From contig JBFMFH010000121.1 of assembly GCA_040752275.1 (NCBI GenBank), positions 10,849 to 74,848 of the forward strand: 64,000 nt of DNA, given 5' to 3'. Under the pieces are notes generated by a model. It saw only the letters and a list, made by a program, of their open reading frames with translations, was not told the DNA's origin and ran no database searches. This stretch comes from Acidobacteriota bacterium (GTDB taxonomy: Bacteria > Acidobacteriota > Vicinamibacteria > Vicinamibacterales > JAKQTR01). Within the stretch, counting starts at the first letter, position 1. Every line of letters starts with the position of its first letter. This document shows, piece after piece, positions 1 to 64,000 of the stretch. Made by a program: the position numbers and the translations under genes.

Positions 1-218
1 TGCCTGAGGAGCGCGTCCTCGAGTTCCTTGGTAAACAGGCCCTTGCCGCCGATCCTGGCCAGCCGCGCGCCGAGCTCGCGATCGCCGGTCGTGCGGATGA
101 CCCGAAGGTCGACACGAATCCCTGGATGATGCGTCTGAATACGGCGCGCGACCTCGGAGGTCTGCGTCAACGCGAGATCGCTGCCGCGCGTGCCAATCGT
201 GAGTGCTTCGGCTCGCAT
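1..218 (-). CDS. hemC: Porphobilinogen deaminase, N-terminal 72 codons; the gene runs off the left edge
   Basis: Not in the ORF track because it is truncated. Reverse translation from the ATG at 218 gives MRAEALTIGTRGSDLALTQTSEVARRIQTHHPGIRVDLRVIRTTGDRELGARLARIGGKGLFTKELEDALLR. IGTRGSxLAL..Q and GGKGLFTKELE match the HemC N-terminus. It lies just downstream of hemA. Confidence 0.8.
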   Translation of the reverse strand, partial: MRAEALTIGTRGSDLALTQTSEVARRIQTHHPGIRVDLRVIRTTGDRELGARLARIGGKGLFTKELEDALLR

Positions 219-338
219 GTCCGGCCCCATGTCATGCCCTCCGAAAACGTGGCCGGGTCCGCTCGCTCAGCACTCAGCCCTGAGGGCCCGAGTACCTCGC
301 CGAGCCTGCGCGTCGAAGGGCTGAGGGTATCTGTCCGG

Positions 339-1634
339 TCATGGGGCGCCAACGCCAGCCTCGGTCCTGCTCGAGTGCGGCTCCAGAGCGAAGAGCTCCC
401 GAACCACTTCGAGTCTAGCCGACTCGACGCTCGCGGTGAACTCGCCCGACGTCAGGTGCGTGATCGGTGCACGGAGCAGCCGGCTGATGAGGGCCTTGGT
501 CATCCGCTCAACCGCGGCCTCCTCCTCCGGATGGAAGTGCCGGAGGTTTCTGCGCACCTCCTCCGCTCTGACCTGCTCGAAGCGCGCCGCCAGCTCGCGG
601 ACGACCGACGAGGCCCCGAGCCCACGGGTCCAGGCCATCAGTTTGCGGCACTCCTCATCGATGATGGCTTCGACGCGCGGCACTTCCCGCAGCCGGTGAG
701 CCAGGCTGCGATCGACGAGGGTCCGGACGGCGTCGATAGGATACAGCAACACCCCCGGCACCGTCTCGACAGACGGCTCGATGTCGCGCGGCACGGCGAC
801 GTCCACGAGGACGAGGGGGCGTTCGGGTCTGTCGGCCACGGCCGAATGCACCATGTCGCGGGTCACGACGAACCCCGGAGCGCGGGTGGCCGACACGACA
901 ACGTCGGTCGAGCCGAGGGCGTCCGGGATCTGGTCGAGCCGAATCGCCTCGCCGCCAAAAGCCGCCGCCACGGCTGCAGCGCGATCCGAACTGCGGTTCG
1001 CGACCACCAGACACGCCGGTCGGCGGTCGGCGAAGTGCCGCGCCGCCAGTCGGCACGTATCGCCGGCTCCAATCAGCAGCACCCGGCGGTTGCGGAGATC
1101 GCCGAGGGCCTGCTCGGCCAGGCTGACCGCGGCGGAGGCCACCGACACGGCGCCCATGCCGATGTCGGTCTCGGTTCGGGCGCGCTTGCCGGTGTGCAAC
1201 GCGGCGGACCAGAGCCGGTTCATCAGCGGTCCCAGCGTCTCAGCGTCACGGGCGCGGCTCTGGGCTTCGCGGACCTGCCCGAGGATCTGGTGCTCGCCGA
1301 GAATCATCGAGTCGAGCCCGGCTGCAACCCCCAGGAGGTGCCTGCACGCCTCTTCGCCGGTGCGCATGTACGCGTGAGGCGTGACGAGATCCGCCCGCTC
1401 GCCCGCCACGGTGAGGAACAGCCGCCGCATGGCCATCTCGGCCGCCAGTGGCTCGTCCGTGCAGACGTAGAGTTCGGTCCGGTTGCACGTGGCCAGGATG
1501 GCCGCTTCGCCGGTCGCCGGGTTGGTGCGGATGTCGCGCAGCATGCCGCGCACGCCTGCGCCATCCATCGCCAGCGCCTCACGAAGCTCAATCGGTGCCG
1601 TGTGGTGGTTGATGCCCAGTAGTTGAACCTGCAT
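339..1634 (-). CDS. hemA: Glutamyl-tRNA reductase
   Basis: ORF 339..1667. The conserved N-terminus MQVQLLGINHHTAPIELRE starts at the internal ATG at 1634, which has GAGG 5 nt upstream. Also has LATCNRTELY, an NAD-binding LLIGAGDT motif and full HemA length. Confidence 0.9.
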   Translation of the reverse strand: MQVQLLGINHHTAPIELREALAMDGAGVRGMLRDIRTNPATGEAAILATCNRTELYVCTDEPLAAEMAMRRLFLTVAGERADLVTPHAYMRTGEEACRHLLGVAAGLDSMILGEHQILGQVREAQSRARDAETLGPLMNRLWSAALHTGKRARTETDIGMGAVSVASAAVSLAEQALGDLRNRRVLLIGAGDTCRLAARHFADRRPACLVVANRSSDRAAAVAAAFGGEAIRLDQIPDALGSTDVVVSATRAPGFVVTRDMVHSAVADRPERPLVLVDVAVPRDIEPSVETVPGVLLYPIDAVRTLVDRSLAHRLREVPRVEAIIDEECRKLMAWTRGLGASSVVRELAARFEQVRAEEVRRNLRHFHPEEEAAVERMTKALISRLLRAPITHLTSGEFTASVESARLEVVRELFALEPHSSRTEAGVGAP

Positions 1635-1724
1635 ACCGACCTCTATCTCTCGAGCCACCCGTTCCACGCACGCATGAAGCCGCGACGGGGCCCCGCGCCT
1701 TGTGGGGACCAGGAAGATCCACGA

Positions 1725-1826
1725 CTGGTCCCCGGCCCCCTGGTCCCCGGCCCCCTGGTCCCTGGTCCCTCGTCCCTGGTCCCTGATGCCTACCCTGTCG
1801 CCCGCCGCCTGTCGCCTGTCGCCTGC
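1725..1826. repeat. Intergenic tandem micro-repeats: 2x CTGGTCCCCGGCCCC, about 4x TGGTCCC-like 7-mers, then 3x CCTGTCGC
   Basis: Read directly at 1725-1754 (15-mer x2), 1755-1790 (7-mers) and 1794-1822 (8-mers). Eight C-runs of >=3 lie on the plus strand, which are G-runs on the minus (sense) strand. GGGGACCAG at 1704-1712 is complementary to CTGGTCCCC at 1725-1733. Confidence 0.85.
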
Positions 1827-1827
1827 T

Positions 1828-3441
1828 CTAGTGCCACTCCCACTCGATGAACCCAGGGTTGACGTCCGTCATCGCGTTCACGATGAGCTCGACGAGCCCC
1901 CCGTACAGAATCCTGTGTTTCTCCCACAGGTCGTAGTAGTTGAGCATGTCGCGGAACTGTCCCTTGCAGTTGCTGCACGGCGCGCAGAGGTACTTGGGAA
2001 TCGACGGATCCAGGCAGTCGCCAAAAGCCTGCAGCACCTGTGCCAGCTTCTTCCGGCCGGACACCTTGAAGCGCCAGTCCGAGAAGTTGTGCCCGCTCAT
2101 GATGGCGAAGCCGCTCCCCCCGCCGCAGCAGTAGTTGTCGACGCCGTGCGGCGCCATCTCGCGGAATCTCGGGCAGATGGCACGCACGACCTCGCGCTGC
2201 GGCTCGACGACCCCCATCAGCCGGACCATGTTGCAGGGGTCGTGGAGCGTGACCGGAAAGTCATTTCGGGTCGGGTCGAGCTTGAGACGCCCGCTCGTGA
2301 CGATGTCACGCAGGAGCGTCATGGAACTCTCGCGAGGGATGTTGAGATCGCCCGTCAGCACGCGGTCGGCAATGACCGACAGCGCCTTGTGCGCGTGACC
2401 GCACTCGCCCAGCACGATCTTCTTGACCTTGAGCTTCTTCGCCGCCTCCGCGTGACGGATCGCCACTCGCGCGAATTGCGCGTCGTCGTACCAGAGGCCG
2501 TAGTTGATCGAATCGTAGCCGACGGCCTCTGACGACATCGTCCACTTGATGCCGGCCGCGGTCAGGATGAGGGCGAAGGCCCCGGGGTTCTCCGGCCAGG
2601 CCAGGATCTCGCCGGCGTTGTGGATGAGCAGGACATCGGCGCCTTCCACGTCCCACGGCGTCTCGACCTTGAAACCGGTCTTCTCGGACGTCTCTTCGTC
2701 GATGAACTCGATGTTGTCCTTCACCACTGTGGGCGACATGCCAGTCGAGGACCCGACCTTGAGCTGGAGCATCGAGCCAGTGTCGTGGATCTCCCTGGCC
2801 GCGATCCCCATCTCCTGGCTGAAGACCTTCCGCAGTTCGTGAGCGACCAGACCGTTGTCGGCGCCGATCGGGCATGTCTGCGCGCAGCGCCGGCAGAGAT
2901 TGCAGCGGTAGGCCAACTCGATCAGCCGCGCGACCAGGGGCCAATTCACGTCGATATCGCCGTGCTGCCAGGCCGACAGCACCCCACCGCGTCTGACGAA
3001 CTTGAAGTAGAGCCGGCGCACGATCTCGGAGCGGAACGTCGGCCGGTAGAGCTCGTTCCTGCCGCTCGCCTCGTAGATGTGGCACGATTCCGAGCACGTC
3101 TGGCACTTCGCGCAGTGCTCCATCGAGAGCAGCAGCGGCTGCAGGAAGGTCCAGTTGTTCTCGCGGGTGAACAGCTTGTCGAGGCCGGAGAGGAACTTCC
3201 GGACGAGCTCGTCCTCCTCCTCCTTGGTCTGTGGCTTCGGCACGCTCACCGCACACGTGTCATCGAGCAGGCACTCGTACTTCTCGAGGGCCTGGTCCGA
3301 CAGCGCAGCCCACCCAGGCTCGGCGGCCGGGTCTTCGAACGGAGCCGGCAGCCGCATCAGGTTCTCGGTCTCGAGGTGAACCAGCGGCTTGCCGTCCCGC
3401 CTCGACATGTCTTCCAGCTCGAGTGGATCGCGATCCGTCAT
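1828..3441 (-). CDS. HdrD/HmeD/DsrK-like cytoplasmic Fe-S oxidoreductase (two 4Fe-4S motifs plus CCG cysteine-rich domains)
   Basis: ORF 1828..3732. The likely start MTDRDPLE at 3441 forms an ATGA overlap with the stop of the upstream membrane gene. Motifs: CAKCQTCSESCH, CNLCRRCAQTCP, HDPCNMVR, YCCGGGSG, CAPCSNCKGQ. Confidence 0.75.
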   Translation of the reverse strand: MTDRDPLELEDMSRRDGKPLVHLETENLMRLPAPFEDPAAEPGWAALSDQALEKYECLLDDTCAVSVPKPQTKEEEDELVRKFLSGLDKLFTRENNWTFLQPLLLSMEHCAKCQTCSESCHIYEASGRNELYRPTFRSEIVRRLYFKFVRRGGVLSAWQHGDIDVNWPLVARLIELAYRCNLCRRCAQTCPIGADNGLVAHELRKVFSQEMGIAAREIHDTGSMLQLKVGSSTGMSPTVVKDNIEFIDEETSEKTGFKVETPWDVEGADVLLIHNAGEILAWPENPGAFALILTAAGIKWTMSSEAVGYDSINYGLWYDDAQFARVAIRHAEAAKKLKVKKIVLGECGHAHKALSVIADRVLTGDLNIPRESSMTLLRDIVTSGRLKLDPTRNDFPVTLHDPCNMVRLMGVVEPQREVVRAICPRFREMAPHGVDNYCCGGGSGFAIMSGHNFSDWRFKVSGRKKLAQVLQAFGDCLDPSIPKYLCAPCSNCKGQFRDMLNYYDLWEKHRILYGGLVELIVNAMTDVNPGFIEWEWH

Positions 3442-4373
3442 CGCTTCACCCCTCCCGTGGGGTTGGTCGTCACGACATCCGCCCACGTCCTGACCCCGTC
3501 GGCCGTCATATGCGGAGCCGTCCAGGTTGGCCGGTACGTCAGATACACCGCCAGCGCCCGCTCGAACCTCCCGCCGCGGCAATTGGCCGCGTCGTCCCAG
3601 CGCACGGCGTGGTAGGTGAAGTACTTGCCGACGAAGTGCGACATGTGCGTAAAGGGGATGTACGCCGCCAGCAGCCCGCACAGCACGAGGCCCGCGCCGA
3701 ACACGGCCGGCACCTGCACCGTGGTGTCCCACCTCAGCAGCCCAACCGTGGTCGCGAGGATCCCGGGAGCGCCAGCCGGGCGCAGCACGTAGCCCGCACC
3801 CAGCAGGCCGAGGGCCATCAGGAAGGCCGCCAGGTTGAAGATGTCACCCGGCGTCGTGTACGTCTTCAGGTCCGGGTCGGTGAGGCGTCGCGCCAGCAGG
3901 CCGAGCGCGCCAGCGAGGGTCAGGATGAGCCCTGCCCCTCCAACCGCCCTGCAGACCCACGTCGCGAGACTGCCCGCCGCGCCGGCCATCAGGGCCGGCG
4001 CGAGCAGGGTCGCCAGGGCTGCCACGAGCAGCAGACACACGGTCCCGATGAGTAGGTAGAGACCGACATGGAAGGGGAACGAGCGCCACCACAGGCGCGG
4101 GTTGAACTCGCGCAGCGCCTTGAGAAAGAGCATCTCGGTGAACATCGCCCGAAGCTCTCCCGCCACGTTGAAGTGGCCGTCCTTCGTCCACCAGTCGGAC
4201 TCCTCGAAGTACGACCCGCCATGCGCCGCCCGGCCCGGCGCTTCGTGGGGAACCGGGTAGAGTTCCCACCGGAGGTGCAGCGGCGCCCGCGCGTATCGGA
4301 GCGCGCGCAGTACCGTGCCCACGACGAAGACGAGGGCCGACGCGTACAGGACAACGAAGACTGCGGTCGTCAT
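3438..4373 (-). CDS. NarI/DsrM/HmeC-like integral membrane cytochrome b subunit
   Basis: 311-aa polytopic membrane protein. The N-terminus (VVLYASALVFVVGTVLRALRYARAPLHLRWELYPVPHE) is typical of the nitrate-reductase-gamma-like family. Translationally coupled to the HdrD-like gene. Confidence 0.7.
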   Translation of the reverse strand: MTTAVFVVLYASALVFVVGTVLRALRYARAPLHLRWELYPVPHEAPGRAAHGGSYFEESDWWTKDGHFNVAGELRAMFTEMLFLKALREFNPRLWWRSFPFHVGLYLLIGTVCLLLVAALATLLAPALMAGAAGSLATWVCRAVGGAGLILTLAGALGLLARRLTDPDLKTYTTPGDIFNLAAFLMALGLLGAGYVLRPAGAPGILATTVGLLRWDTTVQVPAVFGAGLVLCGLLAAYIPFTHMSHFVGKYFTYHAVRWDDAANCRGGRFERALAVYLTYRPTWTAPHMTADGVRTWADVVTTNPTGGVKR

Positions 4374-4385
4374 GGCGGATCCGAT

Positions 4386-5651
4386 CTACTTCTTCACGTC
4401 GCCGGTCGCGGCGCCGTGGAGCTTGACCTCCACCTTCTGCTCGAGGTTGTCGTAGTACTCCTTCAGGATGGCAATCACCTCCGGCTTCGAGAACTCGGCC
4501 GGTACGGGCTTGCCCTCGCTCATGAGCTTGCGGAGCAGCGTGCCCGAGAGCAGGAGTCTGGCCCCGCCCTTGTAGTTCCCGTCGTCGTCGATCACCGCCT
4601 TGCTGCTGTGGGGGCAGGTCTTCATCGAGGCCATCGTGCCGCACTCGTAGCAGTAGAAGGTCCAGTCCATGTTCAGCGGCCGGAGCTGCAGGGCGTCCGA
4701 CGGGATTTCGCTGAAGATCTTCTGGGCGTCGAACGGCCCGTAGTAGTCGCCCACGCCGGCGTGATCGCGTCCAACGATCAGGTGCGAGCAGCCGAAGTTC
4801 TGGCGGAACACGGCGTGCAGCAGCGCCTCGCGCGGTCCGGCGTAGCGCATCTCCATCGGGTAGCCCCCTTGAACGACCCGCTCCGCGCGGAAGTACTTGT
4901 TGACCAGCGCGTCAATCGCCTTCACGCGTACGTCGGCCGGGATGTCGCCCGCCTTCAGCTTGCCGACCAACTGGTGGATGTACACACCGTCGCAGACTTC
5001 GATGGCAATCCAGGCCAGATAGGCGTGCGACCCGTGCATCGGGTTGCGCAGCTGCAGCGCCGCCACCGTGCTCCAGCCGCGTTGCTCGAAGATCGCCCGG
5101 GCTTCGGCGGGCCGCTGGTAGATGCCCTTGAACATCTCGGGGAAGAACGACTCCGACACGACCTTGACTGGGCCGGCCAGGTTGACCTCGGCCTGCTCCA
5201 TGACCTTCTGCACCCCGGGGTGGGCCGTATCCGTGGTCTTGAACACCTCCTTGCACTCGTGTTCCTTGTCGACCGTGTACTTCTCTTCGACCTTCATCGT
5301 GCCCATGAGGGCGTCGGTCTCGACGTCCCACAGGGCGACCTCTTCGTTCTTCCCGATGGAATCGGCCAGCGCCTTGTCGGCCGAGAGCGTGATCGGGATC
5401 GGCCAGAACAGACCGTGACGGCTCGGCAGCGTGTAGGTGTCACAACTGCCCTGCCAGTCGTCCTTGCCCATGAAGCCATCGAGCGGCGTGAACGCGCCGA
5501 TGCCCATCATGATGAGGTCTCCCGTTTCACGGGAGGTCATGGGGACCCTCTTGAGGTTCTTCGCCTTCTTGACCTCGGCTTCGAGGGCCGAGCCCTGGAG
5601 CAGGAGCGGCTTCAGGGTGGGACTGCCGTGCGGCTTGACCAGATTACTCAT
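4386..5651 (-). CDS. sat: Sulfate adenylyltransferase (ATP sulfurylase)
   Basis: [29 protein letters not shown] and [12 protein letters not shown] motifs. The ATG at 5651 has GAGGTG 5 nt upstream. Confidence 0.93.
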
Positions 5652-5838
5652 GAACACACCTCACATCTGATGAATCATCACGCGCCACGGTGCCACCTTC
5701 CTGGACCCCGGCGCCTCTGCTCGTGCCCAACTCCAGAACCCGGGCCGAGCGCTCCCGGGCCTGACCGTGCCACAGCCGGGTCCATCGGCCCGGCTCCCTC
5801 CTTCGACGCAGCCTCCAGCCGCGCGACGACGCCGGCGC

Positions 5839-7317
5839 TCAGAGCGTCCGCGGGGTGTTCCCCGCCGGGTCCCGTGATCCGGTCTCCCTCGGGGGACACC
5901 CGGCCCCTGCCCGCACGAAGCGGCGGGCCGAGCTGAGCAGCCCCTCCGCCCACTGAGGCGTCGCGGCGGCGTGCACGTGCATGTAACTCGCCCAGACCTG
6001 GTGGGCCACGACGCCGTCGCGGCCCGCCACGCTGCCGGAGCCGCGAAGGACGGTACACGCGGTGGGCGGCACCGCCTCACCCTCCGCCACGATGCGCGAG
6101 TAGTGGAACTCGTGGCCGCGAAGCCGCTCCCCGACCGGAAAGAACGGGTTCGGGGTGTCGACGACCAGCTCCACATAGCCGTGGCCCTGCGGCGTACGAG
6201 CCAGCTCGACCTCCCATGCGAAGATGCCGGCCATCGGGCTCACGCGACCGGCCTGGCGAATGGCGCGCGAGAGCAGCATCAACCCTCCGCACTCGGCGTA
6301 CACCGGCATGCCTGCCTCGGCCCGACGGCGAAGGTCGTCGAGGAACGCTCGGTTGGCTGAGATGGCCGCTGCGTGCGTCTCGGGGAACCCGCCGCCGATG
6401 TACAACGCATGCAGGTCCGGCGGCAGCTCAGGAGCCGTCAGACTCGAGATGGGAACGAGCGTCGCACCGGCTGACGCCAGGATCTCGAGGTTCTCCGGAT
6501 AGTAGAAGGTGAACGCCGAGTCGCGCAGGTACCCGATACGCAGCCCGTTCCCGGACTCACGAGGCCTGAGCAATCCCGGCACATCGATCCGCGTCGCAGG
6601 GGCCTGGGCGGCCAGCATCACGATGCGATCGACGTCGAGATGAGCGCCGATCAGCTCCGCCAGCCGGGTCTGGAAGCCGTCCAGCCCGCCGTGTTCCTCG
6701 GGCGGCACGAGACCAAGGTGGCGGCCTGGCAGCAGGGCCGCGTCACGAAGCCGCGGCAGCACGCCGGCGATGGGCACGCCGCACGTGGTTTCGACGGCCT
6801 CGCGGATCACCCGCTCGTGCCTGGGGCCGCTGACCTGGTTCAGCACGACGCCCGCCAGACGGACGTGCGGGTCGAGCCGCTGGCACCCGAGGACGAGCGC
6901 CGCCACGGTCCGCGTCATCTTCGTGGCGTTCACGACGAGGATGACGGGCGCGTCCAGCGCCTTGGCGAGCTCGGCGGTGCTGTGCGTTCCTCCGGCATCG
7001 ACGCCGTCGTACAGCCCGCGGTTCCCTTCGATGAGCGCCAGAGCGGCTCCGGCCGCGTGGCGCGCGAAGCTCACGCGCACGCCGTCGACACCCATCAGGT
7101 AGGTGTCGAGGTTGCGCGCGGGTGCACCCGACGCCCACGCGAGCCAGGCCGCGTCGATATAGTCGGGGCCCTTCTTGAATGCCCGCACGTCGAGCCCGCG
7201 CGCGCGCGCGGCCTGCACCAGAGCCAGCGACACGAGTGTCTTCCCGGCGTCACCGCCGAGGCCGGCCACCACGAGGCGCGGCGGCCACGTGCCTCCCGCC
7301 GGCGCCGTGTCCGTCAC
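5839..7317 (-). CDS. dsrN: Cobyrinic acid a,c-diamide synthase family amidotransferase in dsr context (DsrN, siroheme amidase)
   Basis: This is the C-terminal 492 codons of the 1076-aa track ORF. The GTG at 7317 overlaps the dsrP stop (GTGA). Has a P-loop-like GLGGDAGKT and a glutamine amidotransferase part (YAECGGLMLL, GHEFHYS). Confidence 0.75.
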   Translation of the reverse strand: MTDTAPAGGTWPPRLVVAGLGGDAGKTLVSLALVQAARARGLDVRAFKKGPDYIDAAWLAWASGAPARNLDTYLMGVDGVRVSFARHAAGAALALIEGNRGLYDGVDAGGTHSTAELAKALDAPVILVVNATKMTRTVAALVLGCQRLDPHVRLAGVVLNQVSGPRHERVIREAVETTCGVPIAGVLPRLRDAALLPGRHLGLVPPEEHGGLDGFQTRLAELIGAHLDVDRIVMLAAQAPATRIDVPGLLRPRESGNGLRIGYLRDSAFTFYYPENLEILASAGATLVPISSLTAPELPPDLHALYIGGGFPETHAAAISANRAFLDDLRRRAEAGMPVYAECGGLMLLSRAIRQAGRVSPMAGIFAWEVELARTPQGHGYVELVVDTPNPFFPVGERLRGHEFHYSRIVAEGEAVPPTACTVLRGSGSVAGRDGVVAHQVWASYMHVHAAATPQWAEGLLSSARRFVRAGAGCPPRETGSRDPAGNTPRTL

Positions 7318-8480
7318 GAGGCGGCTACCTCCTCCCGCACCGACAACGCGATCTTGTAGAACACCGTGACCATCAGGAACCCGAGGGCCCAGATGCCGAG
7401 GACGATCAGGATCTCGGGCAAAGTCGGCACGTAGCTGGCCAAGGCACCGAGCGGCGACGGGACGAAGCCGCCTACGATCAAGCCCAGGCCCTTGTCGATC
7501 CACAGCGAGGCGAACACCATCACGCAGGTCACGGCCAGCACCGGCTCGCGGCGCCGCATCGACGGCACGAGCAGCAGCACCAGCGAGACGACGGCGAGGA
7601 TCGACGAGGTCCACATCCAGGGCGCCAGGGGCGCCTGGCCGTGCAGCCCCACGAACAGGTACCGGAAGTGCTCCATGTGTTCGGGGATCTGGCTGTAGAA
7701 GACCGTGAACAGCTCGAGCAGGATGAAGAACACGTTGGCCATCATCGCGTAGGTCACGATGACGCCCAGCTTTTGAATCGGCTCGCGGCCGGCGTCGAAC
7801 CACGTGACGCGACGCATGACCAGGCACAGCAGGATGAGCAGCGCCGGGCCAGCCGCGAAGGCCGAGGCCAGGAAGCGCGGGGCCAGGATCGCCGTCAGCC
7901 AGAACGAGCGGCCGGGCAGTCCGTTGTAGAGGAAGGCCGTCACCGTGTGGATACTGACCGCCCACGGGATCGACAGGATGATGACCGGCCGGATCCACCG
8001 AGGCGGCGCCACGCGCTTGCGCTCGGCGCTCAGCGTGACCAGTGCGATCACGGCGTTCAGCACGAAGTACCCGCCCAGCGACACCATGTCCCAGAACATC
8101 ATCGAGTTGGGTGTGGGATACAGGATGATATTCGCCACGCGCATGGGCTGTCCCATGTCGACCATGATGAACAGTCCGCACATCGTGACGGACGCGATGG
8201 CCAGCAACTCCCCGAGGATGGTGATGCGGCCGAAGACCTTGAAGTCGTGCAGGTAGAACGGCAGCACGACCATGACCGCCGAGGCGGCCACGCCCACGAA
8301 GAAGGTGAACTGCGCGATGTACAGCCCCCAGGTCACATCCCGGCTCAGTCCCGTCACGGCGAGCCCGACATCCAGCTGCCGCAGGTAGGCCACGAAGGCG
8401 ACGGCCATCACGGCCAGCAGGCCCAGGACCCACAGCCAGTAGCGCCGGCTGCCAGCGACCGCTTTTTCGAACATGAACAT
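7314..8480 (-). CDS. dsrP: DsrP, NrfD/PsrC-like integral membrane subunit
   Basis: 388-aa polytopic membrane protein between dsrO and dsrN. NrfD-like hydrophobic pattern. Confidence 0.8.
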   Translation of the reverse strand: MFMFEKAVAGSRRYWLWVLGLLAVMAVAFVAYLRQLDVGLAVTGLSRDVTWGLYIAQFTFFVGVAASAVMVVLPFYLHDFKVFGRITILGELLAIASVTMCGLFIMVDMGQPMRVANIILYPTPNSMMFWDMVSLGGYFVLNAVIALVTLSAERKRVAPPRWIRPVIILSIPWAVSIHTVTAFLYNGLPGRSFWLTAILAPRFLASAFAAGPALLILLCLVMRRVTWFDAGREPIQKLGVIVTYAMMANVFFILLELFTVFYSQIPEHMEHFRYLFVGLHGQAPLAPWMWTSSILAVVSLVLLLVPSMRRREPVLAVTCVMVFASLWIDKGLGLIVGGFVPSPLGALASYVPTLPEILIVLGIWALGFLMVTVFYKIALSVREEVAAS

Positions 8481-8489
8481 GGCCGTTCC

Positions 8490-9254
8490 TCAGACGATGT
8501 AGTAGACGGCGGGGCCCGTGCCCAGCTCGGCCTTCCGCCGGAGTGCGAGGCGCTCGCGCAGCAGCGACCGGACCTCTGACGACGCGTCGCCGAGATCGCC
8601 GAACACGATCGCCCTTTCGGGACATGCCTCGACACACGAGGGCACCTGGTTCTTCGCGAGGCGTTCCTCGCAAAACGTGCACTTCTCGACGACGCCCTTC
8701 GATCGCGTCGGGAACTCCGGCGTGATCCGGGCAATCGACGGCCGCGGGTCGCTCCAGTTGAAGCTGCGCGACCCGTAAGGGCAGCCGGCCATGCAGTACC
8801 GGCATCCGATGCACCGGTGCCAGTCCATCATCACGATGCCGTCCTCGCGCCTCCACGTCGCCTGCGTAGGACACACGCGGACGCACGGCGGGTTCTCGCA
8901 GTGGTTGCACAGCACCATGACCGGCTTGCCGTGCAGCGCCTCGGGTGGATGTTCCGATTCGAGGAACGGGAAGGCGGCCTCGAACTTCTCCTTCCAGATC
9001 CACTTGATCTCGCGGGCCGGGTCGGCCACCGACGGAACATTGTGCGCGACGTGGCACGCCTCGACGCACTTCACGCAGTCACCGGCGTCGAGACACTTGC
9101 GCGGGTCGATCACCATGGCCCACCGCCGGCCGGACGCCGCCTCGGAGGACTCGCTCACCACCTCGAAGCCGAGGGCGTCGAGGGTGGCCTTGCCGGCCAG
9201 CGCGAGGGTGGTGAGTCCCGCCGCGCCGAGGAACCCGCGTCTGCTGATGCTCAT
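8490..9254 (-). CDS. dsrO: DsrO, periplasmic 4Fe-4S ferredoxin-like subunit with Tat signal
   Basis: Start MSISRRGFLGAAGLTTLALAG (twin-arginine motif) at 9254, overlapping the dsrJ stop (ATGA). Multiple CxxCxxCxxxCP clusters. Confidence 0.85.
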   Translation of the reverse strand: MSISRRGFLGAAGLTTLALAGKATLDALGFEVVSESSEAASGRRWAMVIDPRKCLDAGDCVKCVEACHVAHNVPSVADPAREIKWIWKEKFEAAFPFLESEHPPEALHGKPVMVLCNHCENPPCVRVCPTQATWRREDGIVMMDWHRCIGCRYCMAGCPYGSRSFNWSDPRPSIARITPEFPTRSKGVVEKCTFCEERLAKNQVPSCVEACPERAIVFGDLGDASSEVRSLLRERLALRRKAELGTGPAVYYIV

Positions 9255-9646
9255 GGCCTGCTCCTTCGAATCGACGCCGGGTCGACATGGCAGTCCCAGC
9301 AGTAGGGCGTGACCCCCGCGTAGTCGTGACAGCGGTCGCAGAACTCCGCCTTGTTGTCGTGGCACCTCAGGCAGGTCGCGGTGAGGCTCTTGGTGTACGG
9401 CTTCCCGTCGTGCGACACGAACGTCCTGTCGTACCGGCGGACCACATCGTCGCGCCAGGTCATGAGCAGGTCCATGTGCGACGACCGCATGTAGCTGACG
9501 TCCATGACGCAGGACGTCTCGGTCGCGGGCCGCTTGATGTCGGGCGCATTCGACGGTGCGCCCGACACCAAGGCGTACCAGGATGGCGAGGTCACGAGAA
9601 CGAGGAAGGCGGCCAGGGCCGCGACGATCACGTAGCGGTCACGCAT
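9251..9646 (-). CDS. dsrJ: DsrJ, triheme cytochrome c
   Basis: 131 aa with an N-terminal TM/signal anchor. Three CxxCH motifs (CLRCH, CDRCH, CWDCH). Confidence 0.88.
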   Translation of the reverse strand: MRDRYVIVAALAAFLVLVTSPSWYALVSGAPSNAPDIKRPATETSCVMDVSYMRSSHMDLLMTWRDDVVRRYDRTFVSHDGKPYTKSLTATCLRCHDNKAEFCDRCHDYAGVTPYCWDCHVDPASIRRSRP

Positions 9647-11264
9647 GGACGGTCTCCTCTTCTCTGGCCTTCGCGAACGGCTCGCCGCGCAGGTCCGTCG
9701 TCCGATCGCGTTCGCCCTTCATGACGAGCGCGTTGCCGACGAACTCGTGGACGCCGGCCACCTCCACGCCCGGCGACCAGTACTCGAGGAGTGGCGGGAG
9801 GGTGGCCTTGTCAATGGCGCAGATGCAGGCCAGCACGTTGACGCCGTGGCGATCGCGGACGTGGCGCACCGCGTTGGCCCGGGGGAATCCGCCGCGCAGC
9901 CGCATCTCCAGATTCTCGTCCGTGCCCAGCCCCGCCCCGCTGCCACAGCAGAAGGTCTGTTCCCGGATCGTGTTCTCGGGCATCTCGTGGAACGACCGGC
10001 ACACCTGGCGGATGAGGAAGCGCGGCTCTTCGAAGAGGCCCATCGCCCGGGATGGATTGCAGGAATCGTGGAAGGTCACCTTCCAGTGGTCGTTCCGCGA
10101 CGGGTCGAGCCTCAGGCGGTTGTGGCGGATGAGGTCCGCGGTGAATTCGCAGATGTGCACCATCTTCGTCGAGGCCGCGTGTTCGAACCGCGTGCCGGTG
10201 ATGGGCGAGACTGGCACGTCGAGGAAGTCGGCCGGGCCGTTCATCGTGTCCATGTATTGATGGAGCACCCGCCACATGTGGCCGCACTCGGTGCCGATGA
10301 TCCACTTCACACCCAGCCGCTTGGCCTCGGCGTACACCTTGGCGTTCAGCCGCTTGATCATCTCGTGGGACGTGAACAATCCGAAGTTGCCGCCTTCGGA
10401 TGCGAACGCGCTGAACGTGTAGTCGAGGCCGATCTCGTGGAACAGCATCAGGTAGCCGAGCAGCGTGTAGTAGTGCGGCGAGGCGAAGTAGTCGGCCGAG
10501 GGCATCACCACGAGGATCTCGGCGCCCTTGCGGTTGATGGGCGCCTCGACGCGGACGCCGGTGATCTCCTCGAGTTCGTCCACGGCGAAGTCGATGCTGT
10601 CCTTGAAGCCGTGCGGCTGGATGCCGAGGTGGTTGCCGGTCCGGAAGCAGTTGGCCACCGGCTCCATCACCCAGTTGATGTTGCACCCCACCAGGTTCAG
10701 GAGTTCGCGTCCGATCATGGTCACGTCGGCGGTGTCGATGCCGTAGGGGCAGAAGACCGAACAGCGCCGGCACTCGGTGCACTGGTAGAAGTAGTAGAAC
10801 CACTCCTTCAGCACGTCCACGGTCAGGTCACGGGCCCCGACGGCGCGGCCAAACAGCCGTCCAGCAACGGTGAAGTAGCGACGGTAGACGGATCGGAGCA
10901 GTTCAGCCCGCAGCACGGGCATGTTCTTCGGATCCCCCGAGCCGAGGTAGAAGTGGCACTTGTCGGCGCACGCGCCACAGCGAACGCAGATGTCCATGAA
11001 GAGGCGGAACGAGCGGTACCGCTCCAGCCGCTCCTTCATCCCCTTCAGGATGATCTCCTTCCAGTCCGGCGGCAGCTTCCAGTCCTTGTCGAACGGCTGC
11101 CACTCGCGCGGGTTCGGCATGTCGAGATACTGGAGGTTCTTCGGCAGGGCGCTGTAGCAGAACGTGCCCTTCCGGAACTCCACGTGCGGATCGAGCCAGT
11201 TCGCGCCGGCAGGTCGGAAGTCAACCCGGGTCAGCGTATCAGGGCTCGGCGTCTGATCGGCCAT
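9639..11264 (-). CDS. dsrK: DsrK, HdrD-like catalytic Fe-S subunit
   Basis: 541 aa. CVRCGACADKCH and CTECRRCSVFCP motifs, with CCG-type cysteines near the C-terminus (FCCGSGAG). Its stop overlaps the dsrJ start by 8 nt. Confidence 0.9.
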   Translation of the reverse strand: MADQTPSPDTLTRVDFRPAGANWLDPHVEFRKGTFCYSALPKNLQYLDMPNPREWQPFDKDWKLPPDWKEIILKGMKERLERYRSFRLFMDICVRCGACADKCHFYLGSGDPKNMPVLRAELLRSVYRRYFTVAGRLFGRAVGARDLTVDVLKEWFYYFYQCTECRRCSVFCPYGIDTADVTMIGRELLNLVGCNINWVMEPVANCFRTGNHLGIQPHGFKDSIDFAVDELEEITGVRVEAPINRKGAEILVVMPSADYFASPHYYTLLGYLMLFHEIGLDYTFSAFASEGGNFGLFTSHEMIKRLNAKVYAEAKRLGVKWIIGTECGHMWRVLHQYMDTMNGPADFLDVPVSPITGTRFEHAASTKMVHICEFTADLIRHNRLRLDPSRNDHWKVTFHDSCNPSRAMGLFEEPRFLIRQVCRSFHEMPENTIREQTFCCGSGAGLGTDENLEMRLRGGFPRANAVRHVRDRHGVNVLACICAIDKATLPPLLEYWSPGVEVAGVHEFVGNALVMKGERDRTTDLRGEPFAKAREEETVHA

Positions 11265-11268
11265 GAAG

Positions 11269-12318
11269 CTATGCCCTCTCGACGGGAAGGCCGGCGGCCT
11301 TCATCTTGTCGCGGAACTCGTCTTCCCACTCCTCGTAGGTGTGGACTTTCACCGGGGAGTTCCACGGATTCACGTGCCGGCGCATCCGGTTCGTGTTTGC
11401 CAGGTTCCGGGTCGGGCTGAGGAACACACCCGCCATGTGCATCAGCTTGCTGAACGGGAAGTAGGCGATGAGCACACTGAGCAGGAAGAGGTGGACGAGG
11501 AACAGCGGGCCCACGCCCGTGGGGACCACCGGCGAGAAGGTCACCAGTCCCATCGCGAGCTCTTTGGCGGCAACCACGTCCTGGCGGATGAAATACCGCA
11601 TGAGGACGCCCGACACCGCCAGGCCGATGATCAGCCACAGGGCGAAGTAGTCCTGAAAGAGCGACAGGAAGCGGACCTGCGCATCGGCCAGCCGCCGGAC
11701 GAGCAGGTAACCGAGCGCGACGAGCATCGCGACGTCGGTGGCATAGAGCACCGGGGCGCCGACCTGGAAGAACCCGTCGATGGCGGCGACGAGGCCCACG
11801 AAGGCCGGCACCGGCTCGGTGAAGAAGCGCAGGTGGCGCACGAGCACGATGAGAAACGACCAGTGGAACGCCAGGGCGGCGAGCCACAGCCACTTCTCCT
11901 CGCCGTAGATCAACCGGGCCGGGCCGGGCGTCGGATCGGCCGGGCCGTGTCCGTCACCATGCGGGTCTCCGGCGCGTTCGGTCGTCATGGCGGCCCTGGT
12001 GTTGCGGAACAGCGACCGGAAGCACAGGACCTCCAGTGCCATGCGGGCCACCACGCCGAGGCGGGTCCAGGGGTTCTCGAGCCAGCCCGCTTCGATCCAG
12101 CCCAGCGACCGCTGCTGCCCGCAGGTCGTCGGGATGCGAAACGGCACGGGCACCCGCGACCACGCCACCACCTTGATGGCGATGCCGGCCAGGAAGATCA
12201 CGACCGCCAGGCCTGGCACGATCACGGCGAGGATCCACTTCAGGGACGCGACGCCGGCACCTGCCCAAGCGGCCGCGACCAGCAGCAGGACGAGGATGAG
12301 TGAAGCCAACGCGTTCAT
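11269..12318 (-). CDS. dsrM: DsrM, NarI-like diheme cytochrome b membrane subunit
   Basis: 349-aa polytopic membrane protein immediately upstream of dsrK. Nitrate-reductase-gamma-like pattern. Confidence 0.85.
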   Translation of the reverse strand: MNALASLILVLLLVAAAWAGAGVASLKWILAVIVPGLAVVIFLAGIAIKVVAWSRVPVPFRIPTTCGQQRSLGWIEAGWLENPWTRLGVVARMALEVLCFRSLFRNTRAAMTTERAGDPHGDGHGPADPTPGPARLIYGEEKWLWLAALAFHWSFLIVLVRHLRFFTEPVPAFVGLVAAIDGFFQVGAPVLYATDVAMLVALGYLLVRRLADAQVRFLSLFQDYFALWLIIGLAVSGVLMRYFIRQDVVAAKELAMGLVTFSPVVPTGVGPLFLVHLFLLSVLIAYFPFSKLMHMAGVFLSPTRNLANTNRMRRHVNPWNSPVKVHTYEEWEDEFRDKMKAAGLPVERA

Positions 12319-12860
12319 GCTGTGTTGCCTCGAGGGGGCGGCGGCGCCTCGGCGCGACTCAGGGCCCTCGCCCGCACGCGCTCGGGGACGAAAACGCGCC
12401 GGCGCGCCGCGCGCGCGCCGATCTCACGAATCTCGTCGCGGCAGGCGCGGAGCGCTTCGGCCGCGAGAATCGCCAGCTCGTCGATGCGCGATTCGACGAG
12501 GGCGAGTACACCCGGATCGACAGATGACGGGCCCGCGCACGTCGCGCGTTGAACGGCGTCTCTGGCGAGCGGCACGAACGCGACCGCCTCCGCCTGAGTG
12601 AAGTCCTGGACTGCCCGGATTCGCACGACGGCGTCGAGCGCCTTGATGACCCGAGTCCGGTCGAACGCGCCGAACAGTTCCGCGGCCAGCACGTCGAAGG
12701 CCGCGCGGAAGGTCGAGCCGACCGGGTTGCGGAAGGGATCCCGTTCCTCGTGCAGGAAGCGTCCAGTCTGATCCGGATACGTCCGGAGCGTGCACGCCAG
12801 CCACTCCTGGACGAACAGATCGCGCACCTGCCCCGGAACGATCCTGGGCGACATCACCAC
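12315..12860 (-). CDS. Small soluble protein upstream of dsrM; DsrT-like / RsbRD-N-like (tentative, mainly positional)
   Basis: 181 aa whose stop overlaps the dsrM start. The motif DPFRNPVG and the position in front of dsrMKJOP resemble dsrT of sulfate reducers and green sulfur bacteria. No search was run. Confidence 0.45.
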   Translation of the reverse strand: MVMSPRIVPGQVRDLFVQEWLACTLRTYPDQTGRFLHEERDPFRNPVGSTFRAAFDVLAAELFGAFDRTRVIKALDAVVRIRAVQDFTQAEAVAFVPLARDAVQRATCAGPSSVDPGVLALVESRIDELAILAAEALRACRDEIREIGARAARRRVFVPERVRARALSRAEAPPPPRGNTA

Positions 12861-12906
12861 ACCTCGCGTGGTCGCGTCACCGGCAGCGTCTTGGCCACCG
12901 CTGTCC

Positions 12907-13251
12907 CTACACGCACCCGGTCGGCTTCGGCAGTCCCGCGAGCTTGCAGGCCCCCTTGGCCGGTCCCGACGGGAAGAGGGCGTAGATCTCGTTGAGCTTG
13001 AACCCGGTCTCCTTGCACAACTTCCGGATCATCGGGGCGATGCCGAACTGGAGGTAGTAGTTGCGAAGGTAGTTGATGACCTTCCAGTGATCCTCCGTCA
13101 GCTCGGCGACCCCCTCGGTCGTCGCGAAGTCCTGGGCGACCTGTTCGTTCCAGATCTCGGGGTTCTCGAGGAACCCGTCCTCGTCGACGTTGTAGCTGTT
13201 ACCGTTGAGTTCGATGGTTGGCACGGTCCTGTTTCCTTTCGTCAGTGGCAT
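12907..13251 (-). CDS. dsrC: DsrC
   Basis: Internal start MPLTKGNR at 13251. The C-terminus ...GACKLAGLPKPTGCV has both conserved cysteines of bona fide DsrC. Confidence 0.93.
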   Translation of the reverse strand: MPLTKGNRTVPTIELNGNSYNVDEDGFLENPEIWNEQVAQDFATTEGVAELTEDHWKVINYLRNYYLQFGIAPMIRKLCKETGFKLNEIYALFPSGPAKGACKLAGLPKPTGCV

Positions 13252-13265
13252 GGCCCCAGGGGGCG

Positions 13266-14927
13266 CTACACCAGTTCGATATATCCGCAGGGACACTCCT
13301 CGGCGCACTTCTTGCAACCGTTGCACAGCTCGAGTTTGATCTTGTAGTGCTCGCCCTTGGGCAGCTTCACGAAGCAGCTGTTCGTGCAGTACATCCAGCA
13401 GGTCTCGCAGTCCATGCACAGGCCGCACGACATGCAGCGTTTGGCCTCGTCCAACGCGTCCGCCTCGCCGAGGCCGCGTTCGATTTCCGTCTCCGGCTCC
13501 CGCTCGACGACCGGCACGTGCGCGCGTTCGTGCCGCTGGCTCTCCTTGTACCAGCCGAGCTTCATCTTGTCGTTGAGCACCGTGGGCGGCACGCTCGGCA
13601 GTTCGAGAGGCGTCCCCCGCAGGTGCGCGTGGATGGCCTCGGCCGCAAACCGGCCTTGCCCGATGGCAATGGTCACCAGCCCGAGTCCCACATCGTCGCC
13701 GCCAGCGAACACGTCAGCGATGGGGGTCTTGCCCCAGCGGTCCGCCTTGATCCAGCCCTTGCCCTCATGGAGGTCTGGGAGGGGATCGAAGTCCGGCTCC
13801 TGGCTGATGGCAGCGATGATCGTGGTCGCCTGCAGGTCGTACTCGGAGCCCGCCCGAGGCACCGGGCGCGGCCGGCCCGACTTGTCGGGCTCACCGAGGT
13901 CCATGCGGATGCAGCGCATCCCGACGGCGAACCCGTCCTTGACGAGAATTTCGACTGGCGCGGCCAGGAACTCAATCTGGATGCCTTCCTCGATGGCGCC
14001 TTCGATTTCCGGCTTGATCGCCGGCATCTCCGCTCGTGTCCGCCGGTAGAGGATGGTGACCTCGGCGCCGAGGCGCTTGCTGACGCGCGCCGCGTCGATG
14101 GCGGTGTCGCCGCCGCCGACCACGATGACGCGCTCGCCGACCGGCACCACTTCGCCGCTGTTCACGCGGTTGAGAAACTGGGTGCCGGTGAAGACGTTGG
14201 GCGCATCCTCGCCGGGCACGCCGAGCCTCAGGCCCTTGTGCGCGCCGATCCCCACGAACACGGCCCTGTAACGTTCGCGCAGCGTGTCGAATCCGATGTC
14301 GCGCCCGACAACGGTGTTGCACTGCAGGTCGACGCCCAGGTCGACGATGCGCCGGATCTCGGCGTCGAGAACGGCCGCGGGCAGGCGGTAGCGCGGGATG
14401 CCGTAGCGGAGCATGCCGCCCGGCTTGGCGAAGGCCTCGAACACGGTGACCGGGTAGCCGCGGCGTGCCAGTTGGTACGCGCACGAGAGACCGGCCGGCC
14501 CCGCCCCAACGATCGCCACCGGCTCGTCGTACCGTGTGTCGGACAGCGGCGTGAGCGTGAGCTGGCGCTCGATGCCGAAGTCGCCGACGAACCGTTCGAG
14601 GGCATTGATGGCCACCGCGCCCTCCTTGGCGCCGCGGTTGCAGCCGTCCTCGCAGGGATGCGGACAGACGCGGCCGCAGACAGCGGGAAAGGGATTGCGA
14701 TCGGTGATGATCTCCCAGGCGAGGGTGTAGGCCTGCTCAGGTGTCCGTCCGTAGGCCTCGGCCTGAGCGATAGTGGTGATCCAGCCGCGGACATCGGTGC
14801 CGCCCGGGCAGGTGCCCATGCACGGCGCGGTCTTGGGCACGTAGCGCGGCCTCAGGGGACTGATCTCTCCGCCGGCCTGGCCCCCTGCCTTGATGACCGG
14901 CTTCTTGACCTCCTTGAACAACGGCAT
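13266..14927 (-). CDS. dsrL: DsrL-like NAD(P)H oxidoreductase (GltD-like with C-terminal ferredoxin domain)
   Basis: N-terminal Fe-S cysteines (CMGTCPGG, CGRVCPHPCEDGC). Two Rossmann motifs (IVGAGPAGLSCAY, VIVVGGGDTAIDAA). C-terminal 2x[4Fe-4S] (CMSCGLCMDCETC, CNGCKKCAEECP). Lies inside the dsr operon. Confidence 0.75.
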   Translation of the reverse strand: MPLFKEVKKPVIKAGGQAGGEISPLRPRYVPKTAPCMGTCPGGTDVRGWITTIAQAEAYGRTPEQAYTLAWEIITDRNPFPAVCGRVCPHPCEDGCNRGAKEGAVAINALERFVGDFGIERQLTLTPLSDTRYDEPVAIVGAGPAGLSCAYQLARRGYPVTVFEAFAKPGGMLRYGIPRYRLPAAVLDAEIRRIVDLGVDLQCNTVVGRDIGFDTLRERYRAVFVGIGAHKGLRLGVPGEDAPNVFTGTQFLNRVNSGEVVPVGERVIVVGGGDTAIDAARVSKRLGAEVTILYRRTRAEMPAIKPEIEGAIEEGIQIEFLAAPVEILVKDGFAVGMRCIRMDLGEPDKSGRPRPVPRAGSEYDLQATTIIAAISQEPDFDPLPDLHEGKGWIKADRWGKTPIADVFAGGDDVGLGLVTIAIGQGRFAAEAIHAHLRGTPLELPSVPPTVLNDKMKLGWYKESQRHERAHVPVVEREPETEIERGLGEADALDEAKRCMSCGLCMDCETCWMYCTNSCFVKLPKGEHYKIKLELCNGCKKCAEECPCGYIELV

Positions 14928-14994
14928 GGCTCAACACCCTCCGGTGCGGAACGCTCTCAGGCGTACGGGTAGATGTCCGGCTGGCGGCCCCGTC

Positions 14995-15240
14995 CTACTC
15001 GGGGGCGGCGCCCTCCTTGTGAGGCAGCGTGATGTAGCTGCCGCCGAAGTAGCTGTAGACGCAGCGGCCAGAGTCCATCAGGATGCGGATCGCGGCCTTG
15101 CAGTCGTCCTTGGTGCACTCGTCGCCGTACTTGGCGATCATGGCCTTCGTGAGATCACCGGCCTTGAGGTTCTTCTTGCCCATGGTCTCGGAGACCATCT
15201 GGAACATGTCTTCGGCCAGCGCTTCGACGGTGACCGGCAT
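14995..15240 (-). CDS. dsrD: DsrD
   Basis: 81 aa, MPVTVEALAEDMFQMVSETMGKKNLKAGDLTKAM...CVYSYFGGSYITLP. Small winged-helix DsrD pattern directly downstream of dsrB. Confidence 0.85.
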   Translation of the reverse strand: MPVTVEALAEDMFQMVSETMGKKNLKAGDLTKAMIAKYGDECTKDDCKAAIRILMDSGRCVYSYFGGSYITLPHKEGAAPE

Positions 15241-15300
15241 GGCGTCCTCCTGACCGTCCCGGGCGGGCGAGCCCCAGAAAGGGGCCCACCCGTCGAAGGA

Positions 15301-16383
15301 CTAGAAGCGGATGTGCGTGGAACGCGCGTAGGTCGTCCCCGCGAACTTGAAGTCATCCAGGTGATAGCGTGTGAACGGGATGCCGGCCAGCTTGAAGAAC
15401 CGCGGCCACCCGATTCGTTCGATCCACTCGCCCATGCGCTCGTACTTCCGTGCGTTCGCCGCGTAGACGTCGACGAGCTTGACGACCGCCTCGACCACTT
15501 CCGGCCAGCGGGGCGGGTTGTTCGGAATGAAGGGGATCGCCAGTTTCGAGAACTTCGGCGCGGTGCGGGCATTGCTGACCTTGCCGCCCACCCAGATCGA
15601 GATACCGTCGTTCTCGGGGTCGTTGAGCGGCATGGACGGGCAGACGGTGTAGCAGTTCCCGCAGAACATGCACTGTTCTTCCACGACTTCGACCGATGCC
15701 TTCTCGTGGACGGTGGCCGGGCGGATGGCCCCGGTCGGGCATGACGCGATCAGGGTCGGGATCTCGCAGGTCTTCGGCAGCGTCTCGTGGTTGATCTTCG
15801 GCAGCCGGCGATGGATGCCGAGGATGGCGATGTCCGAGCAGTGCACGGCCCCGCACATGTTGAGGCAGCAGGCCAGCGCGATGCGCAGCTTCGCCGGGAG
15901 GTTCTCGTGGGTGAAGCGCTCCACGATCGCGTCCATCACCGATTTGACGATGCCCGACGCATCGGTCGCCGACGAGTGGCAGTGGACCCAACCCTGGGTG
16001 TGCACGATGTTGCTGACGGCGTTGTTGGTGCCGCCCACCGGGAAGCCCTGCGCGGCCAGGTCCTTCTTCAGCGGCTCGACGTTCTTCTCGTCGGTGAGCA
16101 GGAACTCGATGTTGTTGCGGCTCGTGAAGCGCAGGTGGCCGCCGCAGTACTTGTCCGCCAGGTCGGCGAACATCCGAAGGGTCTGCACGCTCAGGAGTCG
16201 GGGCGAGCCCGCCCGCACGGTGTACAGCCTGTCGCCCGACGCGGCAACGTGACAGAGCACGCCGGGCGCCACCTTTTCGTGGTACGTCCACTGCCCGTAG
16301 TTCTTCTTGATGACGGGCGGCAGGAACTTCTCGTAGTGCGGGGGGCCGATATCCGTAATCCGCTTGACCGGTGCTGTCGCCAT
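15301..16383 (-). CDS. dsrB: Dissimilatory sulfite reductase beta subunit
   Basis: 360 aa. [32 protein letters not shown]..., a ferredoxin insert and siroheme/Fe-S cysteines. Confidence 0.93.
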
Positions 16384-16414
16384 TGTCTGTTCTCCTCGCA
16401 GGTCTGTGGGCCCG

Positions 16415-17605
16415 CTACTGCCCGTCCCCTTCCTTCTGGAAGAAGATGTACGGGTTGTCCCTTGGCGCGCTCACCATTTCCGGTTCTGGATCGAGCCCGA
16501 TGGCGTCCAGGAAGTTCGCCAGACCGACGCGCTGCATCAGCTCGCCGACGCGCTCGCGGTTCTTGCCGTACTCGTCCCAGAACTCCCACACGCGCGAGAT
16601 CAGTTCCTTCAGGGTGTCCATCAGCTCCTCGGCGGGCACGAAGGGCACCAGCACCGATGACAGCAGCGCCCCCTGGACGATCGGCGCCTTGGCGCCGATG
16701 AGGATCGTCGCACCGCGCTGTGTCCCGGGCCTGAGGGCCTTGGGCATCACGTTGATGCAGTGCATGCACCGCACGCACTCGCCGTTGGCAATGGTCAGCT
16801 TGGCGCCGTCCCACGACATGCAGCGGGTCGGGCACCGGTCGCACACGTCCTTCTGGATGTTCAGTCCGGCGGCCACATACTGCGCGACGGCCACGTCGTC
16901 CTGCTGGATGTCGTCCTTCCAGGTCCCGATCACGGACAGGTCGGCTCTGGCGATCGATGCCACGCAGTCGTTGGGGCAGCCCGCGCACTTGATCTTGAAC
17001 TTGTACGGGAACGGCGGCCGGTGCAGCTCGTCCTGGTACTGGTGGGTCAAGTCGTTGCAGAGCTTCAGCGTGTCGTAGCACGCCCACTCGCATCGCGCCT
17101 GGCCGACGCAGGCCGAAGGCGTCCGCATGCACGATCCCGATCCCCCGAGGTCGAAGCCGGCCTCGGTCAGCTCCTTGAAGGTCGGTTCGAGCTCATCGGT
17201 CTTCGTGCCGAGGAAGATGATGTCCCCCGTCGACCCGTGCATGTTCGTCAGGCCCGATCCGTGACGTTCCCAGATGTCGCACAGCGTCCGGATCGCATCG
17301 CTCGTGTAGAACCACCCCGACGGTTGGTTGACGCGCATCGTGTGGAAGTGGGCGACGTTGGGGAACTTCTCCGGCAGGTCGCTGTACCGCCCGATGACCC
17401 CGCCGCCGTAGCCGAGCACGCCGACGATGCCGCCGTGCTTCCAGTGCCCGATCTTCTCCGCGTAGGACTGCTCGAGCTGCCCCAGGAGATCGGTGCAGAC
17501 CGGGCTCTTCTCCTCCGCCCGCTTGATCTCCCGGACGAAGCTCGGCCACGGGCCGCGTTCGAGCTCGTCGAGCAGCGGTGTCTTGATTCTCTCGTCCGCC
17601 ATCAT
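16415..17605 (-). CDS. dsrA: Dissimilatory sulfite reductase alpha subunit
   Basis: 396 aa. [39 protein letters not shown] and [25 protein letters not shown] lies upstream of the start. Confidence 0.93.
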
Positions 17606-17693
17606 GTCCTCCTATCGACGGGGTAGGTCGCGCCGCCCCGCGAGCGTGCCGCGCCTGAACCAGCCCCGGCCTTGACGGGCCGGTTTCCTACAG

Positions 17694-18788
17694 TCACGTC
17701 CTGCCTGCCGCCGCCATGGCCACCGTCCGGTAGGCCAGGTGGGCGAACTTGGTATAGGGGGCACCGACAAAGAGGGCAAAGATCAACACCAGGTGCACGT
17801 AATACACCACGTACATCCAGGGGACCGCCTCGGCCAGGCGGAGGAACTGAATGACCATGCCGCTCACGAGCACGCCGGCCAGCGTCCACGCGAAGAACCA
17901 GTCGAAGGGGGTGCTGGCCGCCCGCTTCACCGGATCGCGCAGCCGATCCCCCAGCAGGAGCATCACGCCGGCGATTGCCGCCGCGCCACTCGCGTTGGCG
18001 AGGATCTTCAGGGGATTGGTTTGGGCCAGCGGCGTTTCGAGCAGGCCCGCCATCGTCAAGACGCCCACGACGGTCCCGACGGCAGCGAGGCCCAGAAATC
18101 CCCAGAGTGTCGCCAGGTGCCCGTAGAACCGCGTGCGTTCGGTACCGCACTGCCCGAAGCGCCGGTGGGTCAGAATCGCGGCCACGGCCGGGATCAGCCC
18201 GGCGATCAGAGGCCCGTCCGCCCCCGATGCGCGCAGCGCCCTGGTGAATCGGACCAGACCGCCGGCAAAGGCGATGAGGAGCAGACCGGACAGGGCGAAG
18301 AAGAACGCCTCGAGCACCGGCAACGGGAACATGTCCGCGAACTCGAAGCGGGGTTCGGCGGTGCCCTGCATCAACGGCCCGGACAGGCTCAGCAGCCCGA
18401 AGGCCACGGCACCGGCCAGGAACAGCACGGCGAGACCGGCCGGCCGCGAGAGCAGCGAGCCGAGGACGCCTGGAATGGCGAAGTGCTTGATCGCTTCGCT
18501 GCGCAGCGCACCGAAGACGTCGCCAGGCCGCGCGCCCCTCGGACAGCGAGTCGTACAATCCCCGCAGTTGTGGCACAGCCAGATGGCGGGATCGCCCATC
18601 AGCTGCCCCTTGAGGCCCCACTGAGCCCGGATCATCTGCCGGCGCGGAAACGGCGCATGGTCCGGCGACAGAGTGCACACGACGGAACAGGTGGCACACT
18701 GATAGCACTTCTTGAGATCTCCGCCTCCGCCGTTCACGACGCTCCTGATGAATCGAACGTCTGGCTGGAGGAGCACGGCGTCGGACAT
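17694..18788 (-). CDS. qmoC: QmoC (HdrC-like Fe-S domain fused to a NarI-like membrane domain)
   Basis: Real start MSDAVLLQPDVRF at 18788 within track ORF 17694..19430. CYQCATCSVVC and CHNCGDCTTRCP motifs followed by six TM helices. Confidence 0.85.
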   Translation of the reverse strand: MSDAVLLQPDVRFIRSVVNGGGGDLKKCYQCATCSVVCTLSPDHAPFPRRQMIRAQWGLKGQLMGDPAIWLCHNCGDCTTRCPRGARPGDVFGALRSEAIKHFAIPGVLGSLLSRPAGLAVLFLAGAVAFGLLSLSGPLMQGTAEPRFEFADMFPLPVLEAFFFALSGLLLIAFAGGLVRFTRALRASGADGPLIAGLIPAVAAILTHRRFGQCGTERTRFYGHLATLWGFLGLAAVGTVVGVLTMAGLLETPLAQTNPLKILANASGAAAIAGVMLLLGDRLRDPVKRAASTPFDWFFAWTLAGVLVSGMVIQFLRLAEAVPWMYVVYYVHLVLIFALFVGAPYTKFAHLAYRTVAMAAAGRT

Positions 18789-18805
18789 GGCGAAACGCTC
18801 CCGCG

Positions 18806-21073
18806 CTAAAACCCTTTGTACGGGTTCGGTCCGAGGTCCCGAATCCGGTCCATGAACTCGTCGATGAGCGCGGGCAGCTTCCCGTACTCGTTGATCGCCA
18901 GCTGGGTCAGCTGGATGCGCTCCGATTCCAGCTGGAGACGCTGCAGCGTTTCCTTCACGTTCTCCAGCCGCCGGTTGGCCAGTTCGCTGCCCTGAACGAA
19001 GTGGCACTGGTAGTCGTCGCCGTACTTGCAGCCGACGAGCATCACGCCATCGATGCCGCCCGACAAAGCATCGGCGATCCATACGATGTTGAGCGATCCC
19101 AGACAGCGAAGCGGCACGACGCGGACGGAGGGGTCGTAGTGCACCCGGTTCAGGCCCGCGACGTCCAGTGCCGGGTAGGCGTCGTTCTCGCACATCAGGA
19201 CCAGGACGCGCGGCTTCTCCTCGTCCTCGTCCGGCACCTCGATTGCCTTGATCATCGAGGCGATCATGTCGACCGAGTAGTTCTTGAACGAGATGATGCG
19301 TTCGGGGCACGCCCCCATGCAGACGCCGCACCGACGGCAGCGGTAGACGTTGAGCTGCGGGGTCCCCTTGGGATCCTCGTCGAGGGTGCCGAAGGGGCAC
19401 TCCTCGGTGCAGCGCTTGCACTGGGTGCACCGCTGCAGGAAGAACGACGGGAACGACAGATCGCCGGCCCTGGGGTGCACGGCCGCGCCGCGCGAGGCGA
19501 GCTCGACGCTCTGGATGGCCTTCATCGCGGCCCCCATTGCGTCCTCCTGGGCGTGCGCACCATCCATCGGCGCGCGCACCGCGCCCGCCGCGTAGATCCC
19601 GGTCCGCCTGGTCTCATAGGGGAAGCAGACGAAGTGCGAGTCGGGGAAGCCGTACTTGTGCGCCGGCAGATCCGGTCCCTGCCGGTAGGTCAGGCACAAG
19701 ATCTCGGTGCCTTCGTGGTGAGCGAGGTCCGCGATCTTCTTCCGCGCGTCGGACTTCTGTGGCTCGGTGGCCTCGGCGCGCGCCAGCGTCGCTCTGGAGT
19801 CCTTGACCAGCCTGATGGCCGCGCCGTCAGCGGCGTTGGGCACCATGCCGGTGGCCAGGACGACCAGATCGGCCTCGATGCGGACCTGCTCGCCGACGAG
19901 GGTGTCCTTGACCGTGGCTGCCATCCGGCCGCCGCCGTCGGCTTCGACGCCGACGATCTCGCCCTTGGTGAGGAATGTCAGCGGGTGATCCTGCGCGGCG
20001 CGGTAGAACCGCTCGTACTGGCCTGGCGTGCGGATGTCCTTGTAGACGACGAACACGGCCGCGTCGGGGTTCTGCGCGTGGATCATCGTGGCGTGCTTCA
20101 GCGTGGCCATGCAGCAGGTCGACGAGCAGTAGGGCAGGTGCCGCTCGTCGCGGGAACCCGCGCACTGCACGAACAGCACGCTCATCACGGGCCGGCCGTC
20201 CGACGGCCGCACGATGGGACCGGCGGCGGCCAGGCGTTCGAACTCGACGTTCGTGATAACGTCGGGGCTCGCACCATAGCCGAGCTGCCCGAGCTTCGTC
20301 GCGTCGTACGGTCTCCAGCCGGTGGCCAGCACGATGGCCCCGACCCGGGTCTTCAGCTCGCCCGACTCGGCCGCGATCGTGACGTCGAACATGCCCGGCT
20401 GGCCGGAGGTCTCGCGGATGGTCGCGGAGGTGAGCACCTGGATCTTCGGGTGATAGCTCACCTGCTGGATCTGGGCGGCCACGCCGCCGGCCTGGAGGTC
20501 CGTGTAGGGCGGCGCGGTCGGGAACCGCTGGGCCAGCGCCGCCACGAACCCGCCGAGCCGTGGTGACTTCTCCACGAGCACGACGTCATAACCGGCGGTC
20601 GCCGCCTCGATCGCCGCCGTCATGCCGGCGACGCCGCCGCCGACCACTAGGAGGCGCTTCGAGATCTCGTCCTGCTGCGGCTCGAGCGGCTCGCTCTTCC
20701 GCACCTTGGTGACGCCCATGCGGAGGTAGTCCTCCGCCAGCATCTGCGTGTCTTCGTCGTTCGGTTTGTGGCACCAGATCACGTGCTCGCGCAGGTTGAC
20801 GCGATCCAGCACCATCAGCGGGTCGAACGAGAACGCGTCGGTCTTCACCCGCGGCGAACAGGCGGCAATCACGACGCCGTCGACGGTTTCCGAGGCGATG
20901 TCCCGGCGGATCAGGTCGACGCCCTCCGGCCCGCAGAGGAAGGAGTGCGCCTCGCACCGGGGCACCTTGAGCTCGGCGGTCGCGACCTTGACGAGCTTGC
21001 CGATGTCGAGCGACTGGCCGATTCCGCAGCCGCTGCAGATGTAGACGCCCGGCCGCTCAGCCATGGTGTGCAC
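18806..21073 (-). CDS. qmoB: QmoB (HdrA-like flavoprotein with MvhD-like C-terminus)
   Basis: 755 aa. FAD motif LLVVGGGVAGMTAAIEAA and several Fe-S motifs. The start may be MAERPG at 21064. It overlaps the qmoA stop. Confidence 0.88.
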   Translation of the reverse strand: MHTMAERPGVYICSGCGIGQSLDIGKLVKVATAELKVPRCEAHSFLCGPEGVDLIRRDIASETVDGVVIAACSPRVKTDAFSFDPLMVLDRVNLREHVIWCHKPNDEDTQMLAEDYLRMGVTKVRKSEPLEPQQDEISKRLLVVGGGVAGMTAAIEAATAGYDVVLVEKSPRLGGFVAALAQRFPTAPPYTDLQAGGVAAQIQQVSYHPKIQVLTSATIRETSGQPGMFDVTIAAESGELKTRVGAIVLATGWRPYDATKLGQLGYGASPDVITNVEFERLAAAGPIVRPSDGRPVMSVLFVQCAGSRDERHLPYCSSTCCMATLKHATMIHAQNPDAAVFVVYKDIRTPGQYERFYRAAQDHPLTFLTKGEIVGVEADGGGRMAATVKDTLVGEQVRIEADLVVLATGMVPNAADGAAIRLVKDSRATLARAEATEPQKSDARKKIADLAHHEGTEILCLTYRQGPDLPAHKYGFPDSHFVCFPYETRRTGIYAAGAVRAPMDGAHAQEDAMGAAMKAIQSVELASRGAAVHPRAGDLSFPSFFLQRCTQCKRCTEECPFGTLDEDPKGTPQLNVYRCRRCGVCMGACPERIISFKNYSVDMIASMIKAIEVPDEDEEKPRVLVLMCENDAYPALDVAGLNRVHYDPSVRVVPLRCLGSLNIVWIADALSGGIDGVMLVGCKYGDDYQCHFVQGSELANRRLENVKETLQRLQLESERIQLTQLAINEYGKLPALIDEFMDRIRDLGPNPYKGF

Positions 21074-22337
21074 TCCTCACGACGGCCTGGAGTGCCCTCA
21101 GCGCGGCGGCGGTGGCGTCCTGCACCGTTGCCGACACCTCCTCGGGACGCGTGACGCACCCGGCTCCGAGGAGCCCTATATGGCCGCCTACGCGCGTCAC
21201 GAACCCGTAGTCGTCCGTGGCAAACCCTGCCGGCAGGGTGGCGGTCTGCGGCACGATGCCCGTCGCGAGCACCAGCATGCCAACCCGCTGGGTCACCTTC
21301 TTCCCGCTCTGCACGTCCTCCGCCGTCACGATGAGATCATGGGTCGCGGCGTCTTCCGTCACCTGTCCGACCTTGCCCTTGACGAGCGACAGGTGCGGGT
21401 CCGACGCGACCTTCGCACGGAAGTCCTCGAGGCGGCCTGGTGTGCGGATGTCGATGTAGAAGATGGTCGCGGGCACTTCCGGGTAGAGATCGCGCAGATA
21501 CGTGGCCTGCTTCAGCGAAGCGGCGCAGCATACGGCCGAGCAGTACGGCAGGTGGTTCTCGTCGCGCGAGCCGGCGCACTGGACGAATGCCACCGACGAT
21601 GGGGCCGCGCCGTCCGACGGCCGCACGATCCGCCCCCTGGTCGGGCCGTCCGGGGCGGCGTACCGCTCCAGCATCACGTTGGTGATCACGTTGGGGAACC
21701 TGCCGAAACCCAGGTTGTCGATCTTCGCCGCGTCGTACGGCGCCCAGCCTGTCGCGGCCACGGCAGCGGCCACCTTGACGGTCCGGCGTTCCGGCTGCTG
21801 GCCGAGGTCGACGGCCCCGTACGAGCAGGCGTCTCGGCACGCGGTGCAGCCATCCCGGCAGGCGGCGCGGTCGATGACGTAGGCCGCCGGAAACGCCATC
21901 TTGTGGGGCAGATACACCGCCTTCGTCGTTCCCATCCCCAGGTTGAACTCATCGGCTCGTTCGGCAGGGCACACCCGGGTGCACTCGTCGCAGAGCGTGC
22001 AGGCGTCGGTGACGAAGCGGGGGGCGATCGTGATGGTCGCCTCGAGATCGCCCGGCGTGCCACGGAGGCTGTCGACCGTGGCTTGCGTCAGCACCTGGAT
22101 GTGCGGATTGCCCTTCAGCCGTTTGAAGTTGATCTCCAGCCCGCATCCCGGCGGGCAGAGCTTCGGAAAGTACCGGTAGCTGCGCGCGACGCGCCCCCCG
22201 AGGTACGGGAGCGACTCGGCCAGAATGACCTCGCAGCCGGATTCGGCTGCTTCGACTGCCGTCGTCACGCCGGCGATGCCGCCTCCGATGACCAGGATGG
22301 GCTTTCCGGCAGTCCTGTGAACCTGCGTCGTCGTCAT
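21057..22337 (-). CDS. qmoA: QmoA (HdrA-like flavoprotein)
   Basis: 426 aa. ILVIGGGIAGVTTAVEAAESG and the HdrA-like FVQCAGSRD motif. Confidence 0.88.
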   Translation of the reverse strand: MTTTQVHRTAGKPILVIGGGIAGVTTAVEAAESGCEVILAESLPYLGGRVARSYRYFPKLCPPGCGLEINFKRLKGNPHIQVLTQATVDSLRGTPGDLEATITIAPRFVTDACTLCDECTRVCPAERADEFNLGMGTTKAVYLPHKMAFPAAYVIDRAACRDGCTACRDACSYGAVDLGQQPERRTVKVAAAVAATGWAPYDAAKIDNLGFGRFPNVITNVMLERYAAPDGPTRGRIVRPSDGAAPSSVAFVQCAGSRDENHLPYCSAVCCAASLKQATYLRDLYPEVPATIFYIDIRTPGRLEDFRAKVASDPHLSLVKGKVGQVTEDAATHDLIVTAEDVQSGKKVTQRVGMLVLATGIVPQTATLPAGFATDDYGFVTRVGGHIGLLGAGCVTRPEEVSATVQDATAAALRALQAVVRSAHHG

Positions 22338-22367
22338 CGTCGTGCCTGTGGTCTCCTCGGGCCGCGC

Positions 22368-23183
22368 CTACCGGCCCGCAGCCGCCATGGCCTGGCGCTT
22401 GGCTTCCATGACGGCCGGCTGGATCTTCATGCTCTTCTCGCCAAACAGCGCGAAACGGAGCCACTGCATGGCGAACTCGAGCAGATCGTCGTCGTTCGTG
22501 CGCATGGCGTCGACGCGTGCTTCGTCGACCACGAAGGTCTGGAGGAAGCGACTCTCGAACACGAACCGCCGGAAGCGGTCCAGATCGAAGCACGCCATGT
22601 AGTACAGGTCCATCTGCGCCGGCGTCAGGCCCTCGGTCCCGTCCCAGAACTCGTGCAGCATGAGCGCCTTGAACGAGGCGCCCATCATGTCGTATTCCTC
22701 GATCCCCTGGTCCTCGATCCACTCCCGGACCGTGTACTCGCGCCCCTGGCCGTGTCCCTGGCAGAGAGCCTCGCGCAGCAGGAAGTGAAACGCCCGGTCA
22801 TCGGGCGTCGACTGCCTGGGCTCGGCGGCGCCGAGCGGGTACATGCGGCACGCCCAGGGACGATGGCGATAGACGGAGCATCCGCCGGGGCCGACGAACG
22901 GGCACGCCTTCGACTCGTCGTTCATCTTCAGCAGCACGACCGGGAACTTCTGGTCCTTCGTGAACGGCGAGATCGTGTGCTTCTGCAGAAACTCCGACGA
23001 GTCGATGCCGAGCGCACGCTTCATGCGCAACACGTCGTAGGGAGTGAGGACAATCGATACGTCCGCGCAGCAGTGCGTGAAGCACTCGAGGCCGCGGTCG
23101 CAGCGGAACGTGAACCGATCGTCAAGGGTCATTCTCGGAAGGTCGCGCAGGATGTGTGCTTGGACCGACTGGTCGTTCGACAT
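22368..23183 (-). CDS. YkgJ/UPF0153 family cysteine-cluster (CxxCxxCC-type) protein
   Basis: FRCDRGLECFTHCCADVSIVLTPYDV and ACPFVGPGGCSVYRHRPWACRMYP match the YkgJ zinc/iron-chelating domain pattern. Located between aprA and qmoA. Confidence 0.7.
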   Translation of the reverse strand: MSNDQSVQAHILRDLPRMTLDDRFTFRCDRGLECFTHCCADVSIVLTPYDVLRMKRALGIDSSEFLQKHTISPFTKDQKFPVVLLKMNDESKACPFVGPGGCSVYRHRPWACRMYPLGAAEPRQSTPDDRAFHFLLREALCQGHGQGREYTVREWIEDQGIEEYDMMGASFKALMLHEFWDGTEGLTPAQMDLYYMACFDLDRFRRFVFESRFLQTFVVDEARVDAMRTNDDDLLEFAMQWLRFALFGEKSMKIQPAVMEAKRQAMAAAGR

Positions 23184-23185
23184 GG

Positions 23186-23461
23186 TCAGGGAGCCTCATC
23201 GTCCAGGATGCTGCTCCGGAGCGCATCCTTGGACCAGACAGGGAGCGGACCCGTCTCGCCGGTGGCGGGGTCCATTCGGAAGCGGTACGACGAGTGCGCG
23301 CCGAACTGATGTTCCATCCAGGCCCAGCCGCGAACGAAGTAGGGGCAGTCGTCGTTGAAGCAGACGTATTGGAACTCCCCCACCCACGACCCCATCGGGG
23401 GGTTCTGCCACCGCTTCATGGAACTCTGGCAGTGCGGGCAGATGGGTGTTCCAGCAGTCAT
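23186..23461 (-). CDS. Small Cys-rich (zinc-ribbon-like) protein of unknown function
   Basis: 91 aa, MTAGTPICPHCQSSMKRW...YVCFNDDCPYF (CxxC...CxxxxC). Its stop is 2 nt from the YkgJ-like start, and the codon third-position GC is typical of coding sequence here. Confidence 0.6.
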   Translation of the reverse strand: MTAGTPICPHCQSSMKRWQNPPMGSWVGEFQYVCFNDDCPYFVRGWAWMEHQFGAHSSYRFRMDPATGETGPLPVWSKDALRSSILDDEAP

Positions 23462-23503
23462 GCGGATCCTCGAGGCCGGCGGGGGCGCGGGTCGGGCTGG
23501 GCG

Positions 23504-23536
23504 CCGGAGGCCTCCGCTCCGTGCGGGGGCCTCCGG
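23504..23536 (-). other. Stable hairpin 15-47 nt downstream of the aprA stop (9-bp GC-rich stem, 15-nt loop)
   Basis: CCGGAGGCC at 23504-23512 is the exact reverse complement of GGCCTCCGG at 23528-23536. No U-tract follows on the minus strand, so it is not a canonical intrinsic terminator. Confidence 0.35.
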
Positions 23537-23550
23537 TCACCGTCGTGTCG

Positions 23551-25446
23551 CTAGAAGATGTGCTTGATCGGCCGCTTCGTCATCTCCCACGTGTTGGCGT
23601 TCGGGTCGAACCGGCAGTTGGCGAAGACCAGCCAGTTCTCCTGGTCGATCTTGGCCTTGTCGGCCCTGAAGTAGTAGCCGGGCCAGCGCGTCTCCTCGCG
23701 GAACAGCATCGTGCGGACGTGCGCCTCGGCCTGCCACATGCGGTGGACGTTTTCCCAGCACCGCATGAGCTCGTGGTGGTTCTCCGCGGCGAGCTTCACG
23801 GCATCGTCCCTGAGGAAGCCGAGCAACTCGAGCGCGCGGTTGAGCTGCGCCTCGTTGGTCGCGAAGCCGGAACTCACGCCGCCTGCGTACTCGTCCATCA
23901 GCTTCTGCAGGCGGAACATGAACATTCGCGGCTTCAGGTAGTTGGGGTTGATCTCCGGATCCGTCGTGGCGCCCTTGAACTGCTGGAAGGTGTCGAGCGG
24001 CTGCAGGATCTCCGCCTTCAGGGCGTCGATGGTCTTCTGGTCCACCTTGGGCATCGTGTTGTTCTCGACGACGAACTTCACGGCCGACTTGGCAGCGATG
24101 CGGCCCTCGGCGTGGGAGCCGGACGAGAACTTGTGGCTCGACGCGCCCGACGCGTCACCCGCGCAGAACAGCCCGGTGACGGTTGCCATGTTGGTGTAGC
24201 CCCAGAAGTAGTCCTTCTTCGTGGCGTCGGTCTGCAGATCCTCCGGACCGCTCACCCACGCGCCGGACGCTCCCGAGTGCGAGCCGATGAAGTACGGTTC
24301 GGCGGCGGCGATCTCGGAGCTCTTCTCCTCGGGCTGCACGTTCGTGGCCGCCCACAGGATGGCCTGGGAGATGGTCATGTCGAGGAAGTCCTCCCACGCC
24401 TCGGACTCGAGCTCCTTCATCTTCTTCTTGTAGACCTTCTCGTCGTCCTTGTAGGTGTCGGCGATCTTCTGGATGGCCTCTTCGGTCCTCATGAAGATCG
24501 GGCCCTTGCCCTCCTGGACGTCGAGCATGCCGAGGTAGTTGCGCAGGTTCGCCGGAATCGGTTTCACCCGGCCGTACGGGCCCCAGTTGTCGAGCTCGGC
24601 CTTCCGCTCGACCATGTACTCGCCGCCCATCGCGTTGGTCGCCCGCGACTTGAAGAGCAGGAACCACGCGCCGACCGGGCCGTACGCATCCTTGAAGCGA
24701 ACCGGGATGAAGCGCACTTCCTGGCAGGTCATCTCGGCGCCGGCCTTCAGGGTGAAGTAGGCCGACGAGCCGGAGTTCCATGGCGGGTACCAGGCGCGGC
24801 CGAGGCCCTCACCCGAGCTGCGCGGCTTGAAGACGTGCACCGCGCCACCCATGGCCACCAGCGTGGCCTTGGCCTTGAACACGTAGAACTTGTCCTCGCG
24901 GACCGAGAAGCCCACGGCCCCGGCGACGCGGTTGCCGTCCATGATCGGACCGACGATGAAGACACGCTCGTAGATCTCGCCCACGCCGCTCTGCAGCAGG
25001 GCGTTCTTCGCGGCCTCGGCGACGACAACCTTGTACGACTCGCCGTTGATCATCAGCTGCCAGCGGCCCTCGTGCACGTACCCGCCGTTCTCGTCCTTCC
25101 AGATCGGCAGGCCCCACTTCTCGAACAGGTGCACGGTCGAGTCGACGTGGCGGGCGATGTTGGCCACGAGATCCTCGCGGGTCACACCCATCAGGTCGTT
25201 GCGCACGTAGTCGACGTAGTCCTTGACGGTGTTCTGGCCGTCCTTCAGGCCCACGTACTGATTGATCGCCGACAGGCCCATGGCCACGGCACCCGAGCGA
25301 TCCACGGCGGCCTTGTCGACCAGCGTGACCTTGAGGCCGTTCTGTTTCGCCCAGTACGCCGCCTCGACCGCCGCGCCGCAGGCAGCCATGCCGCCGCCCA
25401 GGATGAGGAGGTCGGTTTCAACAACGACAGTTTCGAAGTTCGCCAT
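23551..25446 (-). CDS. aprA: Adenylylsulfate (APS) reductase alpha subunit
   Basis: 631 aa. MANFETVVVETDLLILGGGMAACGAA FAD motif and AprA-type length and sequence throughout. Confidence 0.93.
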   Translation of the reverse strand: MANFETVVVETDLLILGGGMAACGAAVEAAYWAKQNGLKVTLVDKAAVDRSGAVAMGLSAINQYVGLKDGQNTVKDYVDYVRNDLMGVTREDLVANIARHVDSTVHLFEKWGLPIWKDENGGYVHEGRWQLMINGESYKVVVAEAAKNALLQSGVGEIYERVFIVGPIMDGNRVAGAVGFSVREDKFYVFKAKATLVAMGGAVHVFKPRSSGEGLGRAWYPPWNSGSSAYFTLKAGAEMTCQEVRFIPVRFKDAYGPVGAWFLLFKSRATNAMGGEYMVERKAELDNWGPYGRVKPIPANLRNYLGMLDVQEGKGPIFMRTEEAIQKIADTYKDDEKVYKKKMKELESEAWEDFLDMTISQAILWAATNVQPEEKSSEIAAAEPYFIGSHSGASGAWVSGPEDLQTDATKKDYFWGYTNMATVTGLFCAGDASGASSHKFSSGSHAEGRIAAKSAVKFVVENNTMPKVDQKTIDALKAEILQPLDTFQQFKGATTDPEINPNYLKPRMFMFRLQKLMDEYAGGVSSGFATNEAQLNRALELLGFLRDDAVKLAAENHHELMRCWENVHRMWQAEAHVRTMLFREETRWPGYYFRADKAKIDQENWLVFANCRFDPNANTWEMTKRPIKHIF

Positions 25447-25464
25447 TGCGGTTCCTCCCCTTCC

Positions 25465-25905
25465 CTACTTCTTCAGGGTGTAGACTTCGGCCAGGCCGGT
25501 GGAGTCGGGCTCGGTGAACAGCGCGGGGCTGTTCAGGTCGGCCTTCGTCGTCCAGCCGCCGTCCGGTACGGCCTTGCCTTCTGCCGTCGTCCGGATGGGG
25601 AACTTGAACCGCTTCACGCTGCCGTTGCGGAACTTGACGGTCCACATGATCGAGTCGGTGGAGCGCAGCGGCGTGCAGCTCGCACCCATCGGCACGAAGT
25701 CTGCGTACCCGCGCACCTCGACGGCCTGCGTGGGGCAGATCTTCACGCAGTTGTAGCATTCCCAGCACATCGAGACATCGCGGTTGTACGCCTTCATGAG
25801 CTCCTTGTTGAGCACCATGAGGTCGTTCGGGCAAATGTGCTGGCAGGCGGTCTTGTCGAGCGCCTTGCAGCCATCACACTTGTCGGGGTTCACGTAACTT
25901 GGCAT
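25465..25905 (-). CDS. aprB: Adenylylsulfate (APS) reductase beta subunit
   Basis: 146 aa. MPSYVNPDKCDGCKALDKTACQHICPNDLM and CWECYNCVKICP ferredoxin motifs plus the AprB C-terminal tail. Confidence 0.93.
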   Translation of the reverse strand: MPSYVNPDKCDGCKALDKTACQHICPNDLMVLNKELMKAYNRDVSMCWECYNCVKICPTQAVEVRGYADFVPMGASCTPLRSTDSIMWTVKFRNGSVKRFKFPIRTTAEGKAVPDGGWTTKADLNSPALFTEPDSTGLAEVYTLKK

Positions 25906-25941
25906 TCCGCTACCTCCTAGGATGAGTGCGCCGTACGTCGG

Positions 25942-26808
25942 TCAGTGAACAGGGAGAGCCTTGCCGGCCCGCGGGTCCCCTGGCCGCCCGGGACGGCGGC
26001 CCCGCGTCCGTCGGAACCGCGCCACCAGAGCATCGATCCCGAACCCGAGAGTCATCATCAGTGCCACGGCCAGCGTCCCGTACACGGTGGCCCGGCTGTC
26101 GGCGAAGTCCCGCACCGTGGCCGCCACGCCAACTTCGCGGACCGCCACGCCAGCCGTGGCGCGGCCGACCACTTCGCCGCCGCGGCACTCGTAGACGGTC
26201 GCGTCGTAGCGACCCGGGGGCACGGTACTGGGCCAGACGAAGTCCAGGCCGTAGCGGGCACCGCCCTGCGGGAGCCGCTCGACGTGAACGGCGTCGGCGT
26301 CGAACCGGAACCGTCCCTCCACAATCTTCAGCTCCACGTAGTTCTCGCGAATCCGTGGCTCGTCCGCCTCGGCCGGGGCCACGGCCATCCGGCCAATGAC
26401 CGCCGTCGCGTCCAGCAGTTCACGATCGATGACGTCGCGCCTGAGGAACGCGTCCACGGGCATCGCACTGAAGACGTGCAGGACCGACGGCACGCCGGCG
26501 ACGTGGACCTGGCCCGAGGCAATCCAGATCGGGCCGAACCGGGCCTTGCGGTTGAAGGACTCGCGGGCGTCGGCGCCGGCGACGACCACCACGACCTGTG
26601 CGCCGTCGGCCACACGCCCGCTCGCCGTCAGCCTCGTCCCGCTCGAGAACATCCCCATCTCGATCGCCGGAGGCTCCAGCGCGATCGTCGGCGCGGCAGC
26701 ATCGGCCTGGGCCGTCCCGGCGGAGGCCGGACAGACGGCCGCGAGGAGCAGGATCAGGACCGCGGAAGACCGAATCACCCGCGTCACGTCAGTGTCCCTT
26801 CGCGGCAT
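25942..26808 (-). CDS. Secreted/membrane-anchored protein, TIGR02186 (Alph_Pro_TM)-like (tentative)
   Basis: Signal peptide (VLILLLAAVCPASAGTAQA) and a C-terminal TM helix (VYGTLAVALMMTLGFGI). The FNRKARFGPIWIASG motif and pairing with a DUF81/TauE gene match what I remember for this family. The start is uncertain (26808 or the GTG at 26787). Confidence 0.45.
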   Translation of the reverse strand: MPRRDTDVTRVIRSSAVLILLLAAVCPASAGTAQADAAAPTIALEPPAIEMGMFSSGTRLTASGRVADGAQVVVVVAGADARESFNRKARFGPIWIASGQVHVAGVPSVLHVFSAMPVDAFLRRDVIDRELLDATAVIGRMAVAPAEADEPRIRENYVELKIVEGRFRFDADAVHVERLPQGGARYGLDFVWPSTVPPGRYDATVYECRGGEVVGRATAGVAVREVGVAATVRDFADSRATVYGTLAVALMMTLGFGIDALVARFRRTRGRRPGRPGDPRAGKALPVH

Positions 26809-27712
26809 AGGACAGCAGGCTGTCCGGGGTCATGATGACGCCGATGGTCATCTTCGCCATGACGATAAGGACGATGATGGCCAGCACGATCTTGAGCTGG
26901 TCACCGCGCAGGAGCCGGCCGACCCGCGCGCCGATCTGGGCACCGATGGTCGACCCGGCGGCGATGATCAGCGCCAGGACGACGTCCACCGTGTGGTTCG
27001 TCGCGGCCTGCATGATGGTCAGGCCCGCGCAGGTGAACAGGATCTGGAACAGGTCTGTGCCGATCGCCACGTGCATGGGCATCCGCAGCAGGTAGACCAT
27101 CATCGGCACCATGATGAACCCGCCGCCCACACCCATGATGGCCGCGAGGACACCCACCATTGCGCATAGAACGAACGGCAAGAAGATCGAGTGCTGGACG
27201 CCCGAGCGCGGAAACTGCATCTGCAGCGGGAGCCGGCCGAACAGCCCGGCGCCCCCCCGGCGCCGCCCCGACGGCGCCGTCGATGCCATCGCCCCGCGGC
27301 GCAGGCCCTGCCAGCTCTCGATCAGCATGTAGGTGCCCAGGCTGCCGAGCACGACGATGTAGGTGACGGTGATCACGAAGTCCGCGTTGCCCAGCGCCCT
27401 GAGCACGCGGATGACTTGCACGCCGATGGCGGCGCCGGTGAGGCCGCCAAGCAGCAGCACGCTGCCGAGTTTCAGATCGACGTTGCCGAGGCGGAAGTGG
27501 GCGGCCATCCCCGACGACGATGTCGCGACGATCGCGTTGGTGTCGGAGGCGGCTGCCACGGTGGGCGGGACGCCGATCATCATGAGGATCGGCGTGAGCA
27601 GGAAGCCGCCGCCGACGCCGAGCAGCCCCGAAAGGAAGCCGACCATCCCACCCGCTCCGACGAGCAGGAAGAGGTTGATGGTCACGCCGGCGACCGGCAA
27701 GAAGATGTCCAA
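26789..27712 (-). CDS. TauE/SafE (TSUP, DUF81) family anion permease, short classical form
   Basis: 307 aa. Two internal repeats, each with GVGGGF(L/I)xxP motifs (GLLGVGGGFLLTPIL; IMGVGGGFIMVPMM). Confidence 0.85.
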   Translation of the reverse strand: MDIFLPVAGVTINLFLLVGAGGMVGFLSGLLGVGGGFLLTPILMMIGVPPTVAAASDTNAIVATSSSGMAAHFRLGNVDLKLGSVLLLGGLTGAAIGVQVIRVLRALGNADFVITVTYIVVLGSLGTYMLIESWQGLRRGAMASTAPSGRRRGGAGLFGRLPLQMQFPRSGVQHSIFLPFVLCAMVGVLAAIMGVGGGFIMVPMMVYLLRMPMHVAIGTDLFQILFTCAGLTIMQAATNHTVDVVLALIIAAGSTIGAQIGARVGRLLRGDQLKIVLAIIVLIVMAKMTIGVIMTPDSLLSYAAKGH

Positions 27713-27897
27713 CCGTACGCTCCGACGACGCTGTCAGGTCTGCGTGTCGACCGGTGGGCTGCCGAGGGCGGTCGTATGACGACCCCGGAACACCGCAGGC
27801 CGAACTGGATCTCGTGGGGGCGTGACTCCGGAGGGGGCTGGCGGCGGGCGTCGCGGTCTCGCGTTCCCGCGCGGGGACCAGCGGCACACCCAAGAGG

Positions 27898-27927
27898 ACG
27901 ATACGGTCTTGCGAGCCAATATGTCAA
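27898..27927 (-). promoter_or_regulatory. Candidate sigma-70 promoter (TTGACA-N18-TATCGT) inside an AT-rich island upstream of the TauE-aprBA string
   Basis: On the minus strand, TTGACA is the complement of 27922-27927 and TATCGT the complement of 27898-27903. The local GC drop is read directly. No experimental support. Confidence 0.25.
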
Positions 27928-28094
27928 GTATTTCGTTGAGCTTACGAGCGCTCCTGTATAGTCGATAGACTAACTGGCTCAATAGCCCCTTCGCTCGTGT
28001 GCTGGTGCGGAATCGTCTCTCGAACTGGCCCCGCACGCGCAGGGCCAGCGTGGCCAAATCCCTAGTCGCGAAGTCGGCAATTAGGTCGACGCAC

Positions 28095-28433
28095 TCAGGG
28101 AGCCTTGCCCTCGTTCTGCTCCTGGCGGGTGACGTTCATGACCGCAATGGCCCGGTTGCCGCCGCCCTCCTGCCGGTAGACCACGCGAACCATGTCGCCC
28201 ACCACCGGGCGGTTGCCAATCTCGGCGCTGGCGATGTCGAGCGCGAGCGGCGGCCCCTCCGGACGGGTCTCGTCCTGCACGGTGAGCATCTGGTTCTGGA
28301 TCGCGACGACCGTACCCTGGACGACGGGGGCCGGTGGGCCGCACGCCGTCGCGAGGAGTCCGATGCTGACGACAAAGACGGCGGGCAGCGGGCGGGGCCT
28401 GCCGCGCCGCGTCCTCGGGATAGAAGGCGTCAT
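28095..28433 (-). CDS. Small lipoprotein, trio copy A (paralogue of 59379..59690)
   Basis: Start MTPSIPRTRRGRPRPLPAVFVVSIGLLATAC at 28433. The mature part aligns with the other copy: QGxVVxxxxxxxxxxVxDE...GDxVRxxYRxxGGxxRAIxxMNxTRQ. Confidence 0.65.
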   Translation of the reverse strand: MTPSIPRTRRGRPRPLPAVFVVSIGLLATACGPPAPVVQGTVVAIQNQMLTVQDETRPEGPPLALDIASAEIGNRPVVGDMVRVVYRQEGGGNRAIAVMNVTRQEQNEGKAP

Positions 28434-28459
28434 GACCACGTTCTCCTCCGCCGCCAACG

Positions 28460-29485
28460 TCACGGCCTGTCGGCCGCTTCGCTCGGCCGCCGCAGTTCCT
28501 GGATGGCCCCGCGCACCATGCCGTAGACGACGACCATCGTCATGGCCGTGACGGCCGCCATCACCAGCCAGGCGGCCGACGTCCCCATGTCCAGCTGCTT
28601 GAGCACGACCGACACGAGCGCGCAGATGACGGTCACGCCGAACATCAAGCGGATGCCGTAGCCGCGGATGTACTTCGTCGCGATGGTCCCGATCTGGGCG
28701 CCGGGGGCGGCGCCGGCCAGCATGAAGAGCACGGCCAGCAGCTCCACGCGCCCCTTCATGGCATACGTGAAGGCGCCGTAGAAGCCCGAGAGCATCACCG
28801 TGAACAGATCGGTGCCTACGGCGACGTAGGTCGGCGCACCAATCAGGTACACGAGCGCCGGCATCATGATGAGGCCTCCGCCGATCCCGAGGAAGCCGGC
28901 CAGGATACCCACCAGCAGCCCGACGAGCGCCGGCAGCCACATCGAGCAGCGCACTTGTGCCACGTCGAAGGTCACGATGGGCGGGACGTTGATGCGGTGC
29001 AGCGTCAGATGCCACCGTACGGCCGACTCGCCCTCGCTCGCCATCCCCGTCCGTTCGAGGGTCCGCTTCTTGAAGTAGTCGTAGAAGACCAGACCGCCGA
29101 TCAGGGCCAGGAACACCACGTACACCCAGCGGATGACGGGGCCCGCTAAGCCGTGGCCCTCGAGCAGCATGACCAGTCTGGCGCCAATCTCGATGCCGAC
29201 CACGTCGAAAGCCAGCATCGTCAGGCCGAGCTTCATGTCGACATTACCGAACTTCGCATGCCGCCTCGTCGAGATGATCGACTTGCCGGCCATGTGACAG
29301 AGGTCGGTGCCCACGGCGAACGGCATCGGAAAGCCGAAGATGTTGAGGGCGGGCGTCACCATCCACGCGCCCCCCATACCGAAGAACCCGCCGAGCACCC
29401 CGACGGCGACGCCGAGCAGCGCCAGCAACAGGATGTTCACGGGCACACCCGAGATGGGCAGGATCACGGTGAAGAAGTCGAACAT
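28460..29485 (-). CDS. TauE/SafE (TSUP) permease, long subfamily, trio copy A
   Basis: 341 aa. GGFFGMGGAWMVTPALNIFGFP and GFLGIGGGLIMMPALVYLIG repeats. Colinear with 59856..60887 and similar to 41195..42298. Confidence 0.85.
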   Translation of the reverse strand: MFDFFTVILPISGVPVNILLLALLGVAVGVLGGFFGMGGAWMVTPALNIFGFPMPFAVGTDLCHMAGKSIISTRRHAKFGNVDMKLGLTMLAFDVVGIEIGARLVMLLEGHGLAGPVIRWVYVVFLALIGGLVFYDYFKKRTLERTGMASEGESAVRWHLTLHRINVPPIVTFDVAQVRCSMWLPALVGLLVGILAGFLGIGGGLIMMPALVYLIGAPTYVAVGTDLFTVMLSGFYGAFTYAMKGRVELLAVLFMLAGAAPGAQIGTIATKYIRGYGIRLMFGVTVICALVSVVLKQLDMGTSAAWLVMAAVTAMTMVVVYGMVRGAIQELRRPSEAADRP

Positions 29486-29506
29486 GGCGTTCTCCGTCGC
29501 GCGCTG

Positions 29507-29812
29507 CTATTCCCGGGAGTGGCGTTTTTCGAGGTCGAGGCCGATGGCACTCACCGCCACGTCCATCACCCAGCCGAGGAACAGACCGAGGATGGCCGTC
29601 AGGCCGACCGCAAAGATCGTGAACAGGAGCCGGTCGGTGTTGTACAGGTTGGCGACAAACAGGTTGAATCCCGACAGGTTCCGGGTGTCCGCCACGTGCA
29701 CGAGCTTGCCGGCCTTCTCGGCCGGCGCCGCCTCGAGGAGCGCGGGGTGGAGGGAGACCAGGACGCATGAGACCCAAAGCGTCAGCTGTGCCCGAAGCGA
29801 GCAAGGCGTCAT
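29507..29812 (-). CDS. Small signal-peptide plus C-terminal-TM protein, trio copy A (paralogue of 60915..61238)
   Basis: The likely start MTPCSLRAQLTLWV at 29812 has GGAGGT 7 nt upstream. Shares KLVxVADTR....NxYNT and a C-terminal TM helix with the other copy. Confidence 0.6.
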   Translation of the reverse strand: MTPCSLRAQLTLWVSCVLVSLHPALLEAAPAEKAGKLVHVADTRNLSGFNLFVANLYNTDRLLFTIFAVGLTAILGLFLGWVMDVAVSAIGLDLEKRHSRE

Positions 29813-29909
29813 CGCGGTACCTCCGGTCGGAATCACACCCACGGGCCGGGGAGCGATTGCCCGTGGCGGCAGGGGGCGCGCCAGAGTCAGGGCCCGGGCG
29901 CGTTCACGG

Positions 29910-29927
29910 TTGGCACGATACGGGCTG
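29910..29927 (+). promoter_or_regulatory. Candidate sigma-54 promoter (TTGGCACGATACGGGCTG) upstream of the HK-1 operon
   Basis: TGGCACG at 29911-29917 is a perfect -24 element. GC at 29924-29925 has the correct GG-N10-GC spacing. It lies about 80 nt upstream of the HK-1 start. The -12 element is only partly consensus, and no EBP gene is present in the window. Confidence 0.3.
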
Positions 29928-30007
29928 ACGCGAGGTCTGTCAAGGGTATGCGCGCTCTCTGCGGTCTGTCTAGCAGCTTTGTGGCCTTTTCGTAGGAGGC
30001 CCGGGCC

Positions 30008-31069
30008 GTGCTAATGTGGCGGCACGGAAGGGGGTCCGCATTGCCTCCGACTGACGAGTTTCCGCGTCTCGTCCGCGCCGAGTTCAGGTTCCCGGTGCGC
30101 AGTCTGATCGGCGCTGTCGCCTCAATCCCCCTCGCGTTCCTGGCCGTGACGCTGGTGCTCCTGGTTGGCGATCTCGGCATCGGCCACTGGACCATTGCGG
30201 CGATCGTCTCGCTCGGTCTGGTCGTGTCATACGTCGTGGCGGCCACCGTCACGCGCCGGATTGCGCGGCGCCTCCTTGAACTCGAACGCCAGCGGGACGC
30301 CTTCTATCAGGAGTTCTCGCGGCTGTCGAAGGCCGCCTCGCTCGGCGAGATTGCCTCCGGCGTGGCCCACGACATCAACAATCCCCTGGCGGTCATGAAC
30401 GAGGAGGCGGGCTGGCTGCGCGATCTGCTGGGCGGCCCCGGCCTCGACCGCGAGTCGACGCGGCAGGAGTTTGCAGCATCGGTCGAGCAGATCGGCGTTC
30501 AGATCAAACGGGCCAGCAGCGTGACCAGGCGCCTGCTCCATTGGGCGCGCGACATGACCCGCCCGTCGGACGTCATCGACGTGAACCCCCTGCTGACGCG
30601 GACCCTCTACCTGCTGGAGGGGGAACTCACCTCCGCCGACGTGCGGGTCGTGACCCGGCTCGACCCGAAGCTGCCGAAGGCGGTCGGCAGCGAGGCGGAG
30701 ATCACCCAGGTGCTGCTGCACCTCATGAAGAACGCTCTCGACGCGATGAAGGGCGGTGGCGGGACGCTGACCATCACGACTGACCGGTTCGACGGTCTGG
30801 TGCGCGTCGGCATCGCCGATACGGGGCCCGGCATTCCGCCGGAGCTCGTCGCGCGTATCTTCGAACCGTTCTTCACGACGAAGCCCGTGGGCGAGGGCGC
30901 CGGCCTCGGCCTGGCCATCAGCGCGTGGATCGTCCAGCGCGCCGGCGGCCACATCGCGGTGGACAGCGTCCCCGGGTCGGGCGCCACGTTTCATGTCACG
31001 CTCCAGCCTGCAGGTGTGAGCGCAGAACACGGAGGAGAGGATGAGGGTCGTGCGGCTGTTGCTCGTTGA
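30008..31069 (+). CDS. Membrane-anchored histidine kinase (2 TM, no obvious extracytoplasmic domain; HisKA + HATPase_c), HK-1
   Basis: H-box SGVAHDINNPLAV. G-boxes IADTGPGIP and GEGAGLGLAIS. AGGAGG lies 8 nt upstream of the GTG at 30008. Confidence 0.85.
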   Translation: MLMWRHGRGSALPPTDEFPRLVRAEFRFPVRSLIGAVASIPLAFLAVTLVLLVGDLGIGHWTIAAIVSLGLVVSYVVAATVTRRIARRLLELERQRDAFYQEFSRLSKAASLGEIASGVAHDINNPLAVMNEEAGWLRDLLGGPGLDRESTRQEFAASVEQIGVQIKRASSVTRRLLHWARDMTRPSDVIDVNPLLTRTLYLLEGELTSADVRVVTRLDPKLPKAVGSEAEITQVLLHLMKNALDAMKGGGGTLTITTDRFDGLVRVGIADTGPGIPPELVARIFEPFFTTKPVGEGAGLGLAISAWIVQRAGGHIAVDSVPGSGATFHVTLQPAGVSAEHGGEDEGRAAVAR

Positions 31070-31448
31070 CGACGAGGCACGGTTCGTCGAGACGCTGTCG
31101 AAGCGCCTGACCTCCCGTGGGTACTACGTTGAGAAGGCCCTCTCGGGCCAGGAGGCGCTCGACTTGGTGACGAGCCGGCCCTTCGACGTCATGCTCCTCG
31201 ACGTGCGCATGCCGGGCATGGACGGGCTCGAGACGCTCCGCGCCGTGCACAGGCTGCAGCCCCTGGTGAAGGTGATTCTCCTGAGCGGGCACGCGTCGAT
31301 CAACGCTGCCGTTGAGGGCATGCGTTTGGGGGCGTACGACTACCTGCTCAAGCCGACGGACCTCGAGGACATCCTGGCCAAGGTCGAAGCGGCGTTCGAA
31401 AAGAAGCGCCTGGAAGAGGAGCAGCAGGGCGATTGGCGCCAGCCTTGA
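31041..31448 (+). CDS. Receiver-only response regulator, RR-1
   Basis: 135 aa. LLLVDDE, the phospho-acceptor context MLLDVRMPGMDG, and DYLLKP. No output domain. Confidence 0.88.
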   Translation: MRVVRLLLVDDEARFVETLSKRLTSRGYYVEKALSGQEALDLVTSRPFDVMLLDVRMPGMDGLETLRAVHRLQPLVKVILLSGHASINAAVEGMRLGAYDYLLKPTDLEDILAKVEAAFEKKRLEEEQQGDWRQP

Positions 31449-31461
31449 GGGCGGGGCGCGT

Positions 31462-34122
31462 GTGGTGTCGGGCTCTCTGGGAGTAGCCATCGTGGGTCTG
31501 ACGACGCTCGTGCGCAAGCTGTTCGGCCGCGATCAGTGGCGGCCGCTCATCGCCCAGCGCGATACGAAGGCCGCGCTGCGCCTCTCGTACCTCGCATTCA
31601 AGGACCTCATCACCTCGAACGACGAGCTGCTCGAAATCGTGGCCGACATCGAGCAGAAGCTGGAGACGGGCTCCCCCTTCGGGATGACCTACGTCCGGTT
31701 CCGGGCCGTCGCCTGCGCGACCCACACCTACCGGATGATTCTCTGCCTGGACAAGCTGTCCGCCCGGCGGTACCAAGAACTGCATTTCGTCTTTGCGGGC
31801 ATCCAGAAGGCCATCGAGCCCCTGCTCTCCGGCACCCGTCCCGCCCACGCCACGTGTCCGCTCGTCCTTCGTCTGTCGGACATCGACGCCACCAGTGCAG
31901 ACGACGCCGGCGGCAAGGCGGCGAACGTGGCCGAGGTGCGCAACCGGGCGAGGCTGCCGGTCCCCGACGGGTTCGTCGTGTCGACGACGGCCTTCGCCGC
32001 CTTCCTGGCTCACGAACAGCTCGGCGAGGACATTCGCGCGAAGCACGACGGCCTGGCGCCCGACGACCAGCAGTCCCTCCACGACGTGAGCGAAGAGCTG
32101 CAGGCGCTCATTTCGGCGCACCGCGTGCCCGGCCGCCTCGTGCAGTCCATCCTGGGCGCCTACGACGATCTCGCCGCCCGTTGTGGCACCAACCCGCGCG
32201 TGTCGGTGCGATCGAGCGCCGTGGGAGAGGACGGCGAGTTCTCCTTCGCAGGGCAGTACACCAGCGTATTGAACGTGGGGCGCGACGGCCTCGTCGATGC
32301 CTACCGCCGGGTGGTGGCCAGCCTCTATACGCCGCGCGCCATCTTCTACCGGGCGATACACGGCATCCCGGACGAACAGGCGGCCATGGCCGTGCTGTGC
32401 ATGGTACAGATCGACTCGGTCGCCAGCGGCGTGGCCTGTTCGGTCGACCCGGGCCGGCCGGACGCAGGCACGCTGCTCATCACGGGGGCCTGGGGCCTCG
32501 GCATCACGACCGTCGGGGGGTCGGTCAGCCCCGACGTGTGGGAGGTGGCGCGCGCGGCGGGTACGCCCGTTCTTCGCGCCCGCCTCGGCGTCAAGGACAC
32601 GCGCGCCGACGCCAGTCCGGAGGGGGGCGTCGGCTTTCTCGAACTGCCGGAGTCCGTCACGTCGACCTACTGTCTCACCGACACCCAGGTGCGCGACCTG
32701 GCGGCCATCGTCCTCGCGGCCGAGGCCCACTACGGCAAGCCACAGGAGGTGGAATGGGCCCTGGACCGGGCCGGCCGCTTCGTCCTGCTGCAATCGCGGC
32801 CGCTGCACGTCCGCGCCGTCCCGGCAGCCGTGACCGATCTCGACGGCCACGCGGACGGGCATGCCCTGATTCTTACGGGGGCGTCGGCCTCGGCGGGGTG
32901 CGCGTCGGGGCCCGTCTACCACATGTCCGAGTCGGACGACACGTCGCGGTTCCCCGACAGGGCAGTGCTCGTGGCCCGGCACTCGTCGCCCAAGTACGTC
33001 AAGGTGATGGCGCGCGCGGCGGCCATCATCACGGACATCGGGGCCACCACCGGCCACATGGCCTCGCTAGCCCGGGAGTTCGGGGTGCCCGCCGTGCTCG
33101 ACACGCGGTCCGCGACGACGACGCTCGAGCCGGGACAGGTCGTCACGGTCGATGCCAACCGGGGGGCGGTCTACGAGGGACGGGTCGACTGCCTGTTGTC
33201 GGGCTCGGCGGCAGCACCGGCCCGGACGATGACAGGTACACCGACCTATGCGATCCTCCGCCAGGTGGCGGATCGCATCGCGCCCTTGACGCTGACCGAT
33301 CCGAAGAGCGTGAGCTTCCGGCCCGATCAGTGTCGTACCTTCCACGACATCGCCCGCTTCGCCCATGAGAAGGCCTTCGGCGAGATGTTCAGGATGAGCG
33401 ATCGCGTGGCCGACGTGTCGCATCGAGCCGTCAGGCTGGCGGAGCGGCTGCCCTTCGAGCTCCATCTGATCGACATCGGCGGCGGCATTGCCCAGAGTTC
33501 CCCAGGCGAGCCCGCGGTCAGGGCGGCGGCGATCGTGTCGGAGCCGATGGCGGCTCTGCTGCGGGGCATGATGAACCCGCAGCTGCGCTGGTGGGAGCCG
33601 CGGGGCATCTCGCTCTCCGGCTTCTTCGCGGTGGCGACCGAGGCGATGATGAACCCGGCCCACGATGCGGACCAGCGCCGATTGGGCGACAAGAGCTACG
33701 CGATCGTCGCCGAGTCGTACTGCAACTTCAGCTCGCGCATCGGCTACCATTTCGCCGCCGTGGATGCGTACTGTACCGATTCGCTCTCCAGGAACTACGT
33801 GAGCTTCCGTTTCAAGGGCGGCGCCGCCGATGACGCCCGGCGTGCGCGGCGTTGCGCCCTCATCGGGGAGGTCCTCAAGAAGCTCGACTTCCAGACCGAC
33901 CGCCGGGGCGATCTGGTGAACGCCCGCCTCCGCAAGTACCCGCGCGAGGCGCTTCTGGAACGCCTCGATCTGGTCGGCCGGCTCATCGTCGCCACCAGAC
34001 AGCTCGACATGCGGATGGGACGCGGCACTCCGGTTGATTGGTTCGTCCAGGCGTTCTTCGCCGGCAACTACCTCTTCGACCCGGAGCAGGGCCGGGCCGC
34101 GGCCGGAGGGTCTCCGCCGTGA
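31462..34122 (+). CDS. Atypical PpsA-like protein PpsL-1: novel N-domain + PPDK_N ATP-grasp + swivel phospho-His domain + novel C-domain
   Basis: GGKAANVAEV..LPVPDGFVV, VSVRSSAVGEDGEFSFAGQY, and swivel ITDIGATTGHMASLAREFGVPAV with the His codon at 33055-33057. The C-terminal ~300 aa show no PEP-utilizer TIM-barrel motifs. The start (GTG at 31462/31465) is approximate. Confidence 0.8.
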   Translation: MVSGSLGVAIVGLTTLVRKLFGRDQWRPLIAQRDTKAALRLSYLAFKDLITSNDELLEIVADIEQKLETGSPFGMTYVRFRAVACATHTYRMILCLDKLSARRYQELHFVFAGIQKAIEPLLSGTRPAHATCPLVLRLSDIDATSADDAGGKAANVAEVRNRARLPVPDGFVVSTTAFAAFLAHEQLGEDIRAKHDGLAPDDQQSLHDVSEELQALISAHRVPGRLVQSILGAYDDLAARCGTNPRVSVRSSAVGEDGEFSFAGQYTSVLNVGRDGLVDAYRRVVASLYTPRAIFYRAIHGIPDEQAAMAVLCMVQIDSVASGVACSVDPGRPDAGTLLITGAWGLGITTVGGSVSPDVWEVARAAGTPVLRARLGVKDTRADASPEGGVGFLELPESVTSTYCLTDTQVRDLAAIVLAAEAHYGKPQEVEWALDRAGRFVLLQSRPLHVRAVPAAVTDLDGHADGHALILTGASASAGCASGPVYHMSESDDTSRFPDRAVLVARHSSPKYVKVMARAAAIITDIGATTGHMASLAREFGVPAVLDTRSATTTLEPGQVVTVDANRGAVYEGRVDCLLSGSAAAPARTMTGTPTYAILRQVADRIAPLTLTDPKSVSFRPDQCRTFHDIARFAHEKAFGEMFRMSDRVADVSHRAVRLAERLPFELHLIDIGGGIAQSSPGEPAVRAAAIVSEPMAALLRGMMNPQLRWWEPRGISLSGFFAVATEAMMNPAHDADQRRLGDKSYAIVAESYCNFSSRIGYHFAAVDAYCTDSLSRNYVSFRFKGGAADDARRARRCALIGEVLKKLDFQTDRRGDLVNARLRKYPREALLERLDLVGRLIVATRQLDMRMGRGTPVDWFVQAFFAGNYLFDPEQGRAAAGGSPP

Positions 34123-36686
34123 GGATCGAGACGCTGGCCGACCGGCTGCGATCGCTGCGCCGCGCACCCCGGGTGCGGGCGGGCGTCCGGGAGAAGTACG
34201 CCGCCCTGAGCAGGCTCACCGCAGCCAACAACGCGGCGCTGGAGCTCGTCGCGGATCTCCAGCGCTCGGCCACCGGCGAGTTCGTCTTCGATGCCAACTA
34301 CCTGCGTACGGCGTCGGATCGGGCCCTGGCTTACGGGCGCGAGGTCGTCGAGGCGCTCGATATTCTGTCGGACGGACGTGAGCGCAGGCTCGGCGCGCTT
34401 CTCGAGCGCCTGTCCGCCGAGATCGGAAACGTGCTGCGTGACGACCGAAGCATCCCGGAGGGTCCCTACGTCCTCGACTTCAGCCGGATGAAGGGGGTCC
34501 CGGCGGACCTGCTCGGGGCCAAGGTGCGGCGCCTCGCGGAAATCCGCCTCGACGTGGGCGTGCCGGTGCCCGACGGCTTCGCCGTCACGAGCGCGGCCTG
34601 TCACGCGCTGCTGGTTCAGTCCGGATTGTGGGCGTCGATCCAGGCCACCATCCGCAGCCTCACGCTAATCGACAAGGCACGCCTGGCCCGCGCCAGCGGC
34701 GACATCCGAGCCCGCATCCTCGACACGCCGTGGCCTCGGGCCGTGGCGGCCGCCGTCCTCGAGGCATACGATGGGCTCGTCGCGCGGGCCGGACGCGAGT
34801 CGCCGCTGGTGTCGGTGCGGTCGAGCGCCGCCGACGAGGACGGCGAGTTCAGCTTCGCGGGCCAGTACGTCTCGGTCCTGAACGTCGACCGGAGCCGCCT
34901 CTTGCAGGCGTGCAGTGAGGTCGTTGCCAGTCAGTTCGGACCGCGCGCGGTCGTCTACTACAAGTCCCGGGGCCTCGAGAGCGCCCACCACCCCATGGCG
35001 ATCGGCATCGTGCTGATGATCGACGCCCTCGCGAGCGGCGTGCTCTACACCCGGTCTCCCGAGCGGCCAGGCGAGCAGACGATGCTCATCACCGGCACGT
35101 GGGGTCTCGGCCCGTCCACGGCTGACGGTACCGTAAGCCCCGACGTCATCCGTGTGTCGGCGAGACCCGGGCACGATATCGTCAGCTCGACCATCGCCCT
35201 CAAGCCTCGCATGCTGCTCACCCGCGAGGGCGGAGGCGTCATCGAGGTCGACGTGCCGGGCTGGATGCGCGAGCAGCCGTGCCTGACCCGGGCGCAGGTC
35301 GGGATGCTCGCGGCGTACGGATCGCGCCTCGAACGTCACTACGGCGGTCCTCAGGACGTCGAGTGGGCGGTCGACCGGGCTGAGCGGGTCCTGGTGCTGC
35401 AGTCACGCCCGCTGCGCACCGAGGAGCCACGTGCCTCGGCTCCGCTCCACGAACTGCGCAAGGGCCTGCCTCTGTTGCTCTCCGGCGGCATCATCGCGTC
35501 GACGGGCGTTGCTGCCGGGCCCGTTTCCGTGGTGGACGACACCGGGCCCTTCGACGTGCCGGCGGGAGCCGTGGTCGTGTCGCGGGCTGCGGTGCCGGCT
35601 CTCGCCGAAGTCGCGGATCGCGCGTCGGCCTTCGTGACCGAGGTCGGGTCGGTCGCCTGCCACCTGGCCACCGTGGCGCGCGAGTTCCGCATCCCGACCA
35701 TCGTCAACGCGGATGGCGCCAGGGCCGCGCTCAGGCCCGGTCAGGTCGTGACGGTCGACGCCGAGATGGGCCACGTCTACGAGGGGCGCATCGACGCGCT
35801 CCTGGCACTGACCGGAGCCAGGCAGCCCGATCGCGCGATGCTGCAGAGTCCGCTGTTCCGCAGGCTGGGATCGGTCCTGTCTCTCCTGGCGCCCCTGCAC
35901 CTGACCGATCCGAGGAGCCGGGACTTCAAGGCGTCCGGCTGCCAGACGCTGCACGACCTGCTGCGCTACGCGCACGAACGGGCCGTGCAGGAGATGTTCG
36001 TCGCGGGAGGCGAAGTGGCCGAGCTCGGCGCGTCCGTGAAGCTGGCCAGCGATCTGCCGCTCGACTTCTTCCTGGTGGACTTGGGCGGCGGCCTGGCGGG
36101 TGCGGGAGACGAGGACACCGTGACGCCGGAGGCGTTCCGCTGCCGACCGCTCCGGGCGATCTGGGCGGGGCTCGTCGCTGCGCCGTGGGCCGGTGGACCG
36201 GCTGTGGGCTTGGCGAGCCTGGGCTCTCTCCTCGTCACCGGCCTCTCGCGCCGCGAGCCGGCCGGCGGGCCTGAGGCCAACTACGTGCTCGTCACGGATA
36301 GCTACGTGAACATCAGCTTCCGGTTCGGGTTCCACTTCGCCCGAATCGACGCGTCGCTGTCGCAGGACTTCCGGACGAACTACGCCAGCGTGGTGTTTCA
36401 CGGAGGAGCCGCCGGCGCAGGCGGCCGCGAGCGGCGGCTGGACTTCATCGCCGGCGTGCTCGCCTCACGTCCGTGGACCGTCAGCCGCCGCGGCGACGCG
36501 CTGTTCGGTCGGGCGGACAACCTGCCGGACGCGGAGCTGTCGAAGGAACTCGAGACGCTCGGCCGTCTGCTGGTCGTGACGCGGCAGCTCGACACCAGAC
36601 TCGCCGACGACGAGGCGACGGCGCGTGCCGTGGCAGCGTTCGGCGCGGGCGATGACAGCCTGGGCCTCGACGTCACGGACGCGTGA
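34119..36686 (+). CDS. Atypical PpsA-like protein PpsL-2 (tandem paralogue)
   Basis: The GTG at 34119 overlaps the PpsL-1 stop (GTGA). LGAKVRRLAEI..VPVPDGFAV, VSVRSSAADEDGEFSFAGQY, and swivel TEVGSVACHLATVAREFRIPTI with the His codon at 35661-35663. Shares the C-domain motifs. Confidence 0.8.
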   Translation: MRIETLADRLRSLRRAPRVRAGVREKYAALSRLTAANNAALELVADLQRSATGEFVFDANYLRTASDRALAYGREVVEALDILSDGRERRLGALLERLSAEIGNVLRDDRSIPEGPYVLDFSRMKGVPADLLGAKVRRLAEIRLDVGVPVPDGFAVTSAACHALLVQSGLWASIQATIRSLTLIDKARLARASGDIRARILDTPWPRAVAAAVLEAYDGLVARAGRESPLVSVRSSAADEDGEFSFAGQYVSVLNVDRSRLLQACSEVVASQFGPRAVVYYKSRGLESAHHPMAIGIVLMIDALASGVLYTRSPERPGEQTMLITGTWGLGPSTADGTVSPDVIRVSARPGHDIVSSTIALKPRMLLTREGGGVIEVDVPGWMREQPCLTRAQVGMLAAYGSRLERHYGGPQDVEWAVDRAERVLVLQSRPLRTEEPRASAPLHELRKGLPLLLSGGIIASTGVAAGPVSVVDDTGPFDVPAGAVVVSRAAVPALAEVADRASAFVTEVGSVACHLATVAREFRIPTIVNADGARAALRPGQVVTVDAEMGHVYEGRIDALLALTGARQPDRAMLQSPLFRRLGSVLSLLAPLHLTDPRSRDFKASGCQTLHDLLRYAHERAVQEMFVAGGEVAELGASVKLASDLPLDFFLVDLGGGLAGAGDEDTVTPEAFRCRPLRAIWAGLVAAPWAGGPAVGLASLGSLLVTGLSRREPAGGPEANYVLVTDSYVNISFRFGFHFARIDASLSQDFRTNYASVVFHGGAAGAGGRERRLDFIAGVLASRPWTVSRRGDALFGRADNLPDAELSKELETLGRLLVVTRQLDTRLADDEATARAVAAFGAGDDSLGLDVTDA

Positions 36687-36695
36687 GGAACCGGT

Positions 36696-38525
36696 ATGCG
36701 GTGGGATCACAATCGGCGCATCGTTCCCCTGGTCGGCATGGTCGCGGCGGCGGCGCTGCTCGTGGCGGCCTTCATCCAGGGACTGCTGTCCTTCGGCCAG
36801 GTGCGAGGCGTCGTCGCGGAGGAGTTCAACGCCCAGCAACTCGTGCTCGCGCGGAACCTGTCGATGTTGATCCGCCAGGACCTGAGCTTCCTGGAACGGG
36901 AGCTGCTGGTCTTGAGCCAGCTGCCCTGCACCGGGAACGCCGCGCCCGCATGGGCCAGCCGGATGCGCAACGCGATGACGTCCATCGGAGACGGGAAGGT
37001 GATCGACGTCCGCTGCATCGACGCGTCCGGTACCACCGCGCGGATCGTGGCGGCCTCCGGGGAGGAGCGCATCGAGCAGTCTGACTTCGTGTCGGCCGCG
37101 CCGTTCGAGTGGGCCATGCACCCCGGACGGCGTGGCGAGGTACTGGTCGTACCCTCGCGACAGCCGGTCGGGCTGGCACAGCACGAACTGACGCTGATCA
37201 TGGCGACCGGGCAGTACTCGCCTCCCGTGGGGCCCGAGGGCCCGAAGCCCCCTGCCCCCGCGGGCGTCATCATGTTCGCGGTGGACGCGCCCGCGCTCGC
37301 GCGGCGGTTCACGGCCGAGGCGAGGTCCGGGACGACCGGCTACGCATGGGTCATCGATGACGAGGGGATCTTCCTGGCGCACCCGATGGCGGATTTCATC
37401 GGCAAGAACGCCTTCACCGCCCGGCACGAGCGGGATCCACACCTCGGGTTCGAGGGCATCAACGTCATCATGCGCGACCACATGCTGCGCGGCGAGGAAG
37501 GCGTGGGCGAATACGAGTCCGGGTGGCACCGCCAGGAAGTAGGGCCGGTGCAGAAGCTGATTGGCTACAGTCCGATCCGGCTCGGGCCGACGAGGTCGGC
37601 GTTGAGGTGGTCCGTGGCGGTCGTGGCCCCGACGAGCGAGGTCCAGGGCATGGTCCGCGCGCTGTTCCTGCGCCAGTTGTTCGTGCAGTCCGCCATCGCG
37701 CTCGCCATCCTGGCGGGCAGCGTCTCGCTGCTGCGCCGCGAGCGGTACTGGTCGCAGCTGCAGAAACAGAAGGAACGGCAGATCAACTTGAACTCGCGTC
37801 TCGCGGCCCTGGGCACGCTGGCGGCCGGCGTCGCCCACGAAGTCAACAACCCGATTGCCATTATCCTCGGGTTCACGGACCTCCTGCGCGAGCAGACGCC
37901 GAAGGACTCACCTTCGTCGGAGCCGCTCGAGATCATCGAACGGCAGGCCACGGCCTGCAAGCGGATCGTCGAGAACCTCGGGCGATTCGCCCGCGGGCCG
38001 GCCGGGGGCGGTGAAACCACGGATCTGAATGTCGAACTGCAGCGGGTACTGGCCATCGTGGGCAATACGCTGCTCACCGAGAAGATCCAGTGCGCGCTCG
38101 ATCTCGAGGAGTCCGTGCCACTCGTGCGCGGCGACCCGCAGGGCATCCAGCAGGTTCTGCTGAACCTGATCACCAACGCGCGTGCGGCCATGAAGTCGGG
38201 CGGCACGCTGACCCTGCGGACGAGGCGGGAGGGTGGATCCGTGCGAATGGAGATCTCGGACACCGGTCATGGGATTCCGTCACCGGTCCTCGAGCGCATC
38301 TTCGATCCGTTCTTCACCACCAAGGCGGCGGGCGAAGGTACGGGCCTGGGGCTGTTCATCAGCCACGGCATCATCCAGGAAGCCGGCGGCACGATGGCCG
38401 TCGAGAGCCGGGCAGAAACGGACGTCGGCCGGGCCGAGTCCGGCACGACCGTCCGGGTGTCGCTGCCGGTAGCGCCGTCCTCGGAGGGCGCCGACTCGGG
38501 GCAAGCCGGTCCAGCCGGAAAGTGA
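36696..38525 (+). CDS. Sensor histidine kinase with a periplasmic Cache/PDC-like domain (tentative), HK-2
   Basis: TM1, then a ~280-aa extracytoplasmic region (GYAWVIDDEGIFLAHP...WSVAVVAP), then TM2. H-box AGVAHEVNNPIAI and HATPase_c (ISDTGHGIP, GEGTGLGLFIS). Confidence 0.85.
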   Translation: MRWDHNRRIVPLVGMVAAAALLVAAFIQGLLSFGQVRGVVAEEFNAQQLVLARNLSMLIRQDLSFLERELLVLSQLPCTGNAAPAWASRMRNAMTSIGDGKVIDVRCIDASGTTARIVAASGEERIEQSDFVSAAPFEWAMHPGRRGEVLVVPSRQPVGLAQHELTLIMATGQYSPPVGPEGPKPPAPAGVIMFAVDAPALARRFTAEARSGTTGYAWVIDDEGIFLAHPMADFIGKNAFTARHERDPHLGFEGINVIMRDHMLRGEEGVGEYESGWHRQEVGPVQKLIGYSPIRLGPTRSALRWSVAVVAPTSEVQGMVRALFLRQLFVQSAIALAILAGSVSLLRRERYWSQLQKQKERQINLNSRLAALGTLAAGVAHEVNNPIAIILGFTDLLREQTPKDSPSSEPLEIIERQATACKRIVENLGRFARGPAGGGETTDLNVELQRVLAIVGNTLLTEKIQCALDLEESVPLVRGDPQGIQQVLLNLITNARAAMKSGGTLTLRTRREGGSVRMEISDTGHGIPSPVLERIFDPFFTTKAAGEGTGLGLFISHGIIQEAGGTMAVESRAETDVGRAESGTTVRVSLPVAPSSEGADSGQAGPAGK

Positions 38526-38537
38526 GGTCACAACACC

Positions 38538-38948
38538 GTGGGCGAGACGATTCTTGTTCTCGATGACGAACTCGACATGCTGCGGCTGCTGGAGACGATC
38601 ATCACCAGCCGCACCGGCCACTCGGTCGTCACGACCAACAATCCCCTTGAGCTGGAGGATCTGATGGCAGCCAGCCCGCCGTCGCTCGTGATCTCCGATC
38701 TGAAGATGCTCGGGCGGGACGGCCTGGAAGTGATCGAGACGGCACACCGGATCGATCCGACCCTGCCGGTTGTCATCATCACGGCGTACGGCAGCCTCGA
38801 ATCGGCGGAAGAGGCGATCCGCCAGGGCGCGTACGACTACATCACCAAGCCCTTCCGAAAGGAACAGGTGCTGATTGCGATCGAGCGGGCGCTCGAATGG
38901 CGGCATCTCACGCGGGAGAACCTGCGGCTGAAACAGGGGACCGCGTGA
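38538..38948 (+). CDS. Receiver-only response regulator, RR-2
   Basis: 136 aa. ILVLDDE, LVISDLKMLGRDG, DYITKPF. No output domain. Confidence 0.85.
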   Translation: MGETILVLDDELDMLRLLETIITSRTGHSVVTTNNPLELEDLMAASPPSLVISDLKMLGRDGLEVIETAHRIDPTLPVVIITAYGSLESAEEAIRQGAYDYITKPFRKEQVLIAIERALEWRHLTRENLRLKQGTA

Positions 38949-39116
38949 GGCGAGGTCCCCGTCCTCAAGACTCGCGGCCCAGCGGAGGACGGCCGCTGCT
39001 GCGGGGATGAAGACCCGAGGCTCAACCAACGAGGCACGCGCGAGGAGGCGGGGTCGTCTGACCCGGAGCCTGTGGTAGGATGCCCTCGATCGGTGGCCCC
39101 CGGACGGAGCGGACTC

Positions 39117-39515
39117 ATGGTGAATTCACCGCTACGGGTGCTGGTCATCGACGACGAGGCGATCGTCGGCAAGCGCCTGCTACTGGCCCTGACTGACAGC
39201 GGGTATGACGTGGAGGTGTTTGTCGATCCGAAGCAGGCGCTGGGCCGACTGGCAGAACGTTCGTTCGACATCGTCGTGACCGACGTGCGCATGCAGGACG
39301 TCGACGGCATTCAGATTCTCGAAGCCGTGGCCGCCCAATCGCCCGCCACCAAGGTGATCATGATCACGGCCTATGCGACCATCGAGGTTGCCCACGAGGC
39401 CATCGCGAAGGGTGTGTTCGACTTCATCCCGAAACCGTTCAAGGTCAGCGAGTTCTTGGACGTGATGTCGAAGGCGTCGGCAGCCATTCGTGCGGAATCG
39501 CCCGCGCCCGTCTGA
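39117..39515 (+). CDS. Receiver-only response regulator, RR-3
   Basis: Internal start MVNSPLRVLVIDDE at 39117. IVVTDVRMQDVDG, DFIPKPF. No output domain. Confidence 0.82.
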   Translation: MVNSPLRVLVIDDEAIVGKRLLLALTDSGYDVEVFVDPKQALGRLAERSFDIVVTDVRMQDVDGIQILEAVAAQSPATKVIMITAYATIEVAHEAIAKGVFDFIPKPFKVSEFLDVMSKASAAIRAESPAPV

Positions 39516-39572
39516 TCATGCGAGTGATGTGCCGGCGTCGCGGCAGCCAGCGACCGCCGGCCCCAGGGGGCC

Positions 39573-41186
39573 ATGGCACACAACGTGCGGGCACCGGACG
39601 CCTCTACGACGCCGGCCCTGGACGCGCACCCGGTGTCCGGCGCGGCTGAGTTCGCCGATGCCATCCCGTCGGCTGACGACCGGCTGCAGGAAGCCGCACG
39701 GCGCGCCCTCCTCGAGCGTCCGAGTGTCAGCATTCGCGCCAGGATCGCCCTCGCCTTCTTGCTGCTGCTGGCGTTGAGCGGCGGGAGCGTGCTGGCCTCC
39801 TGGTTCTTGCTCTCCCAGGCACAGCGGAAGCTCGATCTGCTCGTCGTCGTGGATCGCCTGACCATCGAAGTGCAACAGGCCCGGCGCTTCGAGAAGAACT
39901 ACCTGCTGTACGGCACGAACCTGGCGGACGCCCTCGAGCACGCGCGCCAGGCCAGTGAGTTGCTGGCTGCCCACCTGGCGGGTGGCGAACGGGATCCGGC
40001 CCTGAGCGAGCGTACGCTGGCCACACTGGCGCGCGACCTCGGCCAGTACGAGGATCTGCTCACGTCACTGGCTCGTGGAGCCCACGACCCGACAGTATCG
40101 ACGGCGGCGCAGGACCGCGATGAGTTGGTTGCGCGCGTCCGGGACCGCGGCGCGCGCACGACCTCCGATGTCCTCCAGATGGCCGCTGACGAACGCCGTT
40201 CGGTCCAGGACACACTCAACGTCGCGAAGCGGATTCCCCTCGTGCTGCTTGCGGTCACCCTTGTGCTGGCCGTGTATGTCGCCAACTTCCTCGGCCGCCA
40301 GATTGTCGGACCGCTCACCCGCTTCGTCGACGTCACGCAACGGATTGCCTCCGGCGACTTCACGCCGCTGATGCCGGCCCGCCGCTATCGCGACGAATTC
40401 TCGAATCTGTCGCTCGCCATCAACCGCATGCTGCAGGAACTCGAACACCGCTACCAGGTCATGGTCGAGTCCCACAAGCTCCGCGCGGTCGGGACGCTGA
40501 CGGCCGGTATCGCGCACGAACTGAACAACCCGCTCAACAACATCACGCTCACCGCGTCGACGCTGAGGCAGTTCCACTCCAAGCTCGACGAGCCGCAGCG
40601 CCTCGAGATGCTGGACGAGCTCGTGGCCGAGGCCGATCGATCCCAGAAGATCGTCCGCAACCTGCTCGACTTCACACGGCAGACCGAAACGGCGATCGAA
40701 CCGTTGAACCTGCGCAGCCTGATTCAGGACGTGGTCGGTCTTGCGCAGAACCAAGTGAAGCTGCATGGGTGCACGCTGGAGCTCCACGTCCCCCCTGACC
40801 TGCCGGCCATCCACGGGGATCGCAACCTGCTTCGCCAGGTGTTCCTGAACCTGCTGCTCAACGCGCTGGATGCCATCGACAAGGGCGGCCGGATCCAGGT
40901 CACGGCCGACGCCGGTCGCGAGCCTGGCTTTGTCGTCACCGATGTGGCCGACAACGGCACAGGGATCCCGCCGCACATGATCGGAGCGATCTTCGATCCG
41001 TTCTTCACCACGAAGGCGACCGGCAAGGGAACCGGCCTTGGCCTGTCGATGTCCAGGGGTATCGTGCGGCAGCACGGTGGCGACATCCGGGTCCGAAGCA
41101 GGCCCGGGGCAGGCTCGACCTTCAGCGTCCTGCTGCCGTCCACGCAAGTGGAGGCACAGATCCCAGCTGGCGCTCGCGTCCCGTAG
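39573..41186 (+). CDS. Histidine kinase with a helical extracytoplasmic domain, HAMP, HisKA and HATPase_c, HK-3
   Basis: Two TM helices. HAMP (GPLTRFVDVTQRIASGDFTP). H-box AGIAHELNNPLNN. VADNGTGIP, GKGTGLGLSMS. Confidence 0.85.
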   Translation: MAHNVRAPDASTTPALDAHPVSGAAEFADAIPSADDRLQEAARRALLERPSVSIRARIALAFLLLLALSGGSVLASWFLLSQAQRKLDLLVVVDRLTIEVQQARRFEKNYLLYGTNLADALEHARQASELLAAHLAGGERDPALSERTLATLARDLGQYEDLLTSLARGAHDPTVSTAAQDRDELVARVRDRGARTTSDVLQMAADERRSVQDTLNVAKRIPLVLLAVTLVLAVYVANFLGRQIVGPLTRFVDVTQRIASGDFTPLMPARRYRDEFSNLSLAINRMLQELEHRYQVMVESHKLRAVGTLTAGIAHELNNPLNNITLTASTLRQFHSKLDEPQRLEMLDELVAEADRSQKIVRNLLDFTRQTETAIEPLNLRSLIQDVVGLAQNQVKLHGCTLELHVPPDLPAIHGDRNLLRQVFLNLLLNALDAIDKGGRIQVTADAGREPGFVVTDVADNGTGIPPHMIGAIFDPFFTTKATGKGTGLGLSMSRGIVRQHGGDIRVRSRPGAGSTFSVLLPSTQVEAQIPAGARVP

Positions 41187-41194
41187 CGGGTGGG

Positions 41195-42298
41195 TCAGGA
41201 CCCGGCCCTCGGCACGAGGGTCCGGCTCCCCGAGATGGCGGCCTGGACCGCTAGGCGCTGGCGGTGCGCCTTGACGACCAGCGTCAGGATCATCGCCAGT
41301 CCGGCGAGTCCCGCCGCAAAGAGCAGGCCCTTGCTCACGGCATTCAGGTAGGCGTCCGCGCCCGCATCCAGGGACACCATGCCGAGATGGTGCAGGTAGA
41401 TCGGGATGGCGACGGCACGACTCAGCACACACACGAGGATGACCACGGCTGTCACGAGCCGAATCATCACTTGGCGTACGATCTTGGTGCCGTAGGTACC
41501 GACGAAGATCCCAAAGAGCGACCCGGCGTAGAGCAGCAGTGTCAGCCGGATGTCCACCATCCCCTGCCAGGCATAGCTGAGGCAGCCGAACCCACCCATG
41601 AACATCGCGAGGTAGAGTTCCGTGCCTGCCGCAACGGCCGTTGGCACCCCGAACAGGTAGATCATCGCCGGCACGCCCAGGAACCCGCCGACGCCGATCG
41701 TGCCCGCCATGTACCCGACCGCCAGGCCAATGATGAGGATCAACCACAGGGACACGCGGGTCTCCGACACCCGGAAGTGGATGATCGGCGGCAGGCTGAG
41801 GTTCGATAGGACCGACGCCAGTCGCGATGCCTGTGCCTCCCGGCCCCTCAGCGTCCGCCACACTTCGTGCATGACCGAGGCCCCAACCACCGAGAGGACG
41901 GTGACGAACACGACGCTGATGTACAGATCGCCGGCGGCGCTCCCCGACGATCCTCCGTGCCCATCCCCCCCCGCGTCGAAGAGTCGCGTGTTCACCCAGA
42001 CCGCGAACTGGATCCCGATGAAGCTCGTGGCGATCATGAACGCGGCCAGCCGGTGATCGACATGCCCGAGCTCGCAGTGCTTGCGCGATCCAACGAGGGC
42101 CTTGCCGAACTTGTGGGTGATGTTGCTGCCGACGGCAATGATCCCCGGGACGCCGAGGTTCATCATGCCAGGGGTCATGAAGAAGGCTCCCCCGCTGCCG
42201 ATGAATCCGGAGAGGACGCCCCCAATGAAGCCCAGGGCGATCACTTGCAGTACCGCGCTCACATCCAGCGCGATGAAGCCGTCAAGACCGGTGAGCAT
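41195..42298 (-). CDS. TauE/SafE (TSUP) permease, long subfamily, third member
   Basis: Real start MLTGLDGFIAL at 42298 within track ORF 41195..42739. GFIGSGGAFFMTPGMM and GTIGVGGFLGVPAMIYLFG repeats. The central loop motif IHFRVSETRVSLW resembles IVTFDVAQVRCSMW and IHFPASGMTCSLW in the other long copies. Confidence 0.8.
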   Translation of the reverse strand: MLTGLDGFIALDVSAVLQVIALGFIGGVLSGFIGSGGAFFMTPGMMNLGVPGIIAVGSNITHKFGKALVGSRKHCELGHVDHRLAAFMIATSFIGIQFAVWVNTRLFDAGGDGHGGSSGSAAGDLYISVVFVTVLSVVGASVMHEVWRTLRGREAQASRLASVLSNLSLPPIIHFRVSETRVSLWLILIIGLAVGYMAGTIGVGGFLGVPAMIYLFGVPTAVAAGTELYLAMFMGGFGCLSYAWQGMVDIRLTLLLYAGSLFGIFVGTYGTKIVRQVMIRLVTAVVILVCVLSRAVAIPIYLHHLGMVSLDAGADAYLNAVSKGLLFAAGLAGLAMILTLVVKAHRQRLAVQAAISGSRTLVPRAGS

Positions 42299-42369
42299 GG
42301 GAGGTTCTCCAAGCGCATCCGCAATCCTGGCCCGGGTGAGTGCCGTCGCACCATGCGCCGGGCCGTCGA

Positions 42370-43884
42370 TTAGTCGAACCGCAACAGCCGTGCCAACAGA
42401 CCCAGCACCGATCCGAACATCCAGGCGAAGATCGGCGTTCCGATCGCCAGGGCGCCCATGGCGAGTATCCGATCGAACCGGCCATCTCCTGCCGCGATGA
42501 AGCGGATGATCGGCTCCTGATTCGTGAACACCACGAGATAGACGAGCGCCACCGCGAGACCTCCCGTCACCAGCTTGGCCGCTTCGGGCAGGCCAACATG
42601 CAGCCGGCGCTTGAGATCGTCCACGCCGACCACGGGCACGCCGAGGCGGTCCGCCAACGCCGTCTGCAGCTCGCGCGCGAGCCTGCCCCGGACCACATCG
42701 GGCTTGTCCTTGAAGACGTTCCCGACAACGACGAGACAATGCCGCGCCTGGGGTTCGAGCGCGACGGGCAGGAGATCGGCCGCAACCACCTTGGCTTCAC
42801 CCGGTCGCCCGCGTCCGAGTAAGGCGTCGAGGGTGGCCTCAATGTCTTCATCGTCCGACCCGATCGCGGCGGCGCCGTTCTCACCGTCGAAGACGACGCC
42901 GCCATCGTCCTCAACGCCGGGCTGTCGGGCCGAGCGGGCCCGCACGGCCACGGTCCGCATCTCGGCAGCTCCTGGCTCCGGGGAGGCCTTCAACAGCTCC
43001 ACCGAGGCGTCCCACCGCTCCGCCAGATCCGCGATGTGGGGGAATGCGTCCGACGATGGCGAGAAGTGCTCGTCGATCCACAGCAGACTGGTGGCGGCAA
43101 TGGCGGTGTGAAGCTCCCTGACGCCCTCGAGGCCCTCGAGTACCCGAGGAACGTCCGGAGCGATGCTCGCCTGCTGTGGCAGGTGCTTGACACTCAGCAC
43201 GCCGTTGTGGGCGGTGATGACGACGTCGGCCTGCGCCGTCCTGGGGTCCACACCCAGGCGCACCCGGGCCCGCGCGGCCAGCAGGAGATCACGAAGACGC
43301 AGCGTCGATGCCGGAGTGGGCTTGAACTCCGGAAGCTCAGACACGGCGCAGACGGCGGTCGCGGCGTTTGACACCGCCATGTGTTCGAGGTTGATGATCA
43401 GGTCGTAGTGGGAGGGATCGGACCAGTCGACCCCGTAGAGGAAATCGACCCAGCGCGCGCGATCAGCGTCTACGCCGCGGATGTACTTCTTGGCCTGTTC
43501 CCTGGAGATGTTCATCCGCGCCATGGCGGCCTTGATCCGGAATTCCTGATCGGCGTTCACCCGCACGCGAAGGACGTGCGTGACACCCGGCAGCAGGAGG
43601 TGCGCCGCATGGCCGTGATACACGAGGTTGCCGGACAGGGCGCGCTCCCCCAGGGTGGCGGTGATGGCCGCCAGGTACATCTCGCGCTCGCGGGCGAAAC
43701 CCCGGAACGTGGCCGGCGCCTTGACCATGGCGGCCTTCAGACGCGAGACGGGCACGCCGAACTTGCGTGCCGCCTCGCCCAACACCTCGGACTCGGTGCA
43801 GTCGCATCCGAGCTTCTTGGCGAGTTCCTCGGCGAGCAGGCGTCCGCCGCTGAAGGTGCCCCGGGAAATGGTCACGATAGGCAT
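42370..43884 (-). CDS. Cytidylate-kinase-like (Cytidylate_kin2) protein with BON-like segment, acidic linker and C-terminal 2-TM anchor
   Basis: Start MPIVTISRGTFSGGRLLAEELAKKLG at 43884, with GAGGTG 8 nt upstream. Colinear with the two 268-aa CK-like/BON proteins over the first ~270 aa. The C-terminus has two hydrophobic helices (LVTGGLAVALVYLVVF; ILAMGALAIGTPIFAWMFGSVLGLL). Confidence 0.65.
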   Translation of the reverse strand: MPIVTISRGTFSGGRLLAEELAKKLGCDCTESEVLGEAARKFGVPVSRLKAAMVKAPATFRGFAREREMYLAAITATLGERALSGNLVYHGHAAHLLLPGVTHVLRVRVNADQEFRIKAAMARMNISREQAKKYIRGVDADRARWVDFLYGVDWSDPSHYDLIINLEHMAVSNAATAVCAVSELPEFKPTPASTLRLRDLLLAARARVRLGVDPRTAQADVVITAHNGVLSVKHLPQQASIAPDVPRVLEGLEGVRELHTAIAATSLLWIDEHFSPSSDAFPHIADLAERWDASVELLKASPEPGAAEMRTVAVRARSARQPGVEDDGGVVFDGENGAAAIGSDDEDIEATLDALLGRGRPGEAKVVAADLLPVALEPQARHCLVVVGNVFKDKPDVVRGRLARELQTALADRLGVPVVGVDDLKRRLHVGLPEAAKLVTGGLAVALVYLVVFTNQEPIIRFIAAGDGRFDRILAMGALAIGTPIFAWMFGSVLGLLARLLRFD

Positions 43885-44218
43885 CGCGATGTCACCTCGT
43901 CCGGCCGAGCCGAAGCTCGGCACCGGGGGCGGGCATCACGGGGGCCGAGACACGCAGGGGGCAACGCGCGGCGGGCGACCGACCCGCATGGCGCCGAACG
44001 GGCCGCCTCCATGGACACGCCCGATCCGTCGTCTCCGGACGGCGGAGTTGGCTACCGCGGCCGGGTCGAGCGCGCCCTACCGCAGAGCAGAGACCGGGGC
44101 TTCGGATCCGGCGCATCCCAAGCCCGGCGCTCTCCGGCGCTCAGGTGAGTCGACCACGCGCCGAGAGCAAGGCCTGCGGCCCTGGGGCGAACAAGGCCAA
44201 CACACGTGAGCTCCATGG

Positions 44219-46435
44219 TCAGTTCCCGAAGTGAATCGCGTACAGGATCGGCGCCAGAATCATTGCGACGACGCTGATGAGCTTGATCAGGATGTTGAGC
44301 GACGGCCCTGACGTGTCCTTGAACGGGTCACCCACGGTGTCGCCCGTGACCGTCGCCTTGTGCATGGCGTCATAGGCCTCGCCGTAGGTCTTGAGCCCCT
44401 CTTCCTTGACCTGCTTCTTCGAGTTGTCCCAGGCCCCGCCCGCGTTCGCCTGGAAGATCGCCAGGCACACGCCCGAGATCGTGACGCCGACCAGGAGGCC
44501 ACCGAGCATGTCGGGCGAATAGAGCCCGACCGCGAGCGGCGCGAGGAGCGCCATCAGCCCCGGTGCCACCATCTTCTTGATGGCCGCCGCCGTGGCGATG
44601 TCCACGCAGTGCGCGTACTCCGCCTTGCCGTCGGCCTTGCGGATGACCTCTTGCTCCTCGGCCGTGGGCTCGCGCTCTTCGGATTCGGCCCGCCGGGCCG
44701 CCGTCAGGGCGGGCCGGAGTTCCGGGATGTCACGGAACTGCCGCCGCACTTCCTGAATCATGTCCTGTGCCGCCTTGCCGACGGCCACCATGGCCATCGC
44801 TGAGAAACGGAACGGCAGCATGCAGCCGAGGAGTAGTCCGACGAGGACGTAGGGGTTGGCCGCATCCATGTCGACCCTCCCGTGCATCTTCGTGAGGAAC
44901 GCGGCCGTCAGGGCCAGCGCGGTGAGCGCCGCCGACCCGATGGCGAAGCCCTTGCCGATGGCGGCCGTCGTGTTGCCCACGGCATCGAGCTTGTCGGTGC
45001 GCGCCCGGATGTCACGCCCGAGGCGCGACATCTCGGCGACGCCGCCGGCGTTGTCCGCAATCGGACCGTACGCGTCGGTTGCCAGCTGGATGGCCAGCGT
45101 CGAGAGCATGCCGACGCCCGCCAGCGCGATCCCGTAGAGGCCCGCGAACTCGTAGGCCACGATGATCGACAGGCCGATGACGATGATGGGCAGTGTCGTG
45201 GAATTCATGCCGACGGCGAGGCCCTGGATGATGGTGGTGGCGGGCCCGGTCTTCGACGCCTCGACGATCGTCTTCACGGGCCCCTTGAAGGTAGCCGTGT
45301 AGTACTCGGTAATGAGTCCGACGGCGATCCCGGCGACCAGGCCGCCGACCACGGCGAGCATGACACCCCACCAGCTGTACGTATAGGTCTGCCCCGTGAT
45401 GATGTCGGGTACCTGCACGCCGCCGACGGGAATCATCCAGCGGATGGCGAAGACGGTACCGATCACCATGAGGATGCCGGCTCCGAAGGTGCCGCGGTTG
45501 AGGCCGTCCTGAGGATTGCCGCCTTCTCTGGTTCGCACGAAGAGGAAGCCGATGATGGATGCCATGATGCCGATCAGGGCGACCATGAGAGGCAGGTAGA
45601 CGGCGTTGAGGCCGATGGCCGGATTGACGGCGGTCAGACCCTGGACCCAGGCGACGCCGAGGATCATCGCAGACACAATGGCGCCCACGTAGGATTCGAA
45701 CAGATCGGCGCCCATCCCGGCAACGTCACCCACGTTGTCGCCCACGTTGTCGGCGATGGTCGCCGGATTGAGCGGGTGATCCTCGGGGATGCCGGCCTCG
45801 ACCTTGCCGACCAGATCCGCGCCGACATCAGCGGCCTTGGTGTAGATGCCGCCGCCCACGCGGGCGAAGAGCGCGATGGACGAGGCGCCCAGCGAGAAAC
45901 CCGACAGGTTGTTGAGCACCAGCATCATCACCTTCTCGCTCGTCAGCGAGTCGGGGTACATCTGGGTGTACACGAAGAAGAGGGAGCCCAAGCCGAGCAG
46001 TGCCAAGCCCACCACGGACAGGCCCATCACCGAGCCGCCGCCGAAGGCCACCATCAAGGCGTCGTTCAAGCCCTTGCGTGCCGCACTGGCCGTCCTCGTG
46101 TTCGCCGCCGTGGCGGTCTTCATGCCGAAGAACCCGGCCAGCGCCGAGCAGATGGCTCCCAGCACAAAGGACAGCGCGATGAACGCGTTGGTGTCCTCGG
46201 ACACGAAGTAGTTCGAGATGCCGAGCAGCACCGCAACCGCCAGGACGAACCAGGCGAGAAACTGGTACTCCCGCCTGAGGAACGCCATGGCGCCGTCCCC
46301 AATCCACGATCCGATCATCTTCATCCGGTCCGTGCCGGGATCCTGGCGCCTCACCCAGGCCGCACGCATGTACGCGTAGATCAACGCCAGAATCGCCACA
46401 ACAGGCACGACGATCACAAGGTTCTTCGGCTCCAC
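44219..46435 (-). CDS. hppA: Membrane-integral ion-translocating pyrophosphatase
   Basis: 738 aa with a GTG start preceded by [34 protein letters not shown] and [10 protein letters not shown] motifs. Confidence 0.93.
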
Positions 46436-46471
46436 CGTCTACCTCCTCTGTCCAGCGCAAAGATAGAGATT

Positions 46472-47278
46472 CTACACCCGGATCTCCGTGAACATCTGCA
46501 ACTCGACCTCCGTCACGCCCGACACCCGCCTGACCACGCCCTCAACGTCCTTCAGCTGATCGCGGTCCGACAGCTTGCCCGAAATCGTCACCGCACCGGC
46601 ATGGGCCGCGACGTCCACTTCGAGGCCGCTGGTTTCCGGGGTGACCGCCAGGTTGGCGCGGACACGGCTCGCCAGGGCCAGGTCTTCCATCGCCGCCCGC
46701 GACTGCGCCGTCTCCCTGAAGCTGTCGAGCCGGGCCATGGCCGCGATGATCTCGCAGGCCTGCGGCACATCCAGCTGTTCGAGGTTGAGGACCAAATCGT
46801 AGTGGGCCGCGTCACCCCAGTCGACGCCGTACAGGTACTGGGTCCACCGCTGGCGGTCCTGGTCCATTCGCTGGATGTAGGTCAGGGCATCGTCCTGGTT
46901 CAGCTTGAGGCGATCCTGCACGGCCCTGACACGCATACTCATGGGTGCGATGATCCGTGTGCGCATCACGTGACCGACGCCGCGCAACAGAAGGTGCCCG
47001 GCGTTGCCGTGGTAGATCGCATTGCCCTGGCTCACCTCGACCGTGAGCGCGGCCTGGATGAGCGTCAGGTACACGTACTTCGTGTGTTTGAAGCGATCCC
47101 AGAATGTCGGCGGCTTCTCCAGGGCGTTGCGGATCTCGGCCTGTGAGACGCCATAGGCCGCCGCCTTCTCGACGATCACCTCGCGGTCGATGCACCGGTA
47201 CCCCAGGCGGGCAGCCGCGCACTCGGCCAGCATCTTCCCGCCGCTGAACGACCCTCTCGAGATGGTGATGACTGCCAT
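46472..47278 (-). CDS. Cytidylate-kinase-like (Cytidylate_kin2) + BON domain protein, copy 1
   Basis: Start MAVITISRGSFSGGKML at 47278 with AAGGAG upstream. 268 aa with a gapless alignment to 61766..62572. The C-terminal BON-like segment is EVDVAAHAGAVTISGKLSDRDQLKDVEGVVRRVSGVTEV. Confidence 0.7.
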   Translation of the reverse strand: MAVITISRGSFSGGKMLAECAAARLGYRCIDREVIVEKAAAYGVSQAEIRNALEKPPTFWDRFKHTKYVYLTLIQAALTVEVSQGNAIYHGNAGHLLLRGVGHVMRTRIIAPMSMRVRAVQDRLKLNQDDALTYIQRMDQDRQRWTQYLYGVDWGDAAHYDLVLNLEQLDVPQACEIIAAMARLDSFRETAQSRAAMEDLALASRVRANLAVTPETSGLEVDVAAHAGAVTISGKLSDRDQLKDVEGVVRRVSGVTEVELQMFTEIRV

Positions 47279-47314
47279 CGCCGCTGTTCTCCTTCGCACT
47301 CCGTCCCAACCACA

Positions 47315-49900
47315 CTATGGCCCCGATGCCACGTCCGCCTGGTGCGGTCCGGCCTGTCGCGCGCCGGCTTGGCCGGTGTCAAACGAGTAGTTGCCGGCCA
47401 GGAACTGCTCGACGTACCACCGCACCGCGTCGTGCCCGGTCATGTACATGTCGAGCTGGCTCGCACAGGCCATGAGGCGCCCCAGCAGATCCAGCCGCGA
47501 TTCGGTGTCCCGGGCGGGCGCCTTCTTGAACCAGGCGTTGACGACGTCGCCACGACGGTCCGCGTGGAAGCCGAGCTTCGAGAGGCAGGCGTCCAGGAAG
47601 CAGGCTCGCAGGTTCCGCCGGGCGCGTGTGGCCCCACCACCCGCGAAGCGGAACGAGATGTAGTTCTGTCCCGGCACCTCGGAGACATACGCATCAACCA
47701 GCGTGAAGTGATACGCGAGCCTCGAGTTCAGGTTCATGTACTCCCGGCTCACCAGCAGGTAGCTCTTCTCGCCCAGCGCCCGCGTCGCCCCCATGGACGC
47801 CGACAGGCTGCCGGCCATGACCGAGGCCAGACCGCTGAAGCTGGCGCGCATGCCGCGATTCCAGTCGACGCTTGGGTGGGTCATCCCTCGCCAGATGGCC
47901 TGGAATGGCCGGCAGACAATCTGGGACGGGCGCACGACATCGGCCTCCGGACCGTCGGCCTCCATCCCGCCCCCGAGGTCCAGGACATGCAGATTGACGG
48001 GCGTCGGCGCCAGCAGGCGGCTGGCCCGATGCGCGCCGCGCTGAAGGGCCGCGTCATTAAGCGCAAACATGCCCTGGATGGCCTTCTCGTGGCAGAACCG
48101 CAGCACATCGTGGGCGCTTCGGCACCCCGCCGGGCGGAAATTCCACGCCGATGGCTCCAACAACCGCAGCGAGAGGAGCCGGCGCGTCAGCGGATCCCCA
48201 CCGGCCTCGCCATAACGATCAGCCACAGCCGAGGCCGGACCGGCCGCCGGAGGCCAGAGCGTCCCGGCGTAGACTCGGGCCTGCCCGGCGTCGAGGCTCA
48301 CGGCCTCGCCGTTCCGAACCCGATCGAGGGCACCCGCCATCTCAAACGCGGATGGCACCTTGAACTCACGCAACAGCGCGGCGCCATGGCCAGTCACGTT
48401 GCCCCATTCGGCCACCAGGCCGGCCAGCCGTGGCAGCACCTTCACGATCTCCGGCGTCGGCTGCCGCAGAAAGACGACAGATCCATGCGGCGTCTGGCCG
48501 AGCCGGCTGGCCTCATCGGCGACGAATGCCGGTCCGGATGTCCGCCCTGGGAAGACGGCCCGCCCTCCGGCCATGAGGGCTTCCTGCTGGACGCGACGGC
48601 GCACGGCCGTGTCACGATCGACGAGGGCGAGCGGCCGCGCCTGCAGGATCCAGATCTTGTCGGCCTCGTCGATCGCCCACTCGATGTCCTGAGGCTTGCC
48701 CGTGTGACGCTCGATCGCCAGCGCCCACAGCGCGAGGCCCGCGGCGTCTTGGTCGCTCAGGCTCGGGCGCTCTCGCTCAGCCGGACCCAGCGGCTCCCGT
48801 ACGACACGGCCATCGCTCGTCGCCACCGCCCGGTCACGTTTGGCGGCGACGCGACCCTCGACAATCCGGTGCGGCCTGCTGCGAAAGATGACGAAGAGGT
48901 CGGACGGAGCCACTCCACTGGCGATATCCAGGGCTAGCCCCCAGGTCGCGCTGATCAGGAGGGTGCCGGATCCAGGATCCCGTGGATCGCGTGTGTACAG
49001 AATGCCGGCGGACCGCGCCCGGATGACCGGCAGCACGAGCACCGCCATCGGCGTGTCGACCTCGGCGAGGCCGGTGGCCAGACGGTACGACAGGGCTCGC
49101 TCGCTGAACCGGCTCGCCACGACCTCGCGGTAGGCCTGAACCACCTGATGCGCCGGAGTGTTGATCCGGCTGTTGAACTGCCCGGCGAACGTCCGGCTTC
49201 CACCCTCGCCCACTGCACTCGACCTGACGGCCAACCCCAGTCCGTGCGATTGCAGCACGGCGGCGCGCTCCGCCAGCGCCACTTCGACGGCACGCGGGAC
49301 GGGCGCGTTCAGAACCGTGTCTGTCAGCTCCCTCGACATCCGGCCCAGACCCTCCAGGTCGTCCGGATCCCACCGGCGTTCGGCGTTGCGGATCCGCTTC
49401 CAGTACGGCAGGCCGAAAAACTGACGATACGCCTCCGTGGTCAGCACATAGCCATCGGGCACCGGCGCCCCGACCTTGTTCCGGGCCTCGCCGAGCGCCG
49501 CCGCCTTGTCCCCGACCTCGGCCGCTTCTGCCAGCCCAATCTCGGACATCCGAACGGCGAGGCGCGGCATCACGCGTCCCTGGCGCTGAGCCAGGTACTG
49601 TTCGACCTCCTGTCGCTGCTGCCGAACGGCGGCCTCGAGCCTGGGGTAGGGCCGGCCTTCGAGTGCCGACAGGGCGGAGATGGCCCCCCGGACCTTCTCG
49701 AAGACCGCGCCGACACGGTTCCCCAGCACATCAAGGCGCGGGGGTACATAGAGCGAGTCCTCCTGGATGCCGGCCAGCAGCTCGAGGGCCTCGTTGTTGA
49801 GTGCGATCACCTTGCGCCAGTTCTCGTACGTGTGCTGCAGCCGCGCCTCCGGTGGCGCGTCCCGCGTCTCGACCGCTTGTCTCCGCCTCCGAAACTGCAT
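47315..49900 (-). CDS. Atypical PpsA-like protein PpsL-3
   Basis: Real start MQFRRRRQAVE at 49900 within the 1406-aa track ORF. VGDKAAALGEA..VPDGYVL, AVRSSAVGEGGSRTFAGQF, and swivel AEWGNVTGHGAALLREFKVPS with the His codon at 48388-48386. Shares the N- and C-domain motifs. Confidence 0.8.
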   Translation of the reverse strand: MQFRRRRQAVETRDAPPEARLQHTYENWRKVIALNNEALELLAGIQEDSLYVPPRLDVLGNRVGAVFEKVRGAISALSALEGRPYPRLEAAVRQQRQEVEQYLAQRQGRVMPRLAVRMSEIGLAEAAEVGDKAAALGEARNKVGAPVPDGYVLTTEAYRQFFGLPYWKRIRNAERRWDPDDLEGLGRMSRELTDTVLNAPVPRAVEVALAERAAVLQSHGLGLAVRSSAVGEGGSRTFAGQFNSRINTPAHQVVQAYREVVASRFSERALSYRLATGLAEVDTPMAVLVLPVIRARSAGILYTRDPRDPGSGTLLISATWGLALDIASGVAPSDLFVIFRSRPHRIVEGRVAAKRDRAVATSDGRVVREPLGPAERERPSLSDQDAAGLALWALAIERHTGKPQDIEWAIDEADKIWILQARPLALVDRDTAVRRRVQQEALMAGGRAVFPGRTSGPAFVADEASRLGQTPHGSVVFLRQPTPEIVKVLPRLAGLVAEWGNVTGHGAALLREFKVPSAFEMAGALDRVRNGEAVSLDAGQARVYAGTLWPPAAGPASAVADRYGEAGGDPLTRRLLSLRLLEPSAWNFRPAGCRSAHDVLRFCHEKAIQGMFALNDAALQRGAHRASRLLAPTPVNLHVLDLGGGMEADGPEADVVRPSQIVCRPFQAIWRGMTHPSVDWNRGMRASFSGLASVMAGSLSASMGATRALGEKSYLLVSREYMNLNSRLAYHFTLVDAYVSEVPGQNYISFRFAGGGATRARRNLRACFLDACLSKLGFHADRRGDVVNAWFKKAPARDTESRLDLLGRLMACASQLDMYMTGHDAVRWYVEQFLAGNYSFDTGQAGARQAGPHQADVASGP

Positions 49901-49920
49901 CGTCGTCGCACGACCTCTGC

Positions 49921-50079
49921 CTACGTCCCCGGCCGCACCCAGCTGCTCAGCCAGCCGAGCGCCACGAGCAGAACGACCCCCAGGATGAGGCAGCCAGCCA
50001 CGAGCGCCTTCTCGATGTCCAGCAGCGGCTCCTCTTCCATCCGGGAGAGTTCCTCTGCCAGCTTCGGTTGTTCCGCCAT
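49921..50079 (-). CDS. Unannotated 52-aa single-TM micro-protein
   Basis: Below the ORF-track length cutoff. My hand translation gives MAEQPKLAEELSRMEEEPLLDIEKALVAGCLILGVVLLVALGWLSSWVRPGT*. GGAGGCGGAGG lies immediately upstream of the ATG. It fills the gap between the YeiH-like gene and PpsL-3 and has high third-position GC. Confidence 0.5.
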   Translation of the reverse strand: MAEQPKLAEELSRMEEEPLLDIEKALVAGCLILGVVLLVALGWLSSWVRPGT

Positions 50080-50103
50080 CCTCCGCCTCCCTCGGGCGGT
50101 CGG

Positions 50104-51606
50104 CTACCCGCCGACGATCGGTGGCTTGATCCCGTGGAAGAAGACCCACGAGATGAGCAGGCCAATCCAGATGATGAACCCGAACAGACTGACCAGGTAC
50201 ACGGCCGCCAGACGCCAGATGCCTTCCTCGCGCAGCTTCTTGAAGTTCGACACGAGGCCGATCGTGAAGAACGTCATGGCGAAGAGCAAGACGCGGAACG
50301 AGGTCGCCTCGTCGCTCGACAGTGCGGCGCCCGCGCTGAGGTCCGGCCACACCAGACAGATGCCGAGCAGGACGAAGAACGTGACGGCGTACCCCAGGAC
50401 GAACTTGGGGAACCGTTCCCACACCACGCCCGCGCCGACGCGCTCGCCTGGCCGCCGATCGATCCGGGTACACCAGATGACGGCCAGCACCAGCGCCCAC
50501 ACACCAATGAACACGTCGATGAACATCTTCGTCGTCGTCGCCGCGACGAGCATCCAGCCTTCCTTGTACTCGATGCCCTGAACGGCCAGCGCCTTCGCCC
50601 GCACGAGCGAATCGACGATAGCCCCGCTGGCAACCGCTGCCCCGTCGGTCTTGACGGCAAGCCCCATCCAGGCGCCTGCGACCATCGGTTCGTGGTAGAG
50701 GAGAATCTGCGCCAGAAACGGCAGCAGCAGCAGTTCCACGACCGCGAAGATCACGACGAGGGAACTCACCATGATGGGCACGCTCGGTCGCGCCCGCACG
50801 GCAGCGCCAGTCGCGATGGCGGCGGAGACGCCGCAGATCGACACGCCGGCCGCCAGCGGCACGGCCCACTCCCGCGTGAATCCGAAATACCGGCGGGCAA
50901 TGTAGTAGACCAGCGACCAGAAGATGAGGTAGGCGGCCACGATGGCACACAGGCCGTTGAAGAGCACCACGCCCGCCAGGCCCGTCGCCGACGCGGCCTT
51001 GGCGCCCAACGCCCCACCCATGATGACCACGGCCGTCTTGATGTACCACTCGGGTCTGGTCGCTTCCGCGAGCCGCCCCGCGAGGCGCGGGTGGAAGTTC
51101 CCGACCGCCAGGCCGGCCAGAAGCGCCAGCACGAATCCGGCCTCGCCCGTGAGGTTCAGCGACCATGAGATCCCGAACGCCTGCAGCTTGTCGGGCGTGG
51201 CCGCGACGTAGGCGTAGTGGCCGAGCACCCAGCAGGCGTAGCTCGCCCAGAAGATGACCGTGAAACCGGCGACGAACCGGCGCAGCGAGAACTGCAGGTA
51301 AATGGCGCCGATGAGGGCGACAGCCAACAAGAACACGTATGTTCCGGCGATCGACACCAGGACTGGCGTCGAGGCGTATCCGGCCGAGACCGGTCTGACG
51401 GCCGCAAGCGGCGCCAACCAGACATGGGATTTCGCTGCCCAGCCCAGCAGGTCGACACCCAGGATGACGCCCATCGACAGCACGAAGATCGCCAGGCCGA
51501 GCCAGACGGACCACCAGTCCTCGCTGGAGAGCCATGTAGAACGGACCGGCGCCGGTCCATCCGCTGATGACGCGGGGGCCGAAGGCGGAGAGCCGCCAAC
51601 CGGCAT
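50104..51606 (-). CDS. YeiH/UPF0324 family membrane transporter (often annotated as putative sulfate exporter), long form
   Basis: Real start MPVGGSPPS at 51606. AAGVSICGVSAAIATGAAVRA and LLFAMTFFTIGLVSNFKKLREEG correspond to the YeiH GAGSSICGAAAV and LLAMAMAALGL...LKKAG regions. About 12 TM helices. Confidence 0.65.
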   Translation of the reverse strand: MPVGGSPPSAPASSADGPAPVRSTWLSSEDWWSVWLGLAIFVLSMGVILGVDLLGWAAKSHVWLAPLAAVRPVSAGYASTPVLVSIAGTYVFLLAVALIGAIYLQFSLRRFVAGFTVIFWASYACWVLGHYAYVAATPDKLQAFGISWSLNLTGEAGFVLALLAGLAVGNFHPRLAGRLAEATRPEWYIKTAVVIMGGALGAKAASATGLAGVVLFNGLCAIVAAYLIFWSLVYYIARRYFGFTREWAVPLAAGVSICGVSAAIATGAAVRARPSVPIMVSSLVVIFAVVELLLLPFLAQILLYHEPMVAGAWMGLAVKTDGAAVASGAIVDSLVRAKALAVQGIEYKEGWMLVAATTTKMFIDVFIGVWALVLAVIWCTRIDRRPGERVGAGVVWERFPKFVLGYAVTFFVLLGICLVWPDLSAGAALSSDEATSFRVLLFAMTFFTIGLVSNFKKLREEGIWRLAAVYLVSLFGFIIWIGLLISWVFFHGIKPPIVGG

Positions 51607-51771
51607 GAGCACCTCCTCCGGGAAACGGGAAGCTGGCGGGGGCGTCTGAATCACCGCGCGGGACGAGGCGCGGGGCCGGCGTTGGCCGGCAATTCGGGGG
51701 ACCTTCGCTTTCAGCCTGAGACTAGAGCGATGCGGGGGCCGTGTCAAGGACTCCTGGCAATTGAACGAACG

Positions 51772-51800
51772 ACGATAATGCCGGCAGGCTTGGTAGACAA
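51772..51800 (-). promoter_or_regulatory. Candidate sigma-70 promoter (TTGTCT-N17-TATCGT) for the YeiH-like operon, in a divergent AT-richer region
   Basis: The complement of 51795-51800 gives TTGTCT and the complement of 51772-51777 gives TATCGT. This is the same -10 hexamer as the candidate at 27898. Confidence 0.2.
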
Positions 51801-51904
51801 ACACGCTCCAATTGACTCACGTGCTAAGCTTGGGGCGACTGCAGGTGCGACTCCGGCGCGCCTCCCGCTGCGCGCCGCACCTGTCCCGCCCCTTCCCGAA
51901 ACCG

Positions 51905-52156
51905 ATGGCTCCCTGGGGTCCACCCATCATGCCGGGTGACTGGACACCCATCCAAATCGGGATTGTCGATCAGATCGAACGGATCGCCCGCCGGCGCCCG
52001 TGCACACCCGCGCGGGTCTTCAGTGACACAGCTGGCGTCGTGGGGATCGACCGGCACGATGTGCTCGACCGTGGCGCAGGGCTGGACCTCGTCACCGGCA
52101 CCGAACGGGAGCCGCGCTTCGGCCTCACAGGCGAAGCAGGCCCGGTGTGGTCATGA
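51905..52156 (+). CDS. Possible small protein (75-83 aa) translationally coupled to PpsL-4
   Basis: Part of track ORF 51812..52156. ATG candidates at 51905 and 51929. Its TGA (52154-52156) overlaps the PpsL-4 ATG (52153) as ATGA. High third-position GC. I recognise no family resemblance. Confidence 0.3.
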   Translation: MAPWGPPIMPGDWTPIQIGIVDQIERIARRRPCTPARVFSDTAGVVGIDRHDVLDRGAGLDLVTGTEREPRFGLTGEAGPVWS

Positions 52157-54711
52157 AACTGGCAGATCTGCGGCGGGCGTTTCGCCGCCGGGAGCGGCCT
52201 CCCCTCGAATTGCCGGCACGCGTGTCCTACTGCCGTGAGGTGCTGCAAGCCAACAACGCGGCCCTCGGCTATCTGGCCCAGATCCAGGAGACGCTCGCCG
52301 GCACGGACCCGCTCCCGGCTGGTCAGGTCCGTCGCCTCGTGGCCGGAGTGATGACCCAGACGTTCCGGATGATCGTCAACCTGAGCCGGATCACTGGAGG
52401 GCGTTTCGGCGAAGTGGAGTCGCGGTTCCGGCAGATCAAGGCGTCACTGGCCAGGAGTGTCGAGGTGCCGGCCGACGCCGGCGACGTGGGCTACACCGTC
52501 GGCCTCGATCGGCTCGACGCGTCGTTCGCGGAGGTGGTCGGCCAGAAGAGCGCATTCCTCGGAGAGGCCCGCCGGTGGCTGCCGGCGCACGTGCCGCACG
52601 GATTCGCCACGTCGGTGACCGCCTACCGGGCCTTCATGGACCACGACGGCCTCGGCGCGCGGGTTGCCGAGATCCTCGAGCGGGGCGGGATGGGGGATGT
52701 CGCAAGCTGTTTCGAGCTCTCGGCGGACATCGTACGTCTCGTCGAAGGCGCTCGGGTCCCCGCCGACGTGGCCGGCGCCATCGCAGCATCCCTCGACGCC
52801 ATTCCTGGAGGAGATGCGCGGCGCTTCGCCGTGCGATCGAGCGCCCTCTTGGAGGGCGGGGCCGAGATGTCCTTCGCCGGGCAGTATCGGTCGTGCCTGA
52901 ACGTCCCTCCCGACGGCGTGGTCGACGCCTTCAAGCGGGTGATCGCCAGCAAGTACTCGCCCGAGGCCATTTCGTATCGCGCACTGCGGGGGTTCGACGA
53001 CGAAGACGTCGCCATGTGTTGCTGTGTCATCGAGATGGTCGACGCCGTGGCCGCCGGGGTCCTCTACAGCTCGTGTCAGGGTGAGACAGAGCCGACGACG
53101 CTCGTCCAGGCCGTGAGAGGCCTCGGCCTCGCGGCCGTGGATGGGTCGGCAGAGCCGGACTCGTACACGGCCGGCTGCCAGACGAAGCGCATGCTCGGCA
53201 CGAGGTTGGGGCGCCAGGCCTCTCGCATCGTGGGCGCGCCGCACGAGGGAACGGTGCGCGAGGCGATCGCGCCCGGAGACGGTTCGTCTCCAGTGCTCGA
53301 CGAGTCACAGGTGCTCGGGCTTGCGGGGCTCGCCTGGGCCCTGCAACCCCGTCTCGGCACCCCCCTCGACATGGAATGGGCAATCGGGCGAGACCGGCGT
53401 TTCGTCATCCTCCAGCTGAGGCCGCAGCCCGTGGAGATGGTGCGAGGCGCGAAGCCGCTCCAGCGGCGCGTGGTTGGCTACCGGATCCTGTTGGAAGGGG
53501 GATCGGTCGTCTCCCCCGGGGTGGCGTCCGGCCCCGTCTGCCACGTCGAGAGCGATCTCGACATGCTCAGGTGCGGGAAGGGCGCCGTCCTGGTGACCAC
53601 CGAAGCGAGCCCGCGCCTGGCCGTCCTCCTGCCCAGAGTGGCCGCCGTCGTCGCAGACCTCGGAGAAGTGACCGGGCACCTGGCTGCTGTCGCACGCGAG
53701 CTGAAGGTGCCGGCCCTGTTCGCCACCCGCGCGGCGAGTACGGCGCTCGCAGCAGGCGCGATGGCGACGGTCGATGCCGAAGCAGCCGTTGTGTACGAGG
53801 GCCGCGTGGTCGAACTGGTCGATGTGCCGCCGCCGCCGAGCCTCGTCCGGACGATCGATCCGAACAGGGCGCTTCTCGCGTCCGTCGCCGACCGGATCGT
53901 ACCGCTGACGCTGAAGGACCGGCTGGCCAGCGGCTACACGCCTGCGCGATGCCGGTCGCTGCACGACATCATCCGGTTCTGCCATCAGGCCACGATCGAG
54001 GCCATCTTCGATCTTGGTGACCGGGCACTGCACCGCAACGAAGGGCTGCGGCGCCTGGTCACCGACGTGCCAATCGATTGCCGGTTGTTCGATCTCGGCG
54101 GCGGGTTCAGCGACAACTTGCCGGCGGGCGACATCCGCATCGAGGACGTCACGTGCCGCCCCATGCGGGCCTTGTGGCGGGGGATGACCGATCCCCGCGT
54201 GGTGTGGCGGGCCTCGCGGCCAGTGTCCTTGACGGGACTGGCGTCCGCGCTGGTCAACTACAACCTCGACCACGACCAGCGGATGCGGAATCTGGGTGAG
54301 CCGTCCTACGCGTTCGTCACCGCCGATTACCTGAATCTGAACTCACGGGTTGGCTATCATTTCACCACCGTGGACGCGCGACTGGGCGAGGCGTCCGAAT
54401 CCAACTACGCGTCCCTGCGCTTCGTGGGCGGCTCGACGGGCGTCGACCAGCGGTCCCGGCGCGCGGCGCTGATCCGGCGCCTGCTCGAGGCCTACCGGTT
54501 CGAGACGGACTGCCGCGTGGATCTCGTCAATGCCCGAATCCGTCACCGGCCACCGGCCGAGATGGAGGAGGCACTCGCACGGGTCGGCCGCCTGCTCGGC
54601 TACGTCAATCACCTCGACATGGCCCTGACCTCTGAGGCCGCTGTTGCCGAGTACGAAGCGGCGTTCCTCCGGGGCGACTACCACTTCAAGGGGAGCAGTC
54701 TCCATGACTGA
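52153..54711 (+). CDS. Atypical PpsA-like protein PpsL-4
   Basis: VGQKSAFLGEA..VPHGFAT, AVRSSALLEGGAEMSFAGQY, and swivel ADLGEVTGHLAAVARELKVPAL with the His codon at 53677-53679. Shares the N- and C-domain motifs. The start is ATG 52153 or GTG 52147. Confidence 0.8.
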   Translation: MKLADLRRAFRRRERPPLELPARVSYCREVLQANNAALGYLAQIQETLAGTDPLPAGQVRRLVAGVMTQTFRMIVNLSRITGGRFGEVESRFRQIKASLARSVEVPADAGDVGYTVGLDRLDASFAEVVGQKSAFLGEARRWLPAHVPHGFATSVTAYRAFMDHDGLGARVAEILERGGMGDVASCFELSADIVRLVEGARVPADVAGAIAASLDAIPGGDARRFAVRSSALLEGGAEMSFAGQYRSCLNVPPDGVVDAFKRVIASKYSPEAISYRALRGFDDEDVAMCCCVIEMVDAVAAGVLYSSCQGETEPTTLVQAVRGLGLAAVDGSAEPDSYTAGCQTKRMLGTRLGRQASRIVGAPHEGTVREAIAPGDGSSPVLDESQVLGLAGLAWALQPRLGTPLDMEWAIGRDRRFVILQLRPQPVEMVRGAKPLQRRVVGYRILLEGGSVVSPGVASGPVCHVESDLDMLRCGKGAVLVTTEASPRLAVLLPRVAAVVADLGEVTGHLAAVARELKVPALFATRAASTALAAGAMATVDAEAAVVYEGRVVELVDVPPPPSLVRTIDPNRALLASVADRIVPLTLKDRLASGYTPARCRSLHDIIRFCHQATIEAIFDLGDRALHRNEGLRRLVTDVPIDCRLFDLGGGFSDNLPAGDIRIEDVTCRPMRALWRGMTDPRVVWRASRPVSLTGLASALVNYNLDHDQRMRNLGEPSYAFVTADYLNLNSRVGYHFTTVDARLGEASESNYASLRFVGGSTGVDQRSRRAALIRRLLEAYRFETDCRVDLVNARIRHRPPAEMEEALARVGRLLGYVNHLDMALTSEAAVAEYEAAFLRGDYHFKGSSLHD

Positions 54712-56386
54712 GCGCATCAGCCGGCCGTACCGCCGCCTGGCGAGCCAGATGCTGATGGTGCTACTCGCGTTCGGACTCGTTCCGCTCGTGGTGATGGGGA
54801 TCGCGGGGTTCGCCGCCCAACTCAACGCCGTCGAGACTCGGACGCGAAACGTCCTCGAGGCCATGGTCAAGAACCGCCGGGCCACCGTCGAGCTCTTCCT
54901 CGAAGAGAAGCGCCGGCAGCTGGAGTTGGTGGCGGCGGCGGCGCCCGTGAGCGAGCTGGGCAAGCCGGCGGTGATCGAAATGCTGCGGGACCAGTTGCGC
55001 AGCGAACACGGAGCGATTGTCGATCTCGGCCTTATCGACGACACCGGCCGCCATGTCGTGTATGTGGGGCCCTACAGCCTGCAGGACCTGAACTACTCGG
55101 ACCAGCCGTGGTTCGAGCAGGTCATGGTCCGCGGCCACTACGAGAGCGACATCTTCATGGGGTTCCGCCGGTTTCCGCACATGGTTATGGCGGTCAAGAA
55201 GCGCGAACAGGGGCGGGTGTGGATACTGCGGGCCACTATCGACACCGACCAGCTCAGCGACTTGGTCCGGGAGGGCGGGCTCGAGTCGGGCGCCGACGTC
55301 TTCGTGCTCAACCGCGCCGGCGAGTACCAGACGCGCTACTCGGCGGAACACCGGCTCATGGAGCGGGCAGATCTCCCGGTTCCGCCCCTCCACTCGGGCG
55401 TGCGGGTGATCGACTACGCTAAGCACGGCGCGCGCGAGTTCGTCGCCACGGCGTGGCTCCGCAATGACAACTGGGTCCTGGTGGCCCGGCAGCGCGTGCC
55501 GGGATTCCTGGCGCTTGTCGTCTCGAGCCCGATCGTCACGATCGTGTTCGTGGCGGGCCTCCTGCTCGTGCCGCCGTTGTCTCTCTTCGTGGCCCGCCGC
55601 CGCCTGAGCCAGATCCGCGGCCTCGAGCGGGAGCGGGCGGAACTCTACCAGTCGGTGGCTCAGTCCGAGAAGATGGCCACCATCGGCCGGATGGCCGCAT
55701 CGATCGCCCATGAGATCAACAATCCGTTCGCAATCATCCAGGAGCAGGTCGGAGTGTTGACCGACGGACTGGCCGACGCAGGCGGGGTACCGGACGCCGA
55801 GTTGCGCGACCGCCTCCGGAAGATCGAGGCCCAGATCCAGCGCGGCCGGGGCGTGACCCATCGGCTGCTGGGCTTCTCGCGGCGTCTGGGCCCTGGCGTC
55901 GAGCCGATTGACGTCGCCGAGGCACTCAACGAGACGCTGAACTTCTTGGCCAAGGAGGCCGAGGCCTCCAACATCCAGATCGTCCGCGACTACGACAAGG
56001 ACGCCCCGCTCATCCGCTCCAGTGTGGCGCAAATGCAGCAGGTCTTCCTGAACCTGATCAATAACGCGATCGACGCCGTCGGGCGCGATGGTGAGATCCG
56101 ACTGTCAGTGAGACGGGACGGCGATGGTGTCGCCGTCGCCGTCGCCGACAACGGTCCGGGCATCCCCGCCGCACTGCGCGACCGGGTCTTCGACCCGTTC
56201 TTCTCGACCAAGACGGGCCCGACGCACAACGCGGGTCTGGGTTTGGCCATCTGCCGCGAAACAATGTTGGCGCTTGGCGGCCGGATCGAGATCGACAGCC
56301 GGATCGAGAGAGGGACACGGTTCATTGTCTGGTTCCCGACGATACCGCCCGGTGAGACGAACCGGCTTGCGCGCGCGCATGCGTGA
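54704..56386 (+). CDS. Sensor histidine kinase with a Cache/PDC-like extracytoplasmic domain (tentative), HK-4
   Basis: The ATG at 54704 overlaps the PpsL-4 stop by 8 nt. TM1, a ~250-aa sensor (DDTGRHVVYVGPY...DQPWFEQV...VFVLNRAGEY), then TM2. H-box ASIAHEINNPFAI. VADNGPGIP. Confidence 0.85.
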   Translation: MTERISRPYRRLASQMLMVLLAFGLVPLVVMGIAGFAAQLNAVETRTRNVLEAMVKNRRATVELFLEEKRRQLELVAAAAPVSELGKPAVIEMLRDQLRSEHGAIVDLGLIDDTGRHVVYVGPYSLQDLNYSDQPWFEQVMVRGHYESDIFMGFRRFPHMVMAVKKREQGRVWILRATIDTDQLSDLVREGGLESGADVFVLNRAGEYQTRYSAEHRLMERADLPVPPLHSGVRVIDYAKHGAREFVATAWLRNDNWVLVARQRVPGFLALVVSSPIVTIVFVAGLLLVPPLSLFVARRRLSQIRGLERERAELYQSVAQSEKMATIGRMAASIAHEINNPFAIIQEQVGVLTDGLADAGGVPDAELRDRLRKIEAQIQRGRGVTHRLLGFSRRLGPGVEPIDVAEALNETLNFLAKEAEASNIQIVRDYDKDAPLIRSSVAQMQQVFLNLINNAIDAVGRDGEIRLSVRRDGDGVAVAVADNGPGIPAALRDRVFDPFFSTKTGPTHNAGLGLAICRETMLALGGRIEIDSRIERGTRFIVWFPTIPPGETNRLARAHA

Positions 56387-56426
56387 GGCGGTTTTCGAAA
56401 CAACCCGCGAGAGGTGGAGGTACGAC

Positions 56427-56813
56427 ATGGCCGATCTGAGGTTGCTCCTGGTCGATGACGAGCCGGACTTCCTCGAGCCGCTCTGCACGCGGCTGACCCG
56501 CCGGCGGGTCGCGTGCGCCACCGCCGCCAGCGGGGAGGAGGCCCTGCAGGCGCTCGCGGACAGCCGTTTCGACTGCGCAGTCGTCGACGTCAAGATGCCA
56601 GGCATGGACGGCCTCGAGCTGCTGCGTCGGATCCGGCGTGACCACCCGGGCACCCCAGTGGTGCTGCTCACGGGTCACGCCTCGGTCGAGATGGGCGTGC
56701 AGGGCATGGAGCTCGGCGCCTTCGACTACCTGCTCAAGCCCGTCGATCTCGACGAGCTGCTCGACGTCGTGCGTCGGGCCGCCGAACAGCCCCGCGAACC
56801 CGGTTTGCCGTGA
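56427..56813 (+). CDS. Receiver-only response regulator, RR-4
   Basis: MADLRLLLVDDEPDF with GGTGGAGG upstream. AVVDVKMPGMDG, DYLLKP. Its stop overlaps the PpsL-5 start (GTGA). Confidence 0.88.
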   Translation: MADLRLLLVDDEPDFLEPLCTRLTRRRVACATAASGEEALQALADSRFDCAVVDVKMPGMDGLELLRRIRRDHPGTPVVLLTGHASVEMGVQGMELGAFDYLLKPVDLDELLDVVRRAAEQPREPGLP

Positions 56814-59353
56814 CACCACGTCCGGACTCGGGCGGGACGGGCGGCCGGCTCAAGGCGGCATGGCAGGCCCTCGTCTCCCGCGCCGCGCAGGCGCCTCCCA
56901 CTGCCGACATGGCGCGGATTCGGCTGATGTACGAGCGGTTTCGCGAGATCCTGGCCGGCAATGACGCCACACTCCAGCTGATTGCCGAAATCGATGAGTG
57001 TCTCGCCGGACGGGCGGTCTTCACCCTCGAGAGCCTCGTGCGGCAGATTCACAAGGCGGAGATGCACGTCTTCGTCATGGTGAAGAACCTGAACCTGCTC
57101 TCCGGCAACGCCCACGGCGGCCTCTACGCGAGATTGCGGGAACTCTCGGCCGAGATCGCGGCGATGAGCCCCTTGTCTGGGGACGCGCCGGAGCAGGCTG
57201 AGGTCATGGCGCTCGAGGATATCCGCCTCGACCGGGCGTTGCTGGTCGGATCGAAAATCGCGCGGCTAGGCGAGGCCAGGGCGCGTGCGGGCGTCACCGT
57301 GCCCGAGGGGTTTGCGATCACCACGGCTGCGTTCTCCGCCTTCATGTCGGCGAACGGCCTCTGGGAGCGCGCGGCGCATCTCGAGGACTTGGTGCAGACC
57401 CGGGGCGACGCGTCCGCCGTGGCGCTCGCCTGCCAGGAAGTGCAGCGGGCGATTCTGGGGGCGCCCGTCCCGGAACGCATCGTCGGAACCATCACCGGCG
57501 CATTTGATCACCTCGCCGAGGGGACCGACCTGCGCGTTGCCATGCGGTCGAGCGCTGTTGGCGAGGATACCTACGTGTCACATGCGGGCCAGTACCATAC
57601 CGAGTTGGGCGTGAGGCGCGAAGGCTTGCTCGACGCGTATCGCGCGGTCATCGCCAGCGCCTATGGCCGTGCGGCCATCTTGTACCGATTCGAACACAAG
57701 ATGGGCACCCGCGAGACGGCCATGGCCGTCGGCTGCCTCCGCATGCTCGACCCCCGGTGCAGCGGCGTCATGTTCACGCGCCGGCCCGACGCGCCAGACA
57801 TCGACGCGGTGGTTGTGGCTGCGGTGCCCGGCCTCGCATCCGCCCTGGTCGCCGGCGAGCAGGACGCACACGTCTGGATCACCGGGGACGATCCCCGGAC
57901 ACCGGCGAGCACGCTGCTCACACCGGACGACCTCTCCGGTCTGTCTGCCATCGCACGCCGCCTCGAATCGTGTCTCGGCGGGCCGCAGGAAGTGGAGTGG
58001 GCCATCGAACGGGCAGGCCCAATCGTCGTCGTCCAGAGCCGCGCGCTCATCGCGACGCAGCGCACGCCCGTTCAGGACACGCCCATCAGCGACGAACCGC
58101 CGCTCCTGGCCGGCGGGCTGACCGCGTGCCCCGGTGTTGGGGCGGGACGCGTGGTGCAGGTGGCGCGAGAGGATGATCTCGATGCGTTTCCTGACCGGGG
58201 CGTGCTCGTCGCCCGGCAGGCGCTCCCGATGTACTCGCGGATCTTGTCTCGGTGCGCCGCCATCGTTACGGACATCGGATCGCCGGCGGGGCACATGGCC
58301 AGCCTGGCCCGCGAGTACGGCGTTCCGGCTCTCGTCGGCTGCGGGGAGGCCACGTCGGTGCTGCTGGCGGGAATGCCGGTCACCGTGGACGCCACGCGGG
58401 CACAGGTGTTCTCCGGATTGCTGGCCGCGTCGGAGTCCGCGCCGGCGCGCCCGGCGCCTGCGGCAGACGCGCCGGCCGTTCAGGCGCTCAGACGGATCGC
58501 CCGCCTGATCACCCCGCTCTCGCTCACCGATCCCGCCAATCCGGTTTTCCGCCCCGCGTCCTGCCAGTCACTGCACGACATCGCGCGCTATGTGCACGAG
58601 AAGACCTTTGAGGTTGTGTTCCACTGGGGCGATGTGAACTGGGGCGATACGCGCCATGCCCGCCGGTTGCAGGTGCATCTGCCGTTGACGATCGATGTCA
58701 TCGACGTCGGGGGCGGGATCAGAGACGCCGGCGCGCGCCGCGATGACGAGCCGCACGCAGGGCCGGCGGCGGGAAGCGCCGGCGCGCCGGGCATCGGTGT
58801 CGAGGATGTGCTCTCAGTGCCCTTCCGCGCGCTGCTCTCCGGCATGCTGGACGCGCGCATCCGGTGGGATCGGCCCCGGCCGCTGTCGGCCCGCGGGTTT
58901 CTGGCCGTGGTTGGGGAACGGATGGCCGGTTTGCCCGGCGAAGCGCTCGGGGTGGGCGGTGCGTCCTACGCTATCGTGTCGGATCGGTACCTGAACTTCT
59001 CGACCAAGGCCGGCTATCACTTCGCCACCATCGACACCTACTGCGGGCACAGCGTCAACAAGAACTACATCCACTTCCGTTTCGCGGGCGGCGCCGCGGA
59101 CGGCGCCCGTCGAGAGCGGCGGGTGCGCTTGATCGCCAGTGTCCTTGCCAGCCTCGATTTCAAAGTGCAGACGCGAGGCGACCTCCTGGTGGCTCGGCTG
59201 GGTCAGTTCGACCAGGCGACGCTGCTCGCGAGACTGGAGGACATGGGTCGGCTCTGCATGTGCACGCGTCAGCTCGACATGCTGATGGACACGGAAGGCA
59301 GCCCCGAGTTCTTCGCCCGGGCGTTTCTCGCCGGCCAGCTCGATCGCTTCTGA
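56810..59353 (+). CDS. Atypical PpsA-like protein PpsL-5
   Basis: VGSKIARLGEA..VPEGFAI, AMRSSAVGEDTYVSHAGQY, and swivel TDIGSPAGHMASLAREYGVPAL with the His codon at 58292-58294. Shares the N- and C-domain motifs. Confidence 0.8.
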   Translation: MTPRPDSGGTGGRLKAAWQALVSRAAQAPPTADMARIRLMYERFREILAGNDATLQLIAEIDECLAGRAVFTLESLVRQIHKAEMHVFVMVKNLNLLSGNAHGGLYARLRELSAEIAAMSPLSGDAPEQAEVMALEDIRLDRALLVGSKIARLGEARARAGVTVPEGFAITTAAFSAFMSANGLWERAAHLEDLVQTRGDASAVALACQEVQRAILGAPVPERIVGTITGAFDHLAEGTDLRVAMRSSAVGEDTYVSHAGQYHTELGVRREGLLDAYRAVIASAYGRAAILYRFEHKMGTRETAMAVGCLRMLDPRCSGVMFTRRPDAPDIDAVVVAAVPGLASALVAGEQDAHVWITGDDPRTPASTLLTPDDLSGLSAIARRLESCLGGPQEVEWAIERAGPIVVVQSRALIATQRTPVQDTPISDEPPLLAGGLTACPGVGAGRVVQVAREDDLDAFPDRGVLVARQALPMYSRILSRCAAIVTDIGSPAGHMASLAREYGVPALVGCGEATSVLLAGMPVTVDATRAQVFSGLLAASESAPARPAPAADAPAVQALRRIARLITPLSLTDPANPVFRPASCQSLHDIARYVHEKTFEVVFHWGDVNWGDTRHARRLQVHLPLTIDVIDVGGGIRDAGARRDDEPHAGPAAGSAGAPGIGVEDVLSVPFRALLSGMLDARIRWDRPRPLSARGFLAVVGERMAGLPGEALGVGGASYAIVSDRYLNFSTKAGYHFATIDTYCGHSVNKNYIHFRFAGGAADGARRERRVRLIASVLASLDFKVQTRGDLLVARLGQFDQATLLARLEDMGRLCMCTRQLDMLMDTEGSPEFFARAFLAGQLDRF

Positions 59354-59378
59354 GGACGGGCCCCTCTTCAGCCTATCG

Positions 59379-59690
59379 TCAGTGGGCTCCGCCCTTCTTG
59401 GCCAGCTCTGCCTGACGTGTCAGATTCATCATCCGGATGGCGCGCTTCTCTCCGCCCGCGACCCGATACGCCAGGCGCACCAGATCGCCCGGCGCGGGCA
59501 ACACCCCGATGTCGGCGCCTGCGAGAGAGAAGGCCACTTCTTCGCTGGGCGGGATCTCGTCCTTGACCACGACCGTGGCTGCGGCCTGGTCGTAGCTGAC
59601 GACGACGCCCTGCAGCACGAGGGGGCGGTCGCCGCACCCGGCGCACGCGGCCAGCGCCGCGCCGACAAGCAGGATCGTGAACAACTTCAT
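59379..59690 (-). CDS. Small lipoprotein, trio copy B
   Basis: Start MKLFTILLVGAALAACAGC (lipobox LAAC) at 59690 with GGGGGAGA upstream. The mature part aligns with 28095..28433. Confidence 0.7.
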   Translation of the reverse strand: MKLFTILLVGAALAACAGCGDRPLVLQGVVVSYDQAAATVVVKDEIPPSEEVAFSLAGADIGVLPAPGDLVRLAYRVAGGEKRAIRMMNLTRQAELAKKGGAH

Positions 59691-59802
59691 CGTCTCCCCC
59701 TGGACGTCTCGAAAGCCGACGGTGTTTGCAGATGAGTCAAGGTTCTCTGCGGCCTTCAAGACGTCTCGCCCCGCCGGAGGCAGGGCAACACCAACACTGT
59801 GA

Positions 59803-59860
59803 TCTAGCGAGGCGGAGCCCGCAAGCACATGCTTCCGGTCCGAGGCGGAGCCTCGCTAGA
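59803..59860. other. 11-bp perfect inverted repeat (TCTAGCGAGGC ... GCCTCGCTAGA) with an internal GAGGCGGAGCC direct repeat, spanning the TauE-4 stop codon
   Basis: Read directly: left arm 59803-59813, right arm 59850-59860, GAGGCGGAGCC at 59809-59819 and 59842-59852. The corresponding spacer in trio copy A is only 26 bp and lacks this element. Confidence 0.6.
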
Positions 59861-60887
59861 GGTTCAGGCTCATGCCGGCGCGCCTGGCGGCGCGCTCGTG
59901 CCGGACACCCTTGACGAGCCAGCCGATGATGACCAGCGAAATCGCGCCGCCGGCCGTCAGAATGGTGATCGACGACGCCAGTTGCAGGCTGAGCTGTTTG
60001 AGGACGACCGATGCGCAGGCGATGAAGATGGTGACCGCAAACAGCAACCGAATCGAATAGCCTTTGACGTACTTGACCGCCACGGTGCCGAGCTGGGCCC
60101 CGACGCTGGCGCCGAGCAGCATCCACATCGCGGCCAGGAGGTCGACGCGTCCCTTGATTCCGTAGGTGAACGCTCCGTACGCGCCGGTGATCATAACCTC
60201 GAAGAGGTCCGTGCCGACCGCAACAGCCGTCGGACAACCGATCAGGTAGATGAGGGCCGGCATGCGGATGAACCCGCCGCCGACGCCGAGCACTGCAGCG
60301 ACGATGCCAGTGGTGAGCCCGACGAGGATCGGCAGCCACAGCGAGCACGTCATGCCGGAGGCCGGGAAGTGGATCATTGGCGGGATGCGCATCCGCTGGA
60401 GGCGCCGGGCGAAGGTCTCGGGCTCGGCCGGCACGCCGTCTGAGATCTCCTGGTAGCGCCGCCGGCGCGTGTGGTTGATGTAGTCGTAGAGCACGTACGA
60501 CCCGATAAAGGTCAGGAAGACGATGTAGGCGATTCGGATGTAGGACTCGGCCAGGCCCGCCCGCTCGAGCGCCATCACCAGCGTCGCCCCGAGTTCCATC
60601 CCGACGGTAGTCCCGATGATCATGGACACACCGAGCTTGATATCGACGTTGCCGAACTTACCGTGCCGGATGGTCGAGACAATCGACTTGCCGCCCATAT
60701 GAGCCAGGTCGGTCCCGATGGCATACGGCATCGGGAAGCCGAAGATGTTGAGCGCGGGCGTCACGATCCAGGCGCCGCCGATGCCAAAGAACCCGCCGCA
60801 GACCCCGACCGTGAAGCCGATGAGCAGAAGGATGAGGACGTTGAAATCGAGACCTGCAATCGGCAGGTAGACGTTCAAGAAGTCCAT
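59856..60887 (-). CDS. TauE/SafE (TSUP) permease, long subfamily, trio copy B
   Basis: 343 aa. GGFFGIGGAWIVTPALNIFGFP and AVLGVGGGFIRMPALIYLIG. Colinear with 28460..29485. Confidence 0.85.
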   Translation of the reverse strand: MDFLNVYLPIAGLDFNVLILLLIGFTVGVCGGFFGIGGAWIVTPALNIFGFPMPYAIGTDLAHMGGKSIVSTIRHGKFGNVDIKLGVSMIIGTTVGMELGATLVMALERAGLAESYIRIAYIVFLTFIGSYVLYDYINHTRRRRYQEISDGVPAEPETFARRLQRMRIPPMIHFPASGMTCSLWLPILVGLTTGIVAAVLGVGGGFIRMPALIYLIGCPTAVAVGTDLFEVMITGAYGAFTYGIKGRVDLLAAMWMLLGASVGAQLGTVAVKYVKGYSIRLLFAVTIFIACASVVLKQLSLQLASSITILTAGGAISLVIIGWLVKGVRHERAARRAGMSLNL

Positions 60888-60914
60888 GTGGAACGCTCCC
60901 CCTCGTGTCCGCCG

Positions 60915-61238
60915 CTACTCGTGGTGTGCGATCCGGCCGAGGTTGATGCCAAGCAGGCCGACGAGCCTGTCGGTGACCAGGCCGAGGATGAGCCCCATCG
61001 CCACCATGGTGACGACGACGAGCGCGCCGAACCACCACAGGTTGGTGTTGTAGACGTCGGCGATCCACCGGCCCAGGCCGGGGTCCATGGCGCGCGTGTC
61101 GGCCACGTTGACGAGCTTCGTCGCCGGCTTGGCCGGAGCAGCCAGCACCGCGCCGGACGCCAGGATCCACGCGAACCAGGCGCCCGTCAGGGTCCGGCGC
61201 CACGCGGGCGACCCTCTCTGTGTGTCCCTCGTGTTCAT
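60915..61238 (-). CDS. Small signal-peptide plus C-terminal-TM protein, trio copy B
   Basis: Start MNTRDTQRGSPAW at 61238 overlaps the RR-5 stop (ATGA). Has KLVNVADTR and a C-terminal TM helix, as in 29507..29812. Confidence 0.6.
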   Translation of the reverse strand: MNTRDTQRGSPAWRRTLTGAWFAWILASGAVLAAPAKPATKLVNVADTRAMDPGLGRWIADVYNTNLWWFGALVVVTMVAMGLILGLVTDRLVGLLGINLGRIAHHE

Positions 61239-61672
61239 GATCCAGCTCCCTCTCTCGTTCCGTTGGCGTGCGCATCGCCGGAGGCCGGATGCCCGACCGC
61301 CGTGACGATCGCGGCGCACAGCGTGTCGATGTCCGCGGGCTTCTGCAGGAAGTCTGCCGCCCCGATCTGCATCCCGTCGATGCCGCTTTCCACCGTCCCA
61401 TGGCCGGTCAGTACGATCACACGCACGGATGGTGTGCGCCGCCGCACCCGGCGCAACGTCTCCAGCCCGTCGGTGCCAGGCATCTTCAGGTCAAGGACCA
61501 ACACGTCCGCCTCGCCGGCTTCGGCGCGGCGGACTGCGTCCTCTCCGGTGAACACGGCGTCAGCGGTAAAGCCTCGCCGCTGGAGCCGTGACGCCAGCGC
61601 CGTGGCGAAGTCGACTTCGTCGTCCACCACGAGCACTCTGATCGGTGCGAACGCGGGGTCCGAGACCGCCAC
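61235..61672 (-). CDS. Receiver-only response regulator, RR-5
   Basis: GTG start with AGGAGG upstream. IRVLVVDDE, LVLDLKMPGTDG, DFLQKP. No output domain. Confidence 0.85.
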   Translation of the reverse strand: MAVSDPAFAPIRVLVVDDEVDFATALASRLQRRGFTADAVFTGEDAVRRAEAGEADVLVLDLKMPGTDGLETLRRVRRRTPSVRVIVLTGHGTVESGIDGMQIGAADFLQKPADIDTLCAAIVTAVGHPASGDAHANGTREGAGS

Positions 61673-61765
61673 TCGCCCTCCTTCGGCACCGGCACGCCTG
61701 TCTATGGCGCGGCGGCCCTGAGCGCGACTCGTCGGGCAGAGACGTCTGGCCGACCCTTTGCCCGT

Positions 61766-62572
61766 CTATACGTCGATGTCCGGAGCCACTTCCAGGCGCA
61801 CATCGGTCACGCCCGCGACGTCGTGCACGATCGCCTCGACCTCGGTGAACTGCACGCCTGGCGACAGCCGTCCCCTGATGGTGACCGAGCCGTGGCGGGC
61901 GACGACGGCCACCTCGAGGTCAGCGGTGCGCGGCGCCCGCGCCAGCGTCGCTCGGACGCGGCTGGCCAGGACGAGGTTGTCCATCGCCGCCTGGCTTTCG
62001 ACCGTCTCGGCAAAGTACGGCATGGCCGCTGCTGACGCGATCAGGTCGCACGCGCCCGGGATGTCGATGGACGCCAGATTCACCACGACGTCGTAGAGCG
62101 AGGGATCGCCCCAGTCGACGCCGTAGAGATACTGGGTCCACTTCTGCCGGTCCTGGTCCATCTGCTGGACGTGGGCCAGCGCCTCGGCTTCGCTCAGTTT
62201 GCGGCGGTCCTGGACCGCCGCAACGCGGTAGGCCATCGACGCGATGATGCGCGTCCGCAGGACGTGGCTCACCCCGCGCAGCAGCAGGTGCCCGGCGTTG
62301 CCATGGTAGACGGCCTTGCCGTGCTGCACTTCTTCGGTCAATGCTGCCTGGATCAACGTGAGATAGACGTAGCGCTTGTGGCGGAACCGGTCCCAGAACG
62401 AGGGCGGCTTCGCCAGCGCGTCGTGGAGTTCTTCCTGCGGCACGCCGTAGGCGGCGGCCCGCTCCACGATCACGTCCCGGTCGATACACCGGTATCCCAG
62501 CTTGTCGGCCAGACACCCGCCGAGCATCTTGCCGCCGCTGAACGACCCTCTCGAGATAGTGATCACTGCCAT
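61766..62572 (-). CDS. Cytidylate-kinase-like (Cytidylate_kin2) + BON domain protein, copy 2
   Basis: 268 aa starting MAVITISRGSFSGGKML. Gapless alignment to 46472..47278, and the first ~50 nt are nearly identical at the DNA level. BON-like C-terminus EVAVVARHGSVTIRGRLSPGVQFTEVEAIVHDVAGVTDV. Confidence 0.7.
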   Translation of the reverse strand: MAVITISRGSFSGGKMLGGCLADKLGYRCIDRDVIVERAAAYGVPQEELHDALAKPPSFWDRFRHKRYVYLTLIQAALTEEVQHGKAVYHGNAGHLLLRGVSHVLRTRIIASMAYRVAAVQDRRKLSEAEALAHVQQMDQDRQKWTQYLYGVDWGDPSLYDVVVNLASIDIPGACDLIASAAAMPYFAETVESQAAMDNLVLASRVRATLARAPRTADLEVAVVARHGSVTIRGRLSPGVQFTEVEAIVHDVAGVTDVRLEVAPDIDV

Positions 62573-62620
62573 CGGTGCTGTCCTCGTTCTTCCCGCGCTC
62601 TGCCGCTCAGCGCGCCCGCA

Positions 62621-63262
62621 TCATTCTGCCGCCCCTGCCTCATCCAGGAGCGCCGTCATCAGGTCTCCGGCCCGAGCCTCGTCCCCGGACGCGATGGCCT
62701 CGACGAACCCGGCATCGATGAGCGTACTGATGGAGCGCCGGATCCGGGCCGAGTCCCAGCCCGCGTCCATCAGCCGCTCGCGAAGGCGGCCCAACCGTTC
62801 GACGGCCTGTTCGTACTCCGGACCGAACTGCCGCTCGAGACGCTCGCGCAGCACCCGGGCCAACGACGGGCACTGGCCGTCGGTCGCAACGGCCACCGTC
62901 AGGAGCCCGCGGCGGACGACGGCCGGAACCGTGTAGGTGCACAGGGCCGGGCGGTCCACGATGTTTACGAGCGCGCCCCAGACGCGTGCGTCCTTCGCCA
63001 CCTGTCGGTTGACGTCGTCGTCATCGGTGGCCCCGACGACGAGGAACGCCCCGCGGGCGTCTCCCGGCTCGAACCGGCGGCGGACCACTTCGATCCGTCC
63101 GTCGCGCTCGAGTTGGATCACCGCATCCCCGATCTCCGGAGCGATCACCGTCACCGCGGCGCCCGCGTCCGCGAGCGCGGCGATCTTGCGGCCGGCGACC
63201 GAACCTGCTCCGACGACGAGCGCCGGGCGGCCTTGCACGTCGAGGTTGACCACATAGCCCAT
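62621..63262 (-). CDS. Precorrin-2 dehydrogenase / sirohydrochlorin ferrochelatase (SirC / CysG N-domain-like)
   Basis: Start MGYVVNLDVQGRPALVVGAGSVAGRKIAAL at 63262. Rossmann motif and TVAVATDGQCPSLAR, typical of siroheme synthase N-terminal domains. Confidence 0.75.
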   Translation of the reverse strand: MGYVVNLDVQGRPALVVGAGSVAGRKIAALADAGAAVTVIAPEIGDAVIQLERDGRIEVVRRRFEPGDARGAFLVVGATDDDDVNRQVAKDARVWGALVNIVDRPALCTYTVPAVVRRGLLTVAVATDGQCPSLARVLRERLERQFGPEYEQAVERLGRLRERLMDAGWDSARIRRSISTLIDAGFVEAIASGDEARAGDLMTALLDEAGAAE

Positions 63263-63269
63263 CGTCCCG

Positions 63270-64000
63270 TCACCCTCCGGACCCGGCAGCGCCGCACCGG
63301 GACCCGCCGAGCTTTTCCCGCAGGCGGACCACGTCACCGACGACGAGCGTCGCGGGTGCCGGAACGCCGGCCGCCTCGACGAGGTCGGCGATCGTACCCA
63401 GGGTTCCCGTGACGATCTGTTCGTCGTCCCAGAACGCCGCGTGGATGACCGCCGCCGGCGTCGATGCCGGGCGACCGTGCTCCATCAGCCGTCCGGTGGT
63501 GCGCCGCAGGCTCTGCAGCGCCATCACGAAGACCAGCGTCGGCATTCGACTGAGCGCCTCCCAGTCGAGCTGGCTGTCTCCATCCTGCAGTTCGTGGCCG
63601 GTGGCGAATGCCACGCACGAGGCGACTCCGCGGTGCGTGACTGGAATCAGCGCTCTGAGGGGAGCCGCAACCGTGGACGACACCCCCGGCACGACCTCGA
63701 AGGGCACCCCGTGTTCGGCCAGCGCCTCAGCTTCCTCGCCGCCGCGACCGAACATGAAGGGGTCGCCGCCCTTCAGCCGCACGACCATCTTCCCCTCGCG
63801 GGCCTTGGCCAGGAGGATCTCATGAATGCGGTCCTGCTGGGTGACGGGGCCGCCGATGATCTTCCCCACGAACACGCGCTCGGCTCCTGGCCTCGCGCGC
63901 GACAGCACGTGTTCCTGGATCAGCCGATCATAGACGATGACGTCGGCCGCCTCGATGAGCGAGGCGGCGCGCACGGTGAGCAGGTCCGGGTGACCCGGCC
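63270..64000 (-). CDS. cobA: Uroporphyrinogen-III C-methyltransferase (SUMT); N-terminus beyond the right edge
   Basis: GPGHPDLLTVRAASLIEAADVIVYDRL, RLKGGDPFMFGRGGEE and VVPGVSS motifs. The reading frame continues to position 64000. Confidence 0.88.
   Translation of the reverse strand, partial: PGHPDLLTVRAASLIEAADVIVYDRLIQEHVLSRARPGAERVFVGKIIGGPVTQQDRIHEILLAKAREGKMVVRLKGGDPFMFGRGGEEAEALAEHGVPFEVVPGVSSTVAAPLRALIPVTHRGVASCVAFATGHELQDGDSQLDWEALSRMPTLVFVMALQSLRRTTGRLMEHGRPASTPAAVIHAAFWDDEQIVTGTLGTIADLVEAAGVPAPATLVVGDVVRLREKLGGSRCGAAGSGG

Follow-up and report, generated by a model that had tools for sequence, protein, structure and literature searches.

Enzymes built on a swivelling phospho-histidine domain and an ATP-grasp have been adapted repeatedly to new acceptors, the same engine serving pyruvate, glucans, rifampin, phenol (phenylphosphate synthase) and prodiginine assembly. 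In phosphoenolpyruvate (PEP) synthase (PpsA, EC 2.7.9.2; E. coli b1702; PDB 2ols, 8a8e, 9dae), the ATP-grasp is followed by the swivel His and then by a C-terminal PEP/pyruvate TIM barrel. Rifampin phosphotransferase, PRK06241-type enzymes and PigC/RedH combine ATP-grasp and swivel His with a non-pyruvate substrate domain, whereas plant glucan, water dikinase has another domain order and carbohydrate-binding modules, and the phosphate it adds is removed by the DSP-family proteins SEX4/LSF2. PTS Enzyme I / EI-Ntr (PtsP) is a swivel-His protein of a regulatory phosphorelay that touches transporters and two-component kinases; Enzyme I lacks an ATP-grasp and receives its phosphate from PEP bound on a TIM barrel.

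A further relevant system, centred on DVU0246/Dde_0604, is known by genetic phenotype only. Mutants in the TauE, receiver (RR) and dikinase-like genes of the poorly annotated Desulfovibrio nitrate cluster are nitrate-resistant (Korte et al. 2014, PMC4001038), those of strain G20 grow slightly more poorly on thiosulfate, and the phosphatase mutant differs in phenotype, with a fitness of -6.0 in DvH vs +2.1 in G20 (PMC4001038). Literature on the Pfam domain pair, on Alph_Pro_TM and on DVU0245-0251/Dde_0597-0605 yielded nothing beyond this study.

Here we analyze a 64,000-nucleotide stretch of DNA from an Acidobacteriota bacterium (hereafter, the window) encoding five PpsA-like proteins. As judged from sequence, these belong to a widespread branch of the PEP-utilising (swivel-His) superfamily that we term PpsL. 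The overall best explanation, to which we assign a probability of roughly 0.55, is that PpsL proteins are swivel-His phosphotransferases with a non-PEP acceptor, acting as effectors of two-component pathways directed at sulfur-oxyanion transport.

Five paralogues with an ATP-grasp and swivel-His core

The original prediction placed five PpsA-like paralogues between positions 31462 and 59353, and long open reading frames (ORFs) were found at all five places. They lie within a dissimilatory sulfate-reduction island, with sat and aprBA also in the window, among the following genes (HK, histidine kinase):

25942-26808, - strand: Alph_Pro_TM protein, membrane module 25942..30010
26789-27712, - strand: TauE_1, same module
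28460-29485, - strand: TauE_2, same module
29507-30010, - strand: small TM protein, same module
30008-31069, + strand: HK_1, 5' of RR_1 and PpsL-A, same operon
31020-31448, + strand: RR_1, stand-alone receiver immediately 5' of PpsL-A, same operon
31462..34122, + strand: PpsL-A, 886 aa; N-terminal helical domain aa 1-~130, PPDK_N aa 149-451, swivel aa 497-568 with His532 (codon 33055-33057), C-domain aa 588-886 (33223-34119)
34119..36686, + strand: PpsL-B; His codon 35661-35663, C-domain 35832-36683
36696-38525, + strand: HK_2 (dCache), directly 3' of PpsL-B
38526-38948, + strand: RR_2, downstream of PpsL-B
38949-39515, + strand: RR_3, downstream of PpsL-B
39573-41186, + strand: HK_3 (HAMP), downstream of PpsL-B
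41195-42739, - strand: TauE_3, block 41195..47299 directly downstream of PpsL-C
42370-43923, - strand: Cytidylate_kin2 protein with TM tail, same block
44219-46435, - strand: H+-pyrophosphatase, same block
46472-47299, - strand: Cytidylate_kin2+BON protein, same block
47315..49900, - strand: PpsL-C, 861 aa, ATG at 49900 within a longer ORF; His codon 48386-48388 (minus strand), C-domain 47318-48229
50104..51804, - strand: YeiH-type membrane protein (Cons_hypoth698), immediately 5' of PpsL-C
52147..54711, + strand: PpsL-D, 854 aa; N-domain (three-helix bundle in the model) 52147-52527; His codon 53677-53679, C-domain 53842-54708
54644-56386, + strand: HK_4 (dCache), between PpsL-D and PpsL-E
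56124-56813, + strand: RR_4, stand-alone receiver between PpsL-D and PpsL-E
56810..59353, + strand: PpsL-E, 847 aa; His codon 58292-58294, C-domain 58454-59350
59379-59855, - strand: lipoprotein-like 158-aa protein, block 59379..62572 convergent with PpsL-E
59856-60887, - strand: TauE_4, same block
60915-61490, - strand: small TM protein, same block
61235-61765, - strand: RR_5, stand-alone receiver, same block
61766-62572, - strand: Cytidylate_kin2+BON protein, same block

In a MAFFT alignment of all five, the paralogues are 35-41% identical to PpsL-A over their full length and share 90 invariant columns; they are old, deep-branching copies of a module that has expanded in this Acidobacteriota-like genome. 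PpsL-B most likely starts at GTG 34119 rather than at the ORF opening at 34038, since this codon forms a GTGA overlap with the PpsL-A stop and is preceded by GGAGGG 9 nt upstream. A GTGA overlap of the same type joins RR_4 to PpsL-E, whose GTG start shares bases with the RR_4 stop.

Pfam searches identify a PPDK_N nucleotide-binding domain (PF01326, 189-277 bits) and a swivel phospho-His domain (PF00391 PEP-utilizers, 35-71 bits) in all five proteins, as had been proposed, with the His codon present in every copy. The nucleotide-site motifs (G.K, RSSA..E, AGQ, EWA and Q.R) are invariant in the five, and the ATP-grasp of PpsL, which in PpsL-E has a deletion of about 28 aa, is by these features intact, PpsA-type and predicted to bind ATP. 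The central swivel domain carries the putative catalytic His within the motif G-x-x-x-x-H-x-A...RE...P, which defines membership of the PEP-utilising enzyme superfamily. BLASTP aligns residues 129-600 of PpsL-A with residues 4-489 of E. coli PpsA (31% identity over ~470 aa), pairing His532 with PpsA His421. A two-component kinase core (HisKA/HATPase_c; DHp + GHKL) gave no Pfam match in the five paralogues.

Matches to characterized families are confined to this core. The NCBIfam PpsA equivalogs score the five paralogues at 232-331 bits (NF005057, cutoff 598) and 224-319 bits (TIGR01418, cutoff 739.75), with only model positions ~6-469 of 798 matched. The pyruvate, phosphate dikinase (PPDK) model TIGR01828 (cutoff 843) reaches 16-62 bits, in the swivel region only, and PDB PPDK chains match only residues 472-628 of PpsL-A. 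Likeness to Enzyme I is likewise limited to the swivel, PpsL having an ATP-grasp and no PEP domain. The ATP-grasp of PpsL scores 127-220 bits against models of rifampin phosphotransferase and PRK06241-type enzymes. The model for this group, NF041857, gives 161-212 bits (cutoff 999) in two separate stretches, the ATP-grasp match covering only model positions 2-311 of 864, and structures 5hv1 and 5fbs match only residues 132-450 of PpsL-A; the acceptor domain of these enzymes has no sequence likeness to the PpsL C-domain. Domain order also sets them apart, as originally noted: the substrate domain of rifampin phosphotransferase is central and its swivel His C-terminal, whereas in PpsL the swivel is central and the C-domain terminal.

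Unlike PpsA, PpsL has an additional three-helix domain at its N-terminus. The extension, first put at ~170-190 aa, is shorter than claimed, with ~125-155 aa preceding the ATP-grasp (Pfam places the beginning of PPDK_N at aa 128-157 across the five). An Hpt-like identity for this domain was rejected, for it has no conserved His and Foldseek returns only generic helical-hairpin matches (E~1).

The C-terminal domain

The central claim of the original prediction, that a conserved domain has replaced the PEP/pyruvate barrel within the PpsA domain order, is supported by Pfam, NCBIfam, BLASTP, hhalign and AlphaFold. The hmmscan outcome was the expected one, with PF01326 and PF00391 found and no match to PF02896 in the five paralogues even at E≤0.1, and the BLASTP likeness of PpsL-A to PpsA ends past the swivel domain. 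At the position of the barrel, PpsL has an unrelated alpha/beta domain of ~290 aa that bears all the motifs previously listed for it (LTDP...C..HD..R..HE, DxGGG, Y..V..Y.N..R.GYHF..D...NY..FRF.GG...R..R and GRL...QLD), the C..HD..R..HE element lying at the beginning of a long helix. Among 113 homologues, eight columns of the domain are invariant and 31 nearly so. Its AlphaFold (AF2) model (pLDDT 88.4, pTM 0.79) shows antiparallel alpha/beta architecture and no (beta/alpha)8 barrel, and Foldseek finds no significant match for it in the PDB (top match E 0.034, TM 0.18). Searches by sequence gave no match in the PDB, or in Pfam for 16 family members at E≤1.

Several identities for the C-domain were considered and rejected. 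A diverged PEP/pyruvate barrel is contradicted by an hhalign probability of 0.5% against the C-terminal 312 aa of E. coli PpsA, as well as by Pfam, NCBIfam coverage, BLASTP and the AF2 secondary structure. A GHKL/HisKA-like core, an idea that came from the DxGGG motif and weak Foldseek matches to DesK, received 0.3% against the HK cores of the window, and a duplicated ATP-grasp 0.1% against PpsL's own ATP-grasp. Weak Foldseek matches to arginine kinase, a C-Ala domain and RecJ (TM <=0.2, E >=0.03) are noise. The domain could also act as a sensor or oligomerisation domain, and not as a catalytic acceptor site.

These results bear directly on the metabolic reading of the five genes, namely that they encode an ordinary PEP synthase or PPDK working in gluconeogenesis or, in reverse, regenerating ATP from the AMP and PPi of sulfate activation. 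Database names point that way, as do sat and aprBA in the window, the H+-pyrophosphatase gene beside PpsL-C and a proteomics study in which a probable PpsL member was read as a gluconeogenic PEP synthase (PMC13490349). We consider this reading highly improbable: the PEP/pyruvate-binding domain is absent in every test, scores fall far under the PpsA equivalog cutoffs, and HppA is found near only 6 of the 112 family genes whose context was surveyed.

Family distribution and the nitrate cluster

A single-sequence search with the C-domain returned only 19 matches (word index); the family, which numbers more than 1,500 clusters at 50% identity, becomes visible through a profile and an exhaustive search of representative proteins, 1,523 of which match at E<=1e-3, with 765 of these matching even at E<=1e-30. 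Members are typically 820-900 aa long, with the C-domain at ~570-860. At least 577 confirmed PpsL loci occur in GTDB genomes, the phyla including Acidobacteriota, Desulfobacterota and Nitrospirota; lineages that reduce sulfate or otherwise cycle sulfur hold most of the family. Two apparent two-subunit, 'split' members (P0008 and P0187) proved to be artefacts of frameshifts in assemblies from long reads. Databases name PpsL proteins 'PEP/pyruvate-binding domain-containing protein', 'PEP-utilizing enzyme', 'pyruvate, water dikinase', 'phosphoenolpyruvate synthase' or 'pyruvate, phosphate dikinase', and comparison with NCBIfam and the PDB revealed no biochemically characterized close relative, in keeping with the original prediction.

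The family apparently includes DVU0246/Dde_0604. A homologue from Nitratidesulfovibrio sp. HK-II (P0320) aligns end to end with PpsL-A (32% identity, 873 columns, E 1e-103), the homology extending from the N-terminal helical domain through the C-domain, and a further protein, P0253, matches the C-domain profile at E 4e-72. The neighbourhood of P0320 (DUF169 - TauE - hyp - Phosphonate-bd - HK - 119-aa RR - PpsL - PTP) reproduces gene for gene the order published for the nitrate cluster DVU0251-0245/Dde_0597-0605 (PMC4001038). P0320 and P0315 would correspond to DVU0246/Dde_0604 because gene order and the 360-bp RR gene are the same, DVU0246 being annotated at only 744 aa. With the window copies DVU0246/Dde_0604 shares full-length architecture and TauE, HK and stand-alone RR partners; its PtxB-like binding protein, DUF169 and PTP phosphatase were not found in the window. 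In our tree the nitrate-cluster clade does not include the window copies; these are family members or paralogues, not orthologues.

Genomic context and candidate function

In contrast to the gluconeogenic context of PpsA, PpsL genes occur in signalling and transporter operons, and this conserved association with HKs, stand-alone receivers and TauE transporters offers the best hint at function. The operons that contain PpsL in the window consist only of HKs, stand-alone receivers and PpsLs. In a survey of 112 PpsL genes at 80 loci, 47 have an HK or RR gene directly adjacent on the same strand, part of which is expected by chance because such genes are abundant in these genomes; 42 directly adjoin another PpsL gene, 50 have TauE within 5 kb and 18 have Cytidylate_kin2 (three such genes in the window) within the same distance. 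TSUP/TauE transporters are abundant in sulfate reducers. Three to five co-operonic paralogues also occur, one with a dead ATP-grasp. Fusions and phosphatase neighbours extend the pattern: P0210 carries a C-terminal receiver closest to RR_3 (36-47% identity), P0114 has an LMW-PTP fused at the N-terminus of PpsL, and PTP/DSP or Metallophos genes often neighbour PpsL in relatives, no PTP or Metallophos gene having been found adjoining the five copies in the window. Taken together, PpsL is probably a swivel-His phosphotransferase that uses ATP and has a non-PEP acceptor domain, belonging to the DVU0246 family and functionally tied to two-component systems and TauE.

By its architecture, the swivel His would be charged from ATP, taking the beta-phosphate via a pyrophosphoryl-His intermediate if the analogy with PpsA holds, and would then move over to the C-domain. 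There a conserved Arg-, His-, Asp- and Cys-rich pocket (motifs C..HD..R..HE, DxGGG, Y.N, GYHF..D, NY and FRF.GG...R..R) would hold a phospho-acceptor instead of pyruvate. Genomic context suggests that PpsL may be the enzymatic output of two-component pathways in which a sensor kinase acts with a stand-alone receiver that itself has no output domain; these pathways would govern TauE/TSUP-type sulfur-oxyanion transporters. The acceptor would most likely form a phosphomonoester or phosphoramidate and may be either a small ligand or one of the transporter module's proteins, and in many relatives a co-encoded PTP/DSP, LMW-PTP or metallophosphatase would reset the signal. We put forward this specific effector-kinase model, with its non-Asp acceptor, tentatively.

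The receivers themselves admit another assignment, in which PpsL is an alternative phosphodonor, a 'dikinase-type histidine kinase' passing phosphate from the swivel His to the Asp of a stand-alone or fused receiver, with the C-domain docking the receiver or sensing a ligand. A precedent is PTS Enzyme I, whose swivel His serves to phosphorylate a protein. The C-terminal receivers of P0210 and other fusions have the canonical acidic pocket, T and K residues, and such receivers are usually acceptors in hybrid kinases; RR_4 is translationally coupled to PpsL-E, and RR genes adjoin PpsL genes in many phyla. However, the receivers of the A/B operon each have their own HK (3 HKs, 3 RRs), and the co-encoded PTP/DSP and LMW-PTP enzymes have phosphomonoesters or phospho-Arg as substrates rather than acyl-phosphates. 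The invariant polar set of the C-domain is enzyme-like, without likeness to DHp or Hpt, and the N-domain is missing a conserved His. On balance we regard phosphotransfer to receivers as unlikely.

A small-molecule dikinase, acting on a nucleotide or a TauE-transported compound while the two-component genes are only regulatory or co-located, seems to us just as improbable. Apart from Enzyme I, every characterized ATP-grasp/swivel-His enzyme known to us has a small molecule or a glucan as its substrate. The conserved Arg/His/Gly-rich pocket fits an anionic ligand, P-loop Cytidylate_kin2 genes lie near PpsL, and the DSP gene following PpsL in the nitrate cluster recalls the glucan, water dikinase/DSP pairing, no glucan-related genes being found near PpsL. 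Yet the family is not accompanied by biosynthetic or catabolic genes, operons made up of only HK, RR and PpsL would leave the stand-alone receivers without any other output, receiver fusions point to direct coupling at the protein level, and multiple co-operonic paralogues, one with a dead ATP-grasp, look less like a metabolic step than like a signalling assembly.

A more elaborate and rather doubtful reading would make PpsL a novel kind of signalling kinase in which the dikinase engine phosphorylates a protein (a receiver or a component of the TauE complex). Several paralogues, the copy with a dead ATP-grasp among them, would then make up a phosphorelay through which sulfate reducers control the passage of thiosulfate, sulfite or sulfate at the post-translational level.

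With PpsL, another acceptor module joins those known for this engine, here in the PpsA domain order and tightly linked to two-component signalling, and the C-domain is a confidently predicted structure with no detectable relative. Since these proteins are routinely misnamed PEP synthase or PPDK, metabolic reconstructions and the reading of omics data can go astray, a likely example being the probable PpsL member taken as evidence of gluconeogenesis (PMC13490349). The family also offers a testable handle on the mechanism of the nitrate cluster and on the control of TSUP/TauE transporters in sulfate reducers.

Enzyme core and C-terminal domain of the PpsL paralogues

Within the window, whose G+C content is 65-71%, the PpsA-like family that we term PpsL is represented by five long ORFs, each homologous to the other four:

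31462-34122, plus strand: PpsL-A
34038/34119-36686, plus strand: PpsL-B
47315-49900, minus strand: PpsL-C
52147-54711, plus strand: PpsL-D
56810-59353, plus strand: PpsL-E

PpsL-B to PpsL-E are 35-41% identical to PpsL-A over their full length, with 90 invariant columns in a MAFFT alignment of the five proteins, bearing out the original prediction of five homologous PpsA-like paralogues. PpsL-B probably starts at GTG 34119, which overlaps the TGA of PpsL-A as GTGA (34119-34122) and lies 9 nt downstream of a Shine-Dalgarno-like GGAGGG (34105-34110); the start of PpsL-E overlaps the stop of the receiver gene RR_4 as GTGA (56810-56813). These overlaps, together with the GGAGGG site for PpsL-B, imply translational coupling of PpsL-A with PpsL-B and of RR_4 with PpsL-E.

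All five proteins match the Pfam PPDK_N (189-277 bits) and PEP-utilizers swivel (35-71 bits) domains and no other Pfam domain at E<=0.1, in agreement with the expectation that these two families would be found and PF02896 would not; the swivel His codon is likewise kept in all five genes, as had been claimed for every copy. The nucleotide-site motifs G.K, RSSA..E, AGQ, EWA and Q.R are invariant among them. The five cover just positions ~6-469 of 798 in the NCBIfam PpsA equivalogs, scoring less than half of the cutoffs, and BLASTP aligns residues 129-600 of PpsL-A with residues 4-489 of E. coli PpsA at 31% identity, pairing His532 with PpsA His421 and detecting zero similarity beyond the swivel. 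PpsL is shown by homology to bind ATP and to possess a catalytic swivel His.

The N-terminal extension, put at 170-190 aa in the original prediction, measures ~125-155 aa. It is kept across the family, with L40 and A44 at least 90% conserved and no conserved His, and is modelled as a three-helix bundle (pLDDT ~90 in the core) for which Foldseek returned nothing beyond generic matches.

The C-domain that follows the swivel spans ~285-300 aa, is 35-43% identical to that of PpsL-A and has 44 invariant columns in a five-sequence alignment (A2). An alignment of 113 homologues has 8 invariant and 31 nearly invariant columns, conserved positions including D26, C37, H41, D42, H48, E49, D84, Y166, Y175, H176, D181, G199, G200, R207, R210, D230, R259 and D262. 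No Pfam family matched the C-domains of 16 family members at E<=1, and no PDB chain matched the C-domain profile (best E 0.6). Three candidate identities were rejected by hhalign: the PEP/pyruvate barrel (E. coli PpsA C-terminal 312 aa, probability 0.5%), the histidine-kinase core (the window's own kinase cores, 0.3%) and a duplicate of the family's ATP-grasp (0.1%). AlphaFold2, run on the 113-sequence alignment, confidently predicts antiparallel beta-hairpins with helices packed against them (pLDDT 88.4, pTM 0.79; strands 69-72, 80-86, 158-163, 166-173, 176-183, 192-199, 224-228 and 231-237), a modelled fold that is not a (beta/alpha)8 barrel, and a Foldseek search of the model against the PDB gave no match at E<=1e-3 (best E 0.034, TM 0.18). 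Replacement of the TIM barrel by a conserved domain of no known family is hence supported by Pfam, hhalign, BLASTP, AlphaFold2 and Foldseek. The F-R-F-x-G-G motif, the R..R-bearing helix that comes after it and the conserved His and Arg residues together look like an anion or phosphoryl site.

Distribution and naming of the family

The PpsL architecture occurs beyond this genome. Searching 1.84 billion representatives at 50% identity with the C-domain profile retrieved 1,523 proteins with E<=1e-3, of which 765 reached E<=1e-30, the usual full-length protein having 820-900 aa with its C-domain at ~570-860. A scan of species-representative genomes confirmed at least 577 loci, the best 80 of which are from Acidobacteriota (59-69% identical; the probable phylum of the window itself) and many Desulfobacterota, plus Nitrospirota, Chloroflexota, Sumerlaeota and Planctomycetota.

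In the databases, family members go by 'PEP/pyruvate-binding domain-containing protein', 'PEP-utilizing enzyme', 'pyruvate, water dikinase', 'pyruvate, phosphate dikinase' or 'phosphoenolpyruvate synthase'; that PpsL is a genuine PEP synthase or PPDK is effectively excluded. The nearest solved structures, PpsA (8a8e, 9dae, 2ols) and rifampin phosphotransferase (5hv1, 5fbs), match just the first two PpsL modules. A rival reading would make PpsL a small-molecule dikinase. The architecture, C-domain and mechanism appear so far undescribed.

Genomic context in the window and in relatives

The PpsL genes lie between a near-complete dissimilatory sulfate-reduction island and sirohaem synthesis genes at the right end of the window. 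The island, in the left half, comprises:

339-25941, minus strand: whole island, hemA included
1828-4373, minus strand: DsrMK-like pair
4386-5657, minus strand: sat
7314-12318, minus strand: NrfD/Fer4/CCG/NarI-type dsrPOKM genes
12315-12860, minus strand: RsbRD_N-domain protein, between dsrM-like and DsrL-like genes
13266-14927, minus strand: DsrL-like gene
14995-15300, minus strand: 101-aa ORF, very high GC3, no Pfam match, between dsrB and the DsrL-like gene
15301-17605, minus strand: dsrBA
17602-22337, minus strand: qmoAB-type genes and a possible qmoC without Pfam match
23551-25941, minus strand: aprAB

No dsrJ was identified among the dsrMK(J)OP-type genes of the island. At the position of the 101-aa ORF one might expect a DsrD or DsrC-type gene.

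Two PpsL operons contain signalling genes only (HK, histidine kinase; RR, receiver), and all receivers in the window are stand-alone, without output domain. Flanking the operons are four TauE/SafE (TSUP) membrane proteins (TauE_1 to TauE_4), an Alph_Pro_TM protein, a YeiH-type membrane protein, an H+-pyrophosphatase and a fifth stand-alone receiver. Operons and further genes are:

30008-41186, plus strand: operon HK_1-RR_1-A-B-HK_2-RR_2-RR_3-HK_3
52147-59353, plus strand: operon D-HK_4-RR_4-E
29507-30010, minus strand: small TM protein directly upstream of TauE_2, no Pfam match
42370-43923, minus strand: Cytidylate_kin2 (PF13189) P-loop protein, long tail ending in TM helices
46472-47299, minus strand: Cytidylate_kin2 (PF13189) with C-terminal BON
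59379-59855, minus strand: lipoprotein-like ORF, 158 aa, downstream of TauE_4, no Pfam match
60915-61490, minus strand: small TM protein directly upstream of TauE_4, no Pfam match
61766-62572, minus strand: Cytidylate_kin2 (PF13189) with C-terminal BON

The three Cytidylate_kin2 proteins are paralogous, each adjoining a TauE gene or the H+-PPase. The two small TM proteins are also paralogous, sharing a signal-like segment, a KLVxVADTR motif and one TM helix.

Among 112 PpsL genes sampled at 80 loci, 47 directly adjoin a kinase or receiver gene on the same strand, 42 directly adjoin another PpsL, 50 have TauE within 5 kb and 18 a Cytidylate_kin2 gene within 5 kb. Two cluster types recur. The first (small protein - TauE - Alph_Pro_TM - PpsL - RR - (HK - NtrC) - PpsL - PpsL, plus a Metallophos phosphatase) is found in Dissulfurimicrobium hydrothermale and Desulfovibrio sp. 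TomC; the second (DUF169 - TauE - hyp - Phosphonate-bd - HK - 119-aa RR - PpsL - PTP/DSP phosphatase) in Nitratidesulfovibrio sp. HK-II, Oleidesulfovibrio sp. and a metagenome contig. Two apparently split PpsL genes (PPDK_N-only plus swivel/C-domain ORFs) in ENA long-read assemblies (L087, L088) are most likely frameshift artefacts; other genes around them, such as a split Usp, are fragmented too. At both loci TauE is accompanied by a small gene of PF28216 (DVU0150 family).

The middle TomC paralogue P0251 (L084 8001-10394, 'PEP-utilizing enzyme') has a degenerate ATP-grasp (GGK to GLA, RSSA..ED to AYAAGPRE, EWA to SWV) with swivel His and C-domain motifs intact, a combination suggestive of a multi-PpsL assembly in which this paralogue would be loaded in trans. 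P0236-P0239, P0247 and P0263 are similar, forming a subfamily with degenerate ATP-grasp, no PPDK_N match and intact swivel His and C-domain. In both clusters examined, those of TomC and Dissulfurimicrobium, the degenerate paralogue sits between or beside ATP-grasp-competent ones.

Fusions extend the family's associations. P0109, P0124 and P0132 (1053-1072 aa) carry an additional ~200-aa beta-rich C-terminal domain without Pfam match. The partial P0210 ends in a receiver most like RR_3, and such C-terminal receiver fusions favour a rival reading, PpsL as phosphodonor to a receiver. P0114 (1248 aa) begins with an LMW phosphotyrosine-phosphatase/ArsC-type domain. Given this fusion and the Cys-based and metallo-phosphatases that recur beside PpsLs, the product is more likely to be a phosphomonoester or phosphoramidate than a phospho-Asp.

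The Desulfovibrio nitrate cluster and a proposed role for PpsL

The second cluster type is a gene-for-gene match, 360-bp receiver included, to the 'nitrate cluster' reported by Korte et al. 2014 (DVU0251-DVU0245/Dde_0597-Dde_0605; PMC4001038), through which the PpsL family apparently already has a genetic phenotype. In that study, mutants with transposons in the genes for TauE, the hypothetical protein, the RR or the dikinase-like protein grew in 100 mM nitrate, inhibitory to the wild type; the phosphatase mutant had a pooled fitness of -6.0 in DvH versus +2.1 in G20, and G20 cluster mutants showed mild thiosulfate impairment (PMC4001038). The authors put forward a leaky thiosulfate transporter and termed the cluster genes poorly annotated, describing DVU0246/Dde_0604 by InterPro domains alone (PPDK PEP/pyruvate-binding, PEP-utilising mobile domain, ATP-grasp) (PMC4001038); we found no later literature on DVU0245-DVU0251/Dde_0597-Dde_0605. 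PpsL-A and the HK-II protein at the corresponding position (P0320) align over their whole length (32% identity, 873 columns, E 1e-103), and in a quick NJ tree the five window copies form deep separate branches outside the HK-II/nitrate-cluster clade, placing them as old paralogues of DVU0246, not orthologues.

Proteomics of Dissulfuribacter thermophilus (2026) found three adjacent proteins rising in thiosulfate disproportionation: a 'PEP synthase' (DITHS69_1988, up 3.4 log2-fold and read as gluconeogenesis), a 'TM protein co-occurring with TauE' (1989) and TauE (1990) (PMC13490349). Gene position suggests that DITHS69_1988 is a PpsL-family protein.

By PpsA precedent and domain order, ATP would load the PpsL swivel His, which would then deliver to the C-domain pocket. 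The operons, made up only of sensor kinases, output-less receivers and PpsLs, and the Desulfovibrio RR and PpsL mutants, which phenocopy the TauE mutant, suggest that PpsL may be the effector carrying a two-component signal to a TauE-type sulfur-oxyanion transporter.

Follow-up and report, generated by a model that had tools for sequence, protein, structure and literature searches.

The closest described relative of the locus studied here is the DVU0150-DVU0145 cluster of Desulfovibrio vulgaris Hildenborough, which comprises the small protein DVU0150, the membrane protein DVU0149, the lipoprotein DVU0148 and a co-directional response regulator, DVU0145, and which is induced in syntrophic co-culture (PMC4265775; PMC4641369). 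The cluster is sigma-54 dependent with DVU0151 as its activator (PMC4641369). In D. thermophilus, a PEP-synthase/TM/TauE trio is co-induced in thiosulfate disproportionation (PMC13490349). The members of one strongly conserved subfamily of TSUP permeases are candidates for sulfate or sulfite transport in sulfate-reducing and related bacteria, and a dedicated, translationally coupled receiver provides a concrete and testable handle on the permease trio described below.

The window, which is the whole 64,000-nt stretch of DNA that was analysed, holds two copies (A and B) of a trio of genes encoding a small membrane protein, a TSUP permease and a lipoprotein. In copy B the trio is preceded by the gene of a response regulator (RR), RR5, and the locus is arranged as follows.

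59379..59690, minus strand: lipoprotein, 103 aa, lipobox Cys at residue 19 (alignment, AF2, Foldseek)
59691..59855, minus strand: structured intercistronic spacer of 165 nt (inverted repeat, RNA fold)
59856..60887, minus strand: TSUP/TauE permease, 343 aa (PF01925)
60915..61238, minus strand: DVU0150-family small membrane protein, 107 aa (NF040783, alignment, hydropathy, PGAP start)
61235..61252, minus strand: translational-coupling junction with a GAGGGAG Shine-Dalgarno at 61252-61246, a 7-nt gap and an ATGA overlap at 61238-61235 (sequence)
61235..61672, minus strand: RR5, single-domain response regulator, 145 aa (PF00072)
61766..62572, minus strand: cytidylate-kinase-like (CMK-like) and BON protein, 93 nt upstream of RR5 (PF13189 and BON)

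By alignment and gene order, the rr5, dvu0150-like, tsup and lipoprotein genes form a conserved four-gene operon in this Acidobacteriota (probably Vicinamibacterales) MAG, and sequence matches identify this module as a homologue of the D. vulgaris cluster. The published DVU0149 primer translates to KFGNVDY, which corresponds to the HGKFGNVD motif of the window TSUP permease, and the DVU0150 HMM matches the window small protein. The two loci differ in the position of the response regulator, which is distal in D. vulgaris, after DVU0146, whereas RR5 lies upstream and is overlapped by the trio. They also differ in that the sigma-54 promoter and activator of D. vulgaris have no counterpart found at the window trio. 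Matches in a sigma-54 search of the 64-kb window were no commoner than chance, with no -24/-12 element upstream of either trio. No DNA-binding regulator was found at the copy B locus and no EBP gene flanks it.

RR5 begins at a GTG codon with a AAGGAGGG Shine-Dalgarno sequence 5' of it, and its sequence is identical to an NCBI MAG protein (P0121). Residues 13-122 match the Pfam HMM PF00072 with 99.2 bits (gathering cut-off 30.2, E 1.9e-28) and are followed by a 23-aa low-complexity tail only, without an output domain, in agreement with the initial annotation, which had described RR5 as a receiver lacking a DNA-binding domain. The residues of the phosphorylation pocket are the acid pair D17/D18, the phospho-acceptor D61, T89 and K111, and this D-D-D-T-K set was observed to be at least 90% retained among 20 sequences of the RR5 clade. 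All of the 120 best RR5 homologues carry PF00072 as their sole domain and are 124-195 aa long. The longer homologues were considered as possible fusions and rejected, as their extra length comes from N-terminal start miscalls, and a Rosetta-stone search of RR5 homologues found no fusion of a response regulator to DVU0150 or TSUP. Judged by these residues and domains, RR5 is a competent, phosphorylatable, output-less receiver of a dedicated clade. Single-domain response regulators work by protein-protein contacts. With an intact pocket and no output domain, RR5 would therefore exert its output through protein contacts or phosphate flow.

At the boundary between RR5 and the small protein, the plus-strand tetranucleotide tcat (61235-61238) reads ATGA on the minus strand, where the RR5 stop codon TGA (61237-61235) overlaps the ATG of the small protein (61238-61236) as had been proposed. 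The Shine-Dalgarno sequence of the small protein sits within the RR5 coding sequence, 7 nt upstream of the start. NCBI PGAP calls the same 107-aa product (MEW5984732.1), which speaks against a wrong start call, and the next in-frame Met, M50, would delete the signal peptide and a conserved motif of the small protein. A single 4-nt ATGA overlap is ordinary in compact bacterial operons, and translational coupling is typical for subunits produced in a fixed ratio. Our alignments show that an (A/G)TGA overlap preceded by GGAGG is retained, despite variable RR tails, in 15-16 of the 19 orthologous loci compared, which represent several phyla, and a 4-nt overlap was seen in five of six RR5 homologues sampled blind, with independent gene calls. 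Because the junction is retained in both sets, the link between RR5 and the trio is considered to be more than chance. The overlap, the internal Shine-Dalgarno sequence and their conservation thus support the earlier claim that RR5 and the trio are one translationally coupled unit, as read from the sequence.

The small protein scores 60.8 bits against NF040783, which is below the curated cut-off of 70, although the E-value is 1.3e-16 and the alignment spans positions 5-92 of the 99 in the model; orthologues at its position carry PF28216 DVU0150. Alignment and hydropathy give it a single TM helix besides the signal peptide, with a KLVNVADTR...YN motif on the periplasmic side and, on the cytoplasmic side, a conserved C-terminal tail that ends in LG.xLG+..HHE; this tail was found to be equally conserved in loci without a response regulator. 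The TSUP permease matches PF01925 with 155.6 bits (gathering cut-off 32.6, E 2.3e-45); it has more than 6000 homologues, was compared across 80 genome loci and is 76-94% identical between phyla. Its central loop (residues 134-184) is Arg-rich with eight K/R residues, and its C-terminus is also K/R-rich. By the positive-inside rule the loop is probably cytoplasmic, so docking of RR5 there is topologically possible. A residue-tracking search of the TSUP and small proteins yielded T140 as the sole TSUP column separating RR5-linked from RR5-free loci, and this single column was too weak to be taken as a docking site.

The lipoprotein starts at 59690 with a GGGGGAG Shine-Dalgarno sequence in front. 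It has a signal peptide and a lipobox (MKLFTILLVGAALAACAGC, followed by G) with a Cys that is invariant in 16 sequences, and lipidation is predicted. The other invariant residues are D29, E30, M73, N74, T76 and R77. Its mature domain is predicted to form a CusF-like five-stranded OB fold (AF2 pLDDT 84.6), and the best Foldseek matches of the model are CusF (E 1e-4, TM 0.66-0.79). Trp is missing from the mature protein, whose single His is the C-terminal residue and whose Met residues occur only in RMMNL. A PDB sequence search found no relatives of either the lipoprotein or the TSUP permease.

Between permease and lipoprotein, the 165-nt spacer and its perfect inverted repeat were found as previously described, compared with 26 nt in copy A. 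The arms of the 11-nt repeat lie at 59803-59813 and 59850-59860, the right arm covering the TSUP stop codon. The spacer RNA folds with an MFE of -87.4 kcal/mol (z = -4.77) into hairpins at 59859-59804, which holds the repeat and the stop codon, at 59788-59766 and at 59765-59703, the last of which ends 2 nt short of the lipoprotein Shine-Dalgarno sequence. Elsewhere this gap ranges from -4 to +53 nt, with 114 nt in locus L002 and 9 nt in L001, and the spacer sequence was found in none of 90 loci. L001 is the closest relative. The spacer is not a family feature, and locus comparison identifies it as a lineage-specific insertion. A repeated element of the REP or MITE kind was considered and rejected, as the motifs are no commoner than chance in the window and the spacer is missing from those 90 loci. 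No terminator-like site (a GC hairpin with a U-tract) and no Rfam family was matched in the spacer, and scanning 59200-62700 for sigma-70 promoters and terminators revealed nothing usable. The spacer probably only tunes lipoprotein expression or mRNA stability.

The order small protein, TSUP permease, lipoprotein is shared by both window copies and by 42 of 45 copy-B-type loci. A response regulator lies directly 5' of the small gene in half of the copy-B-type loci (22 of 44) and is of the RR5 type in 18 of these 22; response regulators in this position occur in Acidobacteriota, Anaeromyxobacter/Myxococcales, Planctomycetota, Acidithiobacillales and NC10. In a neighbour-joining (NJ) tree one clade of them is sister to the clade of response regulators found 5' of a PpsA-like gene. 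The synteny comparison suggested earlier was borne out, as nearly every RR5 orthologue has the trio beside it: the orthologues form one clade directly upstream of the trio in 18-19 genomes of at least five phyla, and in blind sampling from the RR side all six RR5 homologues (59-70% identity) were followed by PF28216 DVU0150 and TauE genes. An unrelated second RR clade is found at this place in L052, L060, L061 and L066, which belong to another TSUP clade. About half of the orthologous trios have no response regulator, and L003, a close relative, retains only a 15-aa RR remnant; RR5 is therefore considered to be an accessory component.

The remaining genes needed for the argument are given below.

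28095..29812, minus strand: trio copy A, with the small protein at 29812..29507, TSUP at 29485..28460 and the lipoprotein at 28433..28095 (tblastn)
30008-31069 and 31041-31448, divergent from copy A: HKa and RRa, then two PpsA-like genes up to 36686
54644..56386, plus strand: HKb, a dCache-HisKA-HATPase histidine kinase (Pfam)
56424..56813, plus strand: RRb, a receiver-only response regulator of the sister clade of RR5 (45% identical to RR5, NJ tree)
56810..59353, plus strand: PpsA-like (PEP-synthase-like) dikinase with ATP-grasp, phospho-His swivel and a C-terminal domain of ~290 aa (Pfam)

The small protein, TSUP permease and lipoprotein of copy A are 35, 55 and 41% identical to those of copy B by tblastn. 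The initial annotation had placed copy A divergent from a histidine kinase (HK)/RR pair, and the coordinates agree. The same divergent layout was observed in five other loci (L056, L067-L069 and L077) and, together with the second RR clade, it makes the receiver-to-trio link a recurrent one. HKb is a candidate cognate kinase of RR5 from its distribution, as an HKb-type kinase was found in 10 of 14 loci with RR5 and in two of 18 without it (Fisher p = 0.0008, a statistic that ignores kinship); four RR5-type loci with full flanks present have no such kinase nearby. RRb and the PpsA-like gene share a GTGA stop/start overlap, and the latter gene is convergent on the trio. PDB sequence matches of the PpsA-like protein are restricted to residues 128-540; its C-terminal domain has an AF2 pLDDT of 60 and gave nothing below E 0.1 in Foldseek. 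A 1406-aa paralogue has a 670-aa N-terminal extension without a Pfam domain. The window also contains the dissimilatory-sulfur genes aprBA, H+-PPase and siroheme genes.

The model that fits these observations best, and which we favour tentatively, is that phosphorylated RR5 gates the transporter post-translationally. The three downstream products would form a tripartite transporter made up of the TSUP permease, an accessory subunit with a single membrane pass and, in the periplasm, the CusF-like lipoprotein, and its solute would be small and, judged from the genomic context, probably a sulfur oxyanion. RR5 would be a detachable regulatory subunit of this transporter, binding its cytoplasmic face at the Arg-rich central loop or at the ...EHHE tail of the small subunit to gate transport. 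The recurrent linkage, the conserved junction, the co-occurrence with HKb-type kinases, the RRb overlap, the K/R-rich permease segments and the lack of a DNA-binding regulator or sigma-54 promoter found at the locus speak for this model. The failed fusion search, the trios that lack a response regulator, the small-protein tail that is conserved equally in such loci, the lone T140 column, the four loci without an HKb-type kinase and the transcriptional control of the D. vulgaris cluster speak against it. A periplasm-sensing dCache kinase, either HKb or a relative encoded elsewhere, may phosphorylate both sister receivers, and RRb may act on the adjoining PpsA-like dikinase. One signal could then bring about uptake or export together with cytoplasmic ATP-dependent processing, without new transcription. 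This wider scheme, where RR5 and RRb are split-output receivers coupled to their own effectors and one periplasmic signal switches transport and ATP-dependent processing of sulfur compounds, is more doubtful than the gating of the transporter itself. The alpha-1 specificity regions of the two receivers are unlike (DFATAL in RR5, eFLEPL in RRb) and a common kinase is therefore not assured.

Single-domain response regulators are also known as sinks or relays, as with Spo0F and CheY1 of S. meliloti. RR5 might likewise serve several receivers and kinases as a sink or shuttle for phosphate, in a network with a transcriptional output through a DNA-binding regulator encoded elsewhere and an operon position that provides expression-proportional feedback. 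Strings of receivers and kinases are indeed common, with an RR-HK-RR-HK-RR order in L052, L060, L061 and L066 and additional RR/HK pairs in L002, L010, L033 and L034; an NtrC-type response regulator adjoins the trio in L085, and transcription of the D. vulgaris counterpart depends on a sigma-54 activator (PMC4641369). However, neither an Hpt protein nor a DNA-binding response regulator is conserved beside the module, and L086-L088 hold a response regulator and the trio with neither a kinase nor a further response regulator nearby. Moreover, a sink needs no coupling to the first membrane subunit, yet this coupling is the conserved part. We consider the role of a sink to be unlikely on balance, although it is the most serious competitor of the gating model.

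The partner of RR5 may instead be cytoplasmic, either the PpsA-like dikinase or the CMK-like/BON protein, with co-transcription serving joint expression only. No neighbour of the trio is more conserved than the PpsA-like gene, which was found within 7 kb of it in 30 of 35 loci, and RRb, the dikinase's own receiver, is sister to RR5. In the four loci with the second RR clade, one response regulator is followed by small protein, TSUP and PpsA-like genes on the same strand, and the CMK-like/BON gene recurs directly 5' of RR5 (L001-L004, L033 and L081). This reading is quite improbable, as L010, L014, L023 and L086-L088 combine an RR5-type receiver and the trio with no PpsA-like gene within 4-10 kb, and the conserved overlap joins RR5 to the membrane subunit and not to the dikinase. 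The last reading, which puts the overlap and adjacency down to the usual tight packing of operon genes or to a wrong start call, can appeal to the frequency of such overlaps in compact operons and to the dispensability of RR5 in many relatives, but it is largely refuted and very improbable given the linkage found from the RR side in all six samples, the single RR clade upstream of the small gene, the cross-phylum junction and a start backed by the Shine-Dalgarno sequence, PGAP and orthologue alignment.

If gating by RR5 is true, a transporter would be added to the few known proteins on which single-domain response regulators act directly, and response regulators would gain a target of a new kind, a secondary transporter; to our knowledge, no characterised single-domain response regulator has such a target. 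Under the wider scheme, the function of the highly conserved TSUP clade found in sulfur-cycling bacteria, and that of the DVU0145-0150 cluster induced in syntrophy, would become approachable for the first time.

By analogy, the proposed arrangement resembles GlnK-AmtB, where the PII protein GlnK closes the ammonium channel AmtB: in both, a small cytoplasmic signal protein shares an operon with a transporter, which RR5 would gate after covalent modification. The components are unrelated (PII versus receiver, Amt versus TSUP), and binding is proven for GlnK-AmtB and predicted for RR5. RR5 shares the intact D-D-D-T-K pocket and the lack of an output domain with CheY-type single-domain response regulators, but its clade is dedicated to the transporter operon and has no chemotaxis context. 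The window lipoprotein, by its modelled OB fold, is comparable to CusF as a small periplasmic partner of a membrane transporter; it differs in its low identity (14%), in the missing Cu(I) ligands (His, two Met and Trp) and in its predicted lipid anchor. A large permease combined with a small membrane subunit, a periplasmic component and an adjoining two-component system is also found in TRAP DctPQM and in TTT TctCBA with TctDE, although three unrelated families are involved and the periplasmic part in the window is only ~85 aa, which makes it too small for a classical solute-binding protein. Finally, the permease resembles TauE/SafE and the TSUP 'highly conserved clade B' of sulfate reducers (DVU2958; Marietou et al. 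2018, PMC5840216) in its PF01925 domain, its very high cross-phylum conservation and its dissimilatory-sulfur context, and is distinguished from them by its two dedicated accessory subunits.

The small membrane protein of trio copy B (a DVU0150-family small protein, a TauE/TSUP permease and a lipoprotein) was proposed in the initial annotation to have a start codon that overlaps the stop codon of a receiver-only response regulator (RR5), in an operon set apart from copy A by its long spacer, and every detail of that observation was found to be correct. The RR5 stop TGA (61237-61235) overlaps the small-protein ATG (61238-61236), and a GAGGGAG Shine-Dalgarno sequence for the small gene is located 7 nt upstream of this start, within RR5. 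The start call holds, with identical 107-aa, 343-aa, 103-aa and 145-aa products present in the NCBI annotation of the source contig (90 kb, from an Acidobacteriota MAG), and RR5 is indeed receiver-only, having just a 23-aa tail beyond its receiver domain. Copy A is divergent from its kinase/regulator pair, and its 26-nt spacer compares with 165 nt and a perfect inverted repeat in copy B. Copy B is also convergent with a stretch at 52147-59353 that encodes a PEP-synthase-like (PpsA-like) dikinase, a dCache histidine kinase (HKb), a sister receiver (RRb) and a second PpsA-like protein.

Features of the window
61672..61235, minus: RR5, receiver-only response regulator, 145 aa; GTG start behind AAGGAGGG; PF00072 at residues 13-122, E 1.9e-28
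61238..60915, minus: small membrane protein, 107 aa
60887..59856, minus: TauE/TSUP permease, 343 aa, 27 nt after the small gene; PF01925, E 2.3e-45
59690..59379, minus: lipoprotein, 103 aa, 165 nt after the permease; GGGGGAG Shine-Dalgarno ahead
29812..28095: trio copy A, spacers of 21 and 26 nt, divergent from a kinase/regulator pair at 30008-31448
31312-34122, plus: PpsA-like paralogue
34038-36686, plus: PpsA-like paralogue
47315-51535, minus: PpsA-like paralogue
52147-54711, plus: PpsA-like paralogue
56810-59353, plus: PpsA-like paralogue
23551-25905, minus: AprA and AprB; APS-reductase C-terminal domain, E 1e-35
44219-46435, minus: membrane H+-pyrophosphatase
62621-63974, minus: siroheme-synthesis genes (CysG N-terminal domain, uroporphyrinogen-III methyltransferase)

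A genome scan with the TSUP alignment gave 80 loci, onto which the window proteins were mapped; 49 are copy-B-type (72-94% identity) and 31 lie at 50-57%, the best relative (L001) being from a Vicinamibacterales MAG. The small gene precedes the permease in 79/80 loci and the lipoprotein follows it in 42/45 copy-B-type loci. Of the 44 copy-B-type loci with enough flank, 22 have a response regulator as the gene just ahead of the small gene, and 18 of these 22 are RR5-type (55-75% identical), spanning Acidobacteriota, Anaeromyxobacter/Myxococcales, Planctomycetota, Acidithiobacillales and NC10. A regulator is missing from half of the orthologous trios. An (A/G)TGA overlap with GGAGG ahead was observed in 15-16 of 19 RR5-type junctions, where one of the 16 (L004) has a downstream ATG with its own Shine-Dalgarno sequence as an alternative start. 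The exceptions are an 8-nt overlap (L002) and a 16-nt gap (L017), and in L006 GAGATGA is also present with an ambiguous regulator frame. The junctions are kept while the regulator tails vary. From the receiver side, six RR5 homologues (59-70% identity) on long contigs were chosen without regard to context, and in all six a PF28216 gene and a TauE gene follow directly, with the 4-nt overlap in five by independent gene calls. RR5 orthologues are therefore not unlinked from TSUP genes; unlinked orthologues were the outcome named in the initial annotation as refuting its claim, and that refutation fails. In the close relative L003 (85% TSUP identity), only the last ~15 residues of RR5 are recognisable upstream of the small gene, as the C-terminal helix KPIDLDTLCAAILTAAEP (E 9e-6; ~9560-9605, between the cytidylate-kinase-like/BON and small genes), which looks like decay of the receiver gene with the translation-initiation region of the small gene spared.

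Receiver domains from the loci, 97 in all, were placed in a neighbour-joining tree, in which every regulator that precedes the small gene at a copy-B-type locus groups with RR5 in a single clade; the full D-D-D-T-K pocket is retained across this clade. The best 120 RR5 homologues are all receiver-only, and the alignments show the clade as dedicated, output-less receivers with a predicted phosphorylatable pocket. Its sister clade, which includes RRb (56424-56813), holds receivers directly upstream of the PpsA-like gene. A second, unrelated clade of regulators precedes the small gene in four loci of the other TSUP clade (L052, L060, L061 and L066); receivers have therefore come to stand before the transporter on more than one occasion. 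These four loci carry a same-strand string of cytidylate-kinase-like/BON, regulator, kinase, regulator, second kinase, regulator, small, TSUP and PpsA-like genes without the lipoprotein, which runs from ~5 kb upstream of TSUP through its downstream gene and looks like one large operon joining signalling, transport and dikinase genes. A cytidylate-kinase-like (PF13189) plus BON protein (61766-62572, minus, in the window) recurs across loci (L001-L004, L033, L052, L060, L061 and L081), where its gene either comes just before the receiver or heads the receiver/kinase strings.

The trio, like the small-TSUP module across the 80 loci, has the PpsA-like protein as its most conserved neighbour, ahead of any two-component gene. 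The PpsA-like gene is found no more than 7 kb away in 30/35 copy-B-type loci, mostly in convergent orientation immediately behind the lipoprotein, and in many 50-57% loci it takes the place of the lipoprotein on the same strand. The protein contains an ATP-grasp domain, a phospho-His swivel domain with a GxxxGH[ML]A..ARE motif and a shared C-terminal domain of ~290 aa, which had no match in Pfam or the PDB and whose invariants are C..LHD..R..H, DxGGG and NY..F.GG; no recognisable domain was found in the 670-aa N-terminal extension of the 1406-aa paralogue. The RRb stop overlaps the dikinase start (GTGA), as in 6/10 orthologous junctions, and the sister receiver is predicted to be coupled to a dikinase-like enzyme. 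RR5 is statistically associated with the dCache kinase, the presence of HKb-type kinases tracking RR5 (10/14 vs 2/18 loci, Fisher p = 0.0008, phylogenetic kinship ignored).

The small protein matches NCBIfam NF040783 'DVU0150 family' (E 1.3e-16, 60.8 bits against a curated cut-off of 70), and Pfam PF28216 'DVU0150' is present in its orthologues from other loci. Across 80 homologues it comprises four regions: a cleavable-looking signal peptide, a conserved periplasmic motif (KLVNVADTR...W.A..YN), a single transmembrane helix and a cytoplasmic tail (...LG.xLGK.EHHE-COOH; 60915-60971) conserved to its final residue in both TSUP clades, equally with or without a regulator gene at the locus. The lipobox Cys of the lipoprotein is invariant, and its AlphaFold model (pLDDT 84.6) best matches the OB fold of CusF (E 1e-4, TM 0.66-0.79), a periplasmic metallochaperone whose metal ligands are missing here. 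The permease shows extraordinary conservation: homologues number >6000, and identity is 76% or higher for each of the best 120. A PDB search gave no solved relative. Its central loop (residues 134-184, 8 K/R) and C-terminus (5 K/R) are probably cytoplasmic. From these features we read the trio as a putative tripartite TSUP transporter, with a periplasmic lipoprotein, a single-pass subunit and a permease.

The copy-B spacer (59691-59855) contains a perfect 11-nt inverted repeat (59803-59813/59850-59860), the right arm of which lies over the TSUP stop codon. Its RNA (59862..59691) folds far better than shuffled sequences (MFE -87.4 kcal/mol, z = -4.77) into three or four stable hairpins, including 59859-59804, 59788-59766 and 59765-59703, the last stopping 2 nt short of the lipoprotein Shine-Dalgarno sequence. 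Neither a U-tract terminator nor an Rfam match was found, and no further copy of the sequence occurs in the window or in any of 90 loci. The same spacer measures -4 to +53 nt elsewhere, only L002 having a long one (114 nt, unrelated), and 9 nt in the closest relative L001, relative to which the window carries a ~156-nt insertion. Judged by this comparison, the spacer is a private insertion and not a property of the system; it plausibly tunes lipoprotein translation or mRNA stability.

Four TauE genes and five PpsA-like paralogues are found in the window, near aprBA, H+-pyrophosphatase and siroheme-synthesis genes, which form a dissimilatory-sulfur context. The cytidylate-kinase-like/BON gene and RR5 come directly after the siroheme genes, in a CobA-CysG-CMK/BON string common to L001-L003. 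At 25942-27712 (minus), adjoining aprBA, a TauE gene of a second type (26789-27712) forms a pair with a gene for an Alph_Pro_TM protein (PF09608, 25942-26808). There is a weak resemblance between the DVU0150-like protein and the transmembrane C-terminal end of PF09608 (E 0.062), which hints that TSUP permeases in general may pair with a related single-pass accessory subunit. At 38538-42739, the fourth TauE gene (inside ORF 41195-42739) faces, in convergent orientation, two receiver genes (~38550-38882 and ~39126-39437) plus a HAMP-HisKA-HATPase kinase (39573-41186). Two-component genes therefore adjoin three of the four window TSUP genes.

Taken together, the loci show rr5/dvu0150-like/tsup/lipoprotein to be a conserved operon with predicted translational coupling. 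This observation is solid, and from it we infer the central mechanistic claim. The dCache kinase would sense a periplasmic ligand and phosphorylate both receivers, upon which RR5~P would bind the cytoplasmic face of the transporter and gate it while RRb~P would act on the dikinase. We put this joint model at slightly under an even chance. Limits on the role of RR5 are set by the trios that lack a regulator, by its apparent decay in L003 and by the small-protein tail, conserved whether or not a regulator is there. Also, T140, where the central loop begins, is the sole permease column that separates RR5-linked from RR5-free loci (83% vs 17%), and no regulator-transporter fusion was found among the homologues examined. 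Alternatively, RR5 may act as a phosphate sink or relay within a network of several receivers that ends in transcriptional control; this seems unlikely yet deserves weight. That RR5 targets the dikinase or the cytidylate-kinase-like/BON protein, and not the permease, is more doubtful still. Trivial operon packing or a start miscall is highly improbable.

The trio corresponds to DVU0150/DVU0149/DVU0148 of Desulfovibrio vulgaris Hildenborough, as identified through the literature (PMC4265775, PMC4641369), and the peptide encoded by a DVU0149 primer from the literature, KFGNVDY, agrees with HGKFGNVD, a motif of the copy-B permease. That cluster, described as 'without any functional annotation', is induced in syntrophic co-culture and has the response regulator DVU0145 in the same transcription direction (PMC4265775); it is a predicted sigma-54 operon with DVU0151 as activator (PMC4641369). 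A comparative study put forward the TSUP proteins of a 'highly conserved clade B', DVU2958 among them, as candidates for sulfate transport in sulfate reducers (PMC5840216), and in Dissulfuribacter thermophilus adjacent 'PEP synthase', 'transmembrane protein co-occurring with TauE' and TauE genes rise jointly during thiosulfate disproportionation (PMC13490349). The uncharacterised DVU0145-0150 cluster, its regulator and the NCBIfam and Pfam 'DVU0150' families were already known. New are a clade of dedicated RR5-type receivers in which the start/stop overlap is conserved, the placement of this clade as sister to the dikinase-coupled receiver, the cross-phylum breadth of the RR5-trio linkage and the predicted CusF-like fold of the lipoprotein. 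The finding opens a testable way into a transporter family that is important yet lacks any assigned function, and the proposed control of the transporter by RR5 would resemble GlnK-AmtB in logic only.
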